The notes under the pieces were generated by a model that saw only the letters and a list, made by a program, of their open reading frames with translations, did no database searches and had not been told where the DNA came from. DNA of 64,000 nucleotides, taken from Botryllus schlosseri. Its lineage: Eukaryota. Of the stretch, positions 1-64,000 are shown piece after piece (position 1 is the stretch's first letter; each line of letters begins with the position of its first letter). The translations under genes and the position numbers were made by a program. The stretch spans positions 11,222,001-11,286,000 of the forward strand of contig CM119381.1 of NCBI GenBank assembly GCA_051294905.1, written 5' to 3'.

Positions 1-376
1 TAACATTAAGACAGTCTGTAAACTGCAGCATATAATTTCAACATCCTTCGAATGGACTCCGAATGGAAAATGTATAGGATGCTGAGAAAGATTTATTTGA
101 AAACAGGACCAGTACAGTTGAATAACTCTATAAAATGGCTAATCAAGTTGTTCATGAAGAAATCGAATTTTCGAAATCTGATGTTAAAATAACAAGGAGA
201 TATTCATATAGCTGATAGCAAGGGTACATAAAGAAAAGTCATCCTTGTTTTAATACTAGAATTGTGTAAATTGAGAATATATCATTTGTACTGGAATGTG
301 GTGTTTGAATAAGTGTTAAAATCAATACACAACACAACAGCAGGCTAATTTAGCAGTTAAATCTGGGATTGCTTAC

Positions 377-735
377 CCTCACAAGCATTCCTCTAAATAA
401 TTCTGTAAACATCCCGTCCGCACGAATCACAACTTGTTTCAAAGCTGAAACTTGCCCTGTACTGGCAGGGTCTTTTTCCACCTAAAATCGTGTACATTTC
501 AATTGCATAGCAACCCTTGTTTGAATTTTAACACCGAAATTTCAAACGCAACAGCATGGATACAAAATCCAAATATTTGTATAGAGACTAACCTCAATAG
601 TGATTTTTGGAGTGTTCTTGCAGTCTGAATCCAGCAGTAGATATCTACAAGAGGCGCTGAACTCGTATTCTCCAGCATCAAACGTTTCAAAATGTCTTCC
701 GTTAATTAATCCGCACCACTTCTCCGTTACAGAGG
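377..735 (-). CDS. Start of a von Willebrand factor type D domain (exons 593-735 and 377-481)
   Basis: Exon 593-735 gives [48 protein letters not shown], matching the vWD opening C..G..H..TFD...Y.F...C.Y.L...C. Phase-0 exon 377-481 gives [35 protein letters not shown] and is followed by a GTAAGC donor. Confidence 0.8.
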
Positions 736-3700
736 CTAATTTAGTATAAAAAATAAGGTGAAACATTGAAATCTATTTTCATTCGTGGAAAAACCATATC
801 TACCTGGAGGCTGCTTGACTTCTGGTTCTGAAAAGATTCGGGGTTCAGTTAGAAGAGATAAAAAAATATGTGAATTTGTGACATACCATCAAGTTCCTTG
901 TCGTTGATGAGTATTTTCGTCGTTTCTGGTTCTTTGATTGTAGCTTTGCTGGGAAATTGCAGTGAAACGTAAAATGTTTCGATCCCTTCCAAAACCGGCT
1001 TCTCGTTGTCGTCGAGAATATGGATGGTCACTGGAACTTCTCGTTGCTCCGCAGCAAACTCAATCAGTTTTTCAACTGGTTTAAAATCTTCATTTTCTGA
1101 AACGATACAAAACGAATGAAAAATGAAGCAACATTGTGCAACTGGAAGTTCGGAGAAGACAATTGAGTATTCCAAAACAACATATAAGATTATAAGTGGA
1201 ATATTGTGTCGCATCGGCCAATTGTATACCAAAATACACAAACTAAAATATTACAATTGACTCGAAATTGATTCAGTATCAGAATATAGTAAATATTAAA
1301 TAGAACACTAGCTTGTGCTCGAGATTACCGAACCACGATATGACTTATCTATTTTGCCTATCGACACTTGATTTTCATTGTTTGTCCATTTTATGTTATC
1401 TTCATCTACTATTAATTCAGGATGCACGATTCTCATTTACACGTTCTAGGCCAGTGGTTCTCAACCTTTTTCGACTCGTCGTCCCTTTATCAAGCTAGTC
1501 AAATATTTATCGATCCCCATATTTTCGGATCTGAGGAAGAGGACATATAAACGGAAAAATTGTACAGCTGACTCTGATCTCTGATAAATAGAGTAAAAAA
1601 AGGTCAACTTGACTCCGCGATCCCTGAAAATCCCGGCACCTGGGGATAGTTTGTGGCGAGTGCACCGTTGTTTTAGTTAACTTGCGGCAGTTCCAGACTA
1701 ACCCGTTTTTCATGTGTATTTTGTGCCAGTATGCGGTTGCTGGATGATTAAATATATTCGACTGAACATTCAAACATGTTCACCCCCTTCGTACGTTTTC
1801 GCCCCCGTTTCTCAAAATCGATCACCTTGGGAATCACTATTCCTGGCCAAGGTGGGTGTTTGATTGAAAGACTACTCTATGTAGCTTTCACTCATTCCTA
1901 GCTTTTTATTTTATCATAATCTTGTCATGTAGTCATATGATGTTATTAATAAACTGAACTGAACTGCAGCTTCAATACAAATGATTAGAAATTTTCAGTG
2001 ATATACAAAACGTTATACATTGAAAAGACGAATTGATACCGACCAGTTGCACTTGTCGGCTCCTCAAGAGTGTGCGTTTTCACTGTGACGAAAGAAGGTT
2101 CTGATAGATCCCCGGCACGCAGCACTTTGACAGTCACGAATCCGACGTCCTCCGACACTTCAAAGATTAGCCGGTCCAAATATACCTCGGGCACTGCAAT
2201 GAAATATACAAAGCGTCTATTGAAATCAGGATATCATATGGTTTTCTGGAGATGGTCCTTGCAGGCACTAAAACAGTGGATAGAATGCTGTTTGAGTTAG
2301 CTAGCTTTTAAATTAGTTGAAGACGATGCATCTCAGACTTTTTTATTCAAGCATGATAATATGCAATAATTTGTCTAGGAAACGTGAGGTATATTGAATT
2401 GAAAAGAGAGTACTAAACCTACATTGCAGGTCTTCATCAATGATCACGTTTGCTTCTGTCATGTCTCCAAGCATAGCTCCTTCTGGGGAACTCAAAAACA
2501 CGTTGAACGCCTCTGTATCTTCTGTCACCTCGTCGTCAATGATTTTAATGAAGCATTCGGCCAATGTTTGTCCTACAATACCGAAATATTACATGAGGGT
2601 GCATACTGCATATATTCTTCATTAAAATTGAAATTTATTTTACAACAACTGAAAGGACCCAGTAACCTGAACAGAACAAGAATCAACCTTGATTATGTCT
2701 CAAGTATTAGGATTAGTATCTTTGGATAAAAAATAATCTTCATTAATAGCATCAAATGGTGTTTGACACAAAGGCTGATTGTCGCTATTGATTCTAGATT
2801 CATAGTTACATCAGAAAAAAAGCCATGCATGAATGCAATCAATATTATCGGTTGAAAAATGTTGTTATAGCCGCGACAACAATGAAGATGACTATATACA
2901 TATGGCTCAAAATATATTTATGTACTTACGATGTAGATCTACGGTACATCAATCAACGACTGCACATTTTCAATTTAATACAATAATATATAAATATGTA
3001 CAATACTAAATAAATGACAGTGTAACCCGTTACCTGGCTTAAATTCGATTTCAGAGGAAGTGTCTTCAGTTCGTGGCATGTAATCCTCATCAGAAGAAGC
3101 CGTTTCATCGCCAGTATAGCAAATCACAGTAGAATTCTTAGCGATATCTCCACTTCTTTGTACGGGAATAATTAATTTTCCTGACGATTCCTTGACCACA
3201 TGATCAGGCTCAGTAAATTGAATAAAAGCAATTGATGAACCTAGGAAACACAATAGACGGTGGTGGAATTGCGTGACCGATATGAAATCCACAAAAACGT
3301 ACCAGGATGTAGTCCGTCGTCTGGTTGGCCTGGCAAAATATTAAATGAAATATATGATTATCAAGTGTTTGAAACAAAGCCCCCAACAGTTTGATTTACA
3401 TCATAAGCAATGCTTAGATTACCGTGACATTACAATAGACTAGTTTTATGTCACGCACATGGCCATATATGTATGCAAATTTTGGGGCATATAATACCGA
3501 CATGAACATCCATCACTTATAATCTTATAGAATTCCAATTACAGGTGCTCATCATGATATCAACAAACTGAGCTATAATCACATTATGTCACATCATAAG
3601 TTTTGTAAGTTTGAATAATTCCTTTCGTTAGTAGACCAGACTCAAATAAATAGTACTGTAAATTGTATCACTATTGTTGTAAATGCTAATATACGTGCTC

Positions 3701-6700
3701 ATTGCACAATCACCTTCTTTGTCAGTAATAACAATCTTCAGAATTTCAGGATTTTTGATATCAGCGCCGGAGGGATCTTTCAAAGTGAGATAGAATGTTT
3801 CGTTTCCTTCATCAGAAATCTTATCATTGACAATCTGTATCTGTACAGGCGCCTCTGTCTGTCCCGCTTTGAATTCAACAGTCTCACGCACTGGTGTGTA
3901 GTCGTCTTTCTCTGATAAATGATTTATGATTAAAAATCGGCATATATATGTGGTGCAGGAATGTCTGCTAGTAGAAATAGTCACATTTATTGAAAAGTAC
4001 ACCAGTTATTCGAATGAATTTTGATTGAATAGACAGTTGGTATGATTTAATAACGTTTATACTGATTTGAAAATTATATTACCGACAAGATACTTGTAAT
4101 TTAGAACGTGTAGAAACGCGGAGAAAGCTCTGTGTTATAATGTCAAGTTTGAATATTTTATTTTCATTTCTATTTATTTCACAAACATTACCAATCATAT
4201 AATTAATTCAGTCTGATCTGCTGGAAACATGTTTTGAAAGCACATAGTACAATTTAAAATTTTTTGAACCTGTTGCGGACTGCGGCTCTTCTTTTGTCAA
4301 GGACTGTACCAGGACAGTGGAAGGCTTGGAGATTTCACCTTCTCTTTTAACCGTAATCTCGAAGGATTTTATCGCCTCTGGCACGGTGAATTCGGTATTT
4401 TTGAACGATACAGAGGGTGCTGAAAAAAAATTTAAATATTTCGCAAACAAAGCAACAAATCTCTCAAACAAGTGAATACTAGTGATACGATATGGTATGA
4501 TCAAAGGTCGTCAGTATCAAAGTAACAAAGTACTTTTATGGAGTGGACTTTTAGTTAACAGATTTCAGTTTCATAGGCAATACTTACTTTGTATCTTACT
4601 TGGAAATTTGTAACTTAAGTATAAATTCACAACATTACTTCTACTTCTTGCCAACGATGATGACTTTGACTACAGTAGGGTATGATATGATATAACTATC
4701 AATTATGAATGAAGCAACATACTGTCCGAATCGTCCATAATCCTGATGAGGAGACTTTTCGGCTCTGCTATCGCGACTTTGTCGGGTGTTTGCAACAGCA
4801 AATCAAATGTCTCATTTCCTTCAAACACAGGATTATCCTTATCGTCGAGAATCGCTACTTTGATAGTTGCTCTGTCTTGTCCAGGAGAAAAATTGACAGT
4901 TTCCGCAACTTTCGTATAATCTTCTGCTTCTGTTAAAATGATGCAATGCGAATATTTGTCATGTGGGCAAGATTGCTGATTCTTACCTGTTGCCGAATTT
5001 TGCTTTGATACCACAGTGACGCTTCCGTCCATAGACAAGTCCCCTTGCCGTAACACGACAACATCAACTGAAGGAATGTTTTCTGAGACGGTGATCTCGG
5101 TGTTTTTGAATGAAACTGTCGGTGCTGGAAAATCAAACAAAAATACAATATCAAGCCCCATCAACATGAATGCAATACAAAAGCGAAGCTGCATAGTGAC
5201 CGTAAGGGGTACAAATCCTTTCCAATAAGAAAATCAGTGAAATACCCATAACAGCAAAAGTAATGAAGCAATATTTCTGAAATTCCGACTTAGGGCGCTT
5301 TGGTAGATATCTTAAGATTGGTGAAAATTTTGTGGACGAGGTTCGACAATTTTTGGCAAAAAGTTTCACGGCGAAATTCATCAGTGAATGGATTCAAGTC
5401 ATCCTAAAGAATGACAAGTTTTTTTTTATCCCAACAGGGGGTATTATGTGAAAAAAATTTTGCTTCAAGAAATTGGGATAATTGACTTCGATGAACTTGT
5501 ACACATGAAAAAACCTTTTATGATGGTCCGCTTTACAAGTTATGTCAAACTCAACTGTGTTTCATACACTCTTTGACATTAATTTTTCCGAAATGTTAGG
5601 GTCTTTGTTCTGTAGATATGCCGGTTTCATTTTGCTTGTCGTTGGCATGATAAGAGACTCTCTTTCTTGATCAACTAGTTCAGCCAGTAAACTTACTAGC
5701 GGCGGCTTCTTTTTCGATAATCGTGACCTTTAATGTGTCAGGCTGCTTCAGATTAGAATCTTTGGGATTTTGCAGGACAAGGTAAAAGATTTCATTTTCT
5801 TTCTCCATGACACCGTCATCAACAATTTCAATTGGAATAGATGTCTCGTTTTGTCCAGGTTTGAATTCGATTGTTTTGTCAACAGGAGCGTAATCTTTGG
5901 ATTCTGAAAATTCACAAACAGATATTACCTGCCGCTGCATTTATTTGTAGGAATTGCCCAGCAAATACTCAGTCTTACTGCACACTGCACAGTTTACAAT
6001 GCGTAAGACAACAAGGTGTGTGCAACCAAGACAGGCCCAGCTTATTAATGTTAGATTTCAGACAAAATACAGCAATATATACAGCAAACAATGCATTCTA
6101 TCATTCTGTAGTAGTGAATATATTCAAAGTATTATGCTATTATATAACACCTTACATCACCCTTTCACTTTTACTCAAAAGAAAACATGAAATATATGGA
6201 ATTGAAAATGCTTTTAAAAAGCACCTGTAGCGGAATTTTCCTCTCCTTTGCTCAACGATACCACTGTTACTGATGAAGACCCGGATAGGTCGCCCTTTCT
6301 CACAACTTCCACGTCAAAAGTTCCAATCACTTCCGGTACTGTGAACTTGGTGTTTTTGAAGGATATCCATGGCTCTACAAAAAGGTATTCAAGATGTAAA
6401 TTTCAGTCATTTCAGTCATCGCTAGAGAGAGAGAGAGAGAGAGTCTTCATTTTGATTGAAGCGAAAACAGAGCAAACAAATGGCAGCAATAATGATTGAG
6501 AAAATACATACGCACAGTATTCAGTATTGGGTGGGGATGATAAATATGACCTTGGAAGCCAACTAATCTGATCAAACAGGTAGATTGTTTCTACACAATC
6601 TGGCTGTAATTAGTGTTGGTAGAATAAAGAAAACTGAAGAAAATAAAAGATAGTAGCAAATCAATGAAGCAATCTCTGGGCTAGGTAGGGCAACATTGTT

Positions 6701-9700
6701 GATATGACGAAAAGAGGTAATCAGGTAGGTCATTTTTAAATCGATTATCGATATTTTGTAGTAATGCATTCCAGATGATAGGTCCTGAGTATTGTCATAT
6801 CTCTCTCCGTCAGATTTTCTCTAGAAATAATAGTTGCAGAAAGTAAAGAAGTTATACCGTCCAAACTATCAGTAATTGTGATTGGAAGCTTCTTGGGATC
6901 CGATATAACCAGTTTCTCTGGTGCTTCCAGCACTAAATGGAACGTTTCATTTCCTTCCAAAACTGGATTTATTTCATCGTCGAGAATAGTGATGGTTATA
7001 GTTGCGGTGTCGTCGCCTGGTTGGAAACTAATTGTTTCTTCTAGGTCTTCAAAGTCTTCTGATTCTGTGATTGGATGATGAGGATATAGCGCTTCTGTTG
7101 TATGCCATGTAATGAGTCTTACCTTTGGCTGAATCTGGTTTTGAGACCACCTTTACTTTACCAGGCATCCCCAAGTCTCCTTGTCGTACTACTGTTATAT
7201 TGACTTCACCGATGTTTTCGGATACTGTCATTTTAGAGTGCTTGAAAGCAACGGTTGGTGCTGATGAGATACAGAGACAAAAGATGTAGGGAATGACAAT
7301 TTTTTCAGAACAAAGTCATATAGTTACTGGTTGGTTCTTTCTCCGTTATCGTAATATTCAGTATCTCGGGATCTACTACAAAGGCGTCTTCGGGATCTTT
7401 CAAAACGAGACGGAAAATCTCATCTCCTTCTCCAGCTACATTGTCAACGACTATTTGAATTGGAACTGGAATTTCTTCTTGCCCAGCATCAAACGTTACA
7501 ACTTCATCAACTCGGAGGTAGTCCGAAGAATCTATATTATGACAAGATGCAGTGCATTATTAGTATTTTTATTAGTGCTTTTCCTACAAAATGGAGAAAA
7601 TTCAGCATTGGTGATGAGATTCGGTGAAAAAGAAGACGGAAAAATATAAAAGATTCAAACATGAACAGAATCGAACGCATATCCAGTAATAATAATTCAC
7701 CTGTGGCAGAATTAGGCTCTCCTGTGCTGTTAGATACCACTTTCACTGTAGATGAACCAGAGAGGTCTCCTTCTCTGCGTACTTTTACTTCGAACAAGCC
7801 AATACTTTCAGGAACGCTCAACTTTGTGTTTTTGAATGATACCGCGGGCTCTGAATTGGTGCAAATATTAAGCTGGCTGAAGGGGTCGCAAATTTTGAAT
7901 AAAAGCAGAAATAAGATAACCCCTCTGTGTAATGTATTTATGCATGTAACATTTATGCAATATGATTGAAGAGACTCGTGGAGGTACAGCACGCAATCGC
8001 AAAATATATTCATATTGAAATAGATCCAGATATTTTCGGCTGACACTTGTCAGGTGTAGGGCTGGGCACAATGATTCCAGTACTCGAATCTGAATCGAGT
8101 ATTAATTTCAATGATTCGAGTCGAGTACTAAAAGACCAGTTTTTCGAGTACTGAAATTATACGCTTATCGCCACTGAAAGTTAATTTATCAACGAGAATT
8201 ATAGTTTCCATGCTAATTTTCACTGTTGCAGCCTTGAAGCCTTGATTGGCGATATCGTAGTATACGAAAAATGTAATACAAAGCTATGAATGTTGCTGGA
8301 CGTAGCGCATTTCTGAAGTCATGATTATTGCACAACATTGTCACAAAGTGGAATGAAATCAGTATGGTCGAAAAAATACCGAAGCATCATTTATGAGATG
8401 GGTATCAGACATTATATTCTTTGTGGTGGCCTAAACGGTACATATTTGAACTTCAGATGCATTACATTATGTTATGACGTCATAATGGGTGATACTCGAT
8501 TACTCGACTTGACGCATATTCCGTGATTCAGAATCGAATCACTCAGGTACTCGATTTTGCCCAGCCCTAGTCAGGTGTAATATGGCGACACCCGCATAAA
8601 AATGTGGATTTTTATGCCTGGATTATTTGAATTTTTGTGCTTGTGATGACATAATCGGTAGTAAGACCGTTGATGTGCAATATTCTTCTGAATTCTCTAC
8701 TAGTTGCTGACTACCCGATGAGTTTCAGCAAAAAATATTTGGGTTCATGATAATAATCAATTGCATATTGCATAATTGATTCCTTGACTGATATCGTAAT
8801 TGAATCATACCGTCTGTTTCGTCAGTGATTCTGATCAAAATTCTTTCTGGATTGGATATCACAACTTGGTCGGGTTTCTCTAGTACAAGATGAAAGGTTT
8901 CATTTCCTTCTCTAATCGGTTTCGCTGTGTCGTCTAAAATTGTCACGGTCACAATGGCTGCATCTTGTCCAGGCTTGAATTTGATAGCTTCTACAAGCTT
9001 CTCGTAATCTTCGGCCTCTGTTGTTGATAACGATGAGAGTGGTATCATTGCTTTCATTCCTGACACGACATAAGCTGTACCTTTAGCAGAACTAGGTTCT
9101 GAAGTGACGGTGATTTTCCCGGGCACGGATACATCTCCTCTTCTAACCAATGGAACTTGGATTGTGTTGATGTTTTCAGATACAGTGATTTCATTGTACT
9201 TGAATGAGACAAATGAACCTTGGAGGCAAAAGTAATGAGTTGACATAAGGCTGTTTGCATGTAATTCAAATAAAATCATCAGTTAAAAAAGCGGTTCAAA
9301 GCAGCAATGTTAGGGTGTCAATTTTCCATATAAAGCAGATTTGAACTAGGACTTTAGTTTAAATAGGAGCTCAATCCACAACTACATGTTTTCAAGTCAA
9401 ATCAGAGAGTCTGTTTGTTTAACCCATCGAAATTTACAGAGCTTGTATTAGGACGCAAAGAGGCCAAAAAAGTTACATCTGCTAAAGGAAAAAAATGGGA
9501 AAATTTTATTGTGCTTCAATATTTTTCAGATTATATCAACATGTTATCTTTATCATAATATTATTATAACATCGATACAAAAATAAAGGAATGTTATGTA
9601 ACTTAACATTACATGCAAAAATTTACACACTTCTGATTTACTATGATTTAAAGTTGAACAAAATAACAAATGTTTGTAAGTCAAACAACGAATACGAAAA

Positions 9701-12700
9701 CACTGCATTGAGACGCAGAATTGCGATTACCGGTGTCTGTAACCGTCTTTTTATCATCTTTATCATCAATGATAATCTTGGCCTTCTCCGGCATAGTGAT
9801 AAGAGCCTTTGTTGGATCTTGCAGAAGCAAATCGAATGCTTCTGAGTTTTCAAAAACCGGATTGATTTCATCATTCAGAATTTCGATTTGGACAGGCTGT
9901 GTGGTTTCACCAGCTTTGAACTCAACAGTCACCTGGACTCTATTGAAATCCTCCATTTCTGCAGTTCGAAGAGATTATATATTACATATCACCATCAAAC
10001 CTATGACATTGTTAAATTACCTGTAGCGGCATACGGATCAGTTCTAATTTGTGATACGACTTTAACGGTTGATGGTTGTGATGTGTCACCGTCACGCAAG
10101 ACGTTTACCAGCAATGTTCCATAATTTTCAGACACTTTATACTCCATGTATTCGAATTTGATTCCTTTAAAAGATATCCCAATTATTTGCATTGAATGAC
10201 GAAAGAATTACAAATTTACTACCCGGCAGAACTGACGACACATAATCAGATGATTCTTTTGCGGTATCTGAAAAAAAAAACTCTTGCAATATTGGAAATG
10301 GTACGATTTGAAAGTAGTGGACAAAAACATCAAGAAATCCACCCAATATTTTGATGTGAATTACAAAAGTAATGTTGAGATATTGCCAATACGTCCCGAA
10401 AATCAGAGAAATTGATTAGAACTATCGCAGTGTAAAAACTTCAATGAAAAAAAGTTTTTGAATATATTGGACATATTATACATAAGAAAACGATTATGAG
10501 GATTACGCAAGATTACCATCATCTTTTGCATCGTTAATGACAACTTTTGTCTCTTCAGGCATAGCAATACGAGCATTATCCGGACTGTCGAATATTAAGT
10601 TGAATGATTCTTTGCCTTCTTTGACAGGGTCCTCCGGATCGTCCATGATGGTTATTGTAAGAAAGACTTCCTCTTGTCCAATAGAAAATTGGATGGAGTT
10701 GTCGACTTTTAGAAAGTCAATGGCTTCTGCACGAAAGGAAGACAGTAATTAAAGAAAAAGTACAGATATTTCAGACAAATTTGTTCAAACCAGTAGCTTT
10801 CTTGGGATTATCTGACGGCACGGACAAAATTTTGACAGCAGATGGCATATCCAAAGACCCCTGACGAAGAACAGGAACTTGCAAAGTACCAATATTTTCA
10901 GGAACATCATACAATGTATGCTTGAAAGATATAGTTGGAGCTGTTTAATAAAAACATATGTTATAATCGAGATTGTGATATGAAATGAAAGATGAACGAA
11001 CTGTTTGAAACGTCTGGTTTCAGAGAATCCTTGATAACGATCTTTGCCTTTTCGGGCATTGTTACAGTGGCTTTGTCGGGATCGTACAAGACCAAATCAA
11101 AGCTTTCGGGCTCTTCTGTTAAGCTATCGTCTGTGACTTTAACTACAATAGGCTGTGTGGTCTCTCCTGGTTGGAATTCGACCGTCTCATCAACTTCTTC
11201 GAAATCTTGACCCTCTGCAAAATTGACCGAATGAAGTCAAATATTCCTACCACAAAACTCAATGCCTCTCAAACCTTTGGCTGCATTAGGTTCGTGCCTC
11301 GGTTGCGATTTGACCTTCACCGTTGCAGGCTTAGATGAATCACCTTCCCGAACGACAGTTACAACCAACTGACCAGTTTCTTCAGTGACGTCGTATTCAG
11401 GCGAGCTAAACTTTACTTCTAAAAATCATCACAGTACATCAGCAGTTGTGAAAAACTAACGAAATCTAAATGCTTACTAGGCATGTTGTCCTCAACATAG
11501 TCGTTGGATGGTGTGGCTTTAGCTAAAAGTAGAACACGCACAGTTATGGAGATTCAAGGACGAAATAACGAAAAAAGAGATGGGAATAAGGAAAATTGAA
11601 CAACTAATTACCGTCTTCTTTTTCGTCATCGATGATTATCTTTGTCTCTTCGTATGGTATTACTACCGCATTTGTAGGTTCTTTGAATACCAAATTGAAC
11701 GATTCTGGACCTTCTTTGATAGGATTCGAATCGTCGTTGACAATTGTAACAGTAAGAGGATATTTGTCTTGTCCTGCGGAAAACTCAATGACCTCATCGA
11801 CTTTAACATAGTCACTCGTCTCTGTGAGTATAACAACACTGGTTGTGGAAAAATGTGCATAAAGTGATTCAGTTTTCAGACCTGTAGCTTCTTTGGGATT
11901 TTCAGAAGGCATCGACTGGATTCGTACGCTAGTAGGCTTTGTCAAAGAACCTTTACGTAAGATGATCACATCGAAGGTACCAACATCTTCCAAGACCTGA
12001 TATGTTTCTTCAGCGAATGAAATTGTCGGCGCTTGAATGAAAAGCATATCCAATTAGCGAGAGAACAATAAAGAGAGATTCTGTACAACGTACTGTCAGA
12101 CACATCAGGCGTCGCGGAATCCGTGATAACAATCTTTGCCTTTTCGGGCATTGTTACAGTGGCTTTGTCTGGATCGTACAAGACCAAATCAAAGCTTTCG
12201 GGCTCTTCTGTTAAACTATCGTCTGTGACTTTAACTACAATAGGCTGTGTGGTCTCTCCTGGTTGGAATTCGACTGTCTCATCAACTTCTTCGAAATCTT
12301 GACCCTCTGCAAAATTGACCGAATGAAGTCAAATATTACTACCACTAAAGTCAATGCCTCTCAAACCTTTGGCTGCATTAGGTTCGTGCCTTGGTTGCGA
12401 TTTGACCTTCACCGTTGCAGGCTTAGATGAATCACCTTCCCGAACGACAGTTACAACCAACTGACCAGTTTCTTCAGTGACGTCGTATTCAGGCGAGCTA
12501 AACTTTACTTCTAAAAATCATCACAGTACATCAGCAGTTGTGAAAAACTAACGAAATCTAAATGCTTACTAGGCATGTTGTCCTCAACATAGTCGTTGGA
12601 TGGTGTGGCTTTAGCTAAAAGTAGAACACGCACAGTTATGGAGATTCAAGGACGAAATAACGAAAAAAGAGATGGGAATAAGGAAAATTGAACAACTAAT

Positions 12701-15700
12701 TACCGTCTTCTTTTTCGTCATCGATGATTATCTTTGTCTCTTCGTATGGTATTACTACCGCATTTGTAGGTTCTTTGAATACCAAATTGAACGATTCTGG
12801 ACCTTCTTTGATAGGATTCGAATCGTCGTTGACAATTGTAACAGTAAGAGGATATTTGTCTTGTCCTGCGGAAAACTCAATGACCTCATCGACTTTAACG
12901 TAGTCACTCGTCTCTGTGAGTATAACAACACTGGTTGTGGAAAAATGTGCATAAAGTGATTCAGTTTTCAGACCTGTAGCTTCTTTGGGATTTTCAGAAG
13001 GCATCGACTGGATTCGTACGCTAGTAGGCTTTGTCAAAGAACCTTTACGTAAGATGATCACATCGAAGGTACCAACATCTTCCAAGACCTCATATGTTTC
13101 TTCAGCGAATGAAATTGTCGGCGCTTGAATGAAAAGCACATCCAATTAGCGAGAGAACAATAAAGAGAGATTCTGTAAAACGTACTGTCGGACACATCAG
13201 GCTTCGCGGAATCCGTGATAACAATCTTTGCCTTTTCGGGCATTGTTACAGTGGCTTTGTCTGGATCGTACAAGACCAAATCAAAGCTTTCGGGCTCTTC
13301 TGTTAAGCTATCGTCTGTGACTTTAACTACAATAGGCTGTGTGGTCTCTCCTGGTTGGAATTCGACTGTTTCATCAACTTCTTCGAAATCTTGACCCTCT
13401 GCAAAATTGACCGAATGAAGTCAAATATTACTACCACAAAAGTCAATGCCTCTCAAACCTTTGGCTGCATTAGGTTCGTGCCTCGGTTGCGATTTGACCT
13501 TCACCGTTGCAGGCTTAGATGAATCACCTTCCCGAACGACAGTTACAACCAACTGACCAGTTTCTTCAGTGACGTCGTATTCAGGCGAGCTAAACTTTAC
13601 TTCTAAAAATCATCACAGTACATCAGCAGTTGTGAAAAACTAACGAAATCTAAATGCTTACTAGGCATGTTGTCCTCAACATAGTCGTTGGATGGTGTGG
13701 CTTTAGCTAAAAATAGAACACGCACAGTTATGGAGATTCAAGGACGAAATAACGAAAAAAGAGATGGGAATAAGGAAAATTGAACAACTAATTACCGTCT
13801 TCTTTTTCGTCATCGATGATTATCTTTGTCTCTTCGTATGGTATTACTACCGCATTTGTAGGTTCTTTGAATACCAAATTGAACGATTCTGGACCTTCTT
13901 TGATAGGATTCGAATCGTCGTTGACAATTGTAACAGTAAGAGGATATTTGTCTTGTGCTGCGGAAAACTCAATGACCTCATCGACTTTAACGTAGTCACT
14001 CGTCTCTGTGAGTATAACAACACTGGTTGTGGAAAAATGTGCATAAAGTGATTCAGTTTTCAGACCTGTAGCTTCTTTGGGATTTTCAGAAGGCATCGAC
14101 TGGATTCGTACGCTAGTAGGCTTTGTCAAAGAACCTTTACGTAAGATGATCACATCGAAGGTACCAACATCTTCCAAGACCTCATATGTTTCTTCAGCGA
14201 ATGAAATTGTCGGCGCTTGAATGAAAAGCACATCCAATTAGCGAGAGAACAATAAAGAGAGATTCTGTAAAACGTACTGTCGGACACATCAGGCTTCGCC
14301 GAATCCGTGATAACAATCTTTGCCTTTTCGGGCATTGTTACAGTGGCTTTGTCTGGATCGTACAAGACCAAATCAAAGCTTTCGGGCTCTTCTGTTAAGC
14401 TATCGTCTGTGACTTTAACTACAATAGGCTGTGTGGTCTCTCCTGGTTGGAATTCGACTGTCTCATCAACTTCTTCGAAATCTTGACCCTCTGCAAAATT
14501 GACCGAATGAAGTCAAATATTACTACCACAAAAGTCAATGCCTCTCAAACCTTTGGCTGCATTAGGTTCGTGCCTCGGTTGCGATTTGACCTTCACCGTT
14601 GCAGGCTTAGATGAATCACCTTCCCGAACGACAGTTACAACCAACTGACCAGTTTCTTCAGTGACGTCGTATTCAGGCGAGCTAAACTTTACTTCTAAAA
14701 ATCATCACAGTACATCAGCAGTTGTGAAAAACTAACGAAATCTAAATGCTTACTAGGCATGTTGTCCTCAACATAGTCGTTGGATGGTGTGGCTTTAGCT
14801 AAAAGTAGAACACGCACAGTTATGGAGATTCAAGGACGAAATAACGAAAAAAGAGATGGGAATAAGGAAAATTGAACAACTAATTACCGTCTTCTTTTTC
14901 GTCATCGATGATTATCTTTGTCTCTTCGTATGGTATTACTACCGCATTTGTAGGTTCTTTGAATACCAAATTGAACGATTCTGGACCTTCTTTGATAGGA
15001 TTCGAATCGTCGTTGACAATTGTAACAGTAAGAGGATATTTGTCTTGTCCTGCGGAAAACTCAATGACCTCATCGACTTTAACGTAGTCACTCGTCTCTG
15101 TGAGTATAACAACACTGGTTGTGGAAAAATGTGCATAAAGTGATTCAGTTTTCAGACCTGTAGCTTCTTTGGGATTTTCAGAAGGCATCGACTGGATTCG
15201 TACGCTAGTAGGCTTTGTCAAAGAACCTTTACGTAAGATGATCACATCGAAGGTACCAACATCTTCCAAGACCTCATATGTTTCTTCAGCGAATGAAATT
15301 GTCGGCGCTTGAATGAAAAGCACATCCAATTAGCGAGAGAACAATAAAGAGAGATTCTGTAAAACGTACTGTCGGACACATCAGGCTTCGCGGAATCCGT
15401 GATAACAATCTTTGCCTTTTCGGGCATTGTTACAGTGGCTTTGTTTGGATCGTACAAGACCAAATCAAAGCTTTCGGGCTCTTCTGTTAAGCTATCGTCT
15501 GTGACTTTAACTACAATAGGCTGTGTGGTCTCTTCTGGTTGGAATTCGACTGTCTCATCAACTTCTTCGAAATCTTGACCCTCTGCAAAATTGACCGAAT
15601 GAAGTCAAATATTACTACCACAAAAGTCAATGCCTCTCAAACCTTTGGCTGCATTAGGTTCGTGCCTCGGTTGCGATTTGACCTTCACCGTTGCAGGCTT

Positions 15701-18700
15701 AGATGAATCACCTTCCCGAACGACAGTTACAACCAACTGACCAGTTTCTTCTGCGACGTCGTATTCAGGCGAGCTAAACTTTACTTCTAAAAATCATCAC
15801 AGTACATCAGCAGTTGTGAAAAACTAACGAAATCTAAATGCTTACTAGGCATGTTGTCCTCAACATAGTCGTTGGATGGTGTGGCTTTAGCTAAAAGTAG
15901 AACACGCACAGTTATGGAGATTCAAGGACGAAATAACGAAAAAAGAGATGGGAATAAGGAAAATTGAACAACTAATTACCGTCTTCTTTTTCGTCATCGA
16001 TGATTATCTTTGTCTCTTCGTATGGTATTACTACCGCATTTGTAGGTTCTTTGAATACCAAATTGAACGATTCTGGACCTTCTTTGATAGGATTCGAATC
16101 GTCGTTGACAATTGTAACAGTAAGAGGATATTTGTCTTGTCCTGCGGAAAACTCAATGACCTCATCGACTTTAACGTAGTCACTCGTCTCTGTGAGTATA
16201 ACAACACTGGTTGTGGAAAAATGTGCATAAAGTGATTCAGTTTTCAGACCTGTAGCTTCTTTGGGATTTTCAGAAGGCATCGACTGGATTCGTACGCTAG
16301 TAGGCTTTGTCAAAGAACCTTTACGTAAGATGATCACATCGAAGGTACCAACATCTTCCAAGACCTCATATGTTTCTTCAGCGAATGAAATTGTCGGCGC
16401 TTGAATGAAAAGCACATCCAATTAGCGAGAGAACAATAAAGAGAGATTCTGTAAAACGTACTGTCGGACACATCAGGCTTCGCGGAATCCGTGATAACAA
16501 TCTTTGCCTTTTCGGGCATTGTTACAGTGGCTTTGTCTGGATCGTACAAGACCAAATCAAAGCTTTCGGGCTCTTCTGTTAAGCTATCGTCTGTGACTTT
16601 AACTACAATAGGCTGTGTGGTCTCTTCTGGTTTGAATTCGACTGTCTCATCAACTTCTTCGAAATCTTGACCCTCTGCAAAATTGACCGAATGAAGTCAA
16701 ATATTACTACCACAAAAGTCAATGCCTCTCAAACCTTTGGCTGCATTAGGTTCGTGCCTCGGTTGCGATTTGACCTTCACCGTTGCAGGCTTAGATGAAT
16801 CACCTTCCCGAACGACAGTTACAACCAACTGACCAGTTTCTTCAGCGACGTCGTATTCAGGCGAGCTAAACTTTACTTCTAAAAATCATCACAGTACATC
16901 AGCAGTTGTGAAAAACTAACGAAATCTAAATGCTTACTAGGCATGTTGTCCTCAACATAGTCCTTGGATGGTGTGGCTTTAGCTAAAAGTAGAACACGCA
17001 CAGTTATGGAGATTCAAGGACGAAATAACGAAAAAAGAGATGGGAATAAGGAAAATTGAACAACTAATTACCGTCTTCTTTTTCGTCATCGATGATTATC
17101 TTTGTCTCTTCGTATGGTATTACTACCGCATTTGTAGGTTCTTTGAATACCAAATTGAACGATTCTGGACCTTCTTTGATAGGATTCGAATCGTCGTTGA
17201 CAATTGTAACAGTAAGAGGATATTTGTCTTGTCCTGCGGAAAACTCAATGACCTCATCGACTTTAACGTAGTCACTCGTCTCTGTGAGTATAACAACACT
17301 GGTTGTGGAAAAATGTGCATAAAGTGATTCAGTTTTCAGACCTGTAGCTTCTTTGGGATTTTCAGAAGGCATCGACTGGATTCGTACGCTAGTAGGCTTT
17401 GTCAAAGAACCTTTACGTAAGATGATCACATCGAAGGTACCAACATCTTCCAAGACCTCATATGTTTCTTCAGCGAATGAAATTGTCGGCGCTTGAATGA
17501 AAAGCACATCCAATTAGCGAGAGAACAATAAAGAGAGATTCTGTAAAACGTACTGTCGGACACATCAGGCTTCGCGGAATCCGTGATAACAATCTTTGCC
17601 TTTTCGGGCATTGTTACAGTGGCTTTGTCTGGATCGTACAAGACCAAATCAAAGCTTTCGGGCTCTTCTGTTAAGCTATCGTCTGTGACTTTAACTACAA
17701 TAGGCTGTGTGGTCTCTCCTGGTTGGAATTCGACTGTTTCATCAACTTCTTCGAAATCTTGACCCTCTGCAAAATTGACCGAATGAAGTCAAATATTACT
17801 ACCACAAAAGTCAATGCCTCTCAAACCTTTGGCTGCATTAGGTTCGTGCCTCGGTTGCGATTTGACCTTCACCGTTGCAGGCTTAGATGAATCACCTTCC
17901 CGAACGACAGTTACAACCAACTGACCAGTTTCTTCAGTGACGTCGTATTCAGGCGAGCTAAACTTTACTTCTAAAAATCATCACAGTACATCAGCAGTTG
18001 TGAAAAACTAACGAAATCTAAATGCTTACTAGGCATGTTGTCCTCAACATAGTCGTTGGATGGTGTGGCTTTAGCTAAAAGTAGAACACGCACAGTTATG
18101 GAGATTCAAGGACGAAATAACGAAAAAAGAGATGGGAATAAGGAAAATTGAACAACTAATTACCGTCTTCTTTTTCGTCATCGATGATTATCTTTGTCTC
18201 TTCGTATGGTATTACTACCGCATTTGTAGGTTCTTTGAATACCAAATTGAACGATTCTGGACCTTCTTTGATAGGATTCGAATCGTCGTTGACAATTGTA
18301 ACAGTAAGAGGATATTTGTCTTGTGCTGCGGAAAACTCAATGACCTCATCGACTTTAACGTAGTCACTCGTCTCTGTGAGTATAACAACACTGGTTGTGG
18401 AAAAATGTGCATAAAGTGATTCAGTTTTCAGACCTGTAGCTACTTTGGGATTTTCAGAAGGCATCGACTGGATTCGTACGCTAGTAGGCTTTGTCAAAAA
18501 ACCTTTACGTAAGATGATCACATCGAAGGTACCAACATCTTCCAAGACCTCATATGTTTCTTCAGCGAATGAAATTGTCGGCGCTTGAATGAAAAGCACA
18601 TCCAATTAGCGAGAGAACAATAAAGAGAGATTCTGTAAAACGTACTGTCGGACACATCAGGCTTCGCCGAATCCGTGATAACAATCTTTGCCTTTTCGGG

Positions 18701-21700
18701 CATTGTTACAGTGGCTTTGTCTGGATCGTACAAGACCAAATCAAAGCTTTCGGGCTCTTCAGTTAAGCTATCGTCTGTGACTTTAACTACAATAGGCTGT
18801 GTGGTCTCTCCTGGTTGGAATTCGACTGTCTCATCAACTTCTTCGAAATCTTGACCCTCTGCAAAATTGACCGAATGAAGTCAAATATTACTACCACAAA
18901 AGTCAATGCCTCTCAAACCTTTGGCTGCATTAGGTTCGTGCCTCGGTTGCGATTTGACCTTCACCGTTGCAGGCTTAGATGAATCACCTTCCCGAACGAC
19001 AGTTACAACCAACTGACCAGTTTCTTCAGTGACGTCGTATTCAGGCGAGCTAAACTTTACTTCTAAAAATCATCACAGTACATCAGCAGTTGTGAAAAAC
19101 TAACGAAATCTAAATGCTTACTAGGCATGTTGTCCTCAACATAGTCGTTGGATGGTGTGGCTTTAGCTAAAAGTAGAACACGCACAGTTATGGAGATTCA
19201 AGGACGAAATAACGAAAAAAGAGATGGGAATAAGGAAAATTGAACAACTAATTACCGTCTTCTTTTTCGTCATCGATGATTATCTTTGTCTCTTCGTATG
19301 GTATTACTACCGCATTTGTAGGTTCTTTGAATACCAAATTGAACGATTCTGGACCTTCTTTGATAGGATTCGAATCGTCGTTGACAATTGTAACAGTAAG
19401 AGGATATTTGTCTTGTCCTGCGGAAAACTCAATGACCTCATCGACTTTAACGTAGTCACTCGTCTCTGTGAGTATAACAACACTGGTTGTGGAAAAATGT
19501 GCATAAAGTGATTCAGTTTTCAGACCTGTAGCTTCTTTGGGATTTTCAGAAGGCATCGACTGGATTCGTACGCTAGTAGGCTTTGTCAAAGAACCTTTAC
19601 GTAAGATGATCACATCGAAGGTACCAACATCTTCCAAGACCTCATATGTTTCTTCAGCGAATGAAATTGTCGGCGCTTGAATGAAAAGCACATCCAATTA
19701 GCGAGAGAACAATAAAGAGAGATTCTGTAAAACGTACTGTCGGACACATCAGGCTTCGCGGAATCCGTGATACCAATCTTTGCCTTTTCGGGCATTGTTA
19801 CAGTGGCTTTGTCTGGATCGTACAAGACCAAATCAAAGCTTTCGGGCTCTTCTGTTAAGCTATCGTCTGTGACTTTAACTACAATAGGCTGTGTGGTCTC
19901 TCCTGGTTGGAATTCGACTGTCTCATCAACTTCTTCGAAATCTTGACCCTCTGCAAAATTGACCGAATGAAGTCAAATATTACTACCACAAAAGTCAATG
20001 CCTCTCAAACCTTTGGCTGCATTAGGTTCGTGCCTCGGTTGCGATTTGACCTTCACCGTTGCAGGCTTAGATGAATCACCTTCCCGAACGACAGTTACAA
20101 CCAACTGACCAGTTTCTTCAGTGACGTCGTATTCAGGCGAGCTAAACTTTACTTCTAAAAATCATCACAGTACATCAGCAGTTGTGAAAAACTAACGAAA
20201 TCTAAATGCTTACTAGGCATGTTGTCCTCAACATAGTCGTTGGATGGTGTGGCTTTAGCTAAAAGTAGAACACGCACAGTTATGGAGATTCAAGGACGAA
20301 ATAACGAAAAAAGAGATGGGAATAAGGAAAATTGAACAACTAATTACCGTCTTCTTTTTCGTCATCGATGATTATCTTTGTCTCTTCGTATGGTATTACT
20401 ACCGCATTTGTAGGTTCTTTGAATACCAAATTGAACGATTCTGGACCTTCTTTGATAGGATTCGAATCGTCGTTGACAATTGTAACAGTAAGAGGATATT
20501 TGTCTTGTCCTGCGGAAAACTCAATGACCTCATCGACTTTAACGTAGTCACTCGTCTCTGTGAGTATAACAACACTGGTTGTGGAAAAATGTGCATAAAG
20601 TGATTCAGTTTTCAGACCTGTAGCTTCTTTGGGATTTTCAGAAGGCATCGACTGGATTCGTACGCTAGTAGGCTTTGTCAAAGAACCTTTACGTAAGATG
20701 ATCACATCGAAGGTACCAACATCTTCCAAGACCTCATATGTTTCTTCAGCGAATGAAATTGTCGGCGCTTGAATGAAAAGCACATCCAATTAGCGAGAGA
20801 ACAATAAAGAGAGATTCTGTAAAACGTACTGTCGGACACATCAGGCTTCGCGGAATCCGTGATAACAATCTTTGCCTTTTCGGGCATTGTTACAGTGGCT
20901 TTGTCTGGATCGTACAAGACCAAATCAAAGCTTTCGGGCTCTTCTGTTAAGCTATCGTCTGTGACTTTAACTACAATAGGCTGTGTGGTCTCTCCTGGTT
21001 GGAATTCGACTGTCTCATCAACTTCTTCGAAATCTTGACCCTCTGCAAAATTGACCGAATGAAGTCAAATATTACTACCACAAAAGTCAATGCCTCTCAA
21101 ACCTTTGGCTGCATTAGGTTCGTGCCTCGGTTGCAATTTGACCTTCACCGTTGCAGGCTTAGATGAATCACCTTCCCGAACGACAGTTACAACCAACTGA
21201 CCAGTTTCTTCAGTGACGTCGTATTCAGGCGAGCTAAACTTTACTTCTAAAAATCATCACAGTACATCAGCAGTTGTGAAAAACTAACGAAATCTAAATG
21301 CTTACTAGGCATGTTGTCCTCAACATAGTCGTTGGATGGTGTGGCTTTAGCTAAAAGTAGAACACGCACAGTTATGGAGATTCAAGGACGAAATAACGAA
21401 AAAAGAGATGGGAATAAGGAAAATTGAACAACTAATTACCGTCTTCTTTTTCGTCATCGATGATTATCTTTGTCTCTTCGTATGGTATTACTACCGCATT
21501 TGTAGGTTCTTTGAATACCAAATTGAACGATTCTGGACCTTCTTTGATAGGATTCGAATCGTCGTTGACAATTGTAACAGTAAGAGGATATTTGTCTTGT
21601 CCTGCGGAAAACTCAATGACCTCATCGACTTTAACGTAGTCACTCGTCTCTGTGAGTATAACAACACTGGTTGTGGAAAAATGTGCATAAAGTGATTCAG

Positions 21701-24700
21701 TTTTCAGACCTGTAGCTTCTTTGGGATTTTCAGAAGGCATCGACTGGATTCGTACGCTAGTAGGCTTTGTCAAAGAACCTTTACGTAAGATGATCACATC
21801 GAAGGTACCAACATCTTCCAAGACCTCATATGTTTCTTCAGCGAATGAAATTGTCGGCGCTTGAATGAAAAGCACATCCAATTAGCGAGAGAACAATAAA
21901 GAGAGATTCTGTAAAACGTACTGTCGGACACATCAGGCTTCGCGGAATCCGTGATAACAATCTTTGCCTTTTCGGGCATTGTTACAGTGGCTTTGTCTGG
22001 ATCGTACAAGACCAAATCAAAGCTTTCGGGCTCTTCTGTTAAGCTATCGTCTGTGACTTTAACTACAATAGGCTGTGTGGTCTCTCCTGGTTGGAATTCG
22101 ACTGTCTCATCAACTTCTTCGAAATCTTGACCCTCTGCAAAATTGACCGAATGAAGTCAAATATTACTACCACAAAAGTCAATGCCTCTCAAACCTTTGG
22201 CTGCATTAGGTTCGTGCCTCGGTTGCGATTTGACCTTCACCGTTGCAGGCTTAGATGAATCACCTTCCCGAACGACAGTTACAACCAACTGACCAGTTTC
22301 TTCAGTGACGTCGTATTCAGGCGAGCTAAACTTTACTTCTAAAAATCATCACAGTACATCAGCAGTTGTGAAAAACTAACGAAATCTAAATGCTTACTAG
22401 GCATGTTGTCCTCAACATAGTCGTTGGATGGTGTGGCTTTAGCTAAAAGTAGAACACGCACAGTTATGGAGATTCAAGGACGAAATAACGAAAAAAGAGA
22501 TGGGAATAAGGAAAATTGAACAACTAATTACCGTCTTCTTTTTCGTCATCGATGATTATCTTTGTCTCTTCGTATGGTATTACTACCGCATTTGTAGGTT
22601 CTTTGAATACCAAATTGAACGATTCTGGACCTTCTTTGATAGGATTCGAATCGTCGTTGACAATTGTAACAGTAAGAGGATATTTGTCTTGTGCTGCGGA
22701 AAACTCAATGACCTCATCGACTTTAACGTAGTCACTCGTCTCTGTGAGTATAACAACACTGGTTGTGGAAAAATGTGCATAAAGTGATTCAGTTTTCAGA
22801 CCTGTAGCTTCTTTGGGATTTTCAGAAGGCATCGACTGGATTCGTACGCTAGTAGGCTTTGTCAAAGAACCTTTACGTAAGATGATCACATCGAAGGTAC
22901 CAACATCTTCCAAGACCTCATATGTTTCTTCAGCGAATGAAATTGTCGGCGCTTAAATGAAAAGCACATCCAATTAGCGAGAGAACAATAAAGAGAGATT
23001 CTGTAAAACGTACTGTCGGACACATCAGGCTTCGCCGAATCCGTGATAACAATCTTTGCCTTTTCGGGCATTGTTACAGTGGCTTTGTCTGGATCGTACA
23101 AGACCAAATCAAAGCTTTCGGGCTCTTCTGTTAAGCTATCGTCTGTGACTTTAACTACAATAGGCTGTGTGGTCTCTCCTGGTTGGAATTCGACTGTCTC
23201 ATCAACTTCTTCGAAATCTTGACCCTCTGCAAAATTGACCGAATGAAGTCAAATATTACTACCACAAAAGTCAATGCCTCTCAAACCTTTGGCTGCATTA
23301 GGTTCGTGCCTCGGTTGCGATTTGACCTTCACCGTTGCAGGCTTAGATGAATCACCTTCCCGAACGACAGTTACAACCAACTGACCAGTTTCTTCAGTGA
23401 CGTCGTATTCAGGCGAGCTAAACTTTACTTCTAAAAATCATCACAGTACATCAGCAGTTGTGAAAAACTAACGAAATCTAAATGCTTACTAGGCATGTTG
23501 TCCTCAACATAGTCGTTGGATGGTGTGGCTTTAGCTAAAAGTAGAACACGCACAGTTATGGAGATTCAAGGACGAAATAACGAAAAAAGAGATGGGAATA
23601 AGGAAAATTGAACAACTAATTACCGTCTTCTTTTTCGTCATCGATGATTATCTTTGTCTCTTCGTATGGTATTACTACCGCATTTGTAGGTTCTTTGAAT
23701 ACCAAATTGAACGATTCTGGACCTTCTTTGATAGGATTCGAATCGTCGTTGACAATTGTAACAGTAAGAGGATATTTGTCTTGTCCTGCGGAAAACTCAA
23801 TGACCTCATCGACTTTAACGTAGTCACTCGTCTCTGTGAGTATAACAACACTGGTTGTGGAAAAATGTGCATAAAGTGATTCAGTTTTCAGACCTGTAGC
23901 TTCTTTGGGATTTTCAGAAGGCATCGACTGGATTCGTACGCTAGTAGGCTTTGTCAAAGAACCTCTACGTAAGATGATCACATCGAAGGTACCAACATCT
24001 TCCAAGACCTCATATGTTTCTTCAGCGAATGAAATTGTCGGCGCTTGAATGAAAAGCACATCCAATTAGCGAGAGAACAATAAAGAGAGATTCTGTAAAA
24101 CGTACTGTCGGACACATCAGGCTTCGCGGAATCCGTGATAACAATCTTTGCCTTTTCGGGCATTGTTACAGTGGCTTTGTCTGGATCGTACAAGACCAAA
24201 TCAAAGCTTTCGGGCTCTTCTGTTAAGCTATCGTCTGTGACTTTAACTACAATAGGCTGTGTGGTCTCTTCTGGTTGGAATTCGACTGTCTCATCAACTT
24301 CTTCGAAATCTTGACCCTCTGCAAAATTGACCGAATGAAGTCAAATATTACTACCACAAAAGTCAATGCCTCTCAAACCTTTGGCTGCATTAGGTTCGTG
24401 CCTCGGTTGCGATTTGACCTTCACCGTTGCAGGCTTAGATGAATCACCTTCCCGAACGACAGTTACAACCAACTGACCAGTTTCTTCAGCGACGTCGTAT
24501 TCAGGCGAGCTAAACTTTACTTCTAAAAATCATCACAGTACATCAGCAGTTGTGAAAAACTAACGAAATCTAAATGCTTACTAGGCATGTTGTCCTCAAC
24601 ATAGTCGTTGGATGGTGTGGCTTTAGCTAAAAGTAGAACACGCACAGTTATGGAGATTCAAGGACGAAATAACGAAAAAAGAGATGGGAAAAAGGAAAAT

Positions 24701-27700
24701 TGAACAACTAATTACCGTCTTCTTTTTCGTCATCGATGATTATCTTTGTCTCTTCGTATGGTATTACTACCGCATTTGTAGGTTCTTTGAATACCAAATT
24801 GAACGATTCTGGACCTTCTTTGATAGGATTCGAATCGTCGTTGACAATTGTAACAGTAAGAGGATATTTGTCTTGTGCTGCGGAAAACTCAATGACCTCA
24901 TCGACTTTAACGTAGTCACTCGTCTCTGTGAGTATAACAACACTGGTTGTGGAAAAATGTGCATAAAGTGATTCAGTTTTCAGACCTGTAGCTTCTTTGG
25001 GATTTTCAGAAGGCATCGACTGGATTCGTACGCTAGTAGGCTTTGTCAAAGAACCTTTACGTAAGATGATCACATCGAAGGTACCAACATCTTCCAAGAC
25101 CTCATATGTTTCTTCAGCGAATGAAATTGTCGGCGCTTGAATGAAAAGCACATCCAATTAGCGAGAGAACAATAAAGAGAGATTCTGTAAAACGTACTGT
25201 CGGACACATCAGGCTTCGCCGAATCCGTGATAACAATCTTTGCCTTTTCGGGCATTGTTACAGTGGCTTTGTCTGGATCGTACAAGACCAAATCAAAGCT
25301 TTCGGGCTCTTCTGTTAAGCTATCGTCTGTGACTTTAACTACAATAGGCTGTGTGGTCTCTCCTGGTTGGAATTCGACTGTCTCATCAACTTCTTCGAAA
25401 TCTTGACCCTCTGCAAAATTGACCGAATGAAGTCAAATATTACTACCACAAAAGTCAATGCCTCTCAAACCTTTGGCTGCATTAGGTTCGTGCCTCGGTT
25501 GCGATTTGACCTTCACCGTTGCAGGCTTAGATGAATCACCTTCCCGAACGACAGTTACAACCAACTGACCATTTTCTTCAGTGACGTCGTATTCAGGCGA
25601 GCTAAACTTTACTTCTAAAAATCATCACAGTACATCAGCAGTTGTGAAAAACTAACGAAATCTAAATGCTTACTAGGCATGTTGTCCTCAACATAGTCGT
25701 TGGATGGTGTGGCTTTAGCTAAAAGTAGAACACGCACAGTTATGGAGATTCAAGGACGAAATAACGAAAAAAGAGATGGGAATAAGGAAAATTGAACAAC
25801 TAATTACCGTCTTCTTTTTCGTCATCGATGATTATCTTTGTCTCTTCGTATGGTATTACTACCGCATTTGTAGGTTCTTTGAATACCAAATTGAACGATT
25901 CTGGACCTTCTTTGATAGGATTCGAATCGTCGTTGACAATTGTAACAGTAAGAGGATATTTGTCTTGTCCTGCGGAAAACTCAATGACCTCATCGACTTT
26001 AACGTAGTCACTCGTCTCTGTGAGTATAACAACACTGGTTGTGGAAAAATGTGCATAAAGTGATTCAGTTTTCAGACCTGTAGCTTCTTTGGGATTTTCA
26101 GAAGGCATCGACTGGATTCGTACGCTAGTAGGCTTTGTCAAAGAACCTTTACGTAAGATGATCACATCGAAGGTACCAACATCTTCCAAGACCTCATATG
26201 TTTCTTCAGCGAATGAAATTGTCGGCGCTTGAATGAAAAGCACATCCAATTAGCGAGAGAACAATAAAGAGAGATTCTGTAAAACGTACTGTCGGACACA
26301 TCAGGCTTCGCGGAATCCGTGATAACAATCTTTGCCTTTTCGGGCATTGTTACAGTGCCTTTGTCTGGATCGTACAAGACCAAATCAAAGCTTTCGGGCT
26401 CTTCTGTTAAGCTATCGTCTGTGACTTTAACTACAATAGGCTGTGTGGTCTCTCCTGGTTGGAATTCGACTGTCTCATCAACTTCTTCGAAATCTTGACC
26501 CTCTGCAAAATTGACCGAATGAAGTCAAATATTACTACCACAAAAGTCAATGCCTCTCAAACCTTTGGCTGCATTAGGTTCGTGCCTCGGTTGCGATTTG
26601 ACCTTCACCGTTGCAGGCTTAGATGAATCACCTTCCCGAACGACAGTTACAACCAACTGACCAGTTTCTTCAGTGACGTCGTATTCAGGCGAGCTAAACT
26701 TTACTTCTAAAAATCATCACAGTACATCAGCAGTTGTGAAAAACTAACGAAATCTAAATGCTTACTAGGCATGTTGTCCTCAACATAGTCGTTGGATGGT
26801 GTGGCTTTAGCTAAAAGTAGAACACGCACAGTTATGGAGATTCAAGGACGAAATAACGAAAAAAGAGATGGGAATAAGGAAACTTGAACAACTAATTACC
26901 GTCTTCTTTTTCGTCATCGATGATTATCTTTGTCTCTTCGTATGGTATTACTACCGCATTTGTAGGTTCTTTGAATACCAAATTGAACGATTCTGGACCT
27001 TCTTTGATAGGATTCGAATCGTCGTTGACAATTGTAACAGTAAGAGGATATTTGTCTTGTGCTGCGGAAAACTCAATGACCTCATCGACTTTAACGTAGT
27101 CACTCGTCTCTGTGAGTATAACAACACTGGTTGTGGAAAAATGTGCATAAAGTGATTCAGTTTTCAGACCTGTAGCTTCTTTGGGATTTTCAGAAGGCAT
27201 CGACTGGATTCGTACGCTAGTAGGCTTTGTCAAAGAACCTTTACGTAAGATGATCACATCGAAGGTACCAACATCTTCCAAGACCTCATATGTTTCTTCA
27301 GCGAATGAAATTGTCGGCGCTTGAATGAAAAGCACATCCAATTAGCGAGAGAACAATAAAGAGAGATTCTGTAAAACGTACTGTCGGACACATCAGGCTT
27401 CGCCGAATCCGTGATAACAATCTTTGCCTTTTCGGGCATTGTTACAGTGGCTTTGTCTGGATCGTACAAGACCAAATCAAAGCTTTCGGGCTCTTCTGTT
27501 AAGCTATCGTCTGTGACTTTAACTACAATAGGCTGTGTGGTCTCTCCTGGTTGGAATTCGACTGTCTCATCAACTTCTTCGAAATCTTGACCCTCTGCAA
27601 AATTGACCGAATGAAGTCAAATATTACTACCACAAAAGTCAATGCCTCTCAAACCTTTGGCTGCATTAGGTTCGTGCCTCGGTTGCGATTTGACCTTCAC

Positions 27701-30700
27701 CGTTGCAGGCTTAGATGAATCACCTTCCCGAACGACAGTTACAACCAACTGACCAGTTTCTTCAGTGACGTCGTATTCAGGCGAGCTAAACTTTACTTCT
27801 AAAAATCATCACAGTACATCAGCAGTTGTGAAAAACTAACGAAATCTAAATGCTTACTAGGCATGTTGTCCTCAACATAGTCGTTGGATGGTGTGGCTTT
27901 AGCTAAAAGTAGAACACGCACAGTTATGGAGATTCAAGGATGAAATAACGAAAAAAGAGATGGGAATAAGGAAAATTGAACAACTAATTACCGTCTTCTT
28001 TTTCGTCATCGATGATTATCTTTGTCTCTTCGTATGGTATTACTACCGCATTTGTAGGTTCTTTGAATACCAAATTGAACGATTCTGGACCTTCTTTGAT
28101 AGGATTCGAATCGTCGTTGACAATTGTAACAGTAAGAGGATATTTGTCTTGTCCTGCGGAAAACTCAATGACCTCATCGACTTTAACGTAGTCACTCGTC
28201 TCTGTGAGTATAACAACACTGGTTGTGGAAAAATGTGCATAAAGTGATTCAGTTTTCAGACCTGTAGCTTCTTTGGGATTTTCAGAAGGCATCGACTGGA
28301 TTCGTACGCTAGTAGGCTTTGTCAAAGAACCTTTACGTAAGATGATCACATCGAAGGTACCAACATCTTCCAAGACCTCATATGTTTCTTCAGCGAATGA
28401 AATTGTCGGCGCTTGAATGAAAAGCACATCCAATTAGCGAGAGAACAATAAAGAGAGATTCTGTAAAACGTACTGTCGGACACATCAGGCTTCGCGGAAT
28501 CCGTGATAACAATCTTTGCCTTTTCGGGCATTGTTACAGTGGCTTTGTCTGGATCGTACAAGACCAAATCAAAGCTTTCGGGCTCTTCTGTTAAGCTATC
28601 GTCTGTGACTTTAACTACAATAGGCTGTGTGGTCTCTCCTGGTTGGAATTCGACTGTCTCATCAACTTCTTCGAAATCTTGACCCTCTGCAAAATTGACC
28701 GAATGAAGTCAAATATTACTACCACAAAAGTCAATGCCTCTAAAACCTTTGGCTGCATTAGGTTCGTGCCTCGGTTGCGATTTGACCTTCACCGTTGCAG
28801 GCTTAGATGAATCACCTTCCCGAACGACAGTTACAACCAACTGACCAGTTTCTTCAGTGACGTCGTATTCAGGCGAGCTAAACTTTACTTCTAAAAATCA
28901 TCACAGTACATCAGCAGTTGTGAAAAACTAACGAAATCTAAATGCTTACTAGGCATGTTGTCCTCAACATAGTCGTTGGATGGTGTGGCTTTAGCTAAAA
29001 GTAGAACACGCACAGTTATGGAGATTCAAGGACGAAATAACGAAAAAAGAGATGGGAATAAGGAAAATTGAACAACTAATTACCGTCTTCTTTTTCGTCA
29101 TCGATGATTATCCTTGTCTCTTCGTATGGTATTACTACCGCATTTGTAGGTTCTTTGAATACCAAATTGAACGATTCTGGACCTTCTTTGATAGGATTCG
29201 AATCGTCGTTGACAATTGTAACAGTAAGAGGATATTTGTCTTGTCCTGCGGAAAACTCAATGACCTCATCGACTTTAACGTAGTCACTCGTCTCTGTGAG
29301 TATAACAACACTGGTTGTGGAAAAATGTGCATAAAGTGATTCAGTTTTCAGACCTGTAGCTTCTTTGGGATTTTCAGAAGGCGTCGACCGGATTCTTACT
29401 CTACTAGGCTTTGTCAAAGATCCTGTACGTAAGATGATCACATCTATAGTACCAACATTTTCCATGACCTCGTATAAGTCTTCTTCGAACGACATCTTCG
29501 GTGCTTAAATTCAGATGAATAAAAATCAAAATTATCATCAAAAATATATTGGTGCTCACATATTTCAATAATGACTGTTCAAGTATAGCATGGTAGTTTT
29601 AATTTGTCTTGTTCTAGTTAGGCATTGATGTGATTCTTACCAGACTGTTTCTGCATTTCCGTTTCCCCTGCGCTTGATTCAGCTGAAATATAGATAATAT
29701 AGATGTATTTTTTCCAAATTGTAATTTCACAACCAAGAATAAAATGAATGATAAGTAACTATTTTATTATGTGAGAGTAGCAATGTTTTAATATACCATG
29801 TAAAGCAATTTTTCGCCCAAAGCTAAAAATGTGGAGAAAGTAAAGATTTCTACAGCTTTTTTTATAATATACGATATTTTCAACAGACAGTATTTCCAGT
29901 TTTTGATATTGCGGATCCAATTGCTTAATTCAAAGGTACAAAAAAAGATATGCAAGATAAATGAGCAGTATTTTTAGATCACACGCAATTGTGGATTTGG
30001 AATATCATACATGTGTCATGTTAGGCTGACAATGGAATCTATAATAACAGGTTTGTAATACACAGCTGTACCTGCGTATACTGTTATGATTGTGAAATGA
30101 AGTGTAAAGTTCTTACGCTCATTATCAGGTGTGATCACTACATCACTTTCGATTTGATCACCAAGAACCATGCCATTGCTAGGCTTCGACAAAACAGCAA
30201 TGAATTTTTCGACGTCTTCTTGAATTTCGTCTAGAACAATTCGAATGGCGCACACAGCTTCCTTTTGATCTGTGAGAATTGCACACAATTTTAATTAATG
30301 CGTTCAAAAGATCTAAGCAATTCCGAAAATTGACTGACGATTAGCGTCACTTCATAAGTTGATAACTATGTTATTAAATATGCAATAAATAAGCTTTACT
30401 ACTAGGAAGTATCATATTTCAGTAGCTGTAAGTCATTGCCAAACTGAAGCAGTAGACGTAATATCAAGAGAGTATTTGACAAAGCATATGACTTTGAAAG
30501 ATATGTTGCCGTACTTGAGAGATATGATACTAGCAACAGTCTGACCTGCTTTAAAGGAGACGACACTTTCGTCTGTAACAAGCCGCGGCTCGAAATCTTG
30601 GTTTTCCAACGCCGTGAGCTGCCTGGTGTAGCAAACCACAGTGGCTGCATTTTTTATGTCGCCATCTCGGACAACACTGACATTGGCCAGTCCGCTTTTT

Positions 30701-33700
30701 TCAGTCACGTTTTGTGTAGTGTCTTTGAATTTGACTACTGGGCCTATTGGAGTGTAATTCAAAAATGATGTTTGAAGAGATAAGAAATTCATGGAAGAAA
30801 ATATTACCATCTTCTTTGGTGTCGGTAATGGATACCGTTGTTACGTCGGGATTTCCTGTCACTGCCTTCCAAGGTTCATCAAGGTACAGAGAAAATTTTT
30901 CGATTCCCTCAACAACAGGCTTTTTCGTGTCATCAATAATTTGCACCGTCACTACTTTCTCCGTCTCGCCTGGAGAGAACTCCACTGATTGTACGATTGG
31001 AGTATAATCTTCTTTTTCTGTGGTTGCAAATTGATGGAAAGACGTAAGGATTATATCATCATCTATCACTGATTGTTGTCGCTTAAAACAACCGCTGCGA
31101 GCCAAAAAATGAAGTTAAATCCAAATTGTATACCTTGGGCAGGCTGTTCATCCGTTGATTTAGACTTCACAACGACACGAGATGTCACGTCTAGATCTTT
31201 GCCTTTTCGATAAAAGGGAACCTCGAAGGTTCCGATACTCTCTGCAACTTCGTAGGTCTCCTTGTCGAACAGTACTTCAGGATCTGAATGTGATTAGGAT
31301 AGTAAAAACACAAATTTTACATACCGAACAAAAGCTTTCCATTAGAGCAATGATAAAAATTAAAACCGTCACATACATTATGGAAGACTATTTAACAATT
31401 TTTTTCAAAATGGGTGATTAGACCTATTCAGAACCTTTGCTGAATTTGGATATATATCCCTGTGCAATTTGGCCATGAAAATGGGGATATGGAGCAAATG
31501 TTAACATATAATAACTTTGAGCTATGCATTGTAAATATCTTGACAACATAGATTAACTAAAATTCTTTAATTATAATTCAAAACATTCAACGCAGAACAC
31601 TGGTTGGCTACATAATGTAGAAAATATGATATTACATTCTCGATTTTCTATCGTTACTGTCGCTACATCTTTCTCTCCAACAGTTGAGTTTGCGGATGGT
31701 GACGACAATGTCAGATTGAAATCTTCGTCTTGCTCAGGTAATGTGTCGTCGATAATCTCAGTCTCACACACAGCACGCTTTTGTCCTGCAACATCAAGAG
31801 ATAGGAAATATCATACACAGTTTTTTTTGAATACTTCTACAGGAAACATATTCATGTAAGTGAAGTATTTCTATTGATACTGACGGTTCACAGGCCCTGT
31901 GAGAGTTGAAATGTTTGCTCAATGAATAATTTGTTAAATTAGAACCGGCTCTGTTATTTGTAGCACTCACCCGGTGCGAAAATGATGATAGACGAATCAT
32001 TAGCTGGCCTTTCTCTATAATCCTTGTTGGAAGAAGCGGTTATATCGCTAGTAGAGCAAATGACGGATGTCTGTTTTGTCAAATCACCAGTACGTAAAAC
32101 AAAAGCCTGGTGTGTTCCATTGTCCTCAGAGATGGTATACTGCGTCTCCTCAAACTGAATGACGGGGGCTGTTGATGAAATAATTTTCCAGTTGAGTCAA
32201 GACGAGTTTATAAATGAAGATTAGCAAGATGTAGTTGAATTATAGCAAAAAATCCGATGAGAGGCATTATTTGAAACTACTTCCATAAGGCTAATACATA
32301 AAATTATCACCTACTCCCGCACAAAGCAGTTAAAGCTTGAACGAATGATATTTGCAATTCGCTGAAATTTTACAGCAACTCGCTTCTATTTTGTTGACCA
32401 GATTTATTTGCGTATTATAGTATAATTATAGACTTAATAAACAGTAATAAAGCCATTCCTATGAATCATATCCATTATTGTAGATGGTATTTATGGCAGT
32501 AATGTTTGGGTCATCAATCTTGAGAGTGGAAATTACATTGTAATATTGAAGTACCACGATTACAGTATTGTCCATATTATCATCATCATATCAGAAGAAA
32601 TGAGTGCTAGGCAGGATATAAGTGTATTTATAAAAAAGAAACACTCATACCATCATCTTCATCTGAGATTAGAACAGTGGTTGTATTCTTATCCCCCACA
32701 TTAACACCATCAGCCTGCACAATTTCCACATTGAATTCCTCAATTCCTTCCAGAATTGGGGTGGGATCATCGTTCAATATTTTAATGGGTACAAAAATCT
32801 CATCTTCATTTTCAGGGAATGTGAATTCTTCGTTGACGTTTTCGAAATCCTCACCGTCTATAGAATGAGAGAGATATGCTGATGTTGATAAACCAAATTG
32901 TGTTTCTCGAACGACCTTTCGCAGTTTTATCTGCCGTTCTTATGACAACAGTGGCTGGCTGGCTGATGTCACCGCCACTTCGTAACACTGGAATCATGAC
33001 AACTTGATCCGGCTCTTGGACTTCGATTTTATCGGATTTGAAGAATGCAGAAGACGAGGCTGTTGAATGAAACGGTTATATTTAATGGTGGAGAAATCAG
33101 TATGGGAAATTTTTTAACTTTTAAAGGCACACTGTTTCAAATTAGGTGTTGCTACGGCAAAGGCTTGGTGCAGTGCAGTCACGATTTTTTGGTGACTCGA
33201 CGTGAGTGATGTTTTCAAATGCGTAACATGACTCGACTCAAGGTGATTTTTGTATTGACTCGACTGGTAATCGAGTCATTGTAGATTGTCATGTGACTCG
33301 AAACTAGGATGGCAAAGACAGACACTCACACACATCGTATTGGTATTTCGTCCATCAGTTTTGATACTTGGAAAATAGGGCCAGAAATTGTTGGGACTGA
33401 GGAGGATTACGATATTTTGAATGTGAGTCATCTACATCACTCAAGCAGAGCTAAAAAAAGTGGGTTGAACCAGATTGAACTCAAAACAAAACAGTGAACA
33501 CAATGACTTGGACTCGGACTTGAGCCACAACTAAAAAAGTGAGATTGACTTGTGTCTCGGAACCTTGTGACTTGGTTACAACCCCGCGTCTGAAGATCTA
33601 AATCGTGGTGGAAAATGGTCAGTATGATTTGAGAAGATGTTTATCTGTCAAATCGATAATCGAAAAATTTTAGCAGCAGATCTCAATACTTGGACCAATA

Positions 33701-36700
33701 ATTTACTTAAATCAAGGTGAATGAAGTTTTTGTGTGGATCTATACCATAGAAACCTAACATTCTCAGTTAGTGATAGTAATAAGTTTTTGCAATAAAAAA
33801 ACATATGATTGTAGTCACATCGAAATTGACTAAAATTTAGATCTTGAAGGATTCTAGTAATGGACAACGTCACCCAATACTTAACTTGACAATTTATTCC
33901 CTTTTCAGAGCTGCATAGCTCAGGTTCTCAGATTTTTTTGGCCTCAGGTACAACACATGACTTGTTACTGGTTTCAGGTTAGTATAAGAAACAGAACTGC
34001 ACATATCCTGTGCCAAGAATGATGACTATCATAGAATACATGAACACATATACACCCCAAACACATCATGATAATATGTAATATGTAAAAAAGACATAAT
34101 ATATCATATCCAGCACTCAGTTAAACAAAACTAGTTTACGAAGCAGTTTGAAATTGACCTGAATGAGACAAAAAATTCAAGGTAAATAGAGTTTTGAACT
34201 GCATAGGATGGCAAGGAATGTGTTACGGTTATTGTGAAAACATTACCAGCTATTGTAGTGATAGAATATAATGCTATTACTTGTGCATTTGATATTTGCA
34301 TCTCCTTCAAATCCCTCTAAACAGCTGCATTCGTATCCATTATCGATATTATTGCATTCAGCATTGAGACCGCACTTCTTCTCTCCACTTCCACAATAGT
34401 CGTTCACTGTAGAATATATTTAATGTGACCAGCTGTCACTCTATTTAGCCCATGGCGAATGCAACAAAAATAAGCACAATCGCAAAAATTATATTCGTAG
34501 TGTGACGACATGAAATGTTGCAAGTTCATTGCTGAGATTCCAAACTGAGACCACCGAGTTCCTGATATTTCAAGACACAAAAGTGCTATACAGCTGCCTC
34601 AAAATTTACCTGTTATATGGTAAAGTGAATACTTACGTGAACAAGCCTTTTTACCATCACCAATGAAACCAGCGGGACATTTACACGTGAAACTCCCTTT
34701 ATTATTGATGCACTCAGCTAATTCATGGCACTGTGTCTCAGTCGATTCGCATTCATTTATATCTGTAAATGTATTGTGCTGTCTATCGGAAAATACGCCA
34801 CCTACTCCCATTGGAAATACCTTCACAGATAGGAGATCCGGCGAAACCGTCCTTGCATGTACACGAGTATGTTCCCGGTTCGTTATTGCAATTTGAATTC
34901 TCGTCGCAATCATCAATTCCAGTTTGACACTCGTTTACGTCTGAAGAATAATTTTAATGCGTTATAGTGATTGAATTTGTTACTGCCTGACCATAGTCCC
35001 TGAAAGCTATCATACTGTGCTAGGTATAGTGTATTTGGTTGCTTGCTGAACATGAAATAATTCACGGAAAATTCATCTTAAAATACCTTTGAAAGAAATA
35101 TTTTGCTCGCTTTGAAGCCAGGAACCATAATCGCAATAGCAAAAAACCCATATTTAGGGTATTACACCGCTAAACCAATATCCAAGGATCCTTGTTTACA
35201 TGCAGTTCAGATTGCGTTGCAGATTGCTTGACAAATACAACATTGCTATACAGATTTAATTTACCCTTTCATAGTCGGCATACAACTGCATATACAGATA
35301 ACTAAGCAATCGGCAATAAATACCAATAAACAGATTTTGCTTGATGCGTCAGACTGCAATGACAGTCAATACCTGTACATTCCTTTCCGTTGCCTTCATA
35401 ACCTTGCTTACACGAGCAGGCATAAGATCCTATCGTATTTTTACAATGACCATCTTCAGAGCATGGGTTGTCCAAACATTCATCCAAATCTGAAAACATC
35501 ATAGATATAATTTTGTGTTGAAAAATTCAAAGGAAATAACTCGCTACCTTCACAAGTATTGCCATCTCCTGCATACCCGTCTTTGCATTTGCAATTATAG
35601 CTGCCGATGGTATTGGTACAAGAAGCGTCAGTGTGGCATTTAACACTGCCCTCGGTGCATTCGTCAATGTCTACGTGATGATTGATACATTATTATATAT
35701 CTCATTGATTCCATGTGTTTATCTTTCAAAGTTACCTTCGCAATTTTCACTTGAACTTTTACGGAATCCATCCACACACTTGCAAGTATAATTTCCGGGA
35801 ATGTTTGAACATTTGGAATTGTCGACACAATTATTCAAATCTTTATTGTCACACTCATCGATGTCTGTAGTTCATTTCAAGGTATTTTATTTTCAAAATA
35901 TTTTATTTGCAAAGTAAATAGTTAGAATACTGGGTTTCACAGCTACCTTCGCAAATATTGTCTTTGCCTTTCTCAAAACCGTCATTACACAAGCAATTAT
36001 AGTCACCGATGGTATTGCTACAAATTTCATTGTTCTTGCAGTATGCAGTACCCTTCTTGCATTCGTTGATATCTGAAATTATTCAGTCAATAAAACAGCG
36101 TTGGATGATAGTATCAAAGCATCAATAAATTCATTCAAGAAATTGATTGAAAAAATTAATAAAAAGAATGAATTCCCCTTATACACGGTCATCACCCAAT
36201 TTGATTAAATACTCACCAGTGCAATTATCAGTACCGATTCCCTCAAAGCCTTCTTCACATGAACAAGCGTAGCTGCCGATGGTATTTTTGCACTGAGCAT
36301 TCTCAGCACAATTGTTCTTCTCTTTTTCACATTCATTGATATCTGTAAATTGAGGGATTGAAGAATGTACTAGAATTGAATACTCGTAGTCAGAATAATG
36401 ATCAGAGAAATTCAAATTTCAGTAATAATGATAATGATTTACGAACTTTTATTACTGGCAAGATAATATTAAGGGGGGTTTGACCTCCGAGAATGTAACA
36501 TTTTGAAGCAATATTGAAGATATGAAAGCTACACAGTACACACCTTCGCACTTGCCATTATTCAACACAAATCCGTTTTTGCATTGGCAATTGTAGCTTC
36601 CCTCGGTATTGGCACATGTAGAGTAGCGATCACATGGCAATCCGGTTGCGCATTCATCAACATCTAAAACCGTTATGAAGATGTATTTCATCGTTTCATT

Positions 36701-39700
36701 TGATACTTAGAATACATATAAACCATAGATAATTCATCAATATTAATTTACATAATAGTAGGGAAATGCTTAGAGTAGGTGTGGAATCCAAGTAAAGTTG
36801 AATTTAAACTACAGTTAAAAGAGTGAGGACTTGAATTTGGAGAAAATCGATTGAACTACTGCACATATATTAAAAATCGAATTATTGTATATCATTAGCA
36901 TTAAAAAAAATCAAGAAGAAGCAGAGAGCACTTCCCGAAGGTAGAACACAGGAATTCACCTCTACATTGCTTCCCATCTCCTTGATATCCATTGTAGCAT
37001 ACACATGAATAACTACTTGCACTGTCAATACAGGTAGCATTTTCATGACAATCATCTTCATCCAACATACATTCGTCTGCGGAAAACGAAAAAGAAATTG
37101 ATACTACAATTCGGAAATCATGAAAATTTATAGTAGAAATGCTAGCATTGGTACATCATATACTTGTTATTTAAGGTAAAATAGAAATATTCCGAATTCA
37201 AACCTTTCAAATTTTCGATTGACGATACAACAGGTGAGGCTGAAAAATAAATAATAATAATACACATTGTTATACTTTGGACCGATCCGATTGCATACTT
37301 TCATCACACGATATCTTTCCATCTCCAATGTATTCTTCCTTACATTTGCACGCGTACGTTCCCGGTTTGTTCATACAGACAGCGTTTTCAACGCACGTAT
37401 GCATACCAGCAAGACACTCATTGATGTCTGCAATGTAGGTTGATGGTGTGGAAAAAGTGTTGGAAAATAAATTCTGAATGGATGAAGAAGTTATCCGGAA
37501 GAAAGATGTTGAATCTTGAGGAAACAATATTCCAATTACAGCTCAAAATTCGCTCGATACAAAATCATTATTGCTAGTGTTTGAATATTCCAATTAACTG
37601 TCCCTACATGTAAAATGCATTTCTTCCAGATAATCTCTAGTTTACACGAAAGAAGTGTTTGACATGAGAGTTTTGTGATAGCAAGAACAGGGTCAAAGAC
37701 GCCTTTTACCCTAAACCTTTGGAAACATGATCAATAACAGTAATCAATAATCGCTAGATTATATTTTCATTTTCAAACACTAACAATGTACAATGCGATG
37801 TAATGAAGAGATAGGAGGATGCCAAACGACCAGTTGCGGTTGGAGTCTCTTAAACTGGCATCCACCTCGGCCTAGTGCCCGATGTCACAGTTCCTTTTTA
37901 GATGTTAGTATTCATTCTGCGGCTCTTTCTTGCTCTTCCAATTCATTGTGGGTGCGCTGTTTCATCTCGTCTTTTTCTGGGCTTTTTGTCGGGGTAAGAG
38001 GAGCCTAGAAAAGCCTCCGACGCGGAATCGAACCCGGGCCGCCTGAGCGGTGGGCGCTTATCGTCACTAGTACGCTATCTCTACCGATGGTTTCACACCC
38101 CTCCAAATATTCATTAACACTGCATCATTAAGGTAGCATACCTTTGCATGTCTTGCCATCGCCTTGGAATCCACTGTTACAATTACATTGATAACTGCCA
38201 TCGGTGTTGCTGCAATTCGCGAAGTCACTGCAGTCATCGGTGTATTGCAAACATTCGTCAATGTCTGAAGTGAAAAGTCAAGTATAATTTCTCATCAATT
38301 AAAAACATCCGTCATATTTGGTACCTTTACATTCCGTGTCTGCTTTGCCTTCAAATCCTGGCAGGCAGGTGCAACTATAACTACCCGGTGTGTTCATGCA
38401 ATTGGAATTTTCGACGCAGTCATTAACTCCATTGCATTCATTGATGTCTTTGAAAACGCCCACAATATAATATCTCTCAGCAACGAAACTATTTGAAGTT
38501 ACATTACTGACCTTCACAAGATTTTCCGTTACCAGTAAAACCAGGTTTGCACCTGCATTGATATGACCCCGGAATGTTGTTGCAAATGGCTTCCTTGTGA
38601 CATTCATCCTCTTTTGTGTCGCACTCATTGACATCTGAGACACAAAAAAACAAATATATTTTTTATCATTTATATCTATCTAGATATGATAGGCATAATA
38701 TGACTCTCTCAGAGAACTTCCCAGTCCACAAGCAACAACTGTTCATGTTATTTACTACAAAGGTAAATACCGTTGCATCCTATAAATCCATCACCGAAAT
38801 AACCATCGTCACATGCACAAACATAGCTGCCAACAGTGTTGCCGCAAGATGAATTCTCCAAACATTGATTGGTCTTGTTGGAACATTCATTTGTATCTGT
38901 AAAAGCACATAGAATTCCACTTTCAAAAAGAGAACAGACATTTGAAATGAAAAATGTCAGTCATGGCACACATTTGACTCATATAAAAGCGTTTGTTTGG
39001 AACAGAGGAATCGTGCTAAAATCTCAATGGAGGTGAAAGCAATCTCTGGAGATACCACATATATTGTAGCACGGGCAGCAGTATCAGTACCAGTGCATAT
39101 TACACAGAAAATAAAACAATGAAGTATGACGAAGTCTAATTATTATCGACACAATTGAGCATTACATTGAAAAGATCTTAAACACAGCTGTAGGGTTTGG
39201 CGATGAAATTTTTGTTAAGATTTGTGATTGATGGAAATGTCATTTGCTTGAAAGTAACTGTTTGGCAACATTGTATTTGACAAATGTTTGACTCGACAAC
39301 AATCTTATATTTATGTCAGTCCGAGAAAGCTTCGCACTATTTTACTTTCACCTTATGACAAGCCCATATCCGTTTCGGGGCAATTTGATGACATAGTGTA
39401 TCCGTCATTTTTACATATCGCTATTATAATTTTTTTTCACCGCCAATTTTAAATTGACTGTTGCTATTACTACATATATATATACCTATACATACTGTAT
39501 ATATAAGATTACTTTAGCACACAATGGTATTTTGTGGTAAAATTTTTCTGCATAGAGCATACTAAAGCGTCTAATAACTAAGTTATCGAAACCATCTAGA
39601 AGATTCTAACCAACGCATGATATGCCATCTCCTTCGAACCCAGGGTTACACTTGCAAATGTAAGACCCGTGCGTATTGACGCATTCTCCATATGAGGAAC

Positions 39701-42700
39701 ATTCATCCGTCTTCTGCTTGCATTCATCAACATCTACAAAATTAATCAAAAATAATTATAGGTAGGCCTTGTGGACATCTTATCACACCTACCATTGCAT
39801 TTTTTCATGCCTTTCCCGACGTATCCATTTTTGCATTCACAAAAGTAACTGCCGGCAGTGTTCTTACAAGTGGACTCTTCGACGCAGCTATTATCGCCAT
39901 CACATTCATTCACATCGACACATTTACCATTATTTTCAGCATATCCCTCCATGCAAGTGCAATTGTAACTGCCCTCAGTATTGACACATTTGGAATTGGT
40001 GTCGCAAGTGCTCGTCCCAGTTTTGCATTCGTTAACGTCTGCAGTGACATACAATATATTGAGAATGCACGGATGGAAGTATGCATGAAATCTCACCGTT
40101 GCAAGCTTTATTTCCTTCGCCAGTAAATCCTTCTATGCACATACATATGAAGGAACCGACTATGTTATTGCACTCCGCATTCTCAACGCAATCATTGCTG
40201 TCCGTTTTACATTCATCCACATCTAAATCACCAGTTCATTGTAATATCGATACCAAGTAGTAACCATCATTAGCATACCAATACATTGTCCGTTCGGTGA
40301 TTTTTTGAAGCCCGGCGCACACACACAATTGTATCCTCCATCTATGTTCTGGCATTTAGCGTTAAAATTTTCACAATCATCAGTTTTGTTTTTGCATTCG
40401 TCAATATCTGAAGTACAAATTTTGTTTTTCCATATATGGGAACATGTTGCTGCATGGTTCAAATGATATTTTACTGGAGCTGGTCGAGAGAACATCAGTT
40501 ATATTTTCTCTGAATGTCCAAAATGATTGTCCTTTATTTGTGTTTATTACCCAAGGGGTTTTGGTACTTTGACATATAGCACTTTCCCTATTCGATATTA
40601 GACTGCTAACTCAAAATATTTTGGGTTTGATGGAGTAGTAAGACAGGCGTTGATGGATCAATTTTGCAAATGACACCAACGCAATGCTCAGGAGCTACGG
40701 CGATTTTATCAAAATCCAGGTAAAACTTTTTAAAGTTATACTTATTTGTCATGCTATTAGTCATCCATTGGTACCCAATTTCCATGGATCTTACAATCTT
40801 GAATGATTTTAGGGGCTACAATACAGAATATAACACCCAACCCAGTTCGCATTGACCAGAACAACTTCTCCTGCAATTTGCATCTCCCTCTCTACAACTA
40901 TTTGAAGTCATTTTGGGCAGCCTTAGAAGACACTACATCTATCTGGATATATAAAAATAATGTATATATTCACATATTTGAAATTGTGATATTCAATAGC
41001 TCCTTGGGGGAAACAGTGAATAAGCACATACGAAAAATAGTAAAAAACATAGTTCTTGTGATATATAAATATTTGTAAAATTGGCATTGAATTAAAATAT
41101 AGGGATTGATAATTCCACGATACTGTGAAAATGATAGAATTATGAAAACCAACATCATACAAAGCAAATGTAATCGTTTCATCACAATACCAACCCTGAT
41201 AGATTCCAGAGCTAACTTCTTCAAATCCTGGATTGACGTTGCACTTGTAGCTGCCATCGACATTTTCACAAGTAGTGTTGTCCACGCAGATATCGTCCAG
41301 ACACTCATTTATATCTGGAAGACGGTGTGATTTAATACAATCAGTTCTATCGATATTCCCTAATACAAACAAATTAAAGTAACATATCCAAAAACTGCAA
41401 TGACACATTTTAAGGAATACACGATCATATTAAAATGCACACCTTTGCATTGGGCTATGCCGTCGCCAGAATATCCAGTATTACACTGACATGTGAATGA
41501 TCCAACACTATTCAAGCAATTTGCATTTTCCAGACACGGGTCATCCTCATTTTGGCATTCATTGACATCTTAACATATAACAGAAGTTAATGGCAATCCG
41601 TCAGTTTCATGGATGATTGATTCAAAATAACGTACCAATACAATTTCCGGTGTTTTCATCTTTTATATATCCTTTGATGCAAATACATTCGTATCCCTCG
41701 GGTATGTCTTTACATTTGGCATTTTCATCACAATCATCACTGCCATTGTCACAATTGCTATCAACTGGAATACGCCAATAGCAATGTAAAATTGGTGATC
41801 ATAACATCAATTAGCAATCATACCTAGGCAGTAATCAACACCGTCTCCACTTAAGCCGTCTTTACATTCGCAATTGAAGCTTCCCTTGGTGTTTGTGCAA
41901 ATTGCCTTATCATGGCAGGGATTGTTTAGGCATTCGTTGTTGTCTATTGAAATAAAATATATTCATTAATATAGAATTTCTGAATCCAGAGAGAGCATAC
42001 ACTCATTGTATAACACTCAAAATTACTACAGTATACAAATAACGCTTGAGACTAGAGCCTGATCAAGATGTAGACAATATCCGCTTTCATAGTAATATCA
42101 GTATCTGACAGCTCTGGCTGTGCTCTTTGATCATTAGATTTGTCTAATATTCAATGCTCAAGTATGGCAAATTGATACTCGGCTACTAAAATGAGGATGT
42201 GGATCACTCTGTAGCCATGAACCGTTGGTGAGAATGCAGGAAAGTTGTTTTCCTAACTTCTGTGTATTATGGTATAGGCCTTTTGGTATTGTAATGCCAG
42301 TTTTATTCACTACGTTGCAGTTTTATGGGGAATAAGTGGGGTTGATATGAGATATATTTTCAAAATTACTTCGACTTATTACAAGTTTTACTTAAAATAT
42401 GTTACATGTTGATATCACCAAAAAATACTGGTATGTTGCCAAAAATCTGTTATAAGGTATCAGTCGGCTGTAATCAGGATACAGGCATGACAATGTTTCA
42501 ATGTTTTAAAGGTATTTCGTGTAAAAAAGAGCTTTGAGAAAGTCTAAGACTTTGAAAAGTAGTTCACAGCTTTTACATAAGTGATATGCATCCTTTCAGA
42601 AGTATTCTGCTTCAATTACAGGCAATGTGAAAGCAAAAATAGTCCGATGAAAACCATTGGAGAAAATTGTGAACACAGAGAAAACCTATTTAGGGAGTCA

Positions 42701-45700
42701 AAAAATTAGAAGCAGCCTACATAATGAATATCCATCTCTGTCATATATCAGCTCACAGACAATAGAAATAACTTGTGAAAACCCACTTCATTCATATAAA
42801 TCGGTACCTTGGCAAGATTTGAAGCCATCGCCTCTGTATCCATCCCTGCATTCACAATTGTAGCTGCCACGAGTGTTGGAACACTGTGCATCTTGCGCAC
42901 ACGGCATTTCTTCCATAGTGCATTCATCAACGTCATCGCAGGTCTTTCCATTTCCTTGGTAGCCAGAGATGCAAATACAGTCGTATCCTCCATTGCTATT
43001 CTCACAACGAGAATTGCTGTCACAGTCGGCAGCACCATTGTTGCATTCGTCGATATCTACGAAATCGAGATTTCTCGGTCATGATGTCTAACTGCCTATG
43101 TTACTGAGCAGTCTCTGTGAGAGATAGGTTAACTGAGCGGTAATATTGATATACAAAAGCATTCGAGTTCGGTTAGTATAACAGATGTCTAGAAAAGGCG
43201 TATGTTATCACAAACGAATCGTTTGTGCACCAAAACGCTTGTGACACACTTACCTAGACAGTTATTTGGTCCTGTCTGTACATAACCATCTTTACACACA
43301 CACTCGTAACCGCCAGGTGTATTGAAGCATGTGCTGGAGTTTGAGCACTCGTCAATACCAAGAGCGCACTCATCGGTATCTGGAATGTGAATTTGTTGTA
43401 AAATCCTGTCACATTTCTTTCATTAGAGACAGAGAGTACCTCCGCAAGAGGCTCCTATAGCGGATGAATATCCATCTTTGCAACTGCATTGATAACTCCC
43501 TTCTGTATTGACACATTCATCTTCATCCAAGCATGCATCCAGTCCAAGAGAACATTCATCCAAATCTATTATTGGAGGTATTGAATTAGAGCTTCACCAA
43601 GGCACGAAATATAGTATCATACCTTTGCACTCCACTGCAGGATTGCCAAAAAATCCTTGTTTACATTCACACAAGTGCGAACCAGGTAAGTTACGGCATT
43701 CTGCATTTTCAATGCATATATCCTCGGACAACAAGCATTCGTTGACATCTGTAAAAGATGTAAAAATAGAAGTTTGAAATGTTTTTTAATATAGTCAATT
43801 AGTCACGTACCAAGGCACGATGCAATTCCTGATCCAAAACAGTCTTTCTTTCCGCCGCCTTCGTACCCGTCATTGCAACTGCACAGAAAACTTCCTTCTG
43901 TGTTATTACAATGTGCGTTCTTGTCACACGGATGAGCTATTTCACATTCGTTGATATCTGTGGAACACAATAATGTGTATTAGGAGTCACCACTGACAAT
44001 GATAATATCATTTACATACCATTGCAAGATGATTTTCCGTCGCCTGTAAAGCCATCTTTGCACACGCATGTATATCCGCCGTGAACATTCTTACAGATTG
44101 AATTTGCCTTACAATCGTTGATGAATCCACATTCGTCGATATCTGTACACATAATAACATAAATCATCCATATCAATTCACATTTCTATACAAATTGAAC
44201 AAAAATTTTCAGTTTAGTAGCATATCAACAATAGATTAGACTTACATACAAGCCAATTATAAAAAAGACTGGTTACGGAGCTGACCCTATGTGCAGTTTT
44301 CAAAACCAAAAACAATTAAAATATTCCATATGAAATTATTATTAAATCAATATTAATAAAACACAAAGCAAGCTAGGGCGTGTTTATTGATTACACCACA
44401 AACATTAAGAAAATTTAGTATATATGCTTTTTCCAGTCCAGATAAATTCAAAAAAATTGAGTCACTCCAGTTGAAAGAGAATATTGATCAGGTTATCAGT
44501 GGCAGGGTACTAATTTCGTTAAGGATAACTTAATCTCAGTGTTTTATAAATGGAATCAGTGCACCCTAGCATTAAGGTATATGTCTGATTATCACGAAAA
44601 AATTCAACTGTACAGGCTGGTAGTAACTCACCAACACAGGTCTTTCCATCTCCTTTGAATCCTTCGATACATTCACAAAGGAAACTTTGCTTTGTATTTT
44701 TACACATCGCATTTTCATCGCAGTCATGCAAGTCCAGTGCACATTCATCGATTTCTTTATATTTCACAAAGAATCAATTTATTCTCAGTTATTTTCTATA
44801 TAAATGATTTGTTCCTACCATTGCAAGCCACCATACCATCTCCTGTGTATCCAGATTTGCATACACATTGGTAATTTCCATCTATGTTGATGCAATCCGA
44901 GTTTGGTTTACACTGGTGCGTGTTGCTCGAGCATTCATCGTCATCTTGTCAGAATCGAAATTCACTAGTGGTGTTAACGCAATACAAATGGCAGATGAAC
45001 ATACCGATACATTTGGCGTTCACTTTGAGATACCCATCGACACAATTGCACCGAAAACTTCCGACTGTATTAACGCACCGCGCATTGGGATCGCATTCAA
45101 AATTTCCTGTCTTGCATTCGTCGATATCTGAGTATTAATTGCAAGCTTAGTCAGTCTTATTTTCGGAATCTTCGTGGATAGCTACATACCAATGCATTGA
45201 CACAAGTCGTTCTCTTCGAAGCCATCTTTGCATTTACACGTGAAACCACCGTCAGTGTTTTTACAATCTGCATTCGGGTCGCAGTTACTTGTTCCCAATG
45301 CGCATTCGTTGATGTCTTGAAATTATAAACAGTTAGATAATGCATAGAATAAGTGAATATATCAGTGTTATGAGATATTATCTTGATATGATACATGGTG
45401 CACATTATAGCATAAATTTACCATCGCAACCAGTATCTGGATTTCCCGTGTATCCCTCTTTGCATTGACAGGTGTGAGACCCATCTGCATTTATACAGAT
45501 GGCGTTTTCTCCGCAAACATCTTTCTTCTCAACACACTCATTGATGTCTGGAGAATGAATAAATCATCTTGATACTTTAGGTTGTATGGCATAAAGAAAT
45601 GTCAATACATCTTTTTGAGTAGAAATATGAGAATCGTCAACATAATTAACAATTTCACCAAATCTAGATGTTTCAAGAAGTGAAAATTAAAACGGCATTG

Positions 45701-48700
45701 GAAAAAACTGCACACCATAATACGAAATGTATCTATGACATAGCACATAAGCTGGAAATCACTCATAAAATCACGTGTAAGTAAAATGTAATCTTCCCTA
45801 CCATCACAAGTATGTCCATTTCCACGATATCCATTTAGACACTTGCATTGATAACTCCCCACTGTGTTATTACAAACTGCAGCAATATCACACGAGTCAA
45901 GTCCTTCCACACATTCATCAACGTCTATCAAGTGTACAGTTATAGTGTGAAAATATACATTTGTGATAAAAAGTCTAGCATGAAACAACCTTCACATATC
46001 TGCAATTCGGTACGCTTGAACCCATCCTTACAAAGGCACAAATGACCTCCGACTTCATTGACACATTTTTCATTTTCTGTACAGTTGTCCTCGTTAGTTT
46101 GACACTCATCAATATCTGCAATGAAGCAGCTGTAAGGTTTCTAGAATTTCGTACACAGTAAGTGTGACTGTATACCATCACAGAATGTCCGACCCTCGCC
46201 TTTGTAACCGACCGCACATGTACATACATAAGATCCGATAGTGTTACTGCATTCTGAATTTTCAACGCATTTCGCCATCTCTTTGTCACACTCGACAATG
46301 TCTGTACACAGTAGAAATGAAATTCACGCTGTGATTCAACAACATATACAATACTAATATACTCATTTATACATCTTAGAAGCAGTATCCAATACATTTG
46401 CAAGAATGAATCATTATTACAAGCACCGGTTACAACTTTGTACTATACAGATTAAAATATTATAAATTAAATCATCGATGATAATCAATATTTTGTGAAC
46501 CCTTGCAACCAAGAAAAACAATGTCTGCTCAATGTACGATGTCATAAACACATCAACTAGTCTGCTTTAGCACGCCAATGAAACACAATTCTTTTATATA
46601 TTACCTTCGCATATATCAGTTGTGTTCCTGTCATAACCAGGTTTGCAATTGCAAACAAATCCACCATCAGTATTTTTGCAAGTAGCATTTTTATCTTGAC
46701 AATCATTATTGCCAGTCTCACATTCGTTGACGTCAATACAAGTGTTATCGCGTGACATTTCGTAACCCTTGTTACAAATGCAGTTGTGACTCCCGACAGT
46801 GTTCTCACATTGTGCGTTTTCTTCGCAAGAATCAGTGCCTTTGGTGCATTCATCGACATCTGCATAAAAAAGAAATTGAAATGTATAGGAAATCACAAAA
46901 ACGAATGCATCATCCGTAAGAAAGTTTCAAAAAGTAATCAAATATCACTTCGAATTCAAATTAAATTTCATCAGTGTATTGTAGTGATATACAAGCGATG
47001 AACAGCATATTCAGATTGCCAAATTTACCCCACTCTCAACTTTTAACTAACTGAATTCGAAATATGAACGTATTGTCTGCAGCAATAATGAAGTTTTTTA
47101 CCACCAGAAGCAAAATTACTGTATACAGACAATGTGTGGAATGATATGTGCAAACTCGTAAATATATGCATGTTTTAACTTAATACCGTTGCATTGCTTT
47201 TTGCCATCTCCTTCAAATCCGTCAGAGCATATGCATCTGTGATCGCCATTTGTGTTAGAACACTCTGTGTTTTCAACGCATTCATCGTCGCCCGTTACGC
47301 ATTCATTGACATCAGAGCAAACTTGTTTCCCATCGCCAGTAAATCCTTTCTCACAAGTGCAAAGGTAACTACCTTCTGTGTTGTTGCAAACCGCATTTTG
47401 GGCGCAAGGATTCTCGAGACATTCGTCGATATCTGAATGAAGATCAGACATTAGAGATCACATTTGTGAAAACATAAAGCCGAGTAAGCACATACCAGCT
47501 AGATACTGATTGTAGAAAGGATATTTGTAGCATTTCAAGAAAATTATATTTGCCCATTGAAACAATAAAGATATTTGCCTATCTCAGATAAAAAGACAAA
47601 AATGCAAAATACAAGATTACAGTTCCATAGATGTTATTTATGTGATTGGAAAAGACAATTTGGATTATTCAGTCCAACATATACAAAGTAATTTTCCAAT
47701 TCAACCCTTGTTACTTACCGTCACATTCAAGATCTGTGTCATCCTTTTTATACCCAGCCACACATTCAAATATTGCACTGCCACGAGTATTGACGCAGAC
47801 CGCATTGTCCGGTAATACAAAATCACTTTCTTCCATGCATTCGTTGACATCTTACACAAAAATGAGTGATTGAGTTGACGACAGGAGCTGTGTCTAGTGA
47901 ATTTACATACCTTCACAAAGTGATTTCCCATCTCCTTTATATCCTCGTTTGCACTGGCAATCGAAGGAACCTGGATTGTTGTTACATTTAGCATCCAAAG
48001 CGCAGACTCCTTCATTCTTGTCTTCACATTCATCGATATCTGTGAAAGACATAATTGCTGTTTGAATCACACAAAGTGGTTCAACGCTGAGAAAGCGAAT
48101 GCATCAGCCATACCTGTATTTTGATTTTTGTAACAATTTTGTCTCGAAATACAACCACAGATTGAATGTCTTTGCCAGATTCAAACCAATCACTTCTTAA
48201 GGTATTTAGTATGTCTACAACAGGATAACTAAATCAATATTTTACAAAGGAAAAGATTTCTATATCACATTCATATTTTTGCCGGGCTAGACGGGCTTTA
48301 TTGCTTCACGGGGGATCATGATATGACTTGATTTGGTATTACCACCACCGGAAGTGTCACCTCTGGATTCTGTGCTTTGTCAAGTATTCATAATACCGAT
48401 GATAGTAAGATGATAATTACTCAAAGAGCCAGAACAACTTTTGTGGGTGGAGATAACCATGTTTGGAATAAAAGTTCTATTTAACCTCCCCCCCCCAAAA
48501 AAAAAATATATCGGATGTAATGCTACGTTGAAGCTATTATCTGAAATACTAATATCGGGATAAATCTCACACTGTAATGGTACACTTTCAATACAAAATT
48601 AGAGGAAGGTAATGTAGATATGAAAATCACTAGACCTTCGCATTCCCCATTTTTGTCCTGATATCCTTCCACGCAGTCACATTTGTATGATCCAGGAGCA

Positions 48701-51700
48701 TTTTTGCACTCAGTATTGTTCGTGCAGGTGAAACTCTCAATTGCACATTCATTAATATCTGTGGAAACAAACGTTTCATAAAAAATGTGACGCAGCGACA
48801 GCTGAGATGATTCGAGACATACCTGAACATAAGTTAGTACCATCTCCCGAGTAGCCGACATCACAAGTGCATTGAAAACTTCCAGCAGTGTTTGTGCACA
48901 CTGCATTTTTGTGACAAGGTGAATCTTCACATTCGTCGATATCTAAGAATCAAGAAATAATAGCTTGTTATGCATCTGGAAATCCCTACGATTTAATGCT
49001 GTCTGTAAAAACTACTGACAAATCTGCACTTGGAATCGTGTGTGATTCTAAATAGATTTGTATTAGAAAGTCCAATCTGCAGAATTTTACTGTTGCTCTG
49101 AATGCCTAAGTCTAAGATATTCCGAATGGGCTTGTTGATTCAAACGTACCTGTACAATCAAGCTTTCCATCTCCAGTGTAACCCATAGCGCAGTCGCACG
49201 CATATCCTCCTTTCAAATTACTGCACACAGCATTTTCTACACAAGGATTATCAGGCAGGGTGCATTCATCAATTTCTGTTATATGAAACATTTGATTATG
49301 ACATCCAATGTGATGTTTCAGTAGATTACGTTACCTTTACAGTTGTACCCGTCTCCCTCAAATCCGGTATTACAAGCACAGCTGTAATCACCGACAGTGT
49401 TTGAGCATTTTGCATTTTTGTCACATTTATGACTCCCGTCTACGCATTCGTCGATGTCTTTGCATTCTTCGAAACCATTTCCAGTGAAGCCTTTTTCACA
49501 AGAGCATTCATATCCACCATCGTTATTAGTGCATGCCGCAAATGTGACACATTCATCTGTGTCTTCCATGCATTCATCAATGTCTAAAGGGAAGGATGAA
49601 TTAAAGTTACATTACCAAGGGTGTAGCACAGGGGTTCTCAACCCGCGGCCCGCGGGCCGCATGCGGCCCGCAGACGATTCTTTTGCGGCCCGCGACATCT
49701 TTCAATATAATCACTACTGGCCCCGTATTGTTATGGAAGACCAATGTGTCACATTTGTCGAAGAACAGTTGTTGTAACAAAGCCTAGAAGCTTGAAATGA
49801 TAGCACGATAGTTTCATCTGGAGTTATACATATCAAACGTTGCTAGCTTGGTTTCAAGCCCAGCAATCCATATTTCGAATCATTTTTAACTTGCCGACGA
49901 CGTGACAAACGCATTGTTCAAAATTGCTTGGAATATCGCTAAACCCAAGAATCTGCTAGACAAGATATGGCTTCAATAAAACTTTAACGTACTGTGCGAA
50001 TATTCGCTGTTTCCGGAACTTAGCAGCAAGTCCTACATCACCTGACAAATTTCGAAGCTACAGTTGTCTGATGCAACAGTCACCAGAAGATCGAGTAACA
50101 GCGATCTCAGTCGATTTTTTATCGCATGTTCTGTAACACGTCGCCACGTAGACTACTTTAGCCTAGCATTGGACCTATCCATCGATGCACACAGTCCACA
50201 CACATTGCATAGCTAATTATCCAGGTGTTTTTATCAGAGTGAGCATGGGCATTGGGCATCTTTCCAGAGGAAATGCTGATGGGGCAAACGTGGGAAGGGG
50301 ACCAGGACATCAATTTGACAAAGCTGACGTCTGTAACTATTGGTGTATAGGGCTCCAGCCATGGAAGGAAATGAGAAGAGTTGATTGATTTGCTCAGAAA
50401 TGACCCCTAACGTCTCAATTCTTCTCATATCACTGAGAGCTCAGTAACGAAAAAGTCACCGTAATTTTATACTTGCTCGCTCACGCAGCGAAACAGTGAG
50501 TTCGGTTCTCTGGTAGTGGAAGGGTTTGAAGGGTGCATATACCATACCGACATGGTAACGAATGGAATGTACGCTCCATGAAAGGATTTACTTGCGCCAC
50601 TTGAAGATCGATATTCTCACAAAAAAACAGCAACTGCAAACTTACGAACGCTCTCCATTAATGCTTTAAAATGCACACAAATGTCCTAAATGCCCGAATA
50701 AGACTGATAAATAGGCCTTAATTTAATAGTAGCCCACAAATACACGGTGATAAGGTTCTGCGGCCCGCAGCGTCTTTTAGTGTGAAAATGCGGCCCGTTA
50801 TACGAGGGAAGTTGAGAACCCCTGGTGTAGCATTTCAAAAGTTGGTTGAAAGTAATCTTTACAAATAAAGCATCACATGAATTCATAGCCATATTCTATT
50901 TCATTTTGTAACTATCAATGTTCAGTTGCTACGAGACTGTTCTTGAGATAATTTTATTATGTTTCAACATGTATGTTGATGGCTCTGGCATTGCATTATG
51001 TATACAGAAGATATAAATTTACTTTCAAGAGTCAACAGTAGATATGCGATGTTATGAAATTCTTGACATCCATTTAAAACCTATCTTACTAGATCAACTC
51101 ACCCAAATCTTCGACATTAAAAAACAGGTGCAACAAGGCTATTGGAGATATCCAAGCTACATGGGTTGGTCTTTCTTCCGAAAACATCCTCAATAAATAC
51201 ATCAAATTGGGCATATAGCCAAGTTAACAAATCTATGCAAATTTTCTTCACAATGTACAAGTTTCAAGTTATGGCGTGCCAGTGTTGAGTTGATATTTCT
51301 GGGGCATCTGCATCATGTCTATTTGCAGCATCAGTTTACATACTTAACCATTTCAAGATAAAACGGCAGTCCCTCACCAATACAGGAGTTGATCCCGTCA
51401 CCAGAGTACCCGTGTCCACATTCGCAGGTGTATTTGCCAGGTGGTTTATTATAACATTCAGCGAGATTGTGGCAGATTTGATCTTGGCACTCGTCAATAT
51501 CTGAAAAATACAATATAGCAAAATATCTGAGTTAAAACCATTGCAGCTTAGTAGCAAAGTCATACTTTACTTTGTACTCTGTACAAAGCAGAACTTACTT
51601 GAAAACGCTTAAAACCAATCAATTTCTAAAGGAAGACATATTGAACTGCCTACAACATATCACGAAATAACCTTTGAAGAGCTATATGAGAAACATTAAC

Positions 51701-54700
51701 CCCAACATTACACAAGTATGATTGACATTGTAATATGTACTATTTACCAACCTGTACATCCTTGCAGAGGATCACCAGTATAGCCATTGTGACAAATACA
51801 CGAGGATGTTCCTGGCAGATTTTTGCATTTCGCGTTAGCTTTGCAATTATGGGTGCGTGTCTTGCATTCATTGATATCTGATAGAAAGCAGATAGAACAA
51901 TGAATTGTAGGATAAACAGCTTTCAACATAGCTCTAATGATTTTGAATAATATATTCATATTGAAATGAACCTGAAAAATTTTGACCGACAAGCGTCATG
52001 GGCAATCATTTGGGTTCATTTCTATTGGAATATAATATACAATTGTATATTGAAGTTGTGTACTTCCAAGAAGCTCTTCTAATGATTTTATGTAAGTGAA
52101 TCACATCAGCTGGGTAAACCAAAGGATGTAGTGTTTCGTCCTAACGAAATCTACCTGTGCATGTTTTCCCATCTCCATCATAGCCTTCCTTGCAGGCACA
52201 TTTGTAACTGCCTGGAGTGTTGACACATTCAGCCTTGTCATCACAATCGTTAGTATCATCACTTTCACATTCGTTTACATCTAGATACAAAGGTTGCAAA
52301 TGGAAATAGTGCGATTATTTAATTGGTTCCTGATGCAAGCTAACAAAATACCTTTGCATTCAACCTTTGCATCACCGGCGAATCCAGGTAAGCAGGAGCA
52401 CATAAATGATGCATCCGTGTTGTTGCATATAGCGTTACTTGTGCAATCGTGTGTACCAGTAGTGCATTCATCAATATCTGCAAATCCAGGATAAACTATT
52501 CATATTTTCAAATTTCCAGTGCTGGAAATTAATGACATATTTCGGATACACCTTAAAACCTGAGCAGAGGTCATTTCAGACGATCCATTCTAACTTTTCA
52601 TTCATGTCGTGCCAAGTCTAATATTCGATTATTCAGTTTCTTTTCATTTAAGAGCATTTCCACTTTTATAAAAATGTCGCTTTTTTCAAGCAACATTGAA
52701 GGCCACTAAAAGTCTATTGGTTCAGAAAAGAGTCCTTGTCGCAAAACATGTTATTCTGAGATCGCAAAATGGATCAATATTTCTAATTCACAATTTTTCA
52801 TTGCATTGCTGTAACTGAATGAATCTATCTGAACTACACGATATTGTTACAATGGGAATACAATGGGAAAGATACAATATTCCACATGTATCCAGGTATA
52901 ATTCTACGCCATCATTCATATTGGAAAGCTTCATTGAAGCTATATTTTGTGTTATACAATATCCATTGTAGAGAATGAAACAATCACAATACAAACCTTC
53001 ACAAACAGAATCATCACTCTGTTGATAACCCTCTTTGCACTTGCAGAAAAAACTACCAGGTGTGTCTTCGCACACAAAATCTTTGGCACAAGACTCAGGC
53101 CTATTGCACTCGTTTACATCTGAAAGATATCCATAATATTGCTTCACGAAACCAACATATGGAATTGTAAGCATTACTTTTGCAAATTTCCCCTTCCAGT
53201 TTGTATCCATTATTACAAGAGCAAGTATAACTTCCCTCTGTGTTGTTGCATCTGGAATTCACGGGACACGGATTGTCCAGACATTCATCGACATCTGTAA
53301 ATAAGCAAACCAATCGATAAAAATTTGTGATAAAAAGATAATAGGATGCTTCATTTGTCGCATTTTGCAGAAAGATAGTTGGTAAACGTTCCAAGATCAA
53401 TTTATTTACATCATTCATCACCACAGTCTGTAGAGCATTGTATCCAGCCACCAGTATTGCTATATGTACAATATATAATACCCCTTGCACTAATGACTTC
53501 ATGTAATCCATATATCTGTTGCAACGTTCTTAGATAGGTCAGTCCCACAGCATGGAGTAGAATGAATAATATACCAGGGTAACAACAAAGATTTACAGCA
53601 GAGTCACTACATCCCTGACAAGGCCATACAGCATTTGTTTTCCCTCCATATGCCCAAAGGTCGCTATATTTCCCTTGAAGAGTAAATTACCAGAACTATT
53701 GATAAGCAAACATTGAACTCATGGACTAACCTAAAGATACTCGTACAATTACAGACACCTGATTCCCAAATGATAATGCTGTTACAGCAAGATGTTGATA
53801 CATTACAAAACACAATTTAAAAACGTAATGTAATATTTACCGGTACAAGAATCATCCTCATCAACGAATCCTTCTATGCAGGTACAGGTAAAGCTGCCTG
53901 CAGAGTTCGTGCATTTTTCATTTGCCCCACAAGCATCTTTGATATCACACTCGTCGATGTCTGACAATGTCAAAGGGCACACAAAATTAGTGCTGAAACT
54001 TTTTCAAATTGATAAATTGTAGTATAATAGAAGCATTTTTAAGCATGGGTTTCATTTATACGCTACCATGTCGCATCATATCCAAAACAATTATTATCAA
54101 AAATCTAACGAGCCAGGCAGAATCAAATATTTGAAATCACCAGAGCACTGATCTTTTTCGCCTGTGTATCCCTCTTTGCATTGGCAAGTAAATGAGCCAT
54201 TGTTATTGACACACTTTGTATTGCGTTCGCAATCGTCTGTTGCTCTTTCGCATTCGTTTATATCTGGATTGAACACATGACTTGGATTAAATGTTTCTAA
54301 ACACATTCAGTGCGACACAAAGGTAGTGAATTCGATCCAAATATTATATGCGAACTGTTGCGAATAAAGTTGCAATGTATCTTAGAGCTGGCTGAGTTTT
54401 CATATGACATCCACAGAAATGTGTAGTGATGCAACCAGATTGAACCAATCATACATTCAGTTTCCATACATTTACCCGGTGTCGACAAATCAAAGAGGTG
54501 GGTTTTCAAAATGACTAGTTGAGGTCTTTTAAGAAAACAGTGACCTTGGACACAGTAGCTTTGGATTATTTTTAAATTAGGTTGTAAAATCTGCAGTGTT
54601 TGCAGTAGTGATTAATGCAGACCAAATGGTTGTGCAAACAGTTATAAAGCATGCTTCAGAATTACTATACACCAGAGGCATATAGATATTGGTACAGTCA

Positions 54701-55104
54701 TTTATGTAATCTTAAAATATAATGTTACCAATGCATCCATCTTTCTTTTCCGACATCTCAAACCCGTCAATGCACAGGCAAATATAACTTCCGATATTAT
54801 TGACGCATTTAGAATTGTTCATACACGGGCTCATTACTTCATCACTGCATTCATCAATATCTTGAAAAATATAGAGTCAGCATTAGTCACCAAGAAATTT
54901 TACTATGTCAAATTATATACCGATGCATGTCTTTCCAGATTTGTCCTGTTTGATATATCCATCCTTGCAAACGCACATGTAAGAGCCAACAGTGTTGGCG
55001 CAGTCAGCTTGTTTGCCACACGGTGATGTCAAGCATTCGACAATATCTAGAAATACCAATTTTGCTGCATTACTATGCACAACTAATTTGACTATCAAGT
55101 GACC

Positions 55105-55135
<31 letters not shown>

Positions 55136-58100
55136 CGGTAATTCATCACATTGAGGAAAATATGGTGACACAACCTTTATTTTGCATGGTATGCAAATCC
55201 TGAACAAAGGCACTGGGCTGCATTAACACAGAATGGCAACATTCATTTTGTGTACTATCGAGGTTGAACTGGACTTGACAAGAAAGGTTCATATGTAGGA
55301 GAAATGCTACTACACTCCCTATACAATGCATATAATACACATACACACATCATCCAGAAAATGCGGAATACGTGAAAAATTAGCAATCGCTAGGCCAGTT
55401 ACTATGAAACCATTTCGTTGAGCAATTGAGAGTTTATTGCACAGAGAATGAGTACCCAACAATTAGTTATGAATAAAAATAGGTTTAAATATAAAACTGA
55501 TCAAGCAGCAGCATAACTTTTAGATCATCTAATTATATATAAAGAATTTTGGGACATGTGAAGAATAATTTCCTCACTCAAATTCCATTTAAAACCATGT
55601 TATATATGTATGAAAGCAAATATCATTATCATACCTATGCATTTTCCTGCACCATCATCTTCAAAACCTTCATTGCACTTGCACTGATAGGAGCCCGGTT
55701 GATTGGTGCATGTCGCATTTTCCCCACAGACTGACGGATCATCGCATTCATTTATATCTGAACAAATGTTTCAAAATTGTATCCAAACACGAAGTTATCA
55801 TGACTTTTGAAAAAATACCTTGGCAGGATGTGCCATTTCCAGAATAGCCATCTCTACAAGTACAAGTGTGGCTTCCGGGGAGATTCTGACACAATGCGTT
55901 AGCATCACATTTTGGCATGCCTTCGTTACATTCATCGATGTCTGTAACAATTTAAATATATATATCAAACAGAGAGTTTAGCAAACATCTCACTTCTGAA
56001 AATTGAAAATGTATTAGCGATAGGGCGGCGATACATGAGCATTGAGCATGAACAAACATGAGACATGAAGGTATATTTGCGTCGTATTGAAGTACTTGAA
56101 AATGTCAATTATACCTTCGCATTTGTCGTTTTTCTTGGAATATCCATCTTTACATTTACACATATAACTTCCGACAGTATCAGTACAGTTGGCGTTATCT
56201 TTGCAAATATCTACGTCGTCCACACATTCATTGATATCTAGATATATCATAAAATTGTAGTAGGAAGATAGAATGAAATTGTTACAATTTGTAGAACAGA
56301 AATTGACTTACTTTCACAGTTCTTTACCCCATCTCCATTATATCCAACCAAACATGTGCATGTGAATGTACCAGGTTCATTTTTGCACTCGGCGTTATCA
56401 TGACAATTATCTAGTCCTTTTCTACATTCGTCAACATCTAAAACAAGATGTCGTCAAAATACATCACAAAGTTTGCCACAAACAGTAATAATGCCATACC
56501 TCTGCATGATTTAACACCATCACCAATATATCCTTGATCACAGATGCACAAGTAACTGCCTATTGTGTTGGAACACTGCGCGTTCTCTGTTAGACAGGTA
56601 CTGGTACCAAGTGCACACTCATCCACATCTGCGTAACAACGCCAATATAGTTGAGATTGAAAATCTTACATACACGGGATATATACCTGTACAATTTACG
56701 ACAGCGTCGCCTTCAAAACCATGCCTGCACCCACATTCAAAGCTGCCTTCGGTATTTACGCATAATGCATTATCGCAACAATTGTCCATGTCTTCGACAC
56801 ATTCATCAATATCTGTTTTTATGGAGATCAACATGAATATAATCACAGTAGGATATTGCTGCCTTAAGAACATTGCAATAACATTTAGAAAAGAAATCCC
56901 TGAATACCACTTTGTGTTACGAAAAAGTCCACATAATTCACAAATGGACATGTTTTTTTTAAATTCTACAAGTGTGGACTGTGTATGGACCATCCACACT
57001 ATCAGAAATATCACTAGTAATCCGAGTGTAACTGGGTTTAGACTGTTGTAATTGTAGCCAGTAAGTCTCACTGTGTAAAATACTGCAAGTCTTGATTAAC
57101 ACAACCCTATTTGAAATATCAGTCATTAATATTACAACTGCCATTGTAAAAATCATTCATTAGGCAATTCACCCATTTTAGCACCGCAAAATGTGGCTCA
57201 AACCTATGAATGCCGCTTTCCTGAAGATACTGTTATAGTTACTCCTAATTTGGTCAAATTATTTTTCTTCAGGTATTCACTCACCCTGACAGGATTTGAC
57301 TCCGTCCCCAGAATAGCCATCCGAGCAAGTGCAAGAAAAGCTACCAGGGCTGTTGCTGCAATTTGCGTTTTCATGACAATTGTCCACATTTGTGACGCAC
57401 TCATCAATATCTTAAAAACAAAAAGAATACAAGCAATGAAATGATGTTACAAAATAAGCCCATATTCTTATGTATCCATATGTGTCGCATTGTGAGGTCA
57501 AAAATCCAGACAAGTGGGATGAGTCATTGAATAAAGAAGCACAACCAGAGTTGCAACTTGTATTAGTGTTTGACATATTGTGAGTCTATTTTTGAAAATC
57601 GCCAGCCAATTAATAAAAATAAACCCTATGAATGAAATACTTTACTACCACATATTAAAATAACTCAAATCAATCGATGGACAAAGGAATCATACACGAC
57701 ACATACCTTGACAAAATTCCCCGTCCCGTTCCCATCCATTATTACATGAACATTGGAAAGTTCCTGGTAAATTACCACAAAATGCACTTTCAGAGCAGTT
57801 GTCCATGCCCGTCAGACATTCGTCAATATCTGCAGAAATTAATGCAGGATTACCTCAGGTAATCCTTCAGAAGGCGAAAAATATAATCTTGACGTGAATA
57901 GAAAGAAGTTTGGTTACTTCATTTTCAGATTACTTCAAACTAAAGATCCTACTTCGACTCTTTGGAATTCACAATATTACCATCGCAAAGCTTTCCGTCA
58001 CCAAGGTATCCATCCTTGCATACGCATTTGTAGGTTCCATTGTTTACACAAACGGCATCTTCGTGACATATTTCGGGATTTTGGAGGCAGTCTGTATTAG

Positions 58101-61100
58101 GAGCAACAAATCAAATATAGTTTGAGGCCATTTACTTGAATTTTATTTCTTACCGGGTGTTGGGTCTCCACGTAGTTCCTCTGTAAATGGAAATGAATCA
58201 ACGACATGTTAGATCTTACGGAAGTATATATTGGTGTTACAAGTGGCAGACAAGTTGTTTGAGTTGAATATTCGATCTCAGGAAAAATATTCATTATAAA
58301 AAAGCGACTTGGCCTTCATCTTGGCTACCTGTCTATCCTTTTTACTAGTGATTGAATATTAGAAATTACATTAAATGGAATTTATAATTTCTTGCATATT
58401 ATATATATCTGGGCCCATCGTTTTTCAATAAATAAGATTTTCTGTTAGCACCCTTACTTGGTCATTGGCGGGAGGGGTATGTACCTTATTTTAATCTTAT
58501 ATTTTTTACTAAAAGATGGAGACATATCCATAATGGTTGACTCGAACATATGAATTATGAAGTGCAAAACATGTTTCCAGTTGATTGCAAAGGATATAAC
58601 GATATCTGCAAGTGATTACATCAGGATTTCAGATGATATTGTCAAACAAAAATATGTTATATCAAATTTGACTGGTTGGTAAATCGTAATGATGTGTTGC
58701 AGGCTTTTAGACATTATAATGGGCAAATTACACACATTTTTGCGATCCTGTCGCATTATGCTGCCGTCTTCAAATTCACTGACTTTCAGCACCTAAAAAT
58801 CCTCCCTGGCTATCTCTATCATGTGACTGGATAGTAGCAACATATTATTCACACACCGATTTCCTCGTCGATTATCATAACAGTAGCCCCATCTTTGTCA
58901 CCGATTTTAACTGGACTGTCATCATCATTAGATGGATTGATCAGTAGTACGATAAAATTTTCATCATCTTCATCAATGCCATCGCTAACGATTGGAATTT
59001 CCACAATCTTTCTTGTTTCATCTAAATTTATATAAAATATGACATGTTTTCACAAGGTAACTTCAATGCAACAATATATACTAACCAGGTTCGAAAACCA
59101 CAGTTGATTTTGAATCGGGTGTGCGGGGAGTGAAGTCCTCCAAGTTTTTGGCGGAATTCTCTGTCGTTACCAAGTTTATTGTGGTCTTTTGCGAAATATC
59201 ACCACTTCGCACAATAGGAATCGCGACTTTTTCCAGAACTTCTAAAACACTGTACTTTTCATCTTCCAATTCTATCGTTGTCACTGTAGAAATAGACATG
59301 GTGTGATGTAAAGGATTGCGTGTAAATTCTTCAAGATACATTTCGGTTACGGACTCTACAAACACTATCAAATTGTTCAGTCATAAAATTTTACCGTCAG
59401 ACGGGTCCAATATGTTGATTGTGGCTTCGCCGATTTCTCCTATCTTTGCGACTGCATCGACTGCTAGATTATCAGGTTCCAGCAATGTCACGGTGAATTT
59501 TTCAGGCACCTCGTCCAATTTGTCGTTTATTATCGAGACAGTGACTTTCTTCTGCGTTTCGTCTATAGCAAAATCACAGGAATCGAACACTGTTCGGGAT
59601 ACTAGATAAAGTTAAAAACACTTGTTCTCAGCCTTTGTAAATGGTAAAATTACAAAAATTAGACGGACCGAATAATCTTCAAAAATCACAAATGACCCCA
59701 CTACAAATAAATTCATCCCAAAATTCTCCAATTAAAAACTTTATTTTGATTGTCTGGTTTCTTTTGAAAGAACTGTGAGTGTACTGTTTGCTAGTCTTTA
59801 ATACACCAAGAAATGTCTCTAAATCGTACCGCCGAAATTTACCGAATTCTGTTAAATAAGTCTACTTAGCTTTCACATATTACAACTGGTTGTAAGCTGC
59901 TTTGAAACCATTTGGTACAACAATTGTAGAATTGTAGCATATGGTAGGTTGAAAGTAGAGCATGAACTATATATATATTATGGCACGATGGTGTTTTAAA
60001 TCTGATGTGTCATTTCTCTAAATAATAACCGTGCATCCGACTTCTTGAATTTTGCTACTGAGATATACAATTGTGCTATATTAAGCAGACTGGCAGGAAA
60101 GTTGACACTTGACGGCACTAGTCTGCGGACCAGCGGAGAACCATTGGAACTAAAGGACAGCCAGTCCCAGTACCAGTCGACTATCAGATAAATATTTGTA
60201 GGCGTTGGAAAGATTGCTTTTACCTGGCTCAAACATAACAACAGACAACGGATTTTTTATCTTTTCAACAAAATCCTCGGGAGTTTCGGCAGTTCCTGAT
60301 TGTGTGACAACGTACGCCGTTGTTTTATTCGATAAGTCGCCAGTTCTCAATACAACAATCTCAACTTCTTCTTCATCTTCAATGACTGTGTATTCATCTT
60401 TTTCGAATTCCACAGTGGTGGCTGAACATGTATAATCAAACAGTTACCACTGATTGCAGAGATAGCTAAAAAAAGCTTCTTGGAGGTACAGAACTTCAAT
60501 ATACAATTGAATAGTATTTTCATATTGACATGAACCCGAATACTTTCGGCTGACACTCATCAGGGGTAATCGTCAGAATATCATATATCAACAATTGTAT
60601 CACAAATTGTGACATGAAATTCTGAATACGAGAGCGTTCAATGTACCATTTGTGTACCATCTAAAAATAGTACATTGAACGCTCTCGTATTCAAAATTCC
60701 ATGCTGGTGATGTCATATCTTGTGATGTAATTGTTGATATACGATGTTATTTTCCATTCTCTACTAGTTACTGACCAGCTGAAAATATTCGGTTTCATTT
60801 CAATTTAGCTAGAAACAAAGTATTTTTCCTAGAACACAAGTGGATATCCTAAATCTATAGTATTTACTCACACGGTTTCTTTGAAGAGTAATCTTACACA
60901 TAAACATTACTAAATTTTGAAGCAAAAGCAAATATCACAAACATACAAAAAAATTTGGTCTACTAAGAAGTAACTCGACAGATAGATATAAATTATGTTC
61001 ATGAATGAAATCATCGCAAGTATGGCCAATAGGTACCCATCATGTAGAATGGTGTGAAATTTGAAGGTTGGCAGGAAATTGTACAGGAAACATAATCCTC

Positions 61101-63352
61101 AGATACCTCTTCAAGATTGTTACTTCGGCGGTGTTGCAACCACTCGCTGCTAGCTATCATTAGAAATCCAGTTGATATGAAAGTTGGAAACGATTCAACT
61201 AAAGTGTTTTAATTCAATAAAATCAATAAAATAACACAATTACTTACTTGGCTGGTCTGTAATAACCACAACAGATTTGTTTTGTTGGCCCACGTCTACC
61301 GGAATAGAAGTGTCGTCATTTTCCGGTTTGTCCAAATAGACGACAAACTTCTCTTCATTTTCTGGTCGGTTGTCCTTGTAAATCGGAATTACGACAGATA
61401 CTTCTTCAATGTCTAAACAAACAAAAAATGTGCGATAAATGAAATTCAGGGGAGAAGGTTAGGTTAAAGACATAACAATTTTTTGTATCTCTCATAAACG
61501 TATTCGGGGATTATTGATTGGAATAGCATAGTTAAGTGATTAATCCAAGGAAAAACAATATTTACCTGACTGGAATACGATATCCGATACTTCCATATCA
61601 GGTCGTGGTTCAAAATCCTCATTATCAGCAGTGTCTGGTTTTGTTACCAAACGAACCTTCGATTCAGGCTTGAGGTTTCCAGATCGAACGACGTCCAAAG
61701 TAACATTCTCGTATTCGCTTGTTTCATATTTTGGCTTTTTAATATTAATGATTGTTCCTAGAAGAACGAAAATATAAACCCAATTGCCGTGACTCGTTAC
61801 GAAGGAAAATCTATTCGAGTAGTGGGTGATATTGACCCTGGTGGCAATTTTGAGAGAATGAGGTGAAAAATATGAAGGGATTATTAGGTGAAATCTATTT
61901 GAATCTTGGTGGAATTGGTGGAATTTTGCCATTTTCAATTTATAAAAATCGATGGATATTAATGTGAAAGCGGCCCAATTATCAATTTCTCCCAGCCCGC
62001 AACAGTTGAATGGCATCAAATCGAGGAAAATTATGTCTAATTCAACTTGTTTGGGAATTCTCAAAACTGTGCAGCACCGCGTTATTGAAGTGCATCCTAA
62101 GATTAGTTTCCTTGACAATATTATTTATGCAAATCAACTATTTCAGTATCAAAAACTGTTGAAGTAGAAGTAGTATGGAAAAAGAACTACTTGATTAAGT
62201 GAAACAAATAGATAAAACCTGCTTGAGTACTACAGAAAAGTAGAAGTGCTTCACTACTGACGACCTCTAGCTTTTAGGGGGTCGATGAGTAAGAAAAGTT
62301 TGGGAGCCGCTGATCATAATGCCACAGAAAACATTCCCATAAACACCGAACACGATTGTACTTTTCGCAAATAGTAATAGTACTTTACCACTGGATGGAT
62401 CTTCAATGATATTAACAGTCACAAGAAGTTCGGGATCATTCATAGCATCAGTGAGCGATCCAGTGACATTTTCAACACTTTCGTCGTCATCAATGGGAAC
62501 CTTCACTATTGACTGAATTTCATCTTCGCCTGTAAGAATTATTAACTTGCTGATACTTTAATATAACCAGAATCTGCACAAGGCAAGAATTACCAGGTTC
62601 AAATACCAATTCCTCCTCGATTGGTTCTGCCTTTTCATCTGGAGTATCGTTTAGTCGGTACGGTTTAATGATTGAATCGACAGGTGTCTTCTTTGTTGTG
62701 TCGCCGTGACGACCAAGAGTGATGTTTAAGATGACAGTGTCGTTATCTTCAACGTACGACAAATCTTTGACATATACTTTGGTTCCTAGTGAAAAAAGTT
62801 TCTTTGAATTCACTACCCCCGATCAATATTTCAAAACACTATATTTACCGTCAGATTCATCCAAGATTGTTAATGTTGTTTCAATGATTTCACCCAGTTT
62901 TGCCAAAGTATCTTCAGCTAGATTTTTTGGTTCCACCAGCTCAAGCGTGAATACCTCTGGATTCTCGTAGATTTCGTCGTTCATGATTGATACGGTTACA
63001 AATTGTTCCGTTTCACCTAGATTTTTAGACATCACAAATCACATGTAGGCCAGCTCATTGCCTCATATTTAAAAATATATCGGGCATATTTCAATAACAA
63101 GTTTTGGAGGATGTTTTTTTTAAATTGACACTATCGTATTTTACAAGTCGTTACCGGGTTCAAACACAACATTCGATTCAGGATTCTTCTTCCTCTCCAT
63201 GAAATCATTATCAGAGTCGGCAGTTCCAGGCTTCGTGACAACGTAAACAGTCGTTTGATTGGACAAATCTCCTCTTCTTAATACGGTGATATTTACTTCT
63301 TTTTCATCCTCCATAACTGTGTAGCTATCTTTCTCGAATTCCACCACAGTCA
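377..63352 (-). CDS. Giant multi-exon extracellular-matrix-type protein, partial at both ends: Calx-beta x5, RGD linker, cbEGF x69, Calx-beta x48, vWD (about 175 exons, about 9,200 aa in window)
   Basis: Minus-strand ORF fragments translate to Calx-beta halves and D-I/V-D/N-E-C EGF modules, each bounded by AG/GT. Exon lengths are multiples of 3 with phase-1 junctions that join without stops, for example [24 protein letters not shown]. No start, signal peptide or stop codon is identifiable in the window. Confidence 0.9.
804..827 (-). CDS. 24-nt linker micro-exon (EPEVKQPP) between the last Calx-beta and the vWD domain
   Basis: cttttcAG|AA CCA GAA GTC AAG CAG CCT CCA G|gtagat; phase 1-1; flanking introns are 59 and 68 nt. 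Confidence 0.7.
887..3240 (-). CDS. Two terminal FREM2/FRAS1-like Calx-beta domains (exons 3034-3240, 2423-2572, 2044-2193, 887-1096)
   Basis: Translations include ...[21 protein letters not shown]...EIEFKPG|[26 protein letters not shown]... and ...[34 protein letters not shown]...; GT-AG boundaries, phase 1. Confidence 0.85.
1452..1839. mobile_element. Degenerate non-autonomous hAT (Charlie/MER5-like) MITE
   Basis: Left end CAGTGGTTCTCAAC, decayed right end CTTGGGAATCACTA; flanks TTCTAGGC and TTCCTGGC match at 6/8 as a decayed TSD. Confidence 0.55.
3303..3329 (-). CDS. 27-nt linker micro-exon (GQPDDGLHP)
   Basis: attttgccAG|GC CAA CCA GAC GAC GGA CTA CAT CCT G|gtacgt; phase 1-1; a 62-nt intron separates it from the next Calx-beta exon. 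Confidence 0.7.
3714..9218 (-). CDS. Six diverged Calx-beta domains in three old two-domain units (exons 9081-9218, 8811-9017, 7701-7850, 7328-7531, 7123-7260, 6858-7064, 6225-6374, 5697-5903, 4987-5124, 4723-4929, 4270-4419, 3714-3911)
   Basis: 138+207-nt exon pairs alternate with 150+198/204/207-nt pairs. Motifs: F..T.ITVSE...V.V.R.GD, DY..V...V.F.PGQ, I.DD....EGNETF.L.L..P. Confidence 0.88.
6424..6443. repeat. (AG)10 microsatellite
   Basis: Direct reading of the agagagag... run inside an intron. Confidence 0.9.
8057..8569. mobile_element. Non-autonomous hAT-superfamily MITE (513 bp)
   Basis: TIRs TAGGGCTGGGCA...TGCCCAGCCCTA; perfect 8-bp TSD GTCAGGTG at 8049-8056 and 8570-8577; repeated subterminal ACTCGA/GAATCGA motifs. 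Confidence 0.88.
9731..10940 (-). CDS. Diverged '18th' copy of the two-Calx-beta unit (exons 10791-10940, 10517-10726, 10021-10164, 9731-9958)
   Basis: Exon sizes 150/210/144/228 and sequences ([15 protein letters not shown]...NPKKATG; ETTQPVQI...[10 protein letters not shown]) parallel the array unit, but the introns are unrelated in sequence and length. Confidence 0.85.
11002..29503 (-). repeat. Intragenic tandem array: 17 near-identical 1092-bp units, each with 4 exons and 4 introns
   Basis: The ORF track recurs at exact 1092-bp spacing (11580, 12672 ... 29052). Unit layout: exons 213, 144, 210 and 150 nt plus introns 60, 193, 60 and 62 nt, which sum to 1092. No indels were seen between copies. 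Confidence 0.97.
11002..29503 (-). CDS. 34 Calx-beta domains (about 4,060 aa) encoded by the tandem array. First-unit exons 11002-11214, 11275-11418, 11612-11821, 11882-12031, repeating every 1092 bp
   Basis: Spliced unit is 717 nt = 239 aa: [33 protein letters not shown]...[23 protein letters not shown]...IIIDDEKED, then [31 protein letters not shown]...[25 protein letters not shown]...[11 protein letters not shown]. All junctions are GT-AG, phase 1. Confidence 0.92.
30117..33059 (-). CDS. Four unique Calx-beta domains between the EGF array and the tandem array (exons 32916-33059, 32651-32857, 31971-32168, 31636-31785, 31134-31283, 30808-31017, 30546-30743, 30117-30269)
   Basis: Examples: [21 protein letters not shown]...VSFKAG|[23 protein letters not shown] and [17 protein letters not shown]; phase-1 GT-AG exons. 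Confidence 0.87.
33165..33585. mobile_element. Decayed TIR element with clustered GACTCG/GACTTG subterminal motifs (hAT-Ac-like MITE)
   Basis: About 8 GACTCG/GACTTG motifs are concentrated at both ends. The right end GTGACTTGGTTACAACCCC only loosely mirrors the left end. No TSD found. Confidence 0.45.
34281..58091 (-). CDS. Uninterrupted array of 69 EGF-like (mostly calcium-binding) domains in 64 exons
   Basis: Exons (high to low): 57981-58091, 57707-57829, 57285-57410, 56687-56812, 56500-56628, 56312-56437, 56115-56237, 55819-55941, 55635-55757, 54921-55046, 54729-54860, 54141-54263, 53841-53960, 53178-53294, 52997-53119, 52352-52477, 52155-52280, 51752-51877, 51378-51500, 49335-49583(x2), 49150-49275, 48823-48942, 48636-48758, 47911-48039, 47719-47850, 47187-47432(x2), 46605-46859(x2), 46176-46301, 45990-46115, 45802-45924, 45422-45547, 45190-45315, 45005-45127, 44819-44944, 44632-44754, 44020-44142, 43811-43957, 43623-43748, 43440-43565, 43254-43379, 42808-43056(x2), 41824-41943, 41636-41764, 41443-41568, 41195-41314, 40279-40407, 40097-40222, 39793-40038(x2), 39611-39733, 38771-38896, 38512-38634, 38325-38447, 38142-38264, 37299-37427, 36960-37076, 36544-36663, 36217-36342, 35947-36072, 35736-35864, 35548-35670, 35373-35489, 34821-34940, 34637-34762, 34281-34406. 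Consensus D-I/V-D/N-E-C...C-x-N-T-x-G-S-Y/F-x-C-x-C..G-Y/F; every exon is 3n and phase 1-1. Confidence 0.93.
37790..38085 (-). mobile_element. Candidate tRNA-derived SINE (tRNA-Glu-like head) in an intron
   Basis: Minus strand reads ...CTAGTGACGATAAGCGCCCACCGCTCAGGCGGCCCGGGTTCGATTCCGCGTCGG. It has a clear Pol III B-box GGTTCGATTCC (38024-38034) but no intact cloverleaf, and is followed by a GC-richer body of about 200 nt. The 3' boundary is approximate. Confidence 0.55.
49629..50824 (+). mobile_element. Internally deleted hAT (Charlie/SPIN-group) DNA transposon, 1196 bp, with transposase remnants
   Basis: Perfect 14-bp TIR CAGGGGTTCTCAAC/GTTGAGAACCCCTG; perfect 8-bp TSD GTGTAGCA with central TA; subterminal GCGGCCCG repeats; stop-interrupted plus-strand peptides [22 protein letters not shown] and [16 protein letters not shown]. 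Confidence 0.92.
55105..55132. repeat. (AT)14 microsatellite
   Basis: Direct reading of the atatat run in an intron. Confidence 0.9.
58154..58180 (-). CDS. 27-nt micro-exon encoding E-E-L-R-G-D-P-T-P (RGD motif)
   Basis: catttccatttacAG|AG GAA CTA CGT GGA GAC CCA ACA CCC G|gtaaga; strong splice sites; the phase 1-1 frame is fixed by both neighbouring exons. Confidence 0.75.
58857..63352 (-). CDS. Five N-proximal Calx-beta domains (exons 63155-63352, 62849-63016, 62594-62785, 62389-62529, 61566-61757, 61248-61412, 60224-60421, 59395-59562, 59086-59283, 58857-59021)
   Basis: Example: [48 protein letters not shown]...VVFEPG|[29 protein letters not shown]. The second domain (62389-62785) is degenerate. 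Confidence 0.87.
60575..60750. repeat. Long intronic inverted repeat (foldback hairpin)
   Basis: Perfect 24-bp arms TGAATACGAGAGCGTTCAATGTAC (60623-60646) and its reverse complement (60670-60693) enclose a 23-nt loop. Imperfect pairing extends about 50 nt further on each side. Confidence 0.85.
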
Positions 63353-63808
63353 CTGAAAGCATATACATTCGAAGCTTGAAACATAAAATATAAAAACATA
63401 GAGATAGAATAGCGGAATAGTGTGGGATGATATACAAAAAAAGTTAGAAATAGCATATGTTTTGAAAAGTGATGATCTCCATGGTCGCCTTAGTTCATAA
63501 TTGAAGTAGTGTATTAGCAAAAATATCCGTAAATCAGTGTTTCTTGAATATTTTTCTGGCACGGAGCTGTAAATTTCATTTGGGTGATTGTGCGAACAGC
63601 CTAACTTTGAAATGTGGCAAGATGATGACTGAAAAAAGTCATCACTTCTTCTCAGTACTAACAATGGCCTGATATTGTCATCACTTTTGCTTCTCAGTCT
63701 ATTGTGAGCGAGATAAAGCAAATAAGGACTGATGTTTTAAAGGACAGTATAGTACTTTCAACAATGGCGTTTAATGAACCTCTTACAACTAGTCTGTTAC
63801 CTCCCAAG

Positions 63809-63837
63809 GGTGCACCCCAGGTTAGGAAACCCTGGCA
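63809..63837. mobile_element. Solo hAT/Charlie-like terminal fragment
   Basis: GGGTGCACCCCAGGTTAGGAAACCCTG resembles a Charlie-type right TIR; no partner end was found. Confidence 0.3.
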
Positions 63838-64000
63838 CAGACCATTGTGAATCCACTAAATTTACTATTTTCTCCAGCAGAGTGTATATTTGTCAGTCTA
63901 TTAGAAGTATTTATGGTATGGTCTGGAATTTACAACTCATATTAGTACTCCAGTAATATAGAATTATTTCAACTGCAACAGTGGACAACCAGCTGAACCC

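Follow-up and report, generated by a model that had tools for sequence, protein, structure and literature searches.

A predicted giant extracellular protein of Botryllus schlosseri combining Calx-beta, EGF and VWD modules and containing a homogenised coding array

The window analysed here, a stretch of 64,000 nucleotides from the ascidian Botryllus schlosseri, raises the question of whether a long run of exons on one strand belongs to a single gene and what kind of protein such a gene would encode. An earlier note, made from the letters alone, had read one continuous spliced frame of about 9,200 amino acids (aa) that was open at both ends and carried 53 Calx-beta domains, 69 calcium-binding EGF (cbEGF) modules and a VWD domain, an architecture it took to be undescribed and possibly lineage-specific. 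Our analysis suggests, with moderate confidence, that one very large ascidian gene, of which the window contains the middle and the C-terminal part, encodes an extracellular, acidic, calcium-binding filament protein with VWD-mediated multimerisation. If it is one protein of at least 9,547 aa, it would rank with the largest chordate matrix proteins predicted, and for tunicates it would be a candidate structural or adhesive fibre that depends on calcium. It would join three module types related to calcium binding or multimerisation that are not known together.

Gene model and domain content

The exon chain was built by dynamic programming over AG/GT-bounded open segments, scored with matrices for codon usage and splice sites that were derived from the window. 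In a first pass, 178 exons encoding 8,179 aa were obtained, nearly all of them in phase 1 at both ends. This model was based on generic splice matrices and was dropped because it missed weak GTCTGA and GTTTGA donors. Unrestricted chaining was also dropped due to spurious out-of-phase micro-exons and two split-codon stops. Chaining restricted to phase 1-1 exons resulted in 193 exons and 9,445 stop-free aa from 63352 to 804. For the final model, three donors of this chain were corrected, one spurious micro-exon was removed and two VWD exons read by eye were added.

The resulting model runs on the minus strand from 63352 to 377 and comprises 194 exons, all with GT-AG splice sites, which by predicted splicing form one stop-free frame of 9,547 aa with a computed pI of 4.18 and a mass of about 1.05 MDa. 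The frame described in the earlier note was therefore recovered at a somewhat greater length, and it is likewise open at both ends, with the start and the end of the gene lying outside the window. Of its 193 introns, 192 are in phase 1, and the single phase 0 intron lies inside the VWD. The median intron length is 62 nt; 109 introns measure at most 70 nt and 18 exceed 500 nt, up to a maximum of 1,794 nt. All domain-like long open stretches are located on the minus strand, the G+C content of the window is 36-41% and it is free of N runs. No other gene was found in the window by Rfam, a tRNA scan or Pfam searches of the ten longest non-model ORFs on either strand. The longest intron (49584-51377, 1,794 nt) has a G+C content of 0.41, compared to 0.34-0.36 in the junction introns, and contains no Pfam-recognisable ORF. 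Two introns 8.4 kb apart share an 87-nt inverted repeat with 79% complementarity (51992-52078 and 60471-60557), which may represent two copies of a small mobile element.

The whole 9,547-aa model is composed of Calx-beta domains, EGF modules, short linkers and the start of a VWD, all read from the minus strand. In gene order, five Calx-beta domains on 10 exons, two per domain (58857-63352), are followed by an RGD-containing micro-exon, 69 EGF modules (34281-58091), four Calx-beta domains (33059-30117) with a 42-nt linker exon (29641-29682), a 17-unit tandem array with 34 Calx-beta domains (11002-29503), ten further Calx-beta domains (887-10940), a 24-nt linker micro-exon encoding EPEVKQPP (804-827) and the VWD start (377-735). 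The first block, whose upstream end is open, and the block of four were recovered from the exon list and by an HMM built from the model's own domains, with matches at model positions 1-581 and 3458-3920, respectively. The ten domains after the array were identified by the exon chain, the same HMM and Pfam.

This HMM detected 53 Calx-beta domains in total, 5 before and 48 after the EGF block. The Pfam Calx-beta profile (PF03160) scored 28.6-48.3 bits on half-domain exons among the ten exon references run, at a cut-off of 27, including 35.7 bits for 63156-63350 and 28.6 bits for 62850-63014, and also matched 12699-13145, 12095-12304, 3035-3238 and 888-1094. An acidic motif of the DDxxxExxExF type, which forms the calcium site in known Calx-beta domains, is kept in 50 of the 53 domains, and a domain carries a net charge of -13.5 on average.

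The Calx-beta domains fall into two classes by the position of their intron, which is in phase 1 in both. One class is split after the F-x-P strand into exons of about 66 and 50-55 aa and includes all five N-terminal domains as well as 31971-32168/31636-31785, 30546-30722/30117-30269 and 3034-3240/2423-2572; each of these three domains located after the EGF block contains a pair of cysteines. In the other class, the intron precedes the D-Y/F motif and separates exons of about 48 and 69 aa. Many introns within Calx-beta domains have a length of about 57-64 nt (12951-13010 and its equivalents, 7065-7122, 4930-4986). Those of the array, with 60 nt, and those within ORFs from related samples (P0002, P0012, P0046, P0100) are in frame and free of stops. 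Such short introns are read through by ORF callers, and their retention would add about 20 residues. The 60-nt introns of the array are strikingly conserved between samples (83% and 90%).

The EGF block comprises 69 modules on 64 exons, five of which encode two modules each. Exactly six cysteines are present in 64 modules, while three have seven (56687-56812, 45190-45315, 43811-43957) and two have four (47719-47850, 41195-41314). The N-terminal calcium-binding consensus (D/N-x-D/N-E/Q) occurs in 61 of the 69 modules and the Asx-hydroxylation consensus in 59. The spacing between the sixth cysteine and the first cysteine of the next module is five residues in 59 of 68 links, as in fibrillins. 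On the double-EGF exon 49336-49581, Pfam reported EGF_CA (PF07645) with 66.5 bits and EGF_3 with 68.8 bits, and sequence matches in the PDB include NELL, ADGRE5, Notch1 and a fibrillin cbEGF pair. TB (8-Cys) domains are absent from the block, since all 64 exons encode EGF modules and the 413 cysteines compare with 414 expected for 69 six-cysteine modules. The seventh cysteine of three modules may provide free thiols for intermolecular bonds.

The micro-exon between the first Calx-beta block and the EGF block (58154-58180) has 27 nt, is symmetric in phase 1-1, encodes EELRGDPTP and is bounded by the acceptor ttacag and the donor gtaaga. It could be a cassette exon. RGD occurs four times in the model, compared to about 0.9 expected by composition, and two of these motifs lie in a conserved Calx 'RxGD' context; the RGD motif alone is therefore not significant.

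The visible part of the VWD covers its first 82 or so residues, encoded by exons 593-735, which is entered in phase 1 and left in phase 0, and 377-481; the remainder lies beyond the window. The Pfam VWD profile (PF00094) matched 593-733 with 29.2 bits at a cut-off of 22.9, covering profile positions 1-40 of 156, whereas the second exon run alone gave no Pfam match. A phmmer search of the VWD start against the PDB returned FCGBP (1.8e-13) and VWF (2.4e-9), in addition to MUC5AC, MUC5B and MUC2, which supports its identification as a VWD. The VWD start reads NGRH where many VWDs have GDPH. Calx-beta, EGF_CA and VWD were thus confirmed by Pfam as the domain types on representative exons, and the earlier counts of 53 and 69 were reproduced. 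The description as cbEGF applies to the modules with the calcium consensus, and the VWD to its visible start only.

Predicted product and continuity of the gene

The acidic motif and charge of the Calx-beta domains, in combination with the spacing and consensus of the EGF modules known from rigid cbEGF pairs, led us to interpret the product as an extracellular filament stiffened by calcium. That it is secreted, rod-shaped and multimeric is what we infer, and so would be any assignment to a tissue. Tandem Calx-beta sandwiches and a fibrillin-like cbEGF run would bind Ca2+ at their junctions at the calcium level of sea water, and the Ca2+-bound junctions would produce a stiff, extended rod. A cbEGF module typically measures about 3 nm and a Calx-beta domain 4-5 nm, and with such domain sizes the visible rod would be roughly 0.4 micrometre long. 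The calcium-rigidified rod proposed in the earlier note is accordingly compatible with the motifs and spacings counted above, the rod itself being a prediction. The VWD assemblies of VWF, mucins and FCGBP form disulfide-linked multimers, and by analogy the VWD after the last Calx-beta domain could mediate disulfide-linked multimerisation here. The seven-cysteine EGF modules could contribute intermolecular links, and the RGD on its own linker micro-exon may be an integrin site.

An alternative that we consider unlikely, albeit with a probability worth weighing, is a membrane-tethered surface protein. The giant Calx/EGF stalk would then be attached to the cell by a transmembrane, GPI or GAIN-7TM module encoded beyond the window, comparable to FRAS1, to the ankle links of ADGRV1 or to membrane proteins with a VWD such as MUC4, SUSD2 and zonadhesin. 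The C-terminus falls outside the window, the eukaryotic sequences closest to the Calx-beta domains belong to the membrane-anchored FRAS1/FREM2 type, and several known membrane proteins have a VWD near the membrane. However, no transmembrane segment, GPS or CSPG repeat is present in the 9,547 aa seen, and the GDPH motif, at which MUC4 and SUSD2 typically undergo autocleavage, is missing from the VWD start. Both observations count against the tethered form as far as the visible part of the gene goes.

The filament reading also depends on the exons belonging to one gene. The exons were joined by predicted splicing, and symmetric phase 1-1 exons chain in frame even across gene borders. Two or three adjacent genes on the same strand (Calx; EGF; Calx-VWD), perhaps in a tunicate operon, could therefore have been read as one. 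The introns at the block junctions fit this explanation in part: at the Calx-to-EGF junction, the RGD micro-exon is flanked by introns of 676 and 62 nt, and the EGF-to-Calx junction has one of 1,221 nt, so that the larger ones are well above the 62-nt median. Nevertheless, the domain arrays themselves contain introns of 500-1,794 nt as well. The earlier note had named the two larger junctions (58181-58856 and 33060-34280) as the places where a break between transcripts might be found. Neither contains a stop-bearing terminal exon or a first exon with an ATG and a hydrophobic leader or signal peptide ending in a phase-1 donor; the sole ATG ORF in the junctions, at 34069, reaches a stop after 31 aa. 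AATAAA polyA hexamers occur in the junction introns at about the chance rate, and the first Calx exon past the EGF block (32916-33059) lacks an initiator context. For these reasons, separate genes appear improbable, and we infer a single transcript from the predicted splicing.

The Calx-to-VWD link is the most secure of the junctions in the sequence because its two introns, with 59 and 68 nt on either side of the 24-nt linker exon, are so short. Word-based protein searches with the EGF-to-Calx exon and the VWD exon returned no match, exon-sized queries being unable to reach giant annotated proteins. The protein search with an array exon matched genomic ORFs of other samples and no transcript.

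A further reading by analogy, which we regard as very improbable, is that the product represents the counterpart of a sponge aggregation factor in a colonial chordate, of convergent or ancient origin. It would then be a giant Calx-beta/VWD scaffold whose homogenised two-domain array, probably variable in copy number, could aid tissue adhesion or self/non-self contact between colonies. The likenesses and differences that bear on this reading are given with the sponge proteins below.

A homogenised coding array

The array at 11002-29503 consists of 17 tandem units of exactly 1092 bp, without indels between units. It was measured directly by comparison of the units, as Tandem Repeats Finder was silent due to its longest period of 500, and was also supported by Pfam. 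Each unit contains five exons (150, 210, 45, 144 and 213 nt), which encode two Calx-beta domains and a 15-aa linker in 254 codons. The array as a whole thus contributes about 4,300 aa, or about 45% of the residues, and 34 of the 53 Calx-beta domains. Since these domains stem from near-identical units, the total number of Calx-beta domains and the size of the protein depend on the assembled copy number.

Identity between units is 99.3-99.8%, or about 99.6% within the array. Relative to unit 8, interior units differ at 2-8 of 1092 sites and the two edge units at 26 and 55. The variants at the 29 sites that vary among the interior units are ordered and partly alternate, some of them recurring in every second unit or in units four apart; one, for example, is found in units 1, 3, 5, 9 and 13, another in units 2, 4, 6, 10 and 14. 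This pattern in the sequence suggests two-unit and four-unit higher-order duplications that are real rather than assembly noise. Just downstream of the array, five exons (10940-9731) have the exon layout of the array unit and 51% protein identity to it; on this resemblance they are an old, diverged copy of the unit.

An exhaustive library search with one Calx-beta domain of the array detected a 140-aa ORF (P0002) with 83% identity on 1,113-bp contigs of three sequencing runs. One of these, L002 (Logan contig, SRR25569780, 1-1113), has a 30-nt end overlap and is thus the circular collapse of a tandem unit of 1,083 bp. Over its full length, it is 84% identical to the 1092-bp unit of the window. 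Compared with the window consensus, its exons have 87.5% identity and no indel, whereas its introns have 75.8% identity and contain all 15 gap positions. All five GT..AG splice pairs are conserved, and dN/dS is 0.17. The indel-free exons, the kept splice sites and the low dN/dS indicate that the array is real coding sequence and, as measured between these two sequences, a repeat under purifying selection. The comparison of about 99.6% identity within the array with 84% between samples further shows at the sequence level that the array is homogenised within each genome by concerted evolution.

Orthologous sequences are not limited to the array unit. In run SRR25569784, the ORFs P0054 and P0100 correspond to the post-array domains at 10506-10730 and 6811-7116, with 75% identity each. 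A single contig of 4,946 bp carries both, arranged and oriented as in the window, with two further Calx-beta ORFs between them. The lineage-specific origin considered in the earlier note has to be restricted accordingly: a related sample carries orthologous segments, and these are not confined to this genome.

The two-domain array would expand and be homogenised via unequal crossing-over, and protein length is probably variable between individuals through the array copy number. The gene offers a clear-cut example of exon shuffling by means of phase-1 modules, combined with a coding macrosatellite on which both purifying selection and concerted evolution act. That the locus is partly an artefact, with an array over- or under-expanded by the assembler, or a decaying non-functional relic, would agree with the exact, indel-free unit length, the few differences between interior units, the difficulty of assembling near-identical units and the lack of transcript matches, but is highly improbable given 9,547 stop-free aa with canonical splice sites throughout, ordered variable sites unlike random noise and an independent data set in which the orthologous unit collapses to a circular contig with a dN/dS of 0.17.

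Comparison with known proteins

No described protein with Calx-beta, cbEGF and VWD in one chain was found in searches that did not reach long annotated tunicate proteins, and the undescribed architecture of the earlier note holds within this scope. A library search with a single Calx-beta exon, a weak probe for architecture as it represents one domain, yielded no match of the same architecture. Its matches were mainly bacterial adhesins but also included FRAS1. P0001, the best long match examined, is a repeat adhesin encoded in a bacterial locus of the LapA/LapD/LapG type, and the Calx-beta architectures of P0003 and P0007 are likewise of bacterial type. The two most cysteine-rich long matches, P0093 and P0098, are FRAS1 orthologues with VWC, 5-12 Cadherin_3 (CSPG) repeats and five Calx-beta domains. 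An Atlas cluster named FREM2-like ranked third by features.

FRAS1, FREM2 and sea-urchin ECM3 resemble the predicted product as extracellular matrix proteins bearing Calx-beta domains. They differ in having five Calx-beta domains, 12 CSPG (Cadherin_3) repeats, VWC, furin-like repeats and a membrane anchor, and they have neither a cbEGF run nor a VWD. CSPG (Cadherin_3), VWC and furin-like repeats and a membrane anchor are all absent from the 9,547 aa seen here, the upstream part of the gene being outside the window. ADGRV1 (VLGR1), with about 35 Calx-beta domains, also has a giant extracellular chain and forms calcium-dependent filaments. In contrast, it contains a pentraxin/LamG domain, EAR repeats and a GAIN-7TM end, without an EGF run or a VWD. 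None of the GAIN-7TM, EAR and pentraxin modules occurs within the window, beyond which both gene ends lie.

Fibrillins and LTBPs share the long cbEGF run, the five-residue spacing between the sixth and the next first cysteine and the Asx-hydroxylation consensus. However, they carry TB (8-Cys) or hybrid domains between their EGF modules, which are absent here, and fibrillins have no Calx-beta domain and no VWD. An orthologue of FRAS/FREM or fibrillin was rejected because the defining modules of these proteins are absent from the part seen; by the same absence an ADGRV1 orthologue appears unlikely, although a receptor end would lie beyond the window. The VWD domains of VWF, gel-forming mucins and FCGBP match the VWD start best. 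These proteins lack Calx-beta arrays, and here only about 82 VWD residues with NGRH for GDPH are visible, with no C8, TIL or cystine-knot seen in the window.

In the literature on proteins with Calx-beta and VWD, only the sponge aggregation factors were found to combine them, although both terms also co-occur in work on scallop byssus. AqAFC and AqAFD consist of a signal peptide, about 13 Calx-beta domains, a VWD and a Wreath domain (PMC5400394), the latter predicted to have a VWD-like core (PMC11670116). Like the window, with 48 Calx-beta domains followed by a VWD start, they have an extracellular Calx-beta array and then a C-terminal VWD. Introns are almost all in phase 1 in both, with 154 of 155 in the AqAFs (PMC5400394) and 192 of 193 here; this bias is common to Calx-beta genes in general (PMC5400394). 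The two also share Calx-beta domains that are divided between exons, as well as intragenic repeats whose unit comprises two Calx-beta domains together with the introns (PMC5400394). Both are acidic, and the sponge proteins are calcium-dependent matrix or adhesion molecules, as predicted for the product described here.

The differences are also considerable. Sponge aggregation factors have two to three thousand aa and no long EGF run, compared to the 69 modules here. They are defined by the C-terminal Wreath domain, and the equivalent region here lies beyond the window. Their Calx-beta domains extend over three exons in a different register, and the family has been reported only from demosponges. 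The resemblance is genuine at the level of described layout and gene structure, and membership in the family would at most be possible. This likeness nevertheless prompts the question of whether comparable scaffolds are a recurring feature of animals with tissue fusion or aggregation.

Follow-up and report, generated by a model that had tools for sequence, protein, structure and literature searches.

The window examined here, the whole stretch of 64,000 nucleotides from the sea squirt Botryllus schlosseri, carries a head-to-tail array of 17 coding units, each 1092 bp long and each containing several small exons together with their introns. The reading that we favour, and to which we assign a probability of roughly three in four, is that this is an intragenic, five-exon coding array within the gene for a giant matrix protein, kept homogeneous by unequal exchange and gene conversion.

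A repeat search of the window recovered 17 copies separated by 16 start-to-start spacings of exactly 1092, and the homogenised tract, as delimited by identity at a lag of 1092 and by a list of mismatches, extends over approximately 11025-29477 on the minus strand, equivalent to 16.9 units of 1092 bp with zero indels. The copy number, exact spacing and lack of indels described in the earlier note are thereby borne out. Lag-1092 identity climbs from approximately 0.3 to 0.98-1.0 between ~11025 and 28390. In the register of the gene, the 17 units occupy 10940..29503 on the minus strand, such that unit k starts at 29503-(k-1)*1092, U1 being 29503-28412 and U17 being 12031-10940. Adjacent copies are ~99.5% identical, and interior units depart from the consensus by 0-5 mismatches per 1092, with a mean pairwise difference of ~5/1092 (~0.46%). 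The near-identity claimed for the copies thus holds for the interior of the array but not for its two ends, where a pairwise matrix shows partial divergence of both U1 and U17. In the unit lying furthest 5', most of the length of E1 matches the repeat unit at 82% identity, and in the unit lying furthest 3' the final ~40 nt match it at 75%. Diverged end units of this sort are expected if exchange is confined to the interior of the array. At the flanks, identity falls abruptly from 99.5% to ~60%, with no gradient.

Units U2-U16 together contain 29 variable sites, 21 of them within the 762 exonic positions (2.76%) and eight within the 330 intronic positions (2.42%; Fisher p = 0.84), a result in agreement with the earlier proposal that introns are as homogeneous as exons. 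Singletons account for 24 of the 29, and the variants shared between units recur at spacings of two and four units, which suggests block duplications spanning several units. Among the variants that differ between units, 14 are nonsynonymous and seven synonymous, indicating that the youngest changes have not been visibly filtered by selection. Tandem Repeats Finder returned nothing for the window, an outcome explained by its longest period of 500 and therefore no argument against a 1,092-bp array, and an Rfam search of the whole window gave zero matches.

Each unit is composed of five small exons and five short introns (~60 nt) on the minus strand, all of the introns being of phase 1. In place of the single exon and single intron originally envisaged, then, four or five exons are found per unit, the number depending upon a candidate mini-exon with which the exon total is 762 nt and without which it is 717 nt. 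In U14, taken as the reference unit, E1 (15158..15307, 150 nt, phase 1) encodes the N-terminal half of a first Calx-beta domain, designated A, and is supported by Pfam and by conservation of its length and splice sites in L001, the repeat unit of a related taxon. E2 (14888..15097, 210 nt) encodes the remaining, C-terminal half of domain A, where the acidic motifs NDD..E..E and IIDDE are located; the candidate mini-exon E3m (14754..14798, 45 nt, phase 1-1) encodes a linker of 15 aa and is bordered by AG and GT in every unit; E4 (14551..14694, 144 nt) encodes the N-terminal half of a second Calx-beta domain, B; and E5 (14278..14490, 213 nt) encodes the C-terminal half of domain B as well as the linker to the next unit. 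The intervening introns, likewise on the minus strand, are I1 (15098-15157, 60 nt), I2 (14799-14887, 89 nt), I3 (14695-14753, 59 nt) and I4 (14491-14550, 60 nt), while I5 (14216..14277, 62 nt) connects successive units. Under this exon model, every intron of all 17 units is bounded by GT and AG and none of the units contains a stop codon, as the earlier note had also maintained.

The proposal of an in-frame, two-domain cassette is upheld with respect to its domains. The gathering cut-off of 27 bits for Pfam PF03160 (Calx-beta) is exceeded by domain A (44.4 bits) and by the C-terminal half of domain B (48.5 bits); the N-terminal half of B, taken by itself, reaches 19.4 bits. The LED, NDD..E..E and IIDDE motifs of domain A align with those of the calcium-binding domain CBD1 of Drosophila CALX (3rb5/3rb7), while domain B terminates in ITDS rather than in an acidic triplet. 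The protein encoded by one unit has a pI of 4.24, with 56 Asp/Glu residues, no Cys and no N-x-S/T. As for the length of the cassette, the 239 aa suggested previously are probably to be replaced by the 254 aa of the five-exon model, because the 45-nt mini-exon is conserved both in the related taxon, where it retains its length, frame and splice sites and is identical over its 3' 28 nt, and in an old copy flanking the array. It was also considered that I1, which is 60 nt long, in frame and free of stops both here and in the relative, might be coding; this was rejected on the grounds that the paralogous I4, located at the same position of its domain, has a stop, and that an insertion of 20 residues at this point would disrupt the Calx-beta profile.

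The array lies among exons encoding further Calx-beta domains, calcium-binding EGF (cbEGF) domains and a VWD domain, all of which are on the minus strand together with it. Directly 3' of the array is an old, diverged A-B unit (9753..10938), recognised by HMM matches and by ~60% nucleotide identity to the unit (blastn 59-62%), with a 45-nt mini-exon of its own at 10223-10267. More diverged Calx-beta exons of the same gene follow at 888..9210, as detected by an HMM search of the six-frame translation and by Pfam on 8728-9282, and beyond them, on the 3' side of the gene, is the start of a VWD domain (545..772; Pfam PF00094, 29.5 bits vs a cut-off of 22.9) that continues past the window. On the 5' side, an HMM search and Pfam identify diverged Calx-beta exons at 30523..33042; several dozen calcium-binding EGF exons lie 5' of this Calx-beta block at 34246..57095 (open-frame listing; Pfam EGF_CA 66-77 bits in four samples); and further Calx-beta exons, found by HMM, open frames and Pfam, occupy 58852..63347, from which the gene continues beyond the window. 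Calx-beta, cbEGF and VWD are the only domain types recognised in the window, and the gene extends past both of its ends. Taken together, this arrangement points to one very large gene that would encode a secreted, calcium-binding matrix or adhesion protein composed of Calx-beta domains, dozens of cbEGF domains, Calx-beta domains again, and VWD. The top match of an exhaustive protein search, P0003 (3168 aa with 20 Calx-beta domains), was dropped, the window having no tblastn match to it at 1e-8. The other large protein matches are mostly generic multi-Calx-beta proteins at 28-36% identity, one of them labelled RTX toxin-like, and are of no help in identifying the gene.

Comparison with the related taxon indicates how the array has evolved. 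L001 forms a closed cycle with a period of 1083 bp, having a 30-nt overlap of its ends and appearing in different rotations in three samples. The two units are 84% identical overall (16% divergence), with exons at 87% and introns at 76%; all five exon lengths are equal, all ten splice signals are kept, there are no stops, and indels between the taxa are confined to introns I2, I4 and I5. With a dN of 0.071 and a dS of 0.443 (dN/dS 0.16), the unit is, as judged from this comparison, under purifying selection as functional coding sequence. On one 4946-nt contig from the same sample series as L001, orthologues of two flank exons, both at 75% amino acid identity, occur in collinear order, and the end of this contig, placed by gene coordinates alone, maps to ~11059, which is the edge of the array here; the array of the relative thus apparently borders the same flank at the same edge. 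Another relative, L002 (62% amino acid identity), yielded no closed cycle and is uninformative with respect to arrays. Units within the genome diverge by ~0.46%, as compared with 16% between the taxa, and this disparity, together with the closed cycle of L001 and the apparently shared flank edge, argues for concerted evolution. The recent amplification or concerted evolution postulated earlier is likewise in keeping with the intron-inclusive homogeneity and the closed 1083-bp cycle of the relative. Mechanistically, misaligned units would undergo repeated unequal crossing-over and gene conversion, which most likely keep the copies alike, while the coding parts remain under selection. The equal uniformity of introns and exons, and the spread of indels to all copies, would follow from the exchange of whole units, introns included.

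Given how readily long, near-identical tandem repeats are misassembled, the array might instead represent a repeat that has been over-expanded or wrongly resolved, with few copies in truth. Depth data render this highly improbable. In run X1, word depth on the single-copy flank contig (8682-11069) is 96.5 while that on two array contigs is 1759.8 and 1691.6, giving an array-to-flank ratio of 17.5-18.2 as against 16.9 assembled copies, and one contig of the same run crosses a head-to-tail unit junction. This match argues that the array is not an assembly artefact and largely refutes such a reading, including the 1-3 copies for which a read-depth check had been proposed, although X1 is probably from the same sample as the assembly and hence not an independent individual. 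Also against an artefact, the copies can be distinguished individually, the 29 variable sites of U2-U16 falling in an ordered pattern, and in an independent sample, run X5, the unit is again ~10-fold or more above its flank. The ratio in X5 is ~9-13 relative to the summed flank, or up to ~17 if the depth per haplotype is 41, bearing in mind that word depth is not copy number; the X5 flank shows ~4% allelic divergence. Set beside the ~18 of X1, the ~9-17 per haplotype of X5 is only suggestive of copy-number polymorphism, word depth and copy number not being the same quantity.

If the array is real DNA, its timing and its use may still differ from what the favoured reading holds. An ancestor with one unit, or two, could have given rise to two taxa that each expanded the unit separately and recently, in which case ongoing homogenisation would be unneeded. 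The preponderance of singletons gives a star-like pattern expected after fast, recent expansion, the fall in identity at the flanks is abrupt, and divergence within the array is far below the allelic divergence in the X5 flank; nevertheless, the flank contig of the relative ends at the array edge, such that at least one repeat junction seems to be common to both taxa, and it is less parsimonious for two lineages to have undergone parallel expansions with identical boundaries. On balance, we consider separate amplifications possible but doubtful; they share unequal exchange with an ancestral array, and timing alone distinguishes the two. A further alternative is that the array is mostly absent from the mature protein, either because units are skipped or alternatively spliced, as in titin and nebulin, or because the gene is silent. 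Any exon or unit could be removed without loss of frame, all introns being of phase 1, and two bulk RNA runs (X13 and X17; 6% and 13% of reads sampled) contained zero reads on flank exons and essentially none on the array, namely 2-3 reads in one bin, one of them covering an intron. Two protein-database searches likewise found no spliced peptides from this organism; the matches of a 149-aa query were confined to unspliced genomic ORFs from relatives, and an E4 query gave no candidate. Exon use, the mini-exon and the inclusion of all 17 units are therefore proposed from comparison. Against this reading, the low dN/dS and the conservation of exon lengths and of all ten splice signals, relative to a taxon whose introns have diverged by 24%, imply that at least some copies of the unit are translated; stops and lost splice sites occur in none of the units, and the RNA samples may not include the expressing tissue or stage. 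We therefore regard absence from the protein as improbable, and all units may be included in the mRNA.

Multi-exon coding repeats of this kind have well known precedents. LPA kringle IV type 2, the SRCR repeats of DMBT1 and the triplicate repeats of nebulin consist of kilobase units of exon plus intron, arranged head to tail and in frame, with introns as uniform as exons and with unequal exchange as the mechanism; in LPA KIV-2, two exons lie in 5.5 kb, and both copy-number polymorphism and a protein of variable size are documented. The array described here belongs with these repeats, resembling LPA KIV-2 in its exon-plus-intron unit, head-to-tail arrangement within one gene, preserved frame and homogenised introns. 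It differs in that five exons occupy 1.1 kb, the domain is Calx-beta rather than kringle or SRCR, polymorphism is only suggested, and a homogenised counterpart is present in a related taxon. Similarly, it shares with the concerted arrays of rDNA, histone clusters and satellite higher-order repeats a similarity that is greater within species than between them, diverged edges, indels fixed in all copies and a periodicity of two and four units. Unlike in those arrays, what is repeated here is part of a single open reading frame and neither a whole gene nor non-coding DNA, and copy number thus alters protein length rather than dosage.

Among published Calx-beta repeats, the nearest analogue is found in sponge AqAFC, where three intron-plus-exon repeats each encode two Calx-beta domains at ~85% identity, with one of the three set apart (Grice et al., 2017; PMC5400394). 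AqAFC encodes a large secreted Calx-beta protein with VWD or VWA partners; 154 of the 155 introns in the AqAFs are of phase 1, and introns of the Xestospongia candidate average 62 bp (PMC5400394). Both systems therefore have two-Calx-beta units that include introns, short phase-1 introns and a VWD partner, whereas the present array has 17 contiguous units at 99.5% as well as a long cbEGF run. Phase-1-bounded Calx-beta modules, in common with AqAF, indicate shared construction and not family membership; assignment to the sponge aggregation factors (MAFp3/p4, AqAF) was not made, the recognised domains being only Calx-beta, cbEGF and VWD, with no Wreath known. Long strings of Calx-beta domains also occur in matrix and adhesion proteins such as FRAS1/FREM, sea-urchin ECM3, ADGRV1 (VLGR1) and integrin beta-4 (PMC11670116), where in contrast they are old and mutually diverged rather than a young homogenised array; within the window, no CSPG repeats, 7TM/GAIN module or integrin head, the features by which these families are defined, were seen.

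Multi-exon repeats within genes are well known, as is concerted evolution, and this locus alone opens no new kind of biology. It is, however, unusually clean, with 17 units, 85 exons, no indels, measurable purifying selection and an independent homogenised array in a relative, so that it could yield direct estimates of how fast unequal exchange and gene conversion proceed within a coding region. If all units are spliced in, the array would contribute 34 near-identical, very acidic, cysteine-free beta-sandwich domains, amounting to ~4,300 aa and ~480 kDa, and may serve as a spacer, stiffened by calcium, that lengthens or shortens two domains at a time, with copy number possibly varying between alleles; whether by length or by calcium capacity, it might thereby have the tuning role suggested earlier. 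Gene models and short-read assemblies will understate such a protein by thousands of residues, which matters for catalogues of matrix and adhesion proteins in this group. A more far-reaching idea, to which we attach little credence, is that the array, having stayed homogeneous through a speciation event, forms a length module, of fast turnover and polymorphic copy number, in a giant extracellular Calx-beta/cbEGF/VWD protein, such that individuals or alleles would have fibres differing in length and valency. The protein might then resemble the sponge aggregation factors in being a surface molecule, for adhesion or self/non-self recognition, that varies between individuals and consists of the same phase-1 Calx-beta modules, but in a chordate lineage. 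Should copy number prove polymorphic, invertebrates would have in this locus their own counterpart of LPA KIV-2, in a small, easily studied genome, and should it differ between alleles, protein length would be set by repeat recombination rather than by point mutation.

The repeat search of the window returned 17 head-to-tail copies of a 1092-bp unit on the minus strand, numbered here from U1, the most 5' (29503-28412), to U17, the most 3' (12031-10940), and all 16 start-to-start spacings are exactly 1092 bp. In a base-by-base comparison, identity at a lag of 1092 rises from ~0.3 to 0.98-1.0 at ~11025 and drops again at ~28390; the homogenised tract therefore extends over ~11025-29477, equivalent to 16.9 units, and contains zero indels. 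Each interior unit differs from the consensus at 0-5 of 1092 positions, and the window holds no N bases. The exactly spaced, indel-free tandem array described in the earlier note is thus confirmed. Tandem Repeats Finder did not report the array, for the sole reason that the maximum period of that program is 500.

The array (29.5-11.0 kb) lies within a minus-strand gene that extends past both ends of the window. From 5' to 3', this gene comprises Calx-beta exons (63.3-58.9 kb), several dozen calcium-binding EGF (cbEGF) exons (57.1-34.2 kb), diverged Calx-beta exons on the 5' side of the array (33.0-30.5 kb) and again on its 3' side (10.9-0.9 kb), and the start of a VWD domain (772-545). The otherwise regular cbEGF series is broken for ~1.7 kb at 49610-51330, where the open frames, present on both strands, are not EGF-like; this interval may represent a large intron into which an element has inserted. 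Within the flank, one intron contains, at 7900-8750, a very high-copy repeat whose word depth of 5e5-7e5, against ~96 for single-copy sequence, implies several thousand genomic copies. Numerous variants of this repeat carry internal deletions, and both bulk RNA runs show it transcribed. It and a second repeat at 6500-6900 (word depth up to 1.4e4-2.8e4) are probably transposon-derived and MITE-like.

Within the array, long open stretches with protein-like sequence occur in minus-strand frames only, and these match Pfam Calx-beta. The exon model was obtained by reading one unit in full and then placing the splice landmarks. In the reference unit U14, on the minus strand, it consists of E1 (15307-15158, 150 nt), I1 (15157-15098, 60 nt), E2 (15097-14888, 210 nt), I2 (14887-14799, 89 nt), the candidate mini-exon E3m (14798-14754, 45 nt), I3 (14753-14695, 59 nt), E4 (14694-14551, 144 nt), I4 (14550-14491, 60 nt), E5 (14490-14278, 213 nt) and I5 (14277-14216, 62 nt). 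Intron phase is 1 throughout. E1 and E2 together encode Calx-beta domain A, while E4 and E5 encode domain B, with the internal split at an identical position in both. Every intron is bounded by GT..AG and no stop occurs in any of the 17 units, whether E3m is included or left out, so that the earlier claim of an array free of stops and lost splice dinucleotides holds under this model. Its in-frame, two-domain cassette also stands, but the 239 aa assigned to it is the length without E3m (717 nt), the unit with E3m encoding 254 aa (762 nt). In 17/17 units and in the unit of a related taxon, I1 has a length of exactly 60 nt, stays in frame and contains no stop, and its retention would add 20 residues with the frame unbroken; I4, its paralogue at the same domain position, carries a stop. 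The open I1 may well be due to chance.

E3m is probably a real exon, because it is conserved in the related taxon and has a counterpart in an old unit. The relative's E3m is likewise 45 nt long and in frame, has both splice signals intact and is identical over its 3' 28 nt, and the introns around it are 62-80% identical and carry indels. In the old, ~60%-identical unit that adjoins the array on its 3' side, a 45-nt phase-1 exon flanked by cag| and |gt lies at the matching position (10223-10267) and encodes 15 aa, set against the 15-aa E3m peptide. On this exon model, the conservation of this 45-nt linker shows that the gene's design includes phase-1 exons of very small size.

Variation among units is sparse. 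Across U2-U16, the exons vary at 21 of 762 sites and the introns at 8 of 330 (Fisher p = 0.84), and the equal homogeneity of introns and exons observed in the earlier note therefore survives direct comparison. The exon variants comprise 14 nonsynonymous and 7 synonymous changes, and singletons account for 24 of the 29 variable sites. Variants shared between units follow an order: a linked pair occurs in U2/3, U4/5, U6/7, U10/11 and U14/15, a second variant in U11 and U15, and a third in U5, U12 and U13, an arrangement which suggests duplication of two-unit and four-unit blocks. The two terminal units have diverged on their outward sides, U1 being 82% identical to the unit over nt 3-103, most of the length, of its E1 and U17 75% identical over its final ~40 nt, and the Calx-beta exons beyond the array edges are just 57-62% identical.

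The earlier note had proposed read depth as a check against an assembly artefact of 1-3 true copies, and four runs were compared with the segment 6100-12090, which holds unique flank and exactly one unit. In X1, a run of the source sample, the flank contig 8682-11069 has a word depth of 96.5 (other flank contigs, 93.5-97.6) and the array contigs have depths of 1759.8 and 1691.6, a ratio to flank of 17.5-18.2 against 16.9 assembled copies, word depth not being itself a copy number. One X1 array contig crosses the head-to-tail junction. Given this contig and the depth ratio, the array is not inflated by assembly. X5, from a different sample, was taken as DNA because its contigs contain introns. 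Its flank is heterozygous, with a reference-like haplotype at a depth of ~41 and a ~4%-diverged haplotype at 60-72; its array contigs, at depths of 984, 1102 and ~1364, correspond to ~9-13 copies per haplotype-equivalent against the summed flank (~105-110) or ~12-17 against twice 41, again as ratios of word depth. The evidence leans toward fewer copies in X5 than in X1, and copy-number polymorphism is only suggested. Over 6100-10900, X5 has one haplotype that matches the window exactly and a second that differs at 20 positions in 551 nt and at 24, plus 6 gaps, in 610 nt; divergence between these alleles is ~8x that between array units.

Searching proteins with the E1-I1-E2 open frame as query yielded a match in the related taxon (P0001, 83% identity) on a 1113-nt contig that is present in three samples in three different rotations. 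The fetched copy, L001, forms a closed cycle of period 1083, as judged from its 30-nt end overlap; short-read assemblers give such cycles from homogeneous tandem repeats. L001 is 84% identical to the whole unit (exons 87%, introns 76%), retains all five exon lengths and 10/10 splice dinucleotides, lacks a stop, and has indels confined to introns (I2 -12, I4 +1, I5 +2). Two orthologues of flank exons, P0055 (to 10506-10730) and P0101 (to 6811-7231), each 75% identical, lie in collinear order on a single 4946-nt contig, which comes from the sample series of L001. Placed by its gene coordinates, this contig ends at a point equivalent to ~11059 of the window, the X1 flank contig ending at the matching place, 11069, and the relative therefore appears to have its repeat from the corresponding edge of the orthologous flank. 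The same contig is ~500-700 bp shorter across the 7900-8750 interval, consistent with absence of that element.

Units diverge by ~0.5% within this genome versus 16% between the taxa, and each taxon has fixed indels throughout its units, which is, at the level of sequence, the pattern that concerted evolution produces. A separate recent expansion in each lineage is possible, and would be a variant of the same mechanism. The earlier reading of recent amplification or concerted evolution is thereby supported, but its copy-number polymorphism is only suggested by the ~9-17 copies of X5. In a more distant relative, L002:1-1395 has 62% aa identity to domain A and alternates as the array does (the end of a B-type domain, an A-type domain, the start of a B-type domain); the intron between domains is much longer (~630 nt), and this contig is not a closed cycle.

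The case that the unit is translated rests on dN/dS (0.16, from dN = 0.071 and dS = 0.443 between L001 and the unit) and on exon lengths and splice sites being exactly conserved. No read of the two bulk RNA runs fell on a flank exon and only 2-3 fell on the array, one of them covering I4; some older runs labelled as this organism contain 6-8% of the sampled words of the stretch.

In functional terms, the array most closely resembles the multi-exon repeats in the coding regions of human LPA (KIV-2), DMBT1 and nebulin. Among Calx-beta genes, the closest published case is sponge AqAFC, which shares two-Calx-beta, exon-plus-intron repeats (three, ~85% identical, introns included) and belongs to a family with 154 of 155 introns in phase 1 (PMC5400394). 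By comparison, the array in this gene has more units (17, all contiguous) that are far more alike, and a homogenised counterpart of it occurs in a related taxon. The gene was not assigned to the aggregation factors, as no Wreath domain is known from it, a cbEGF run is not a feature of that family and the lineage appears to be a different one.

The encoded unit has a pI of 4.24 and is strongly acidic (56 Asp/Glu versus 25 Lys/Arg), and its sequence has no cysteine and no N-glycosylation sequon. Domain A retains acidic clusters that line up with the sites for calcium in Drosophila CALX CBD1; the acidic triplet at the C-terminal end is absent from domain B. Calx-beta domains are Ig-like beta-sandwiches that bind calcium at their interdomain ends and, on the strength of this established knowledge, the 34 domains could act as a rod or spacer, stiffened by calcium, within a secreted fibre or an adhesion molecule. 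Unequal exchange that gained or lost a unit would shift its length by two domains (254 aa, ~28 kDa) and, because every intron is phase 1, skipping of an exon or unit would preserve the frame, so that splicing could also vary length.
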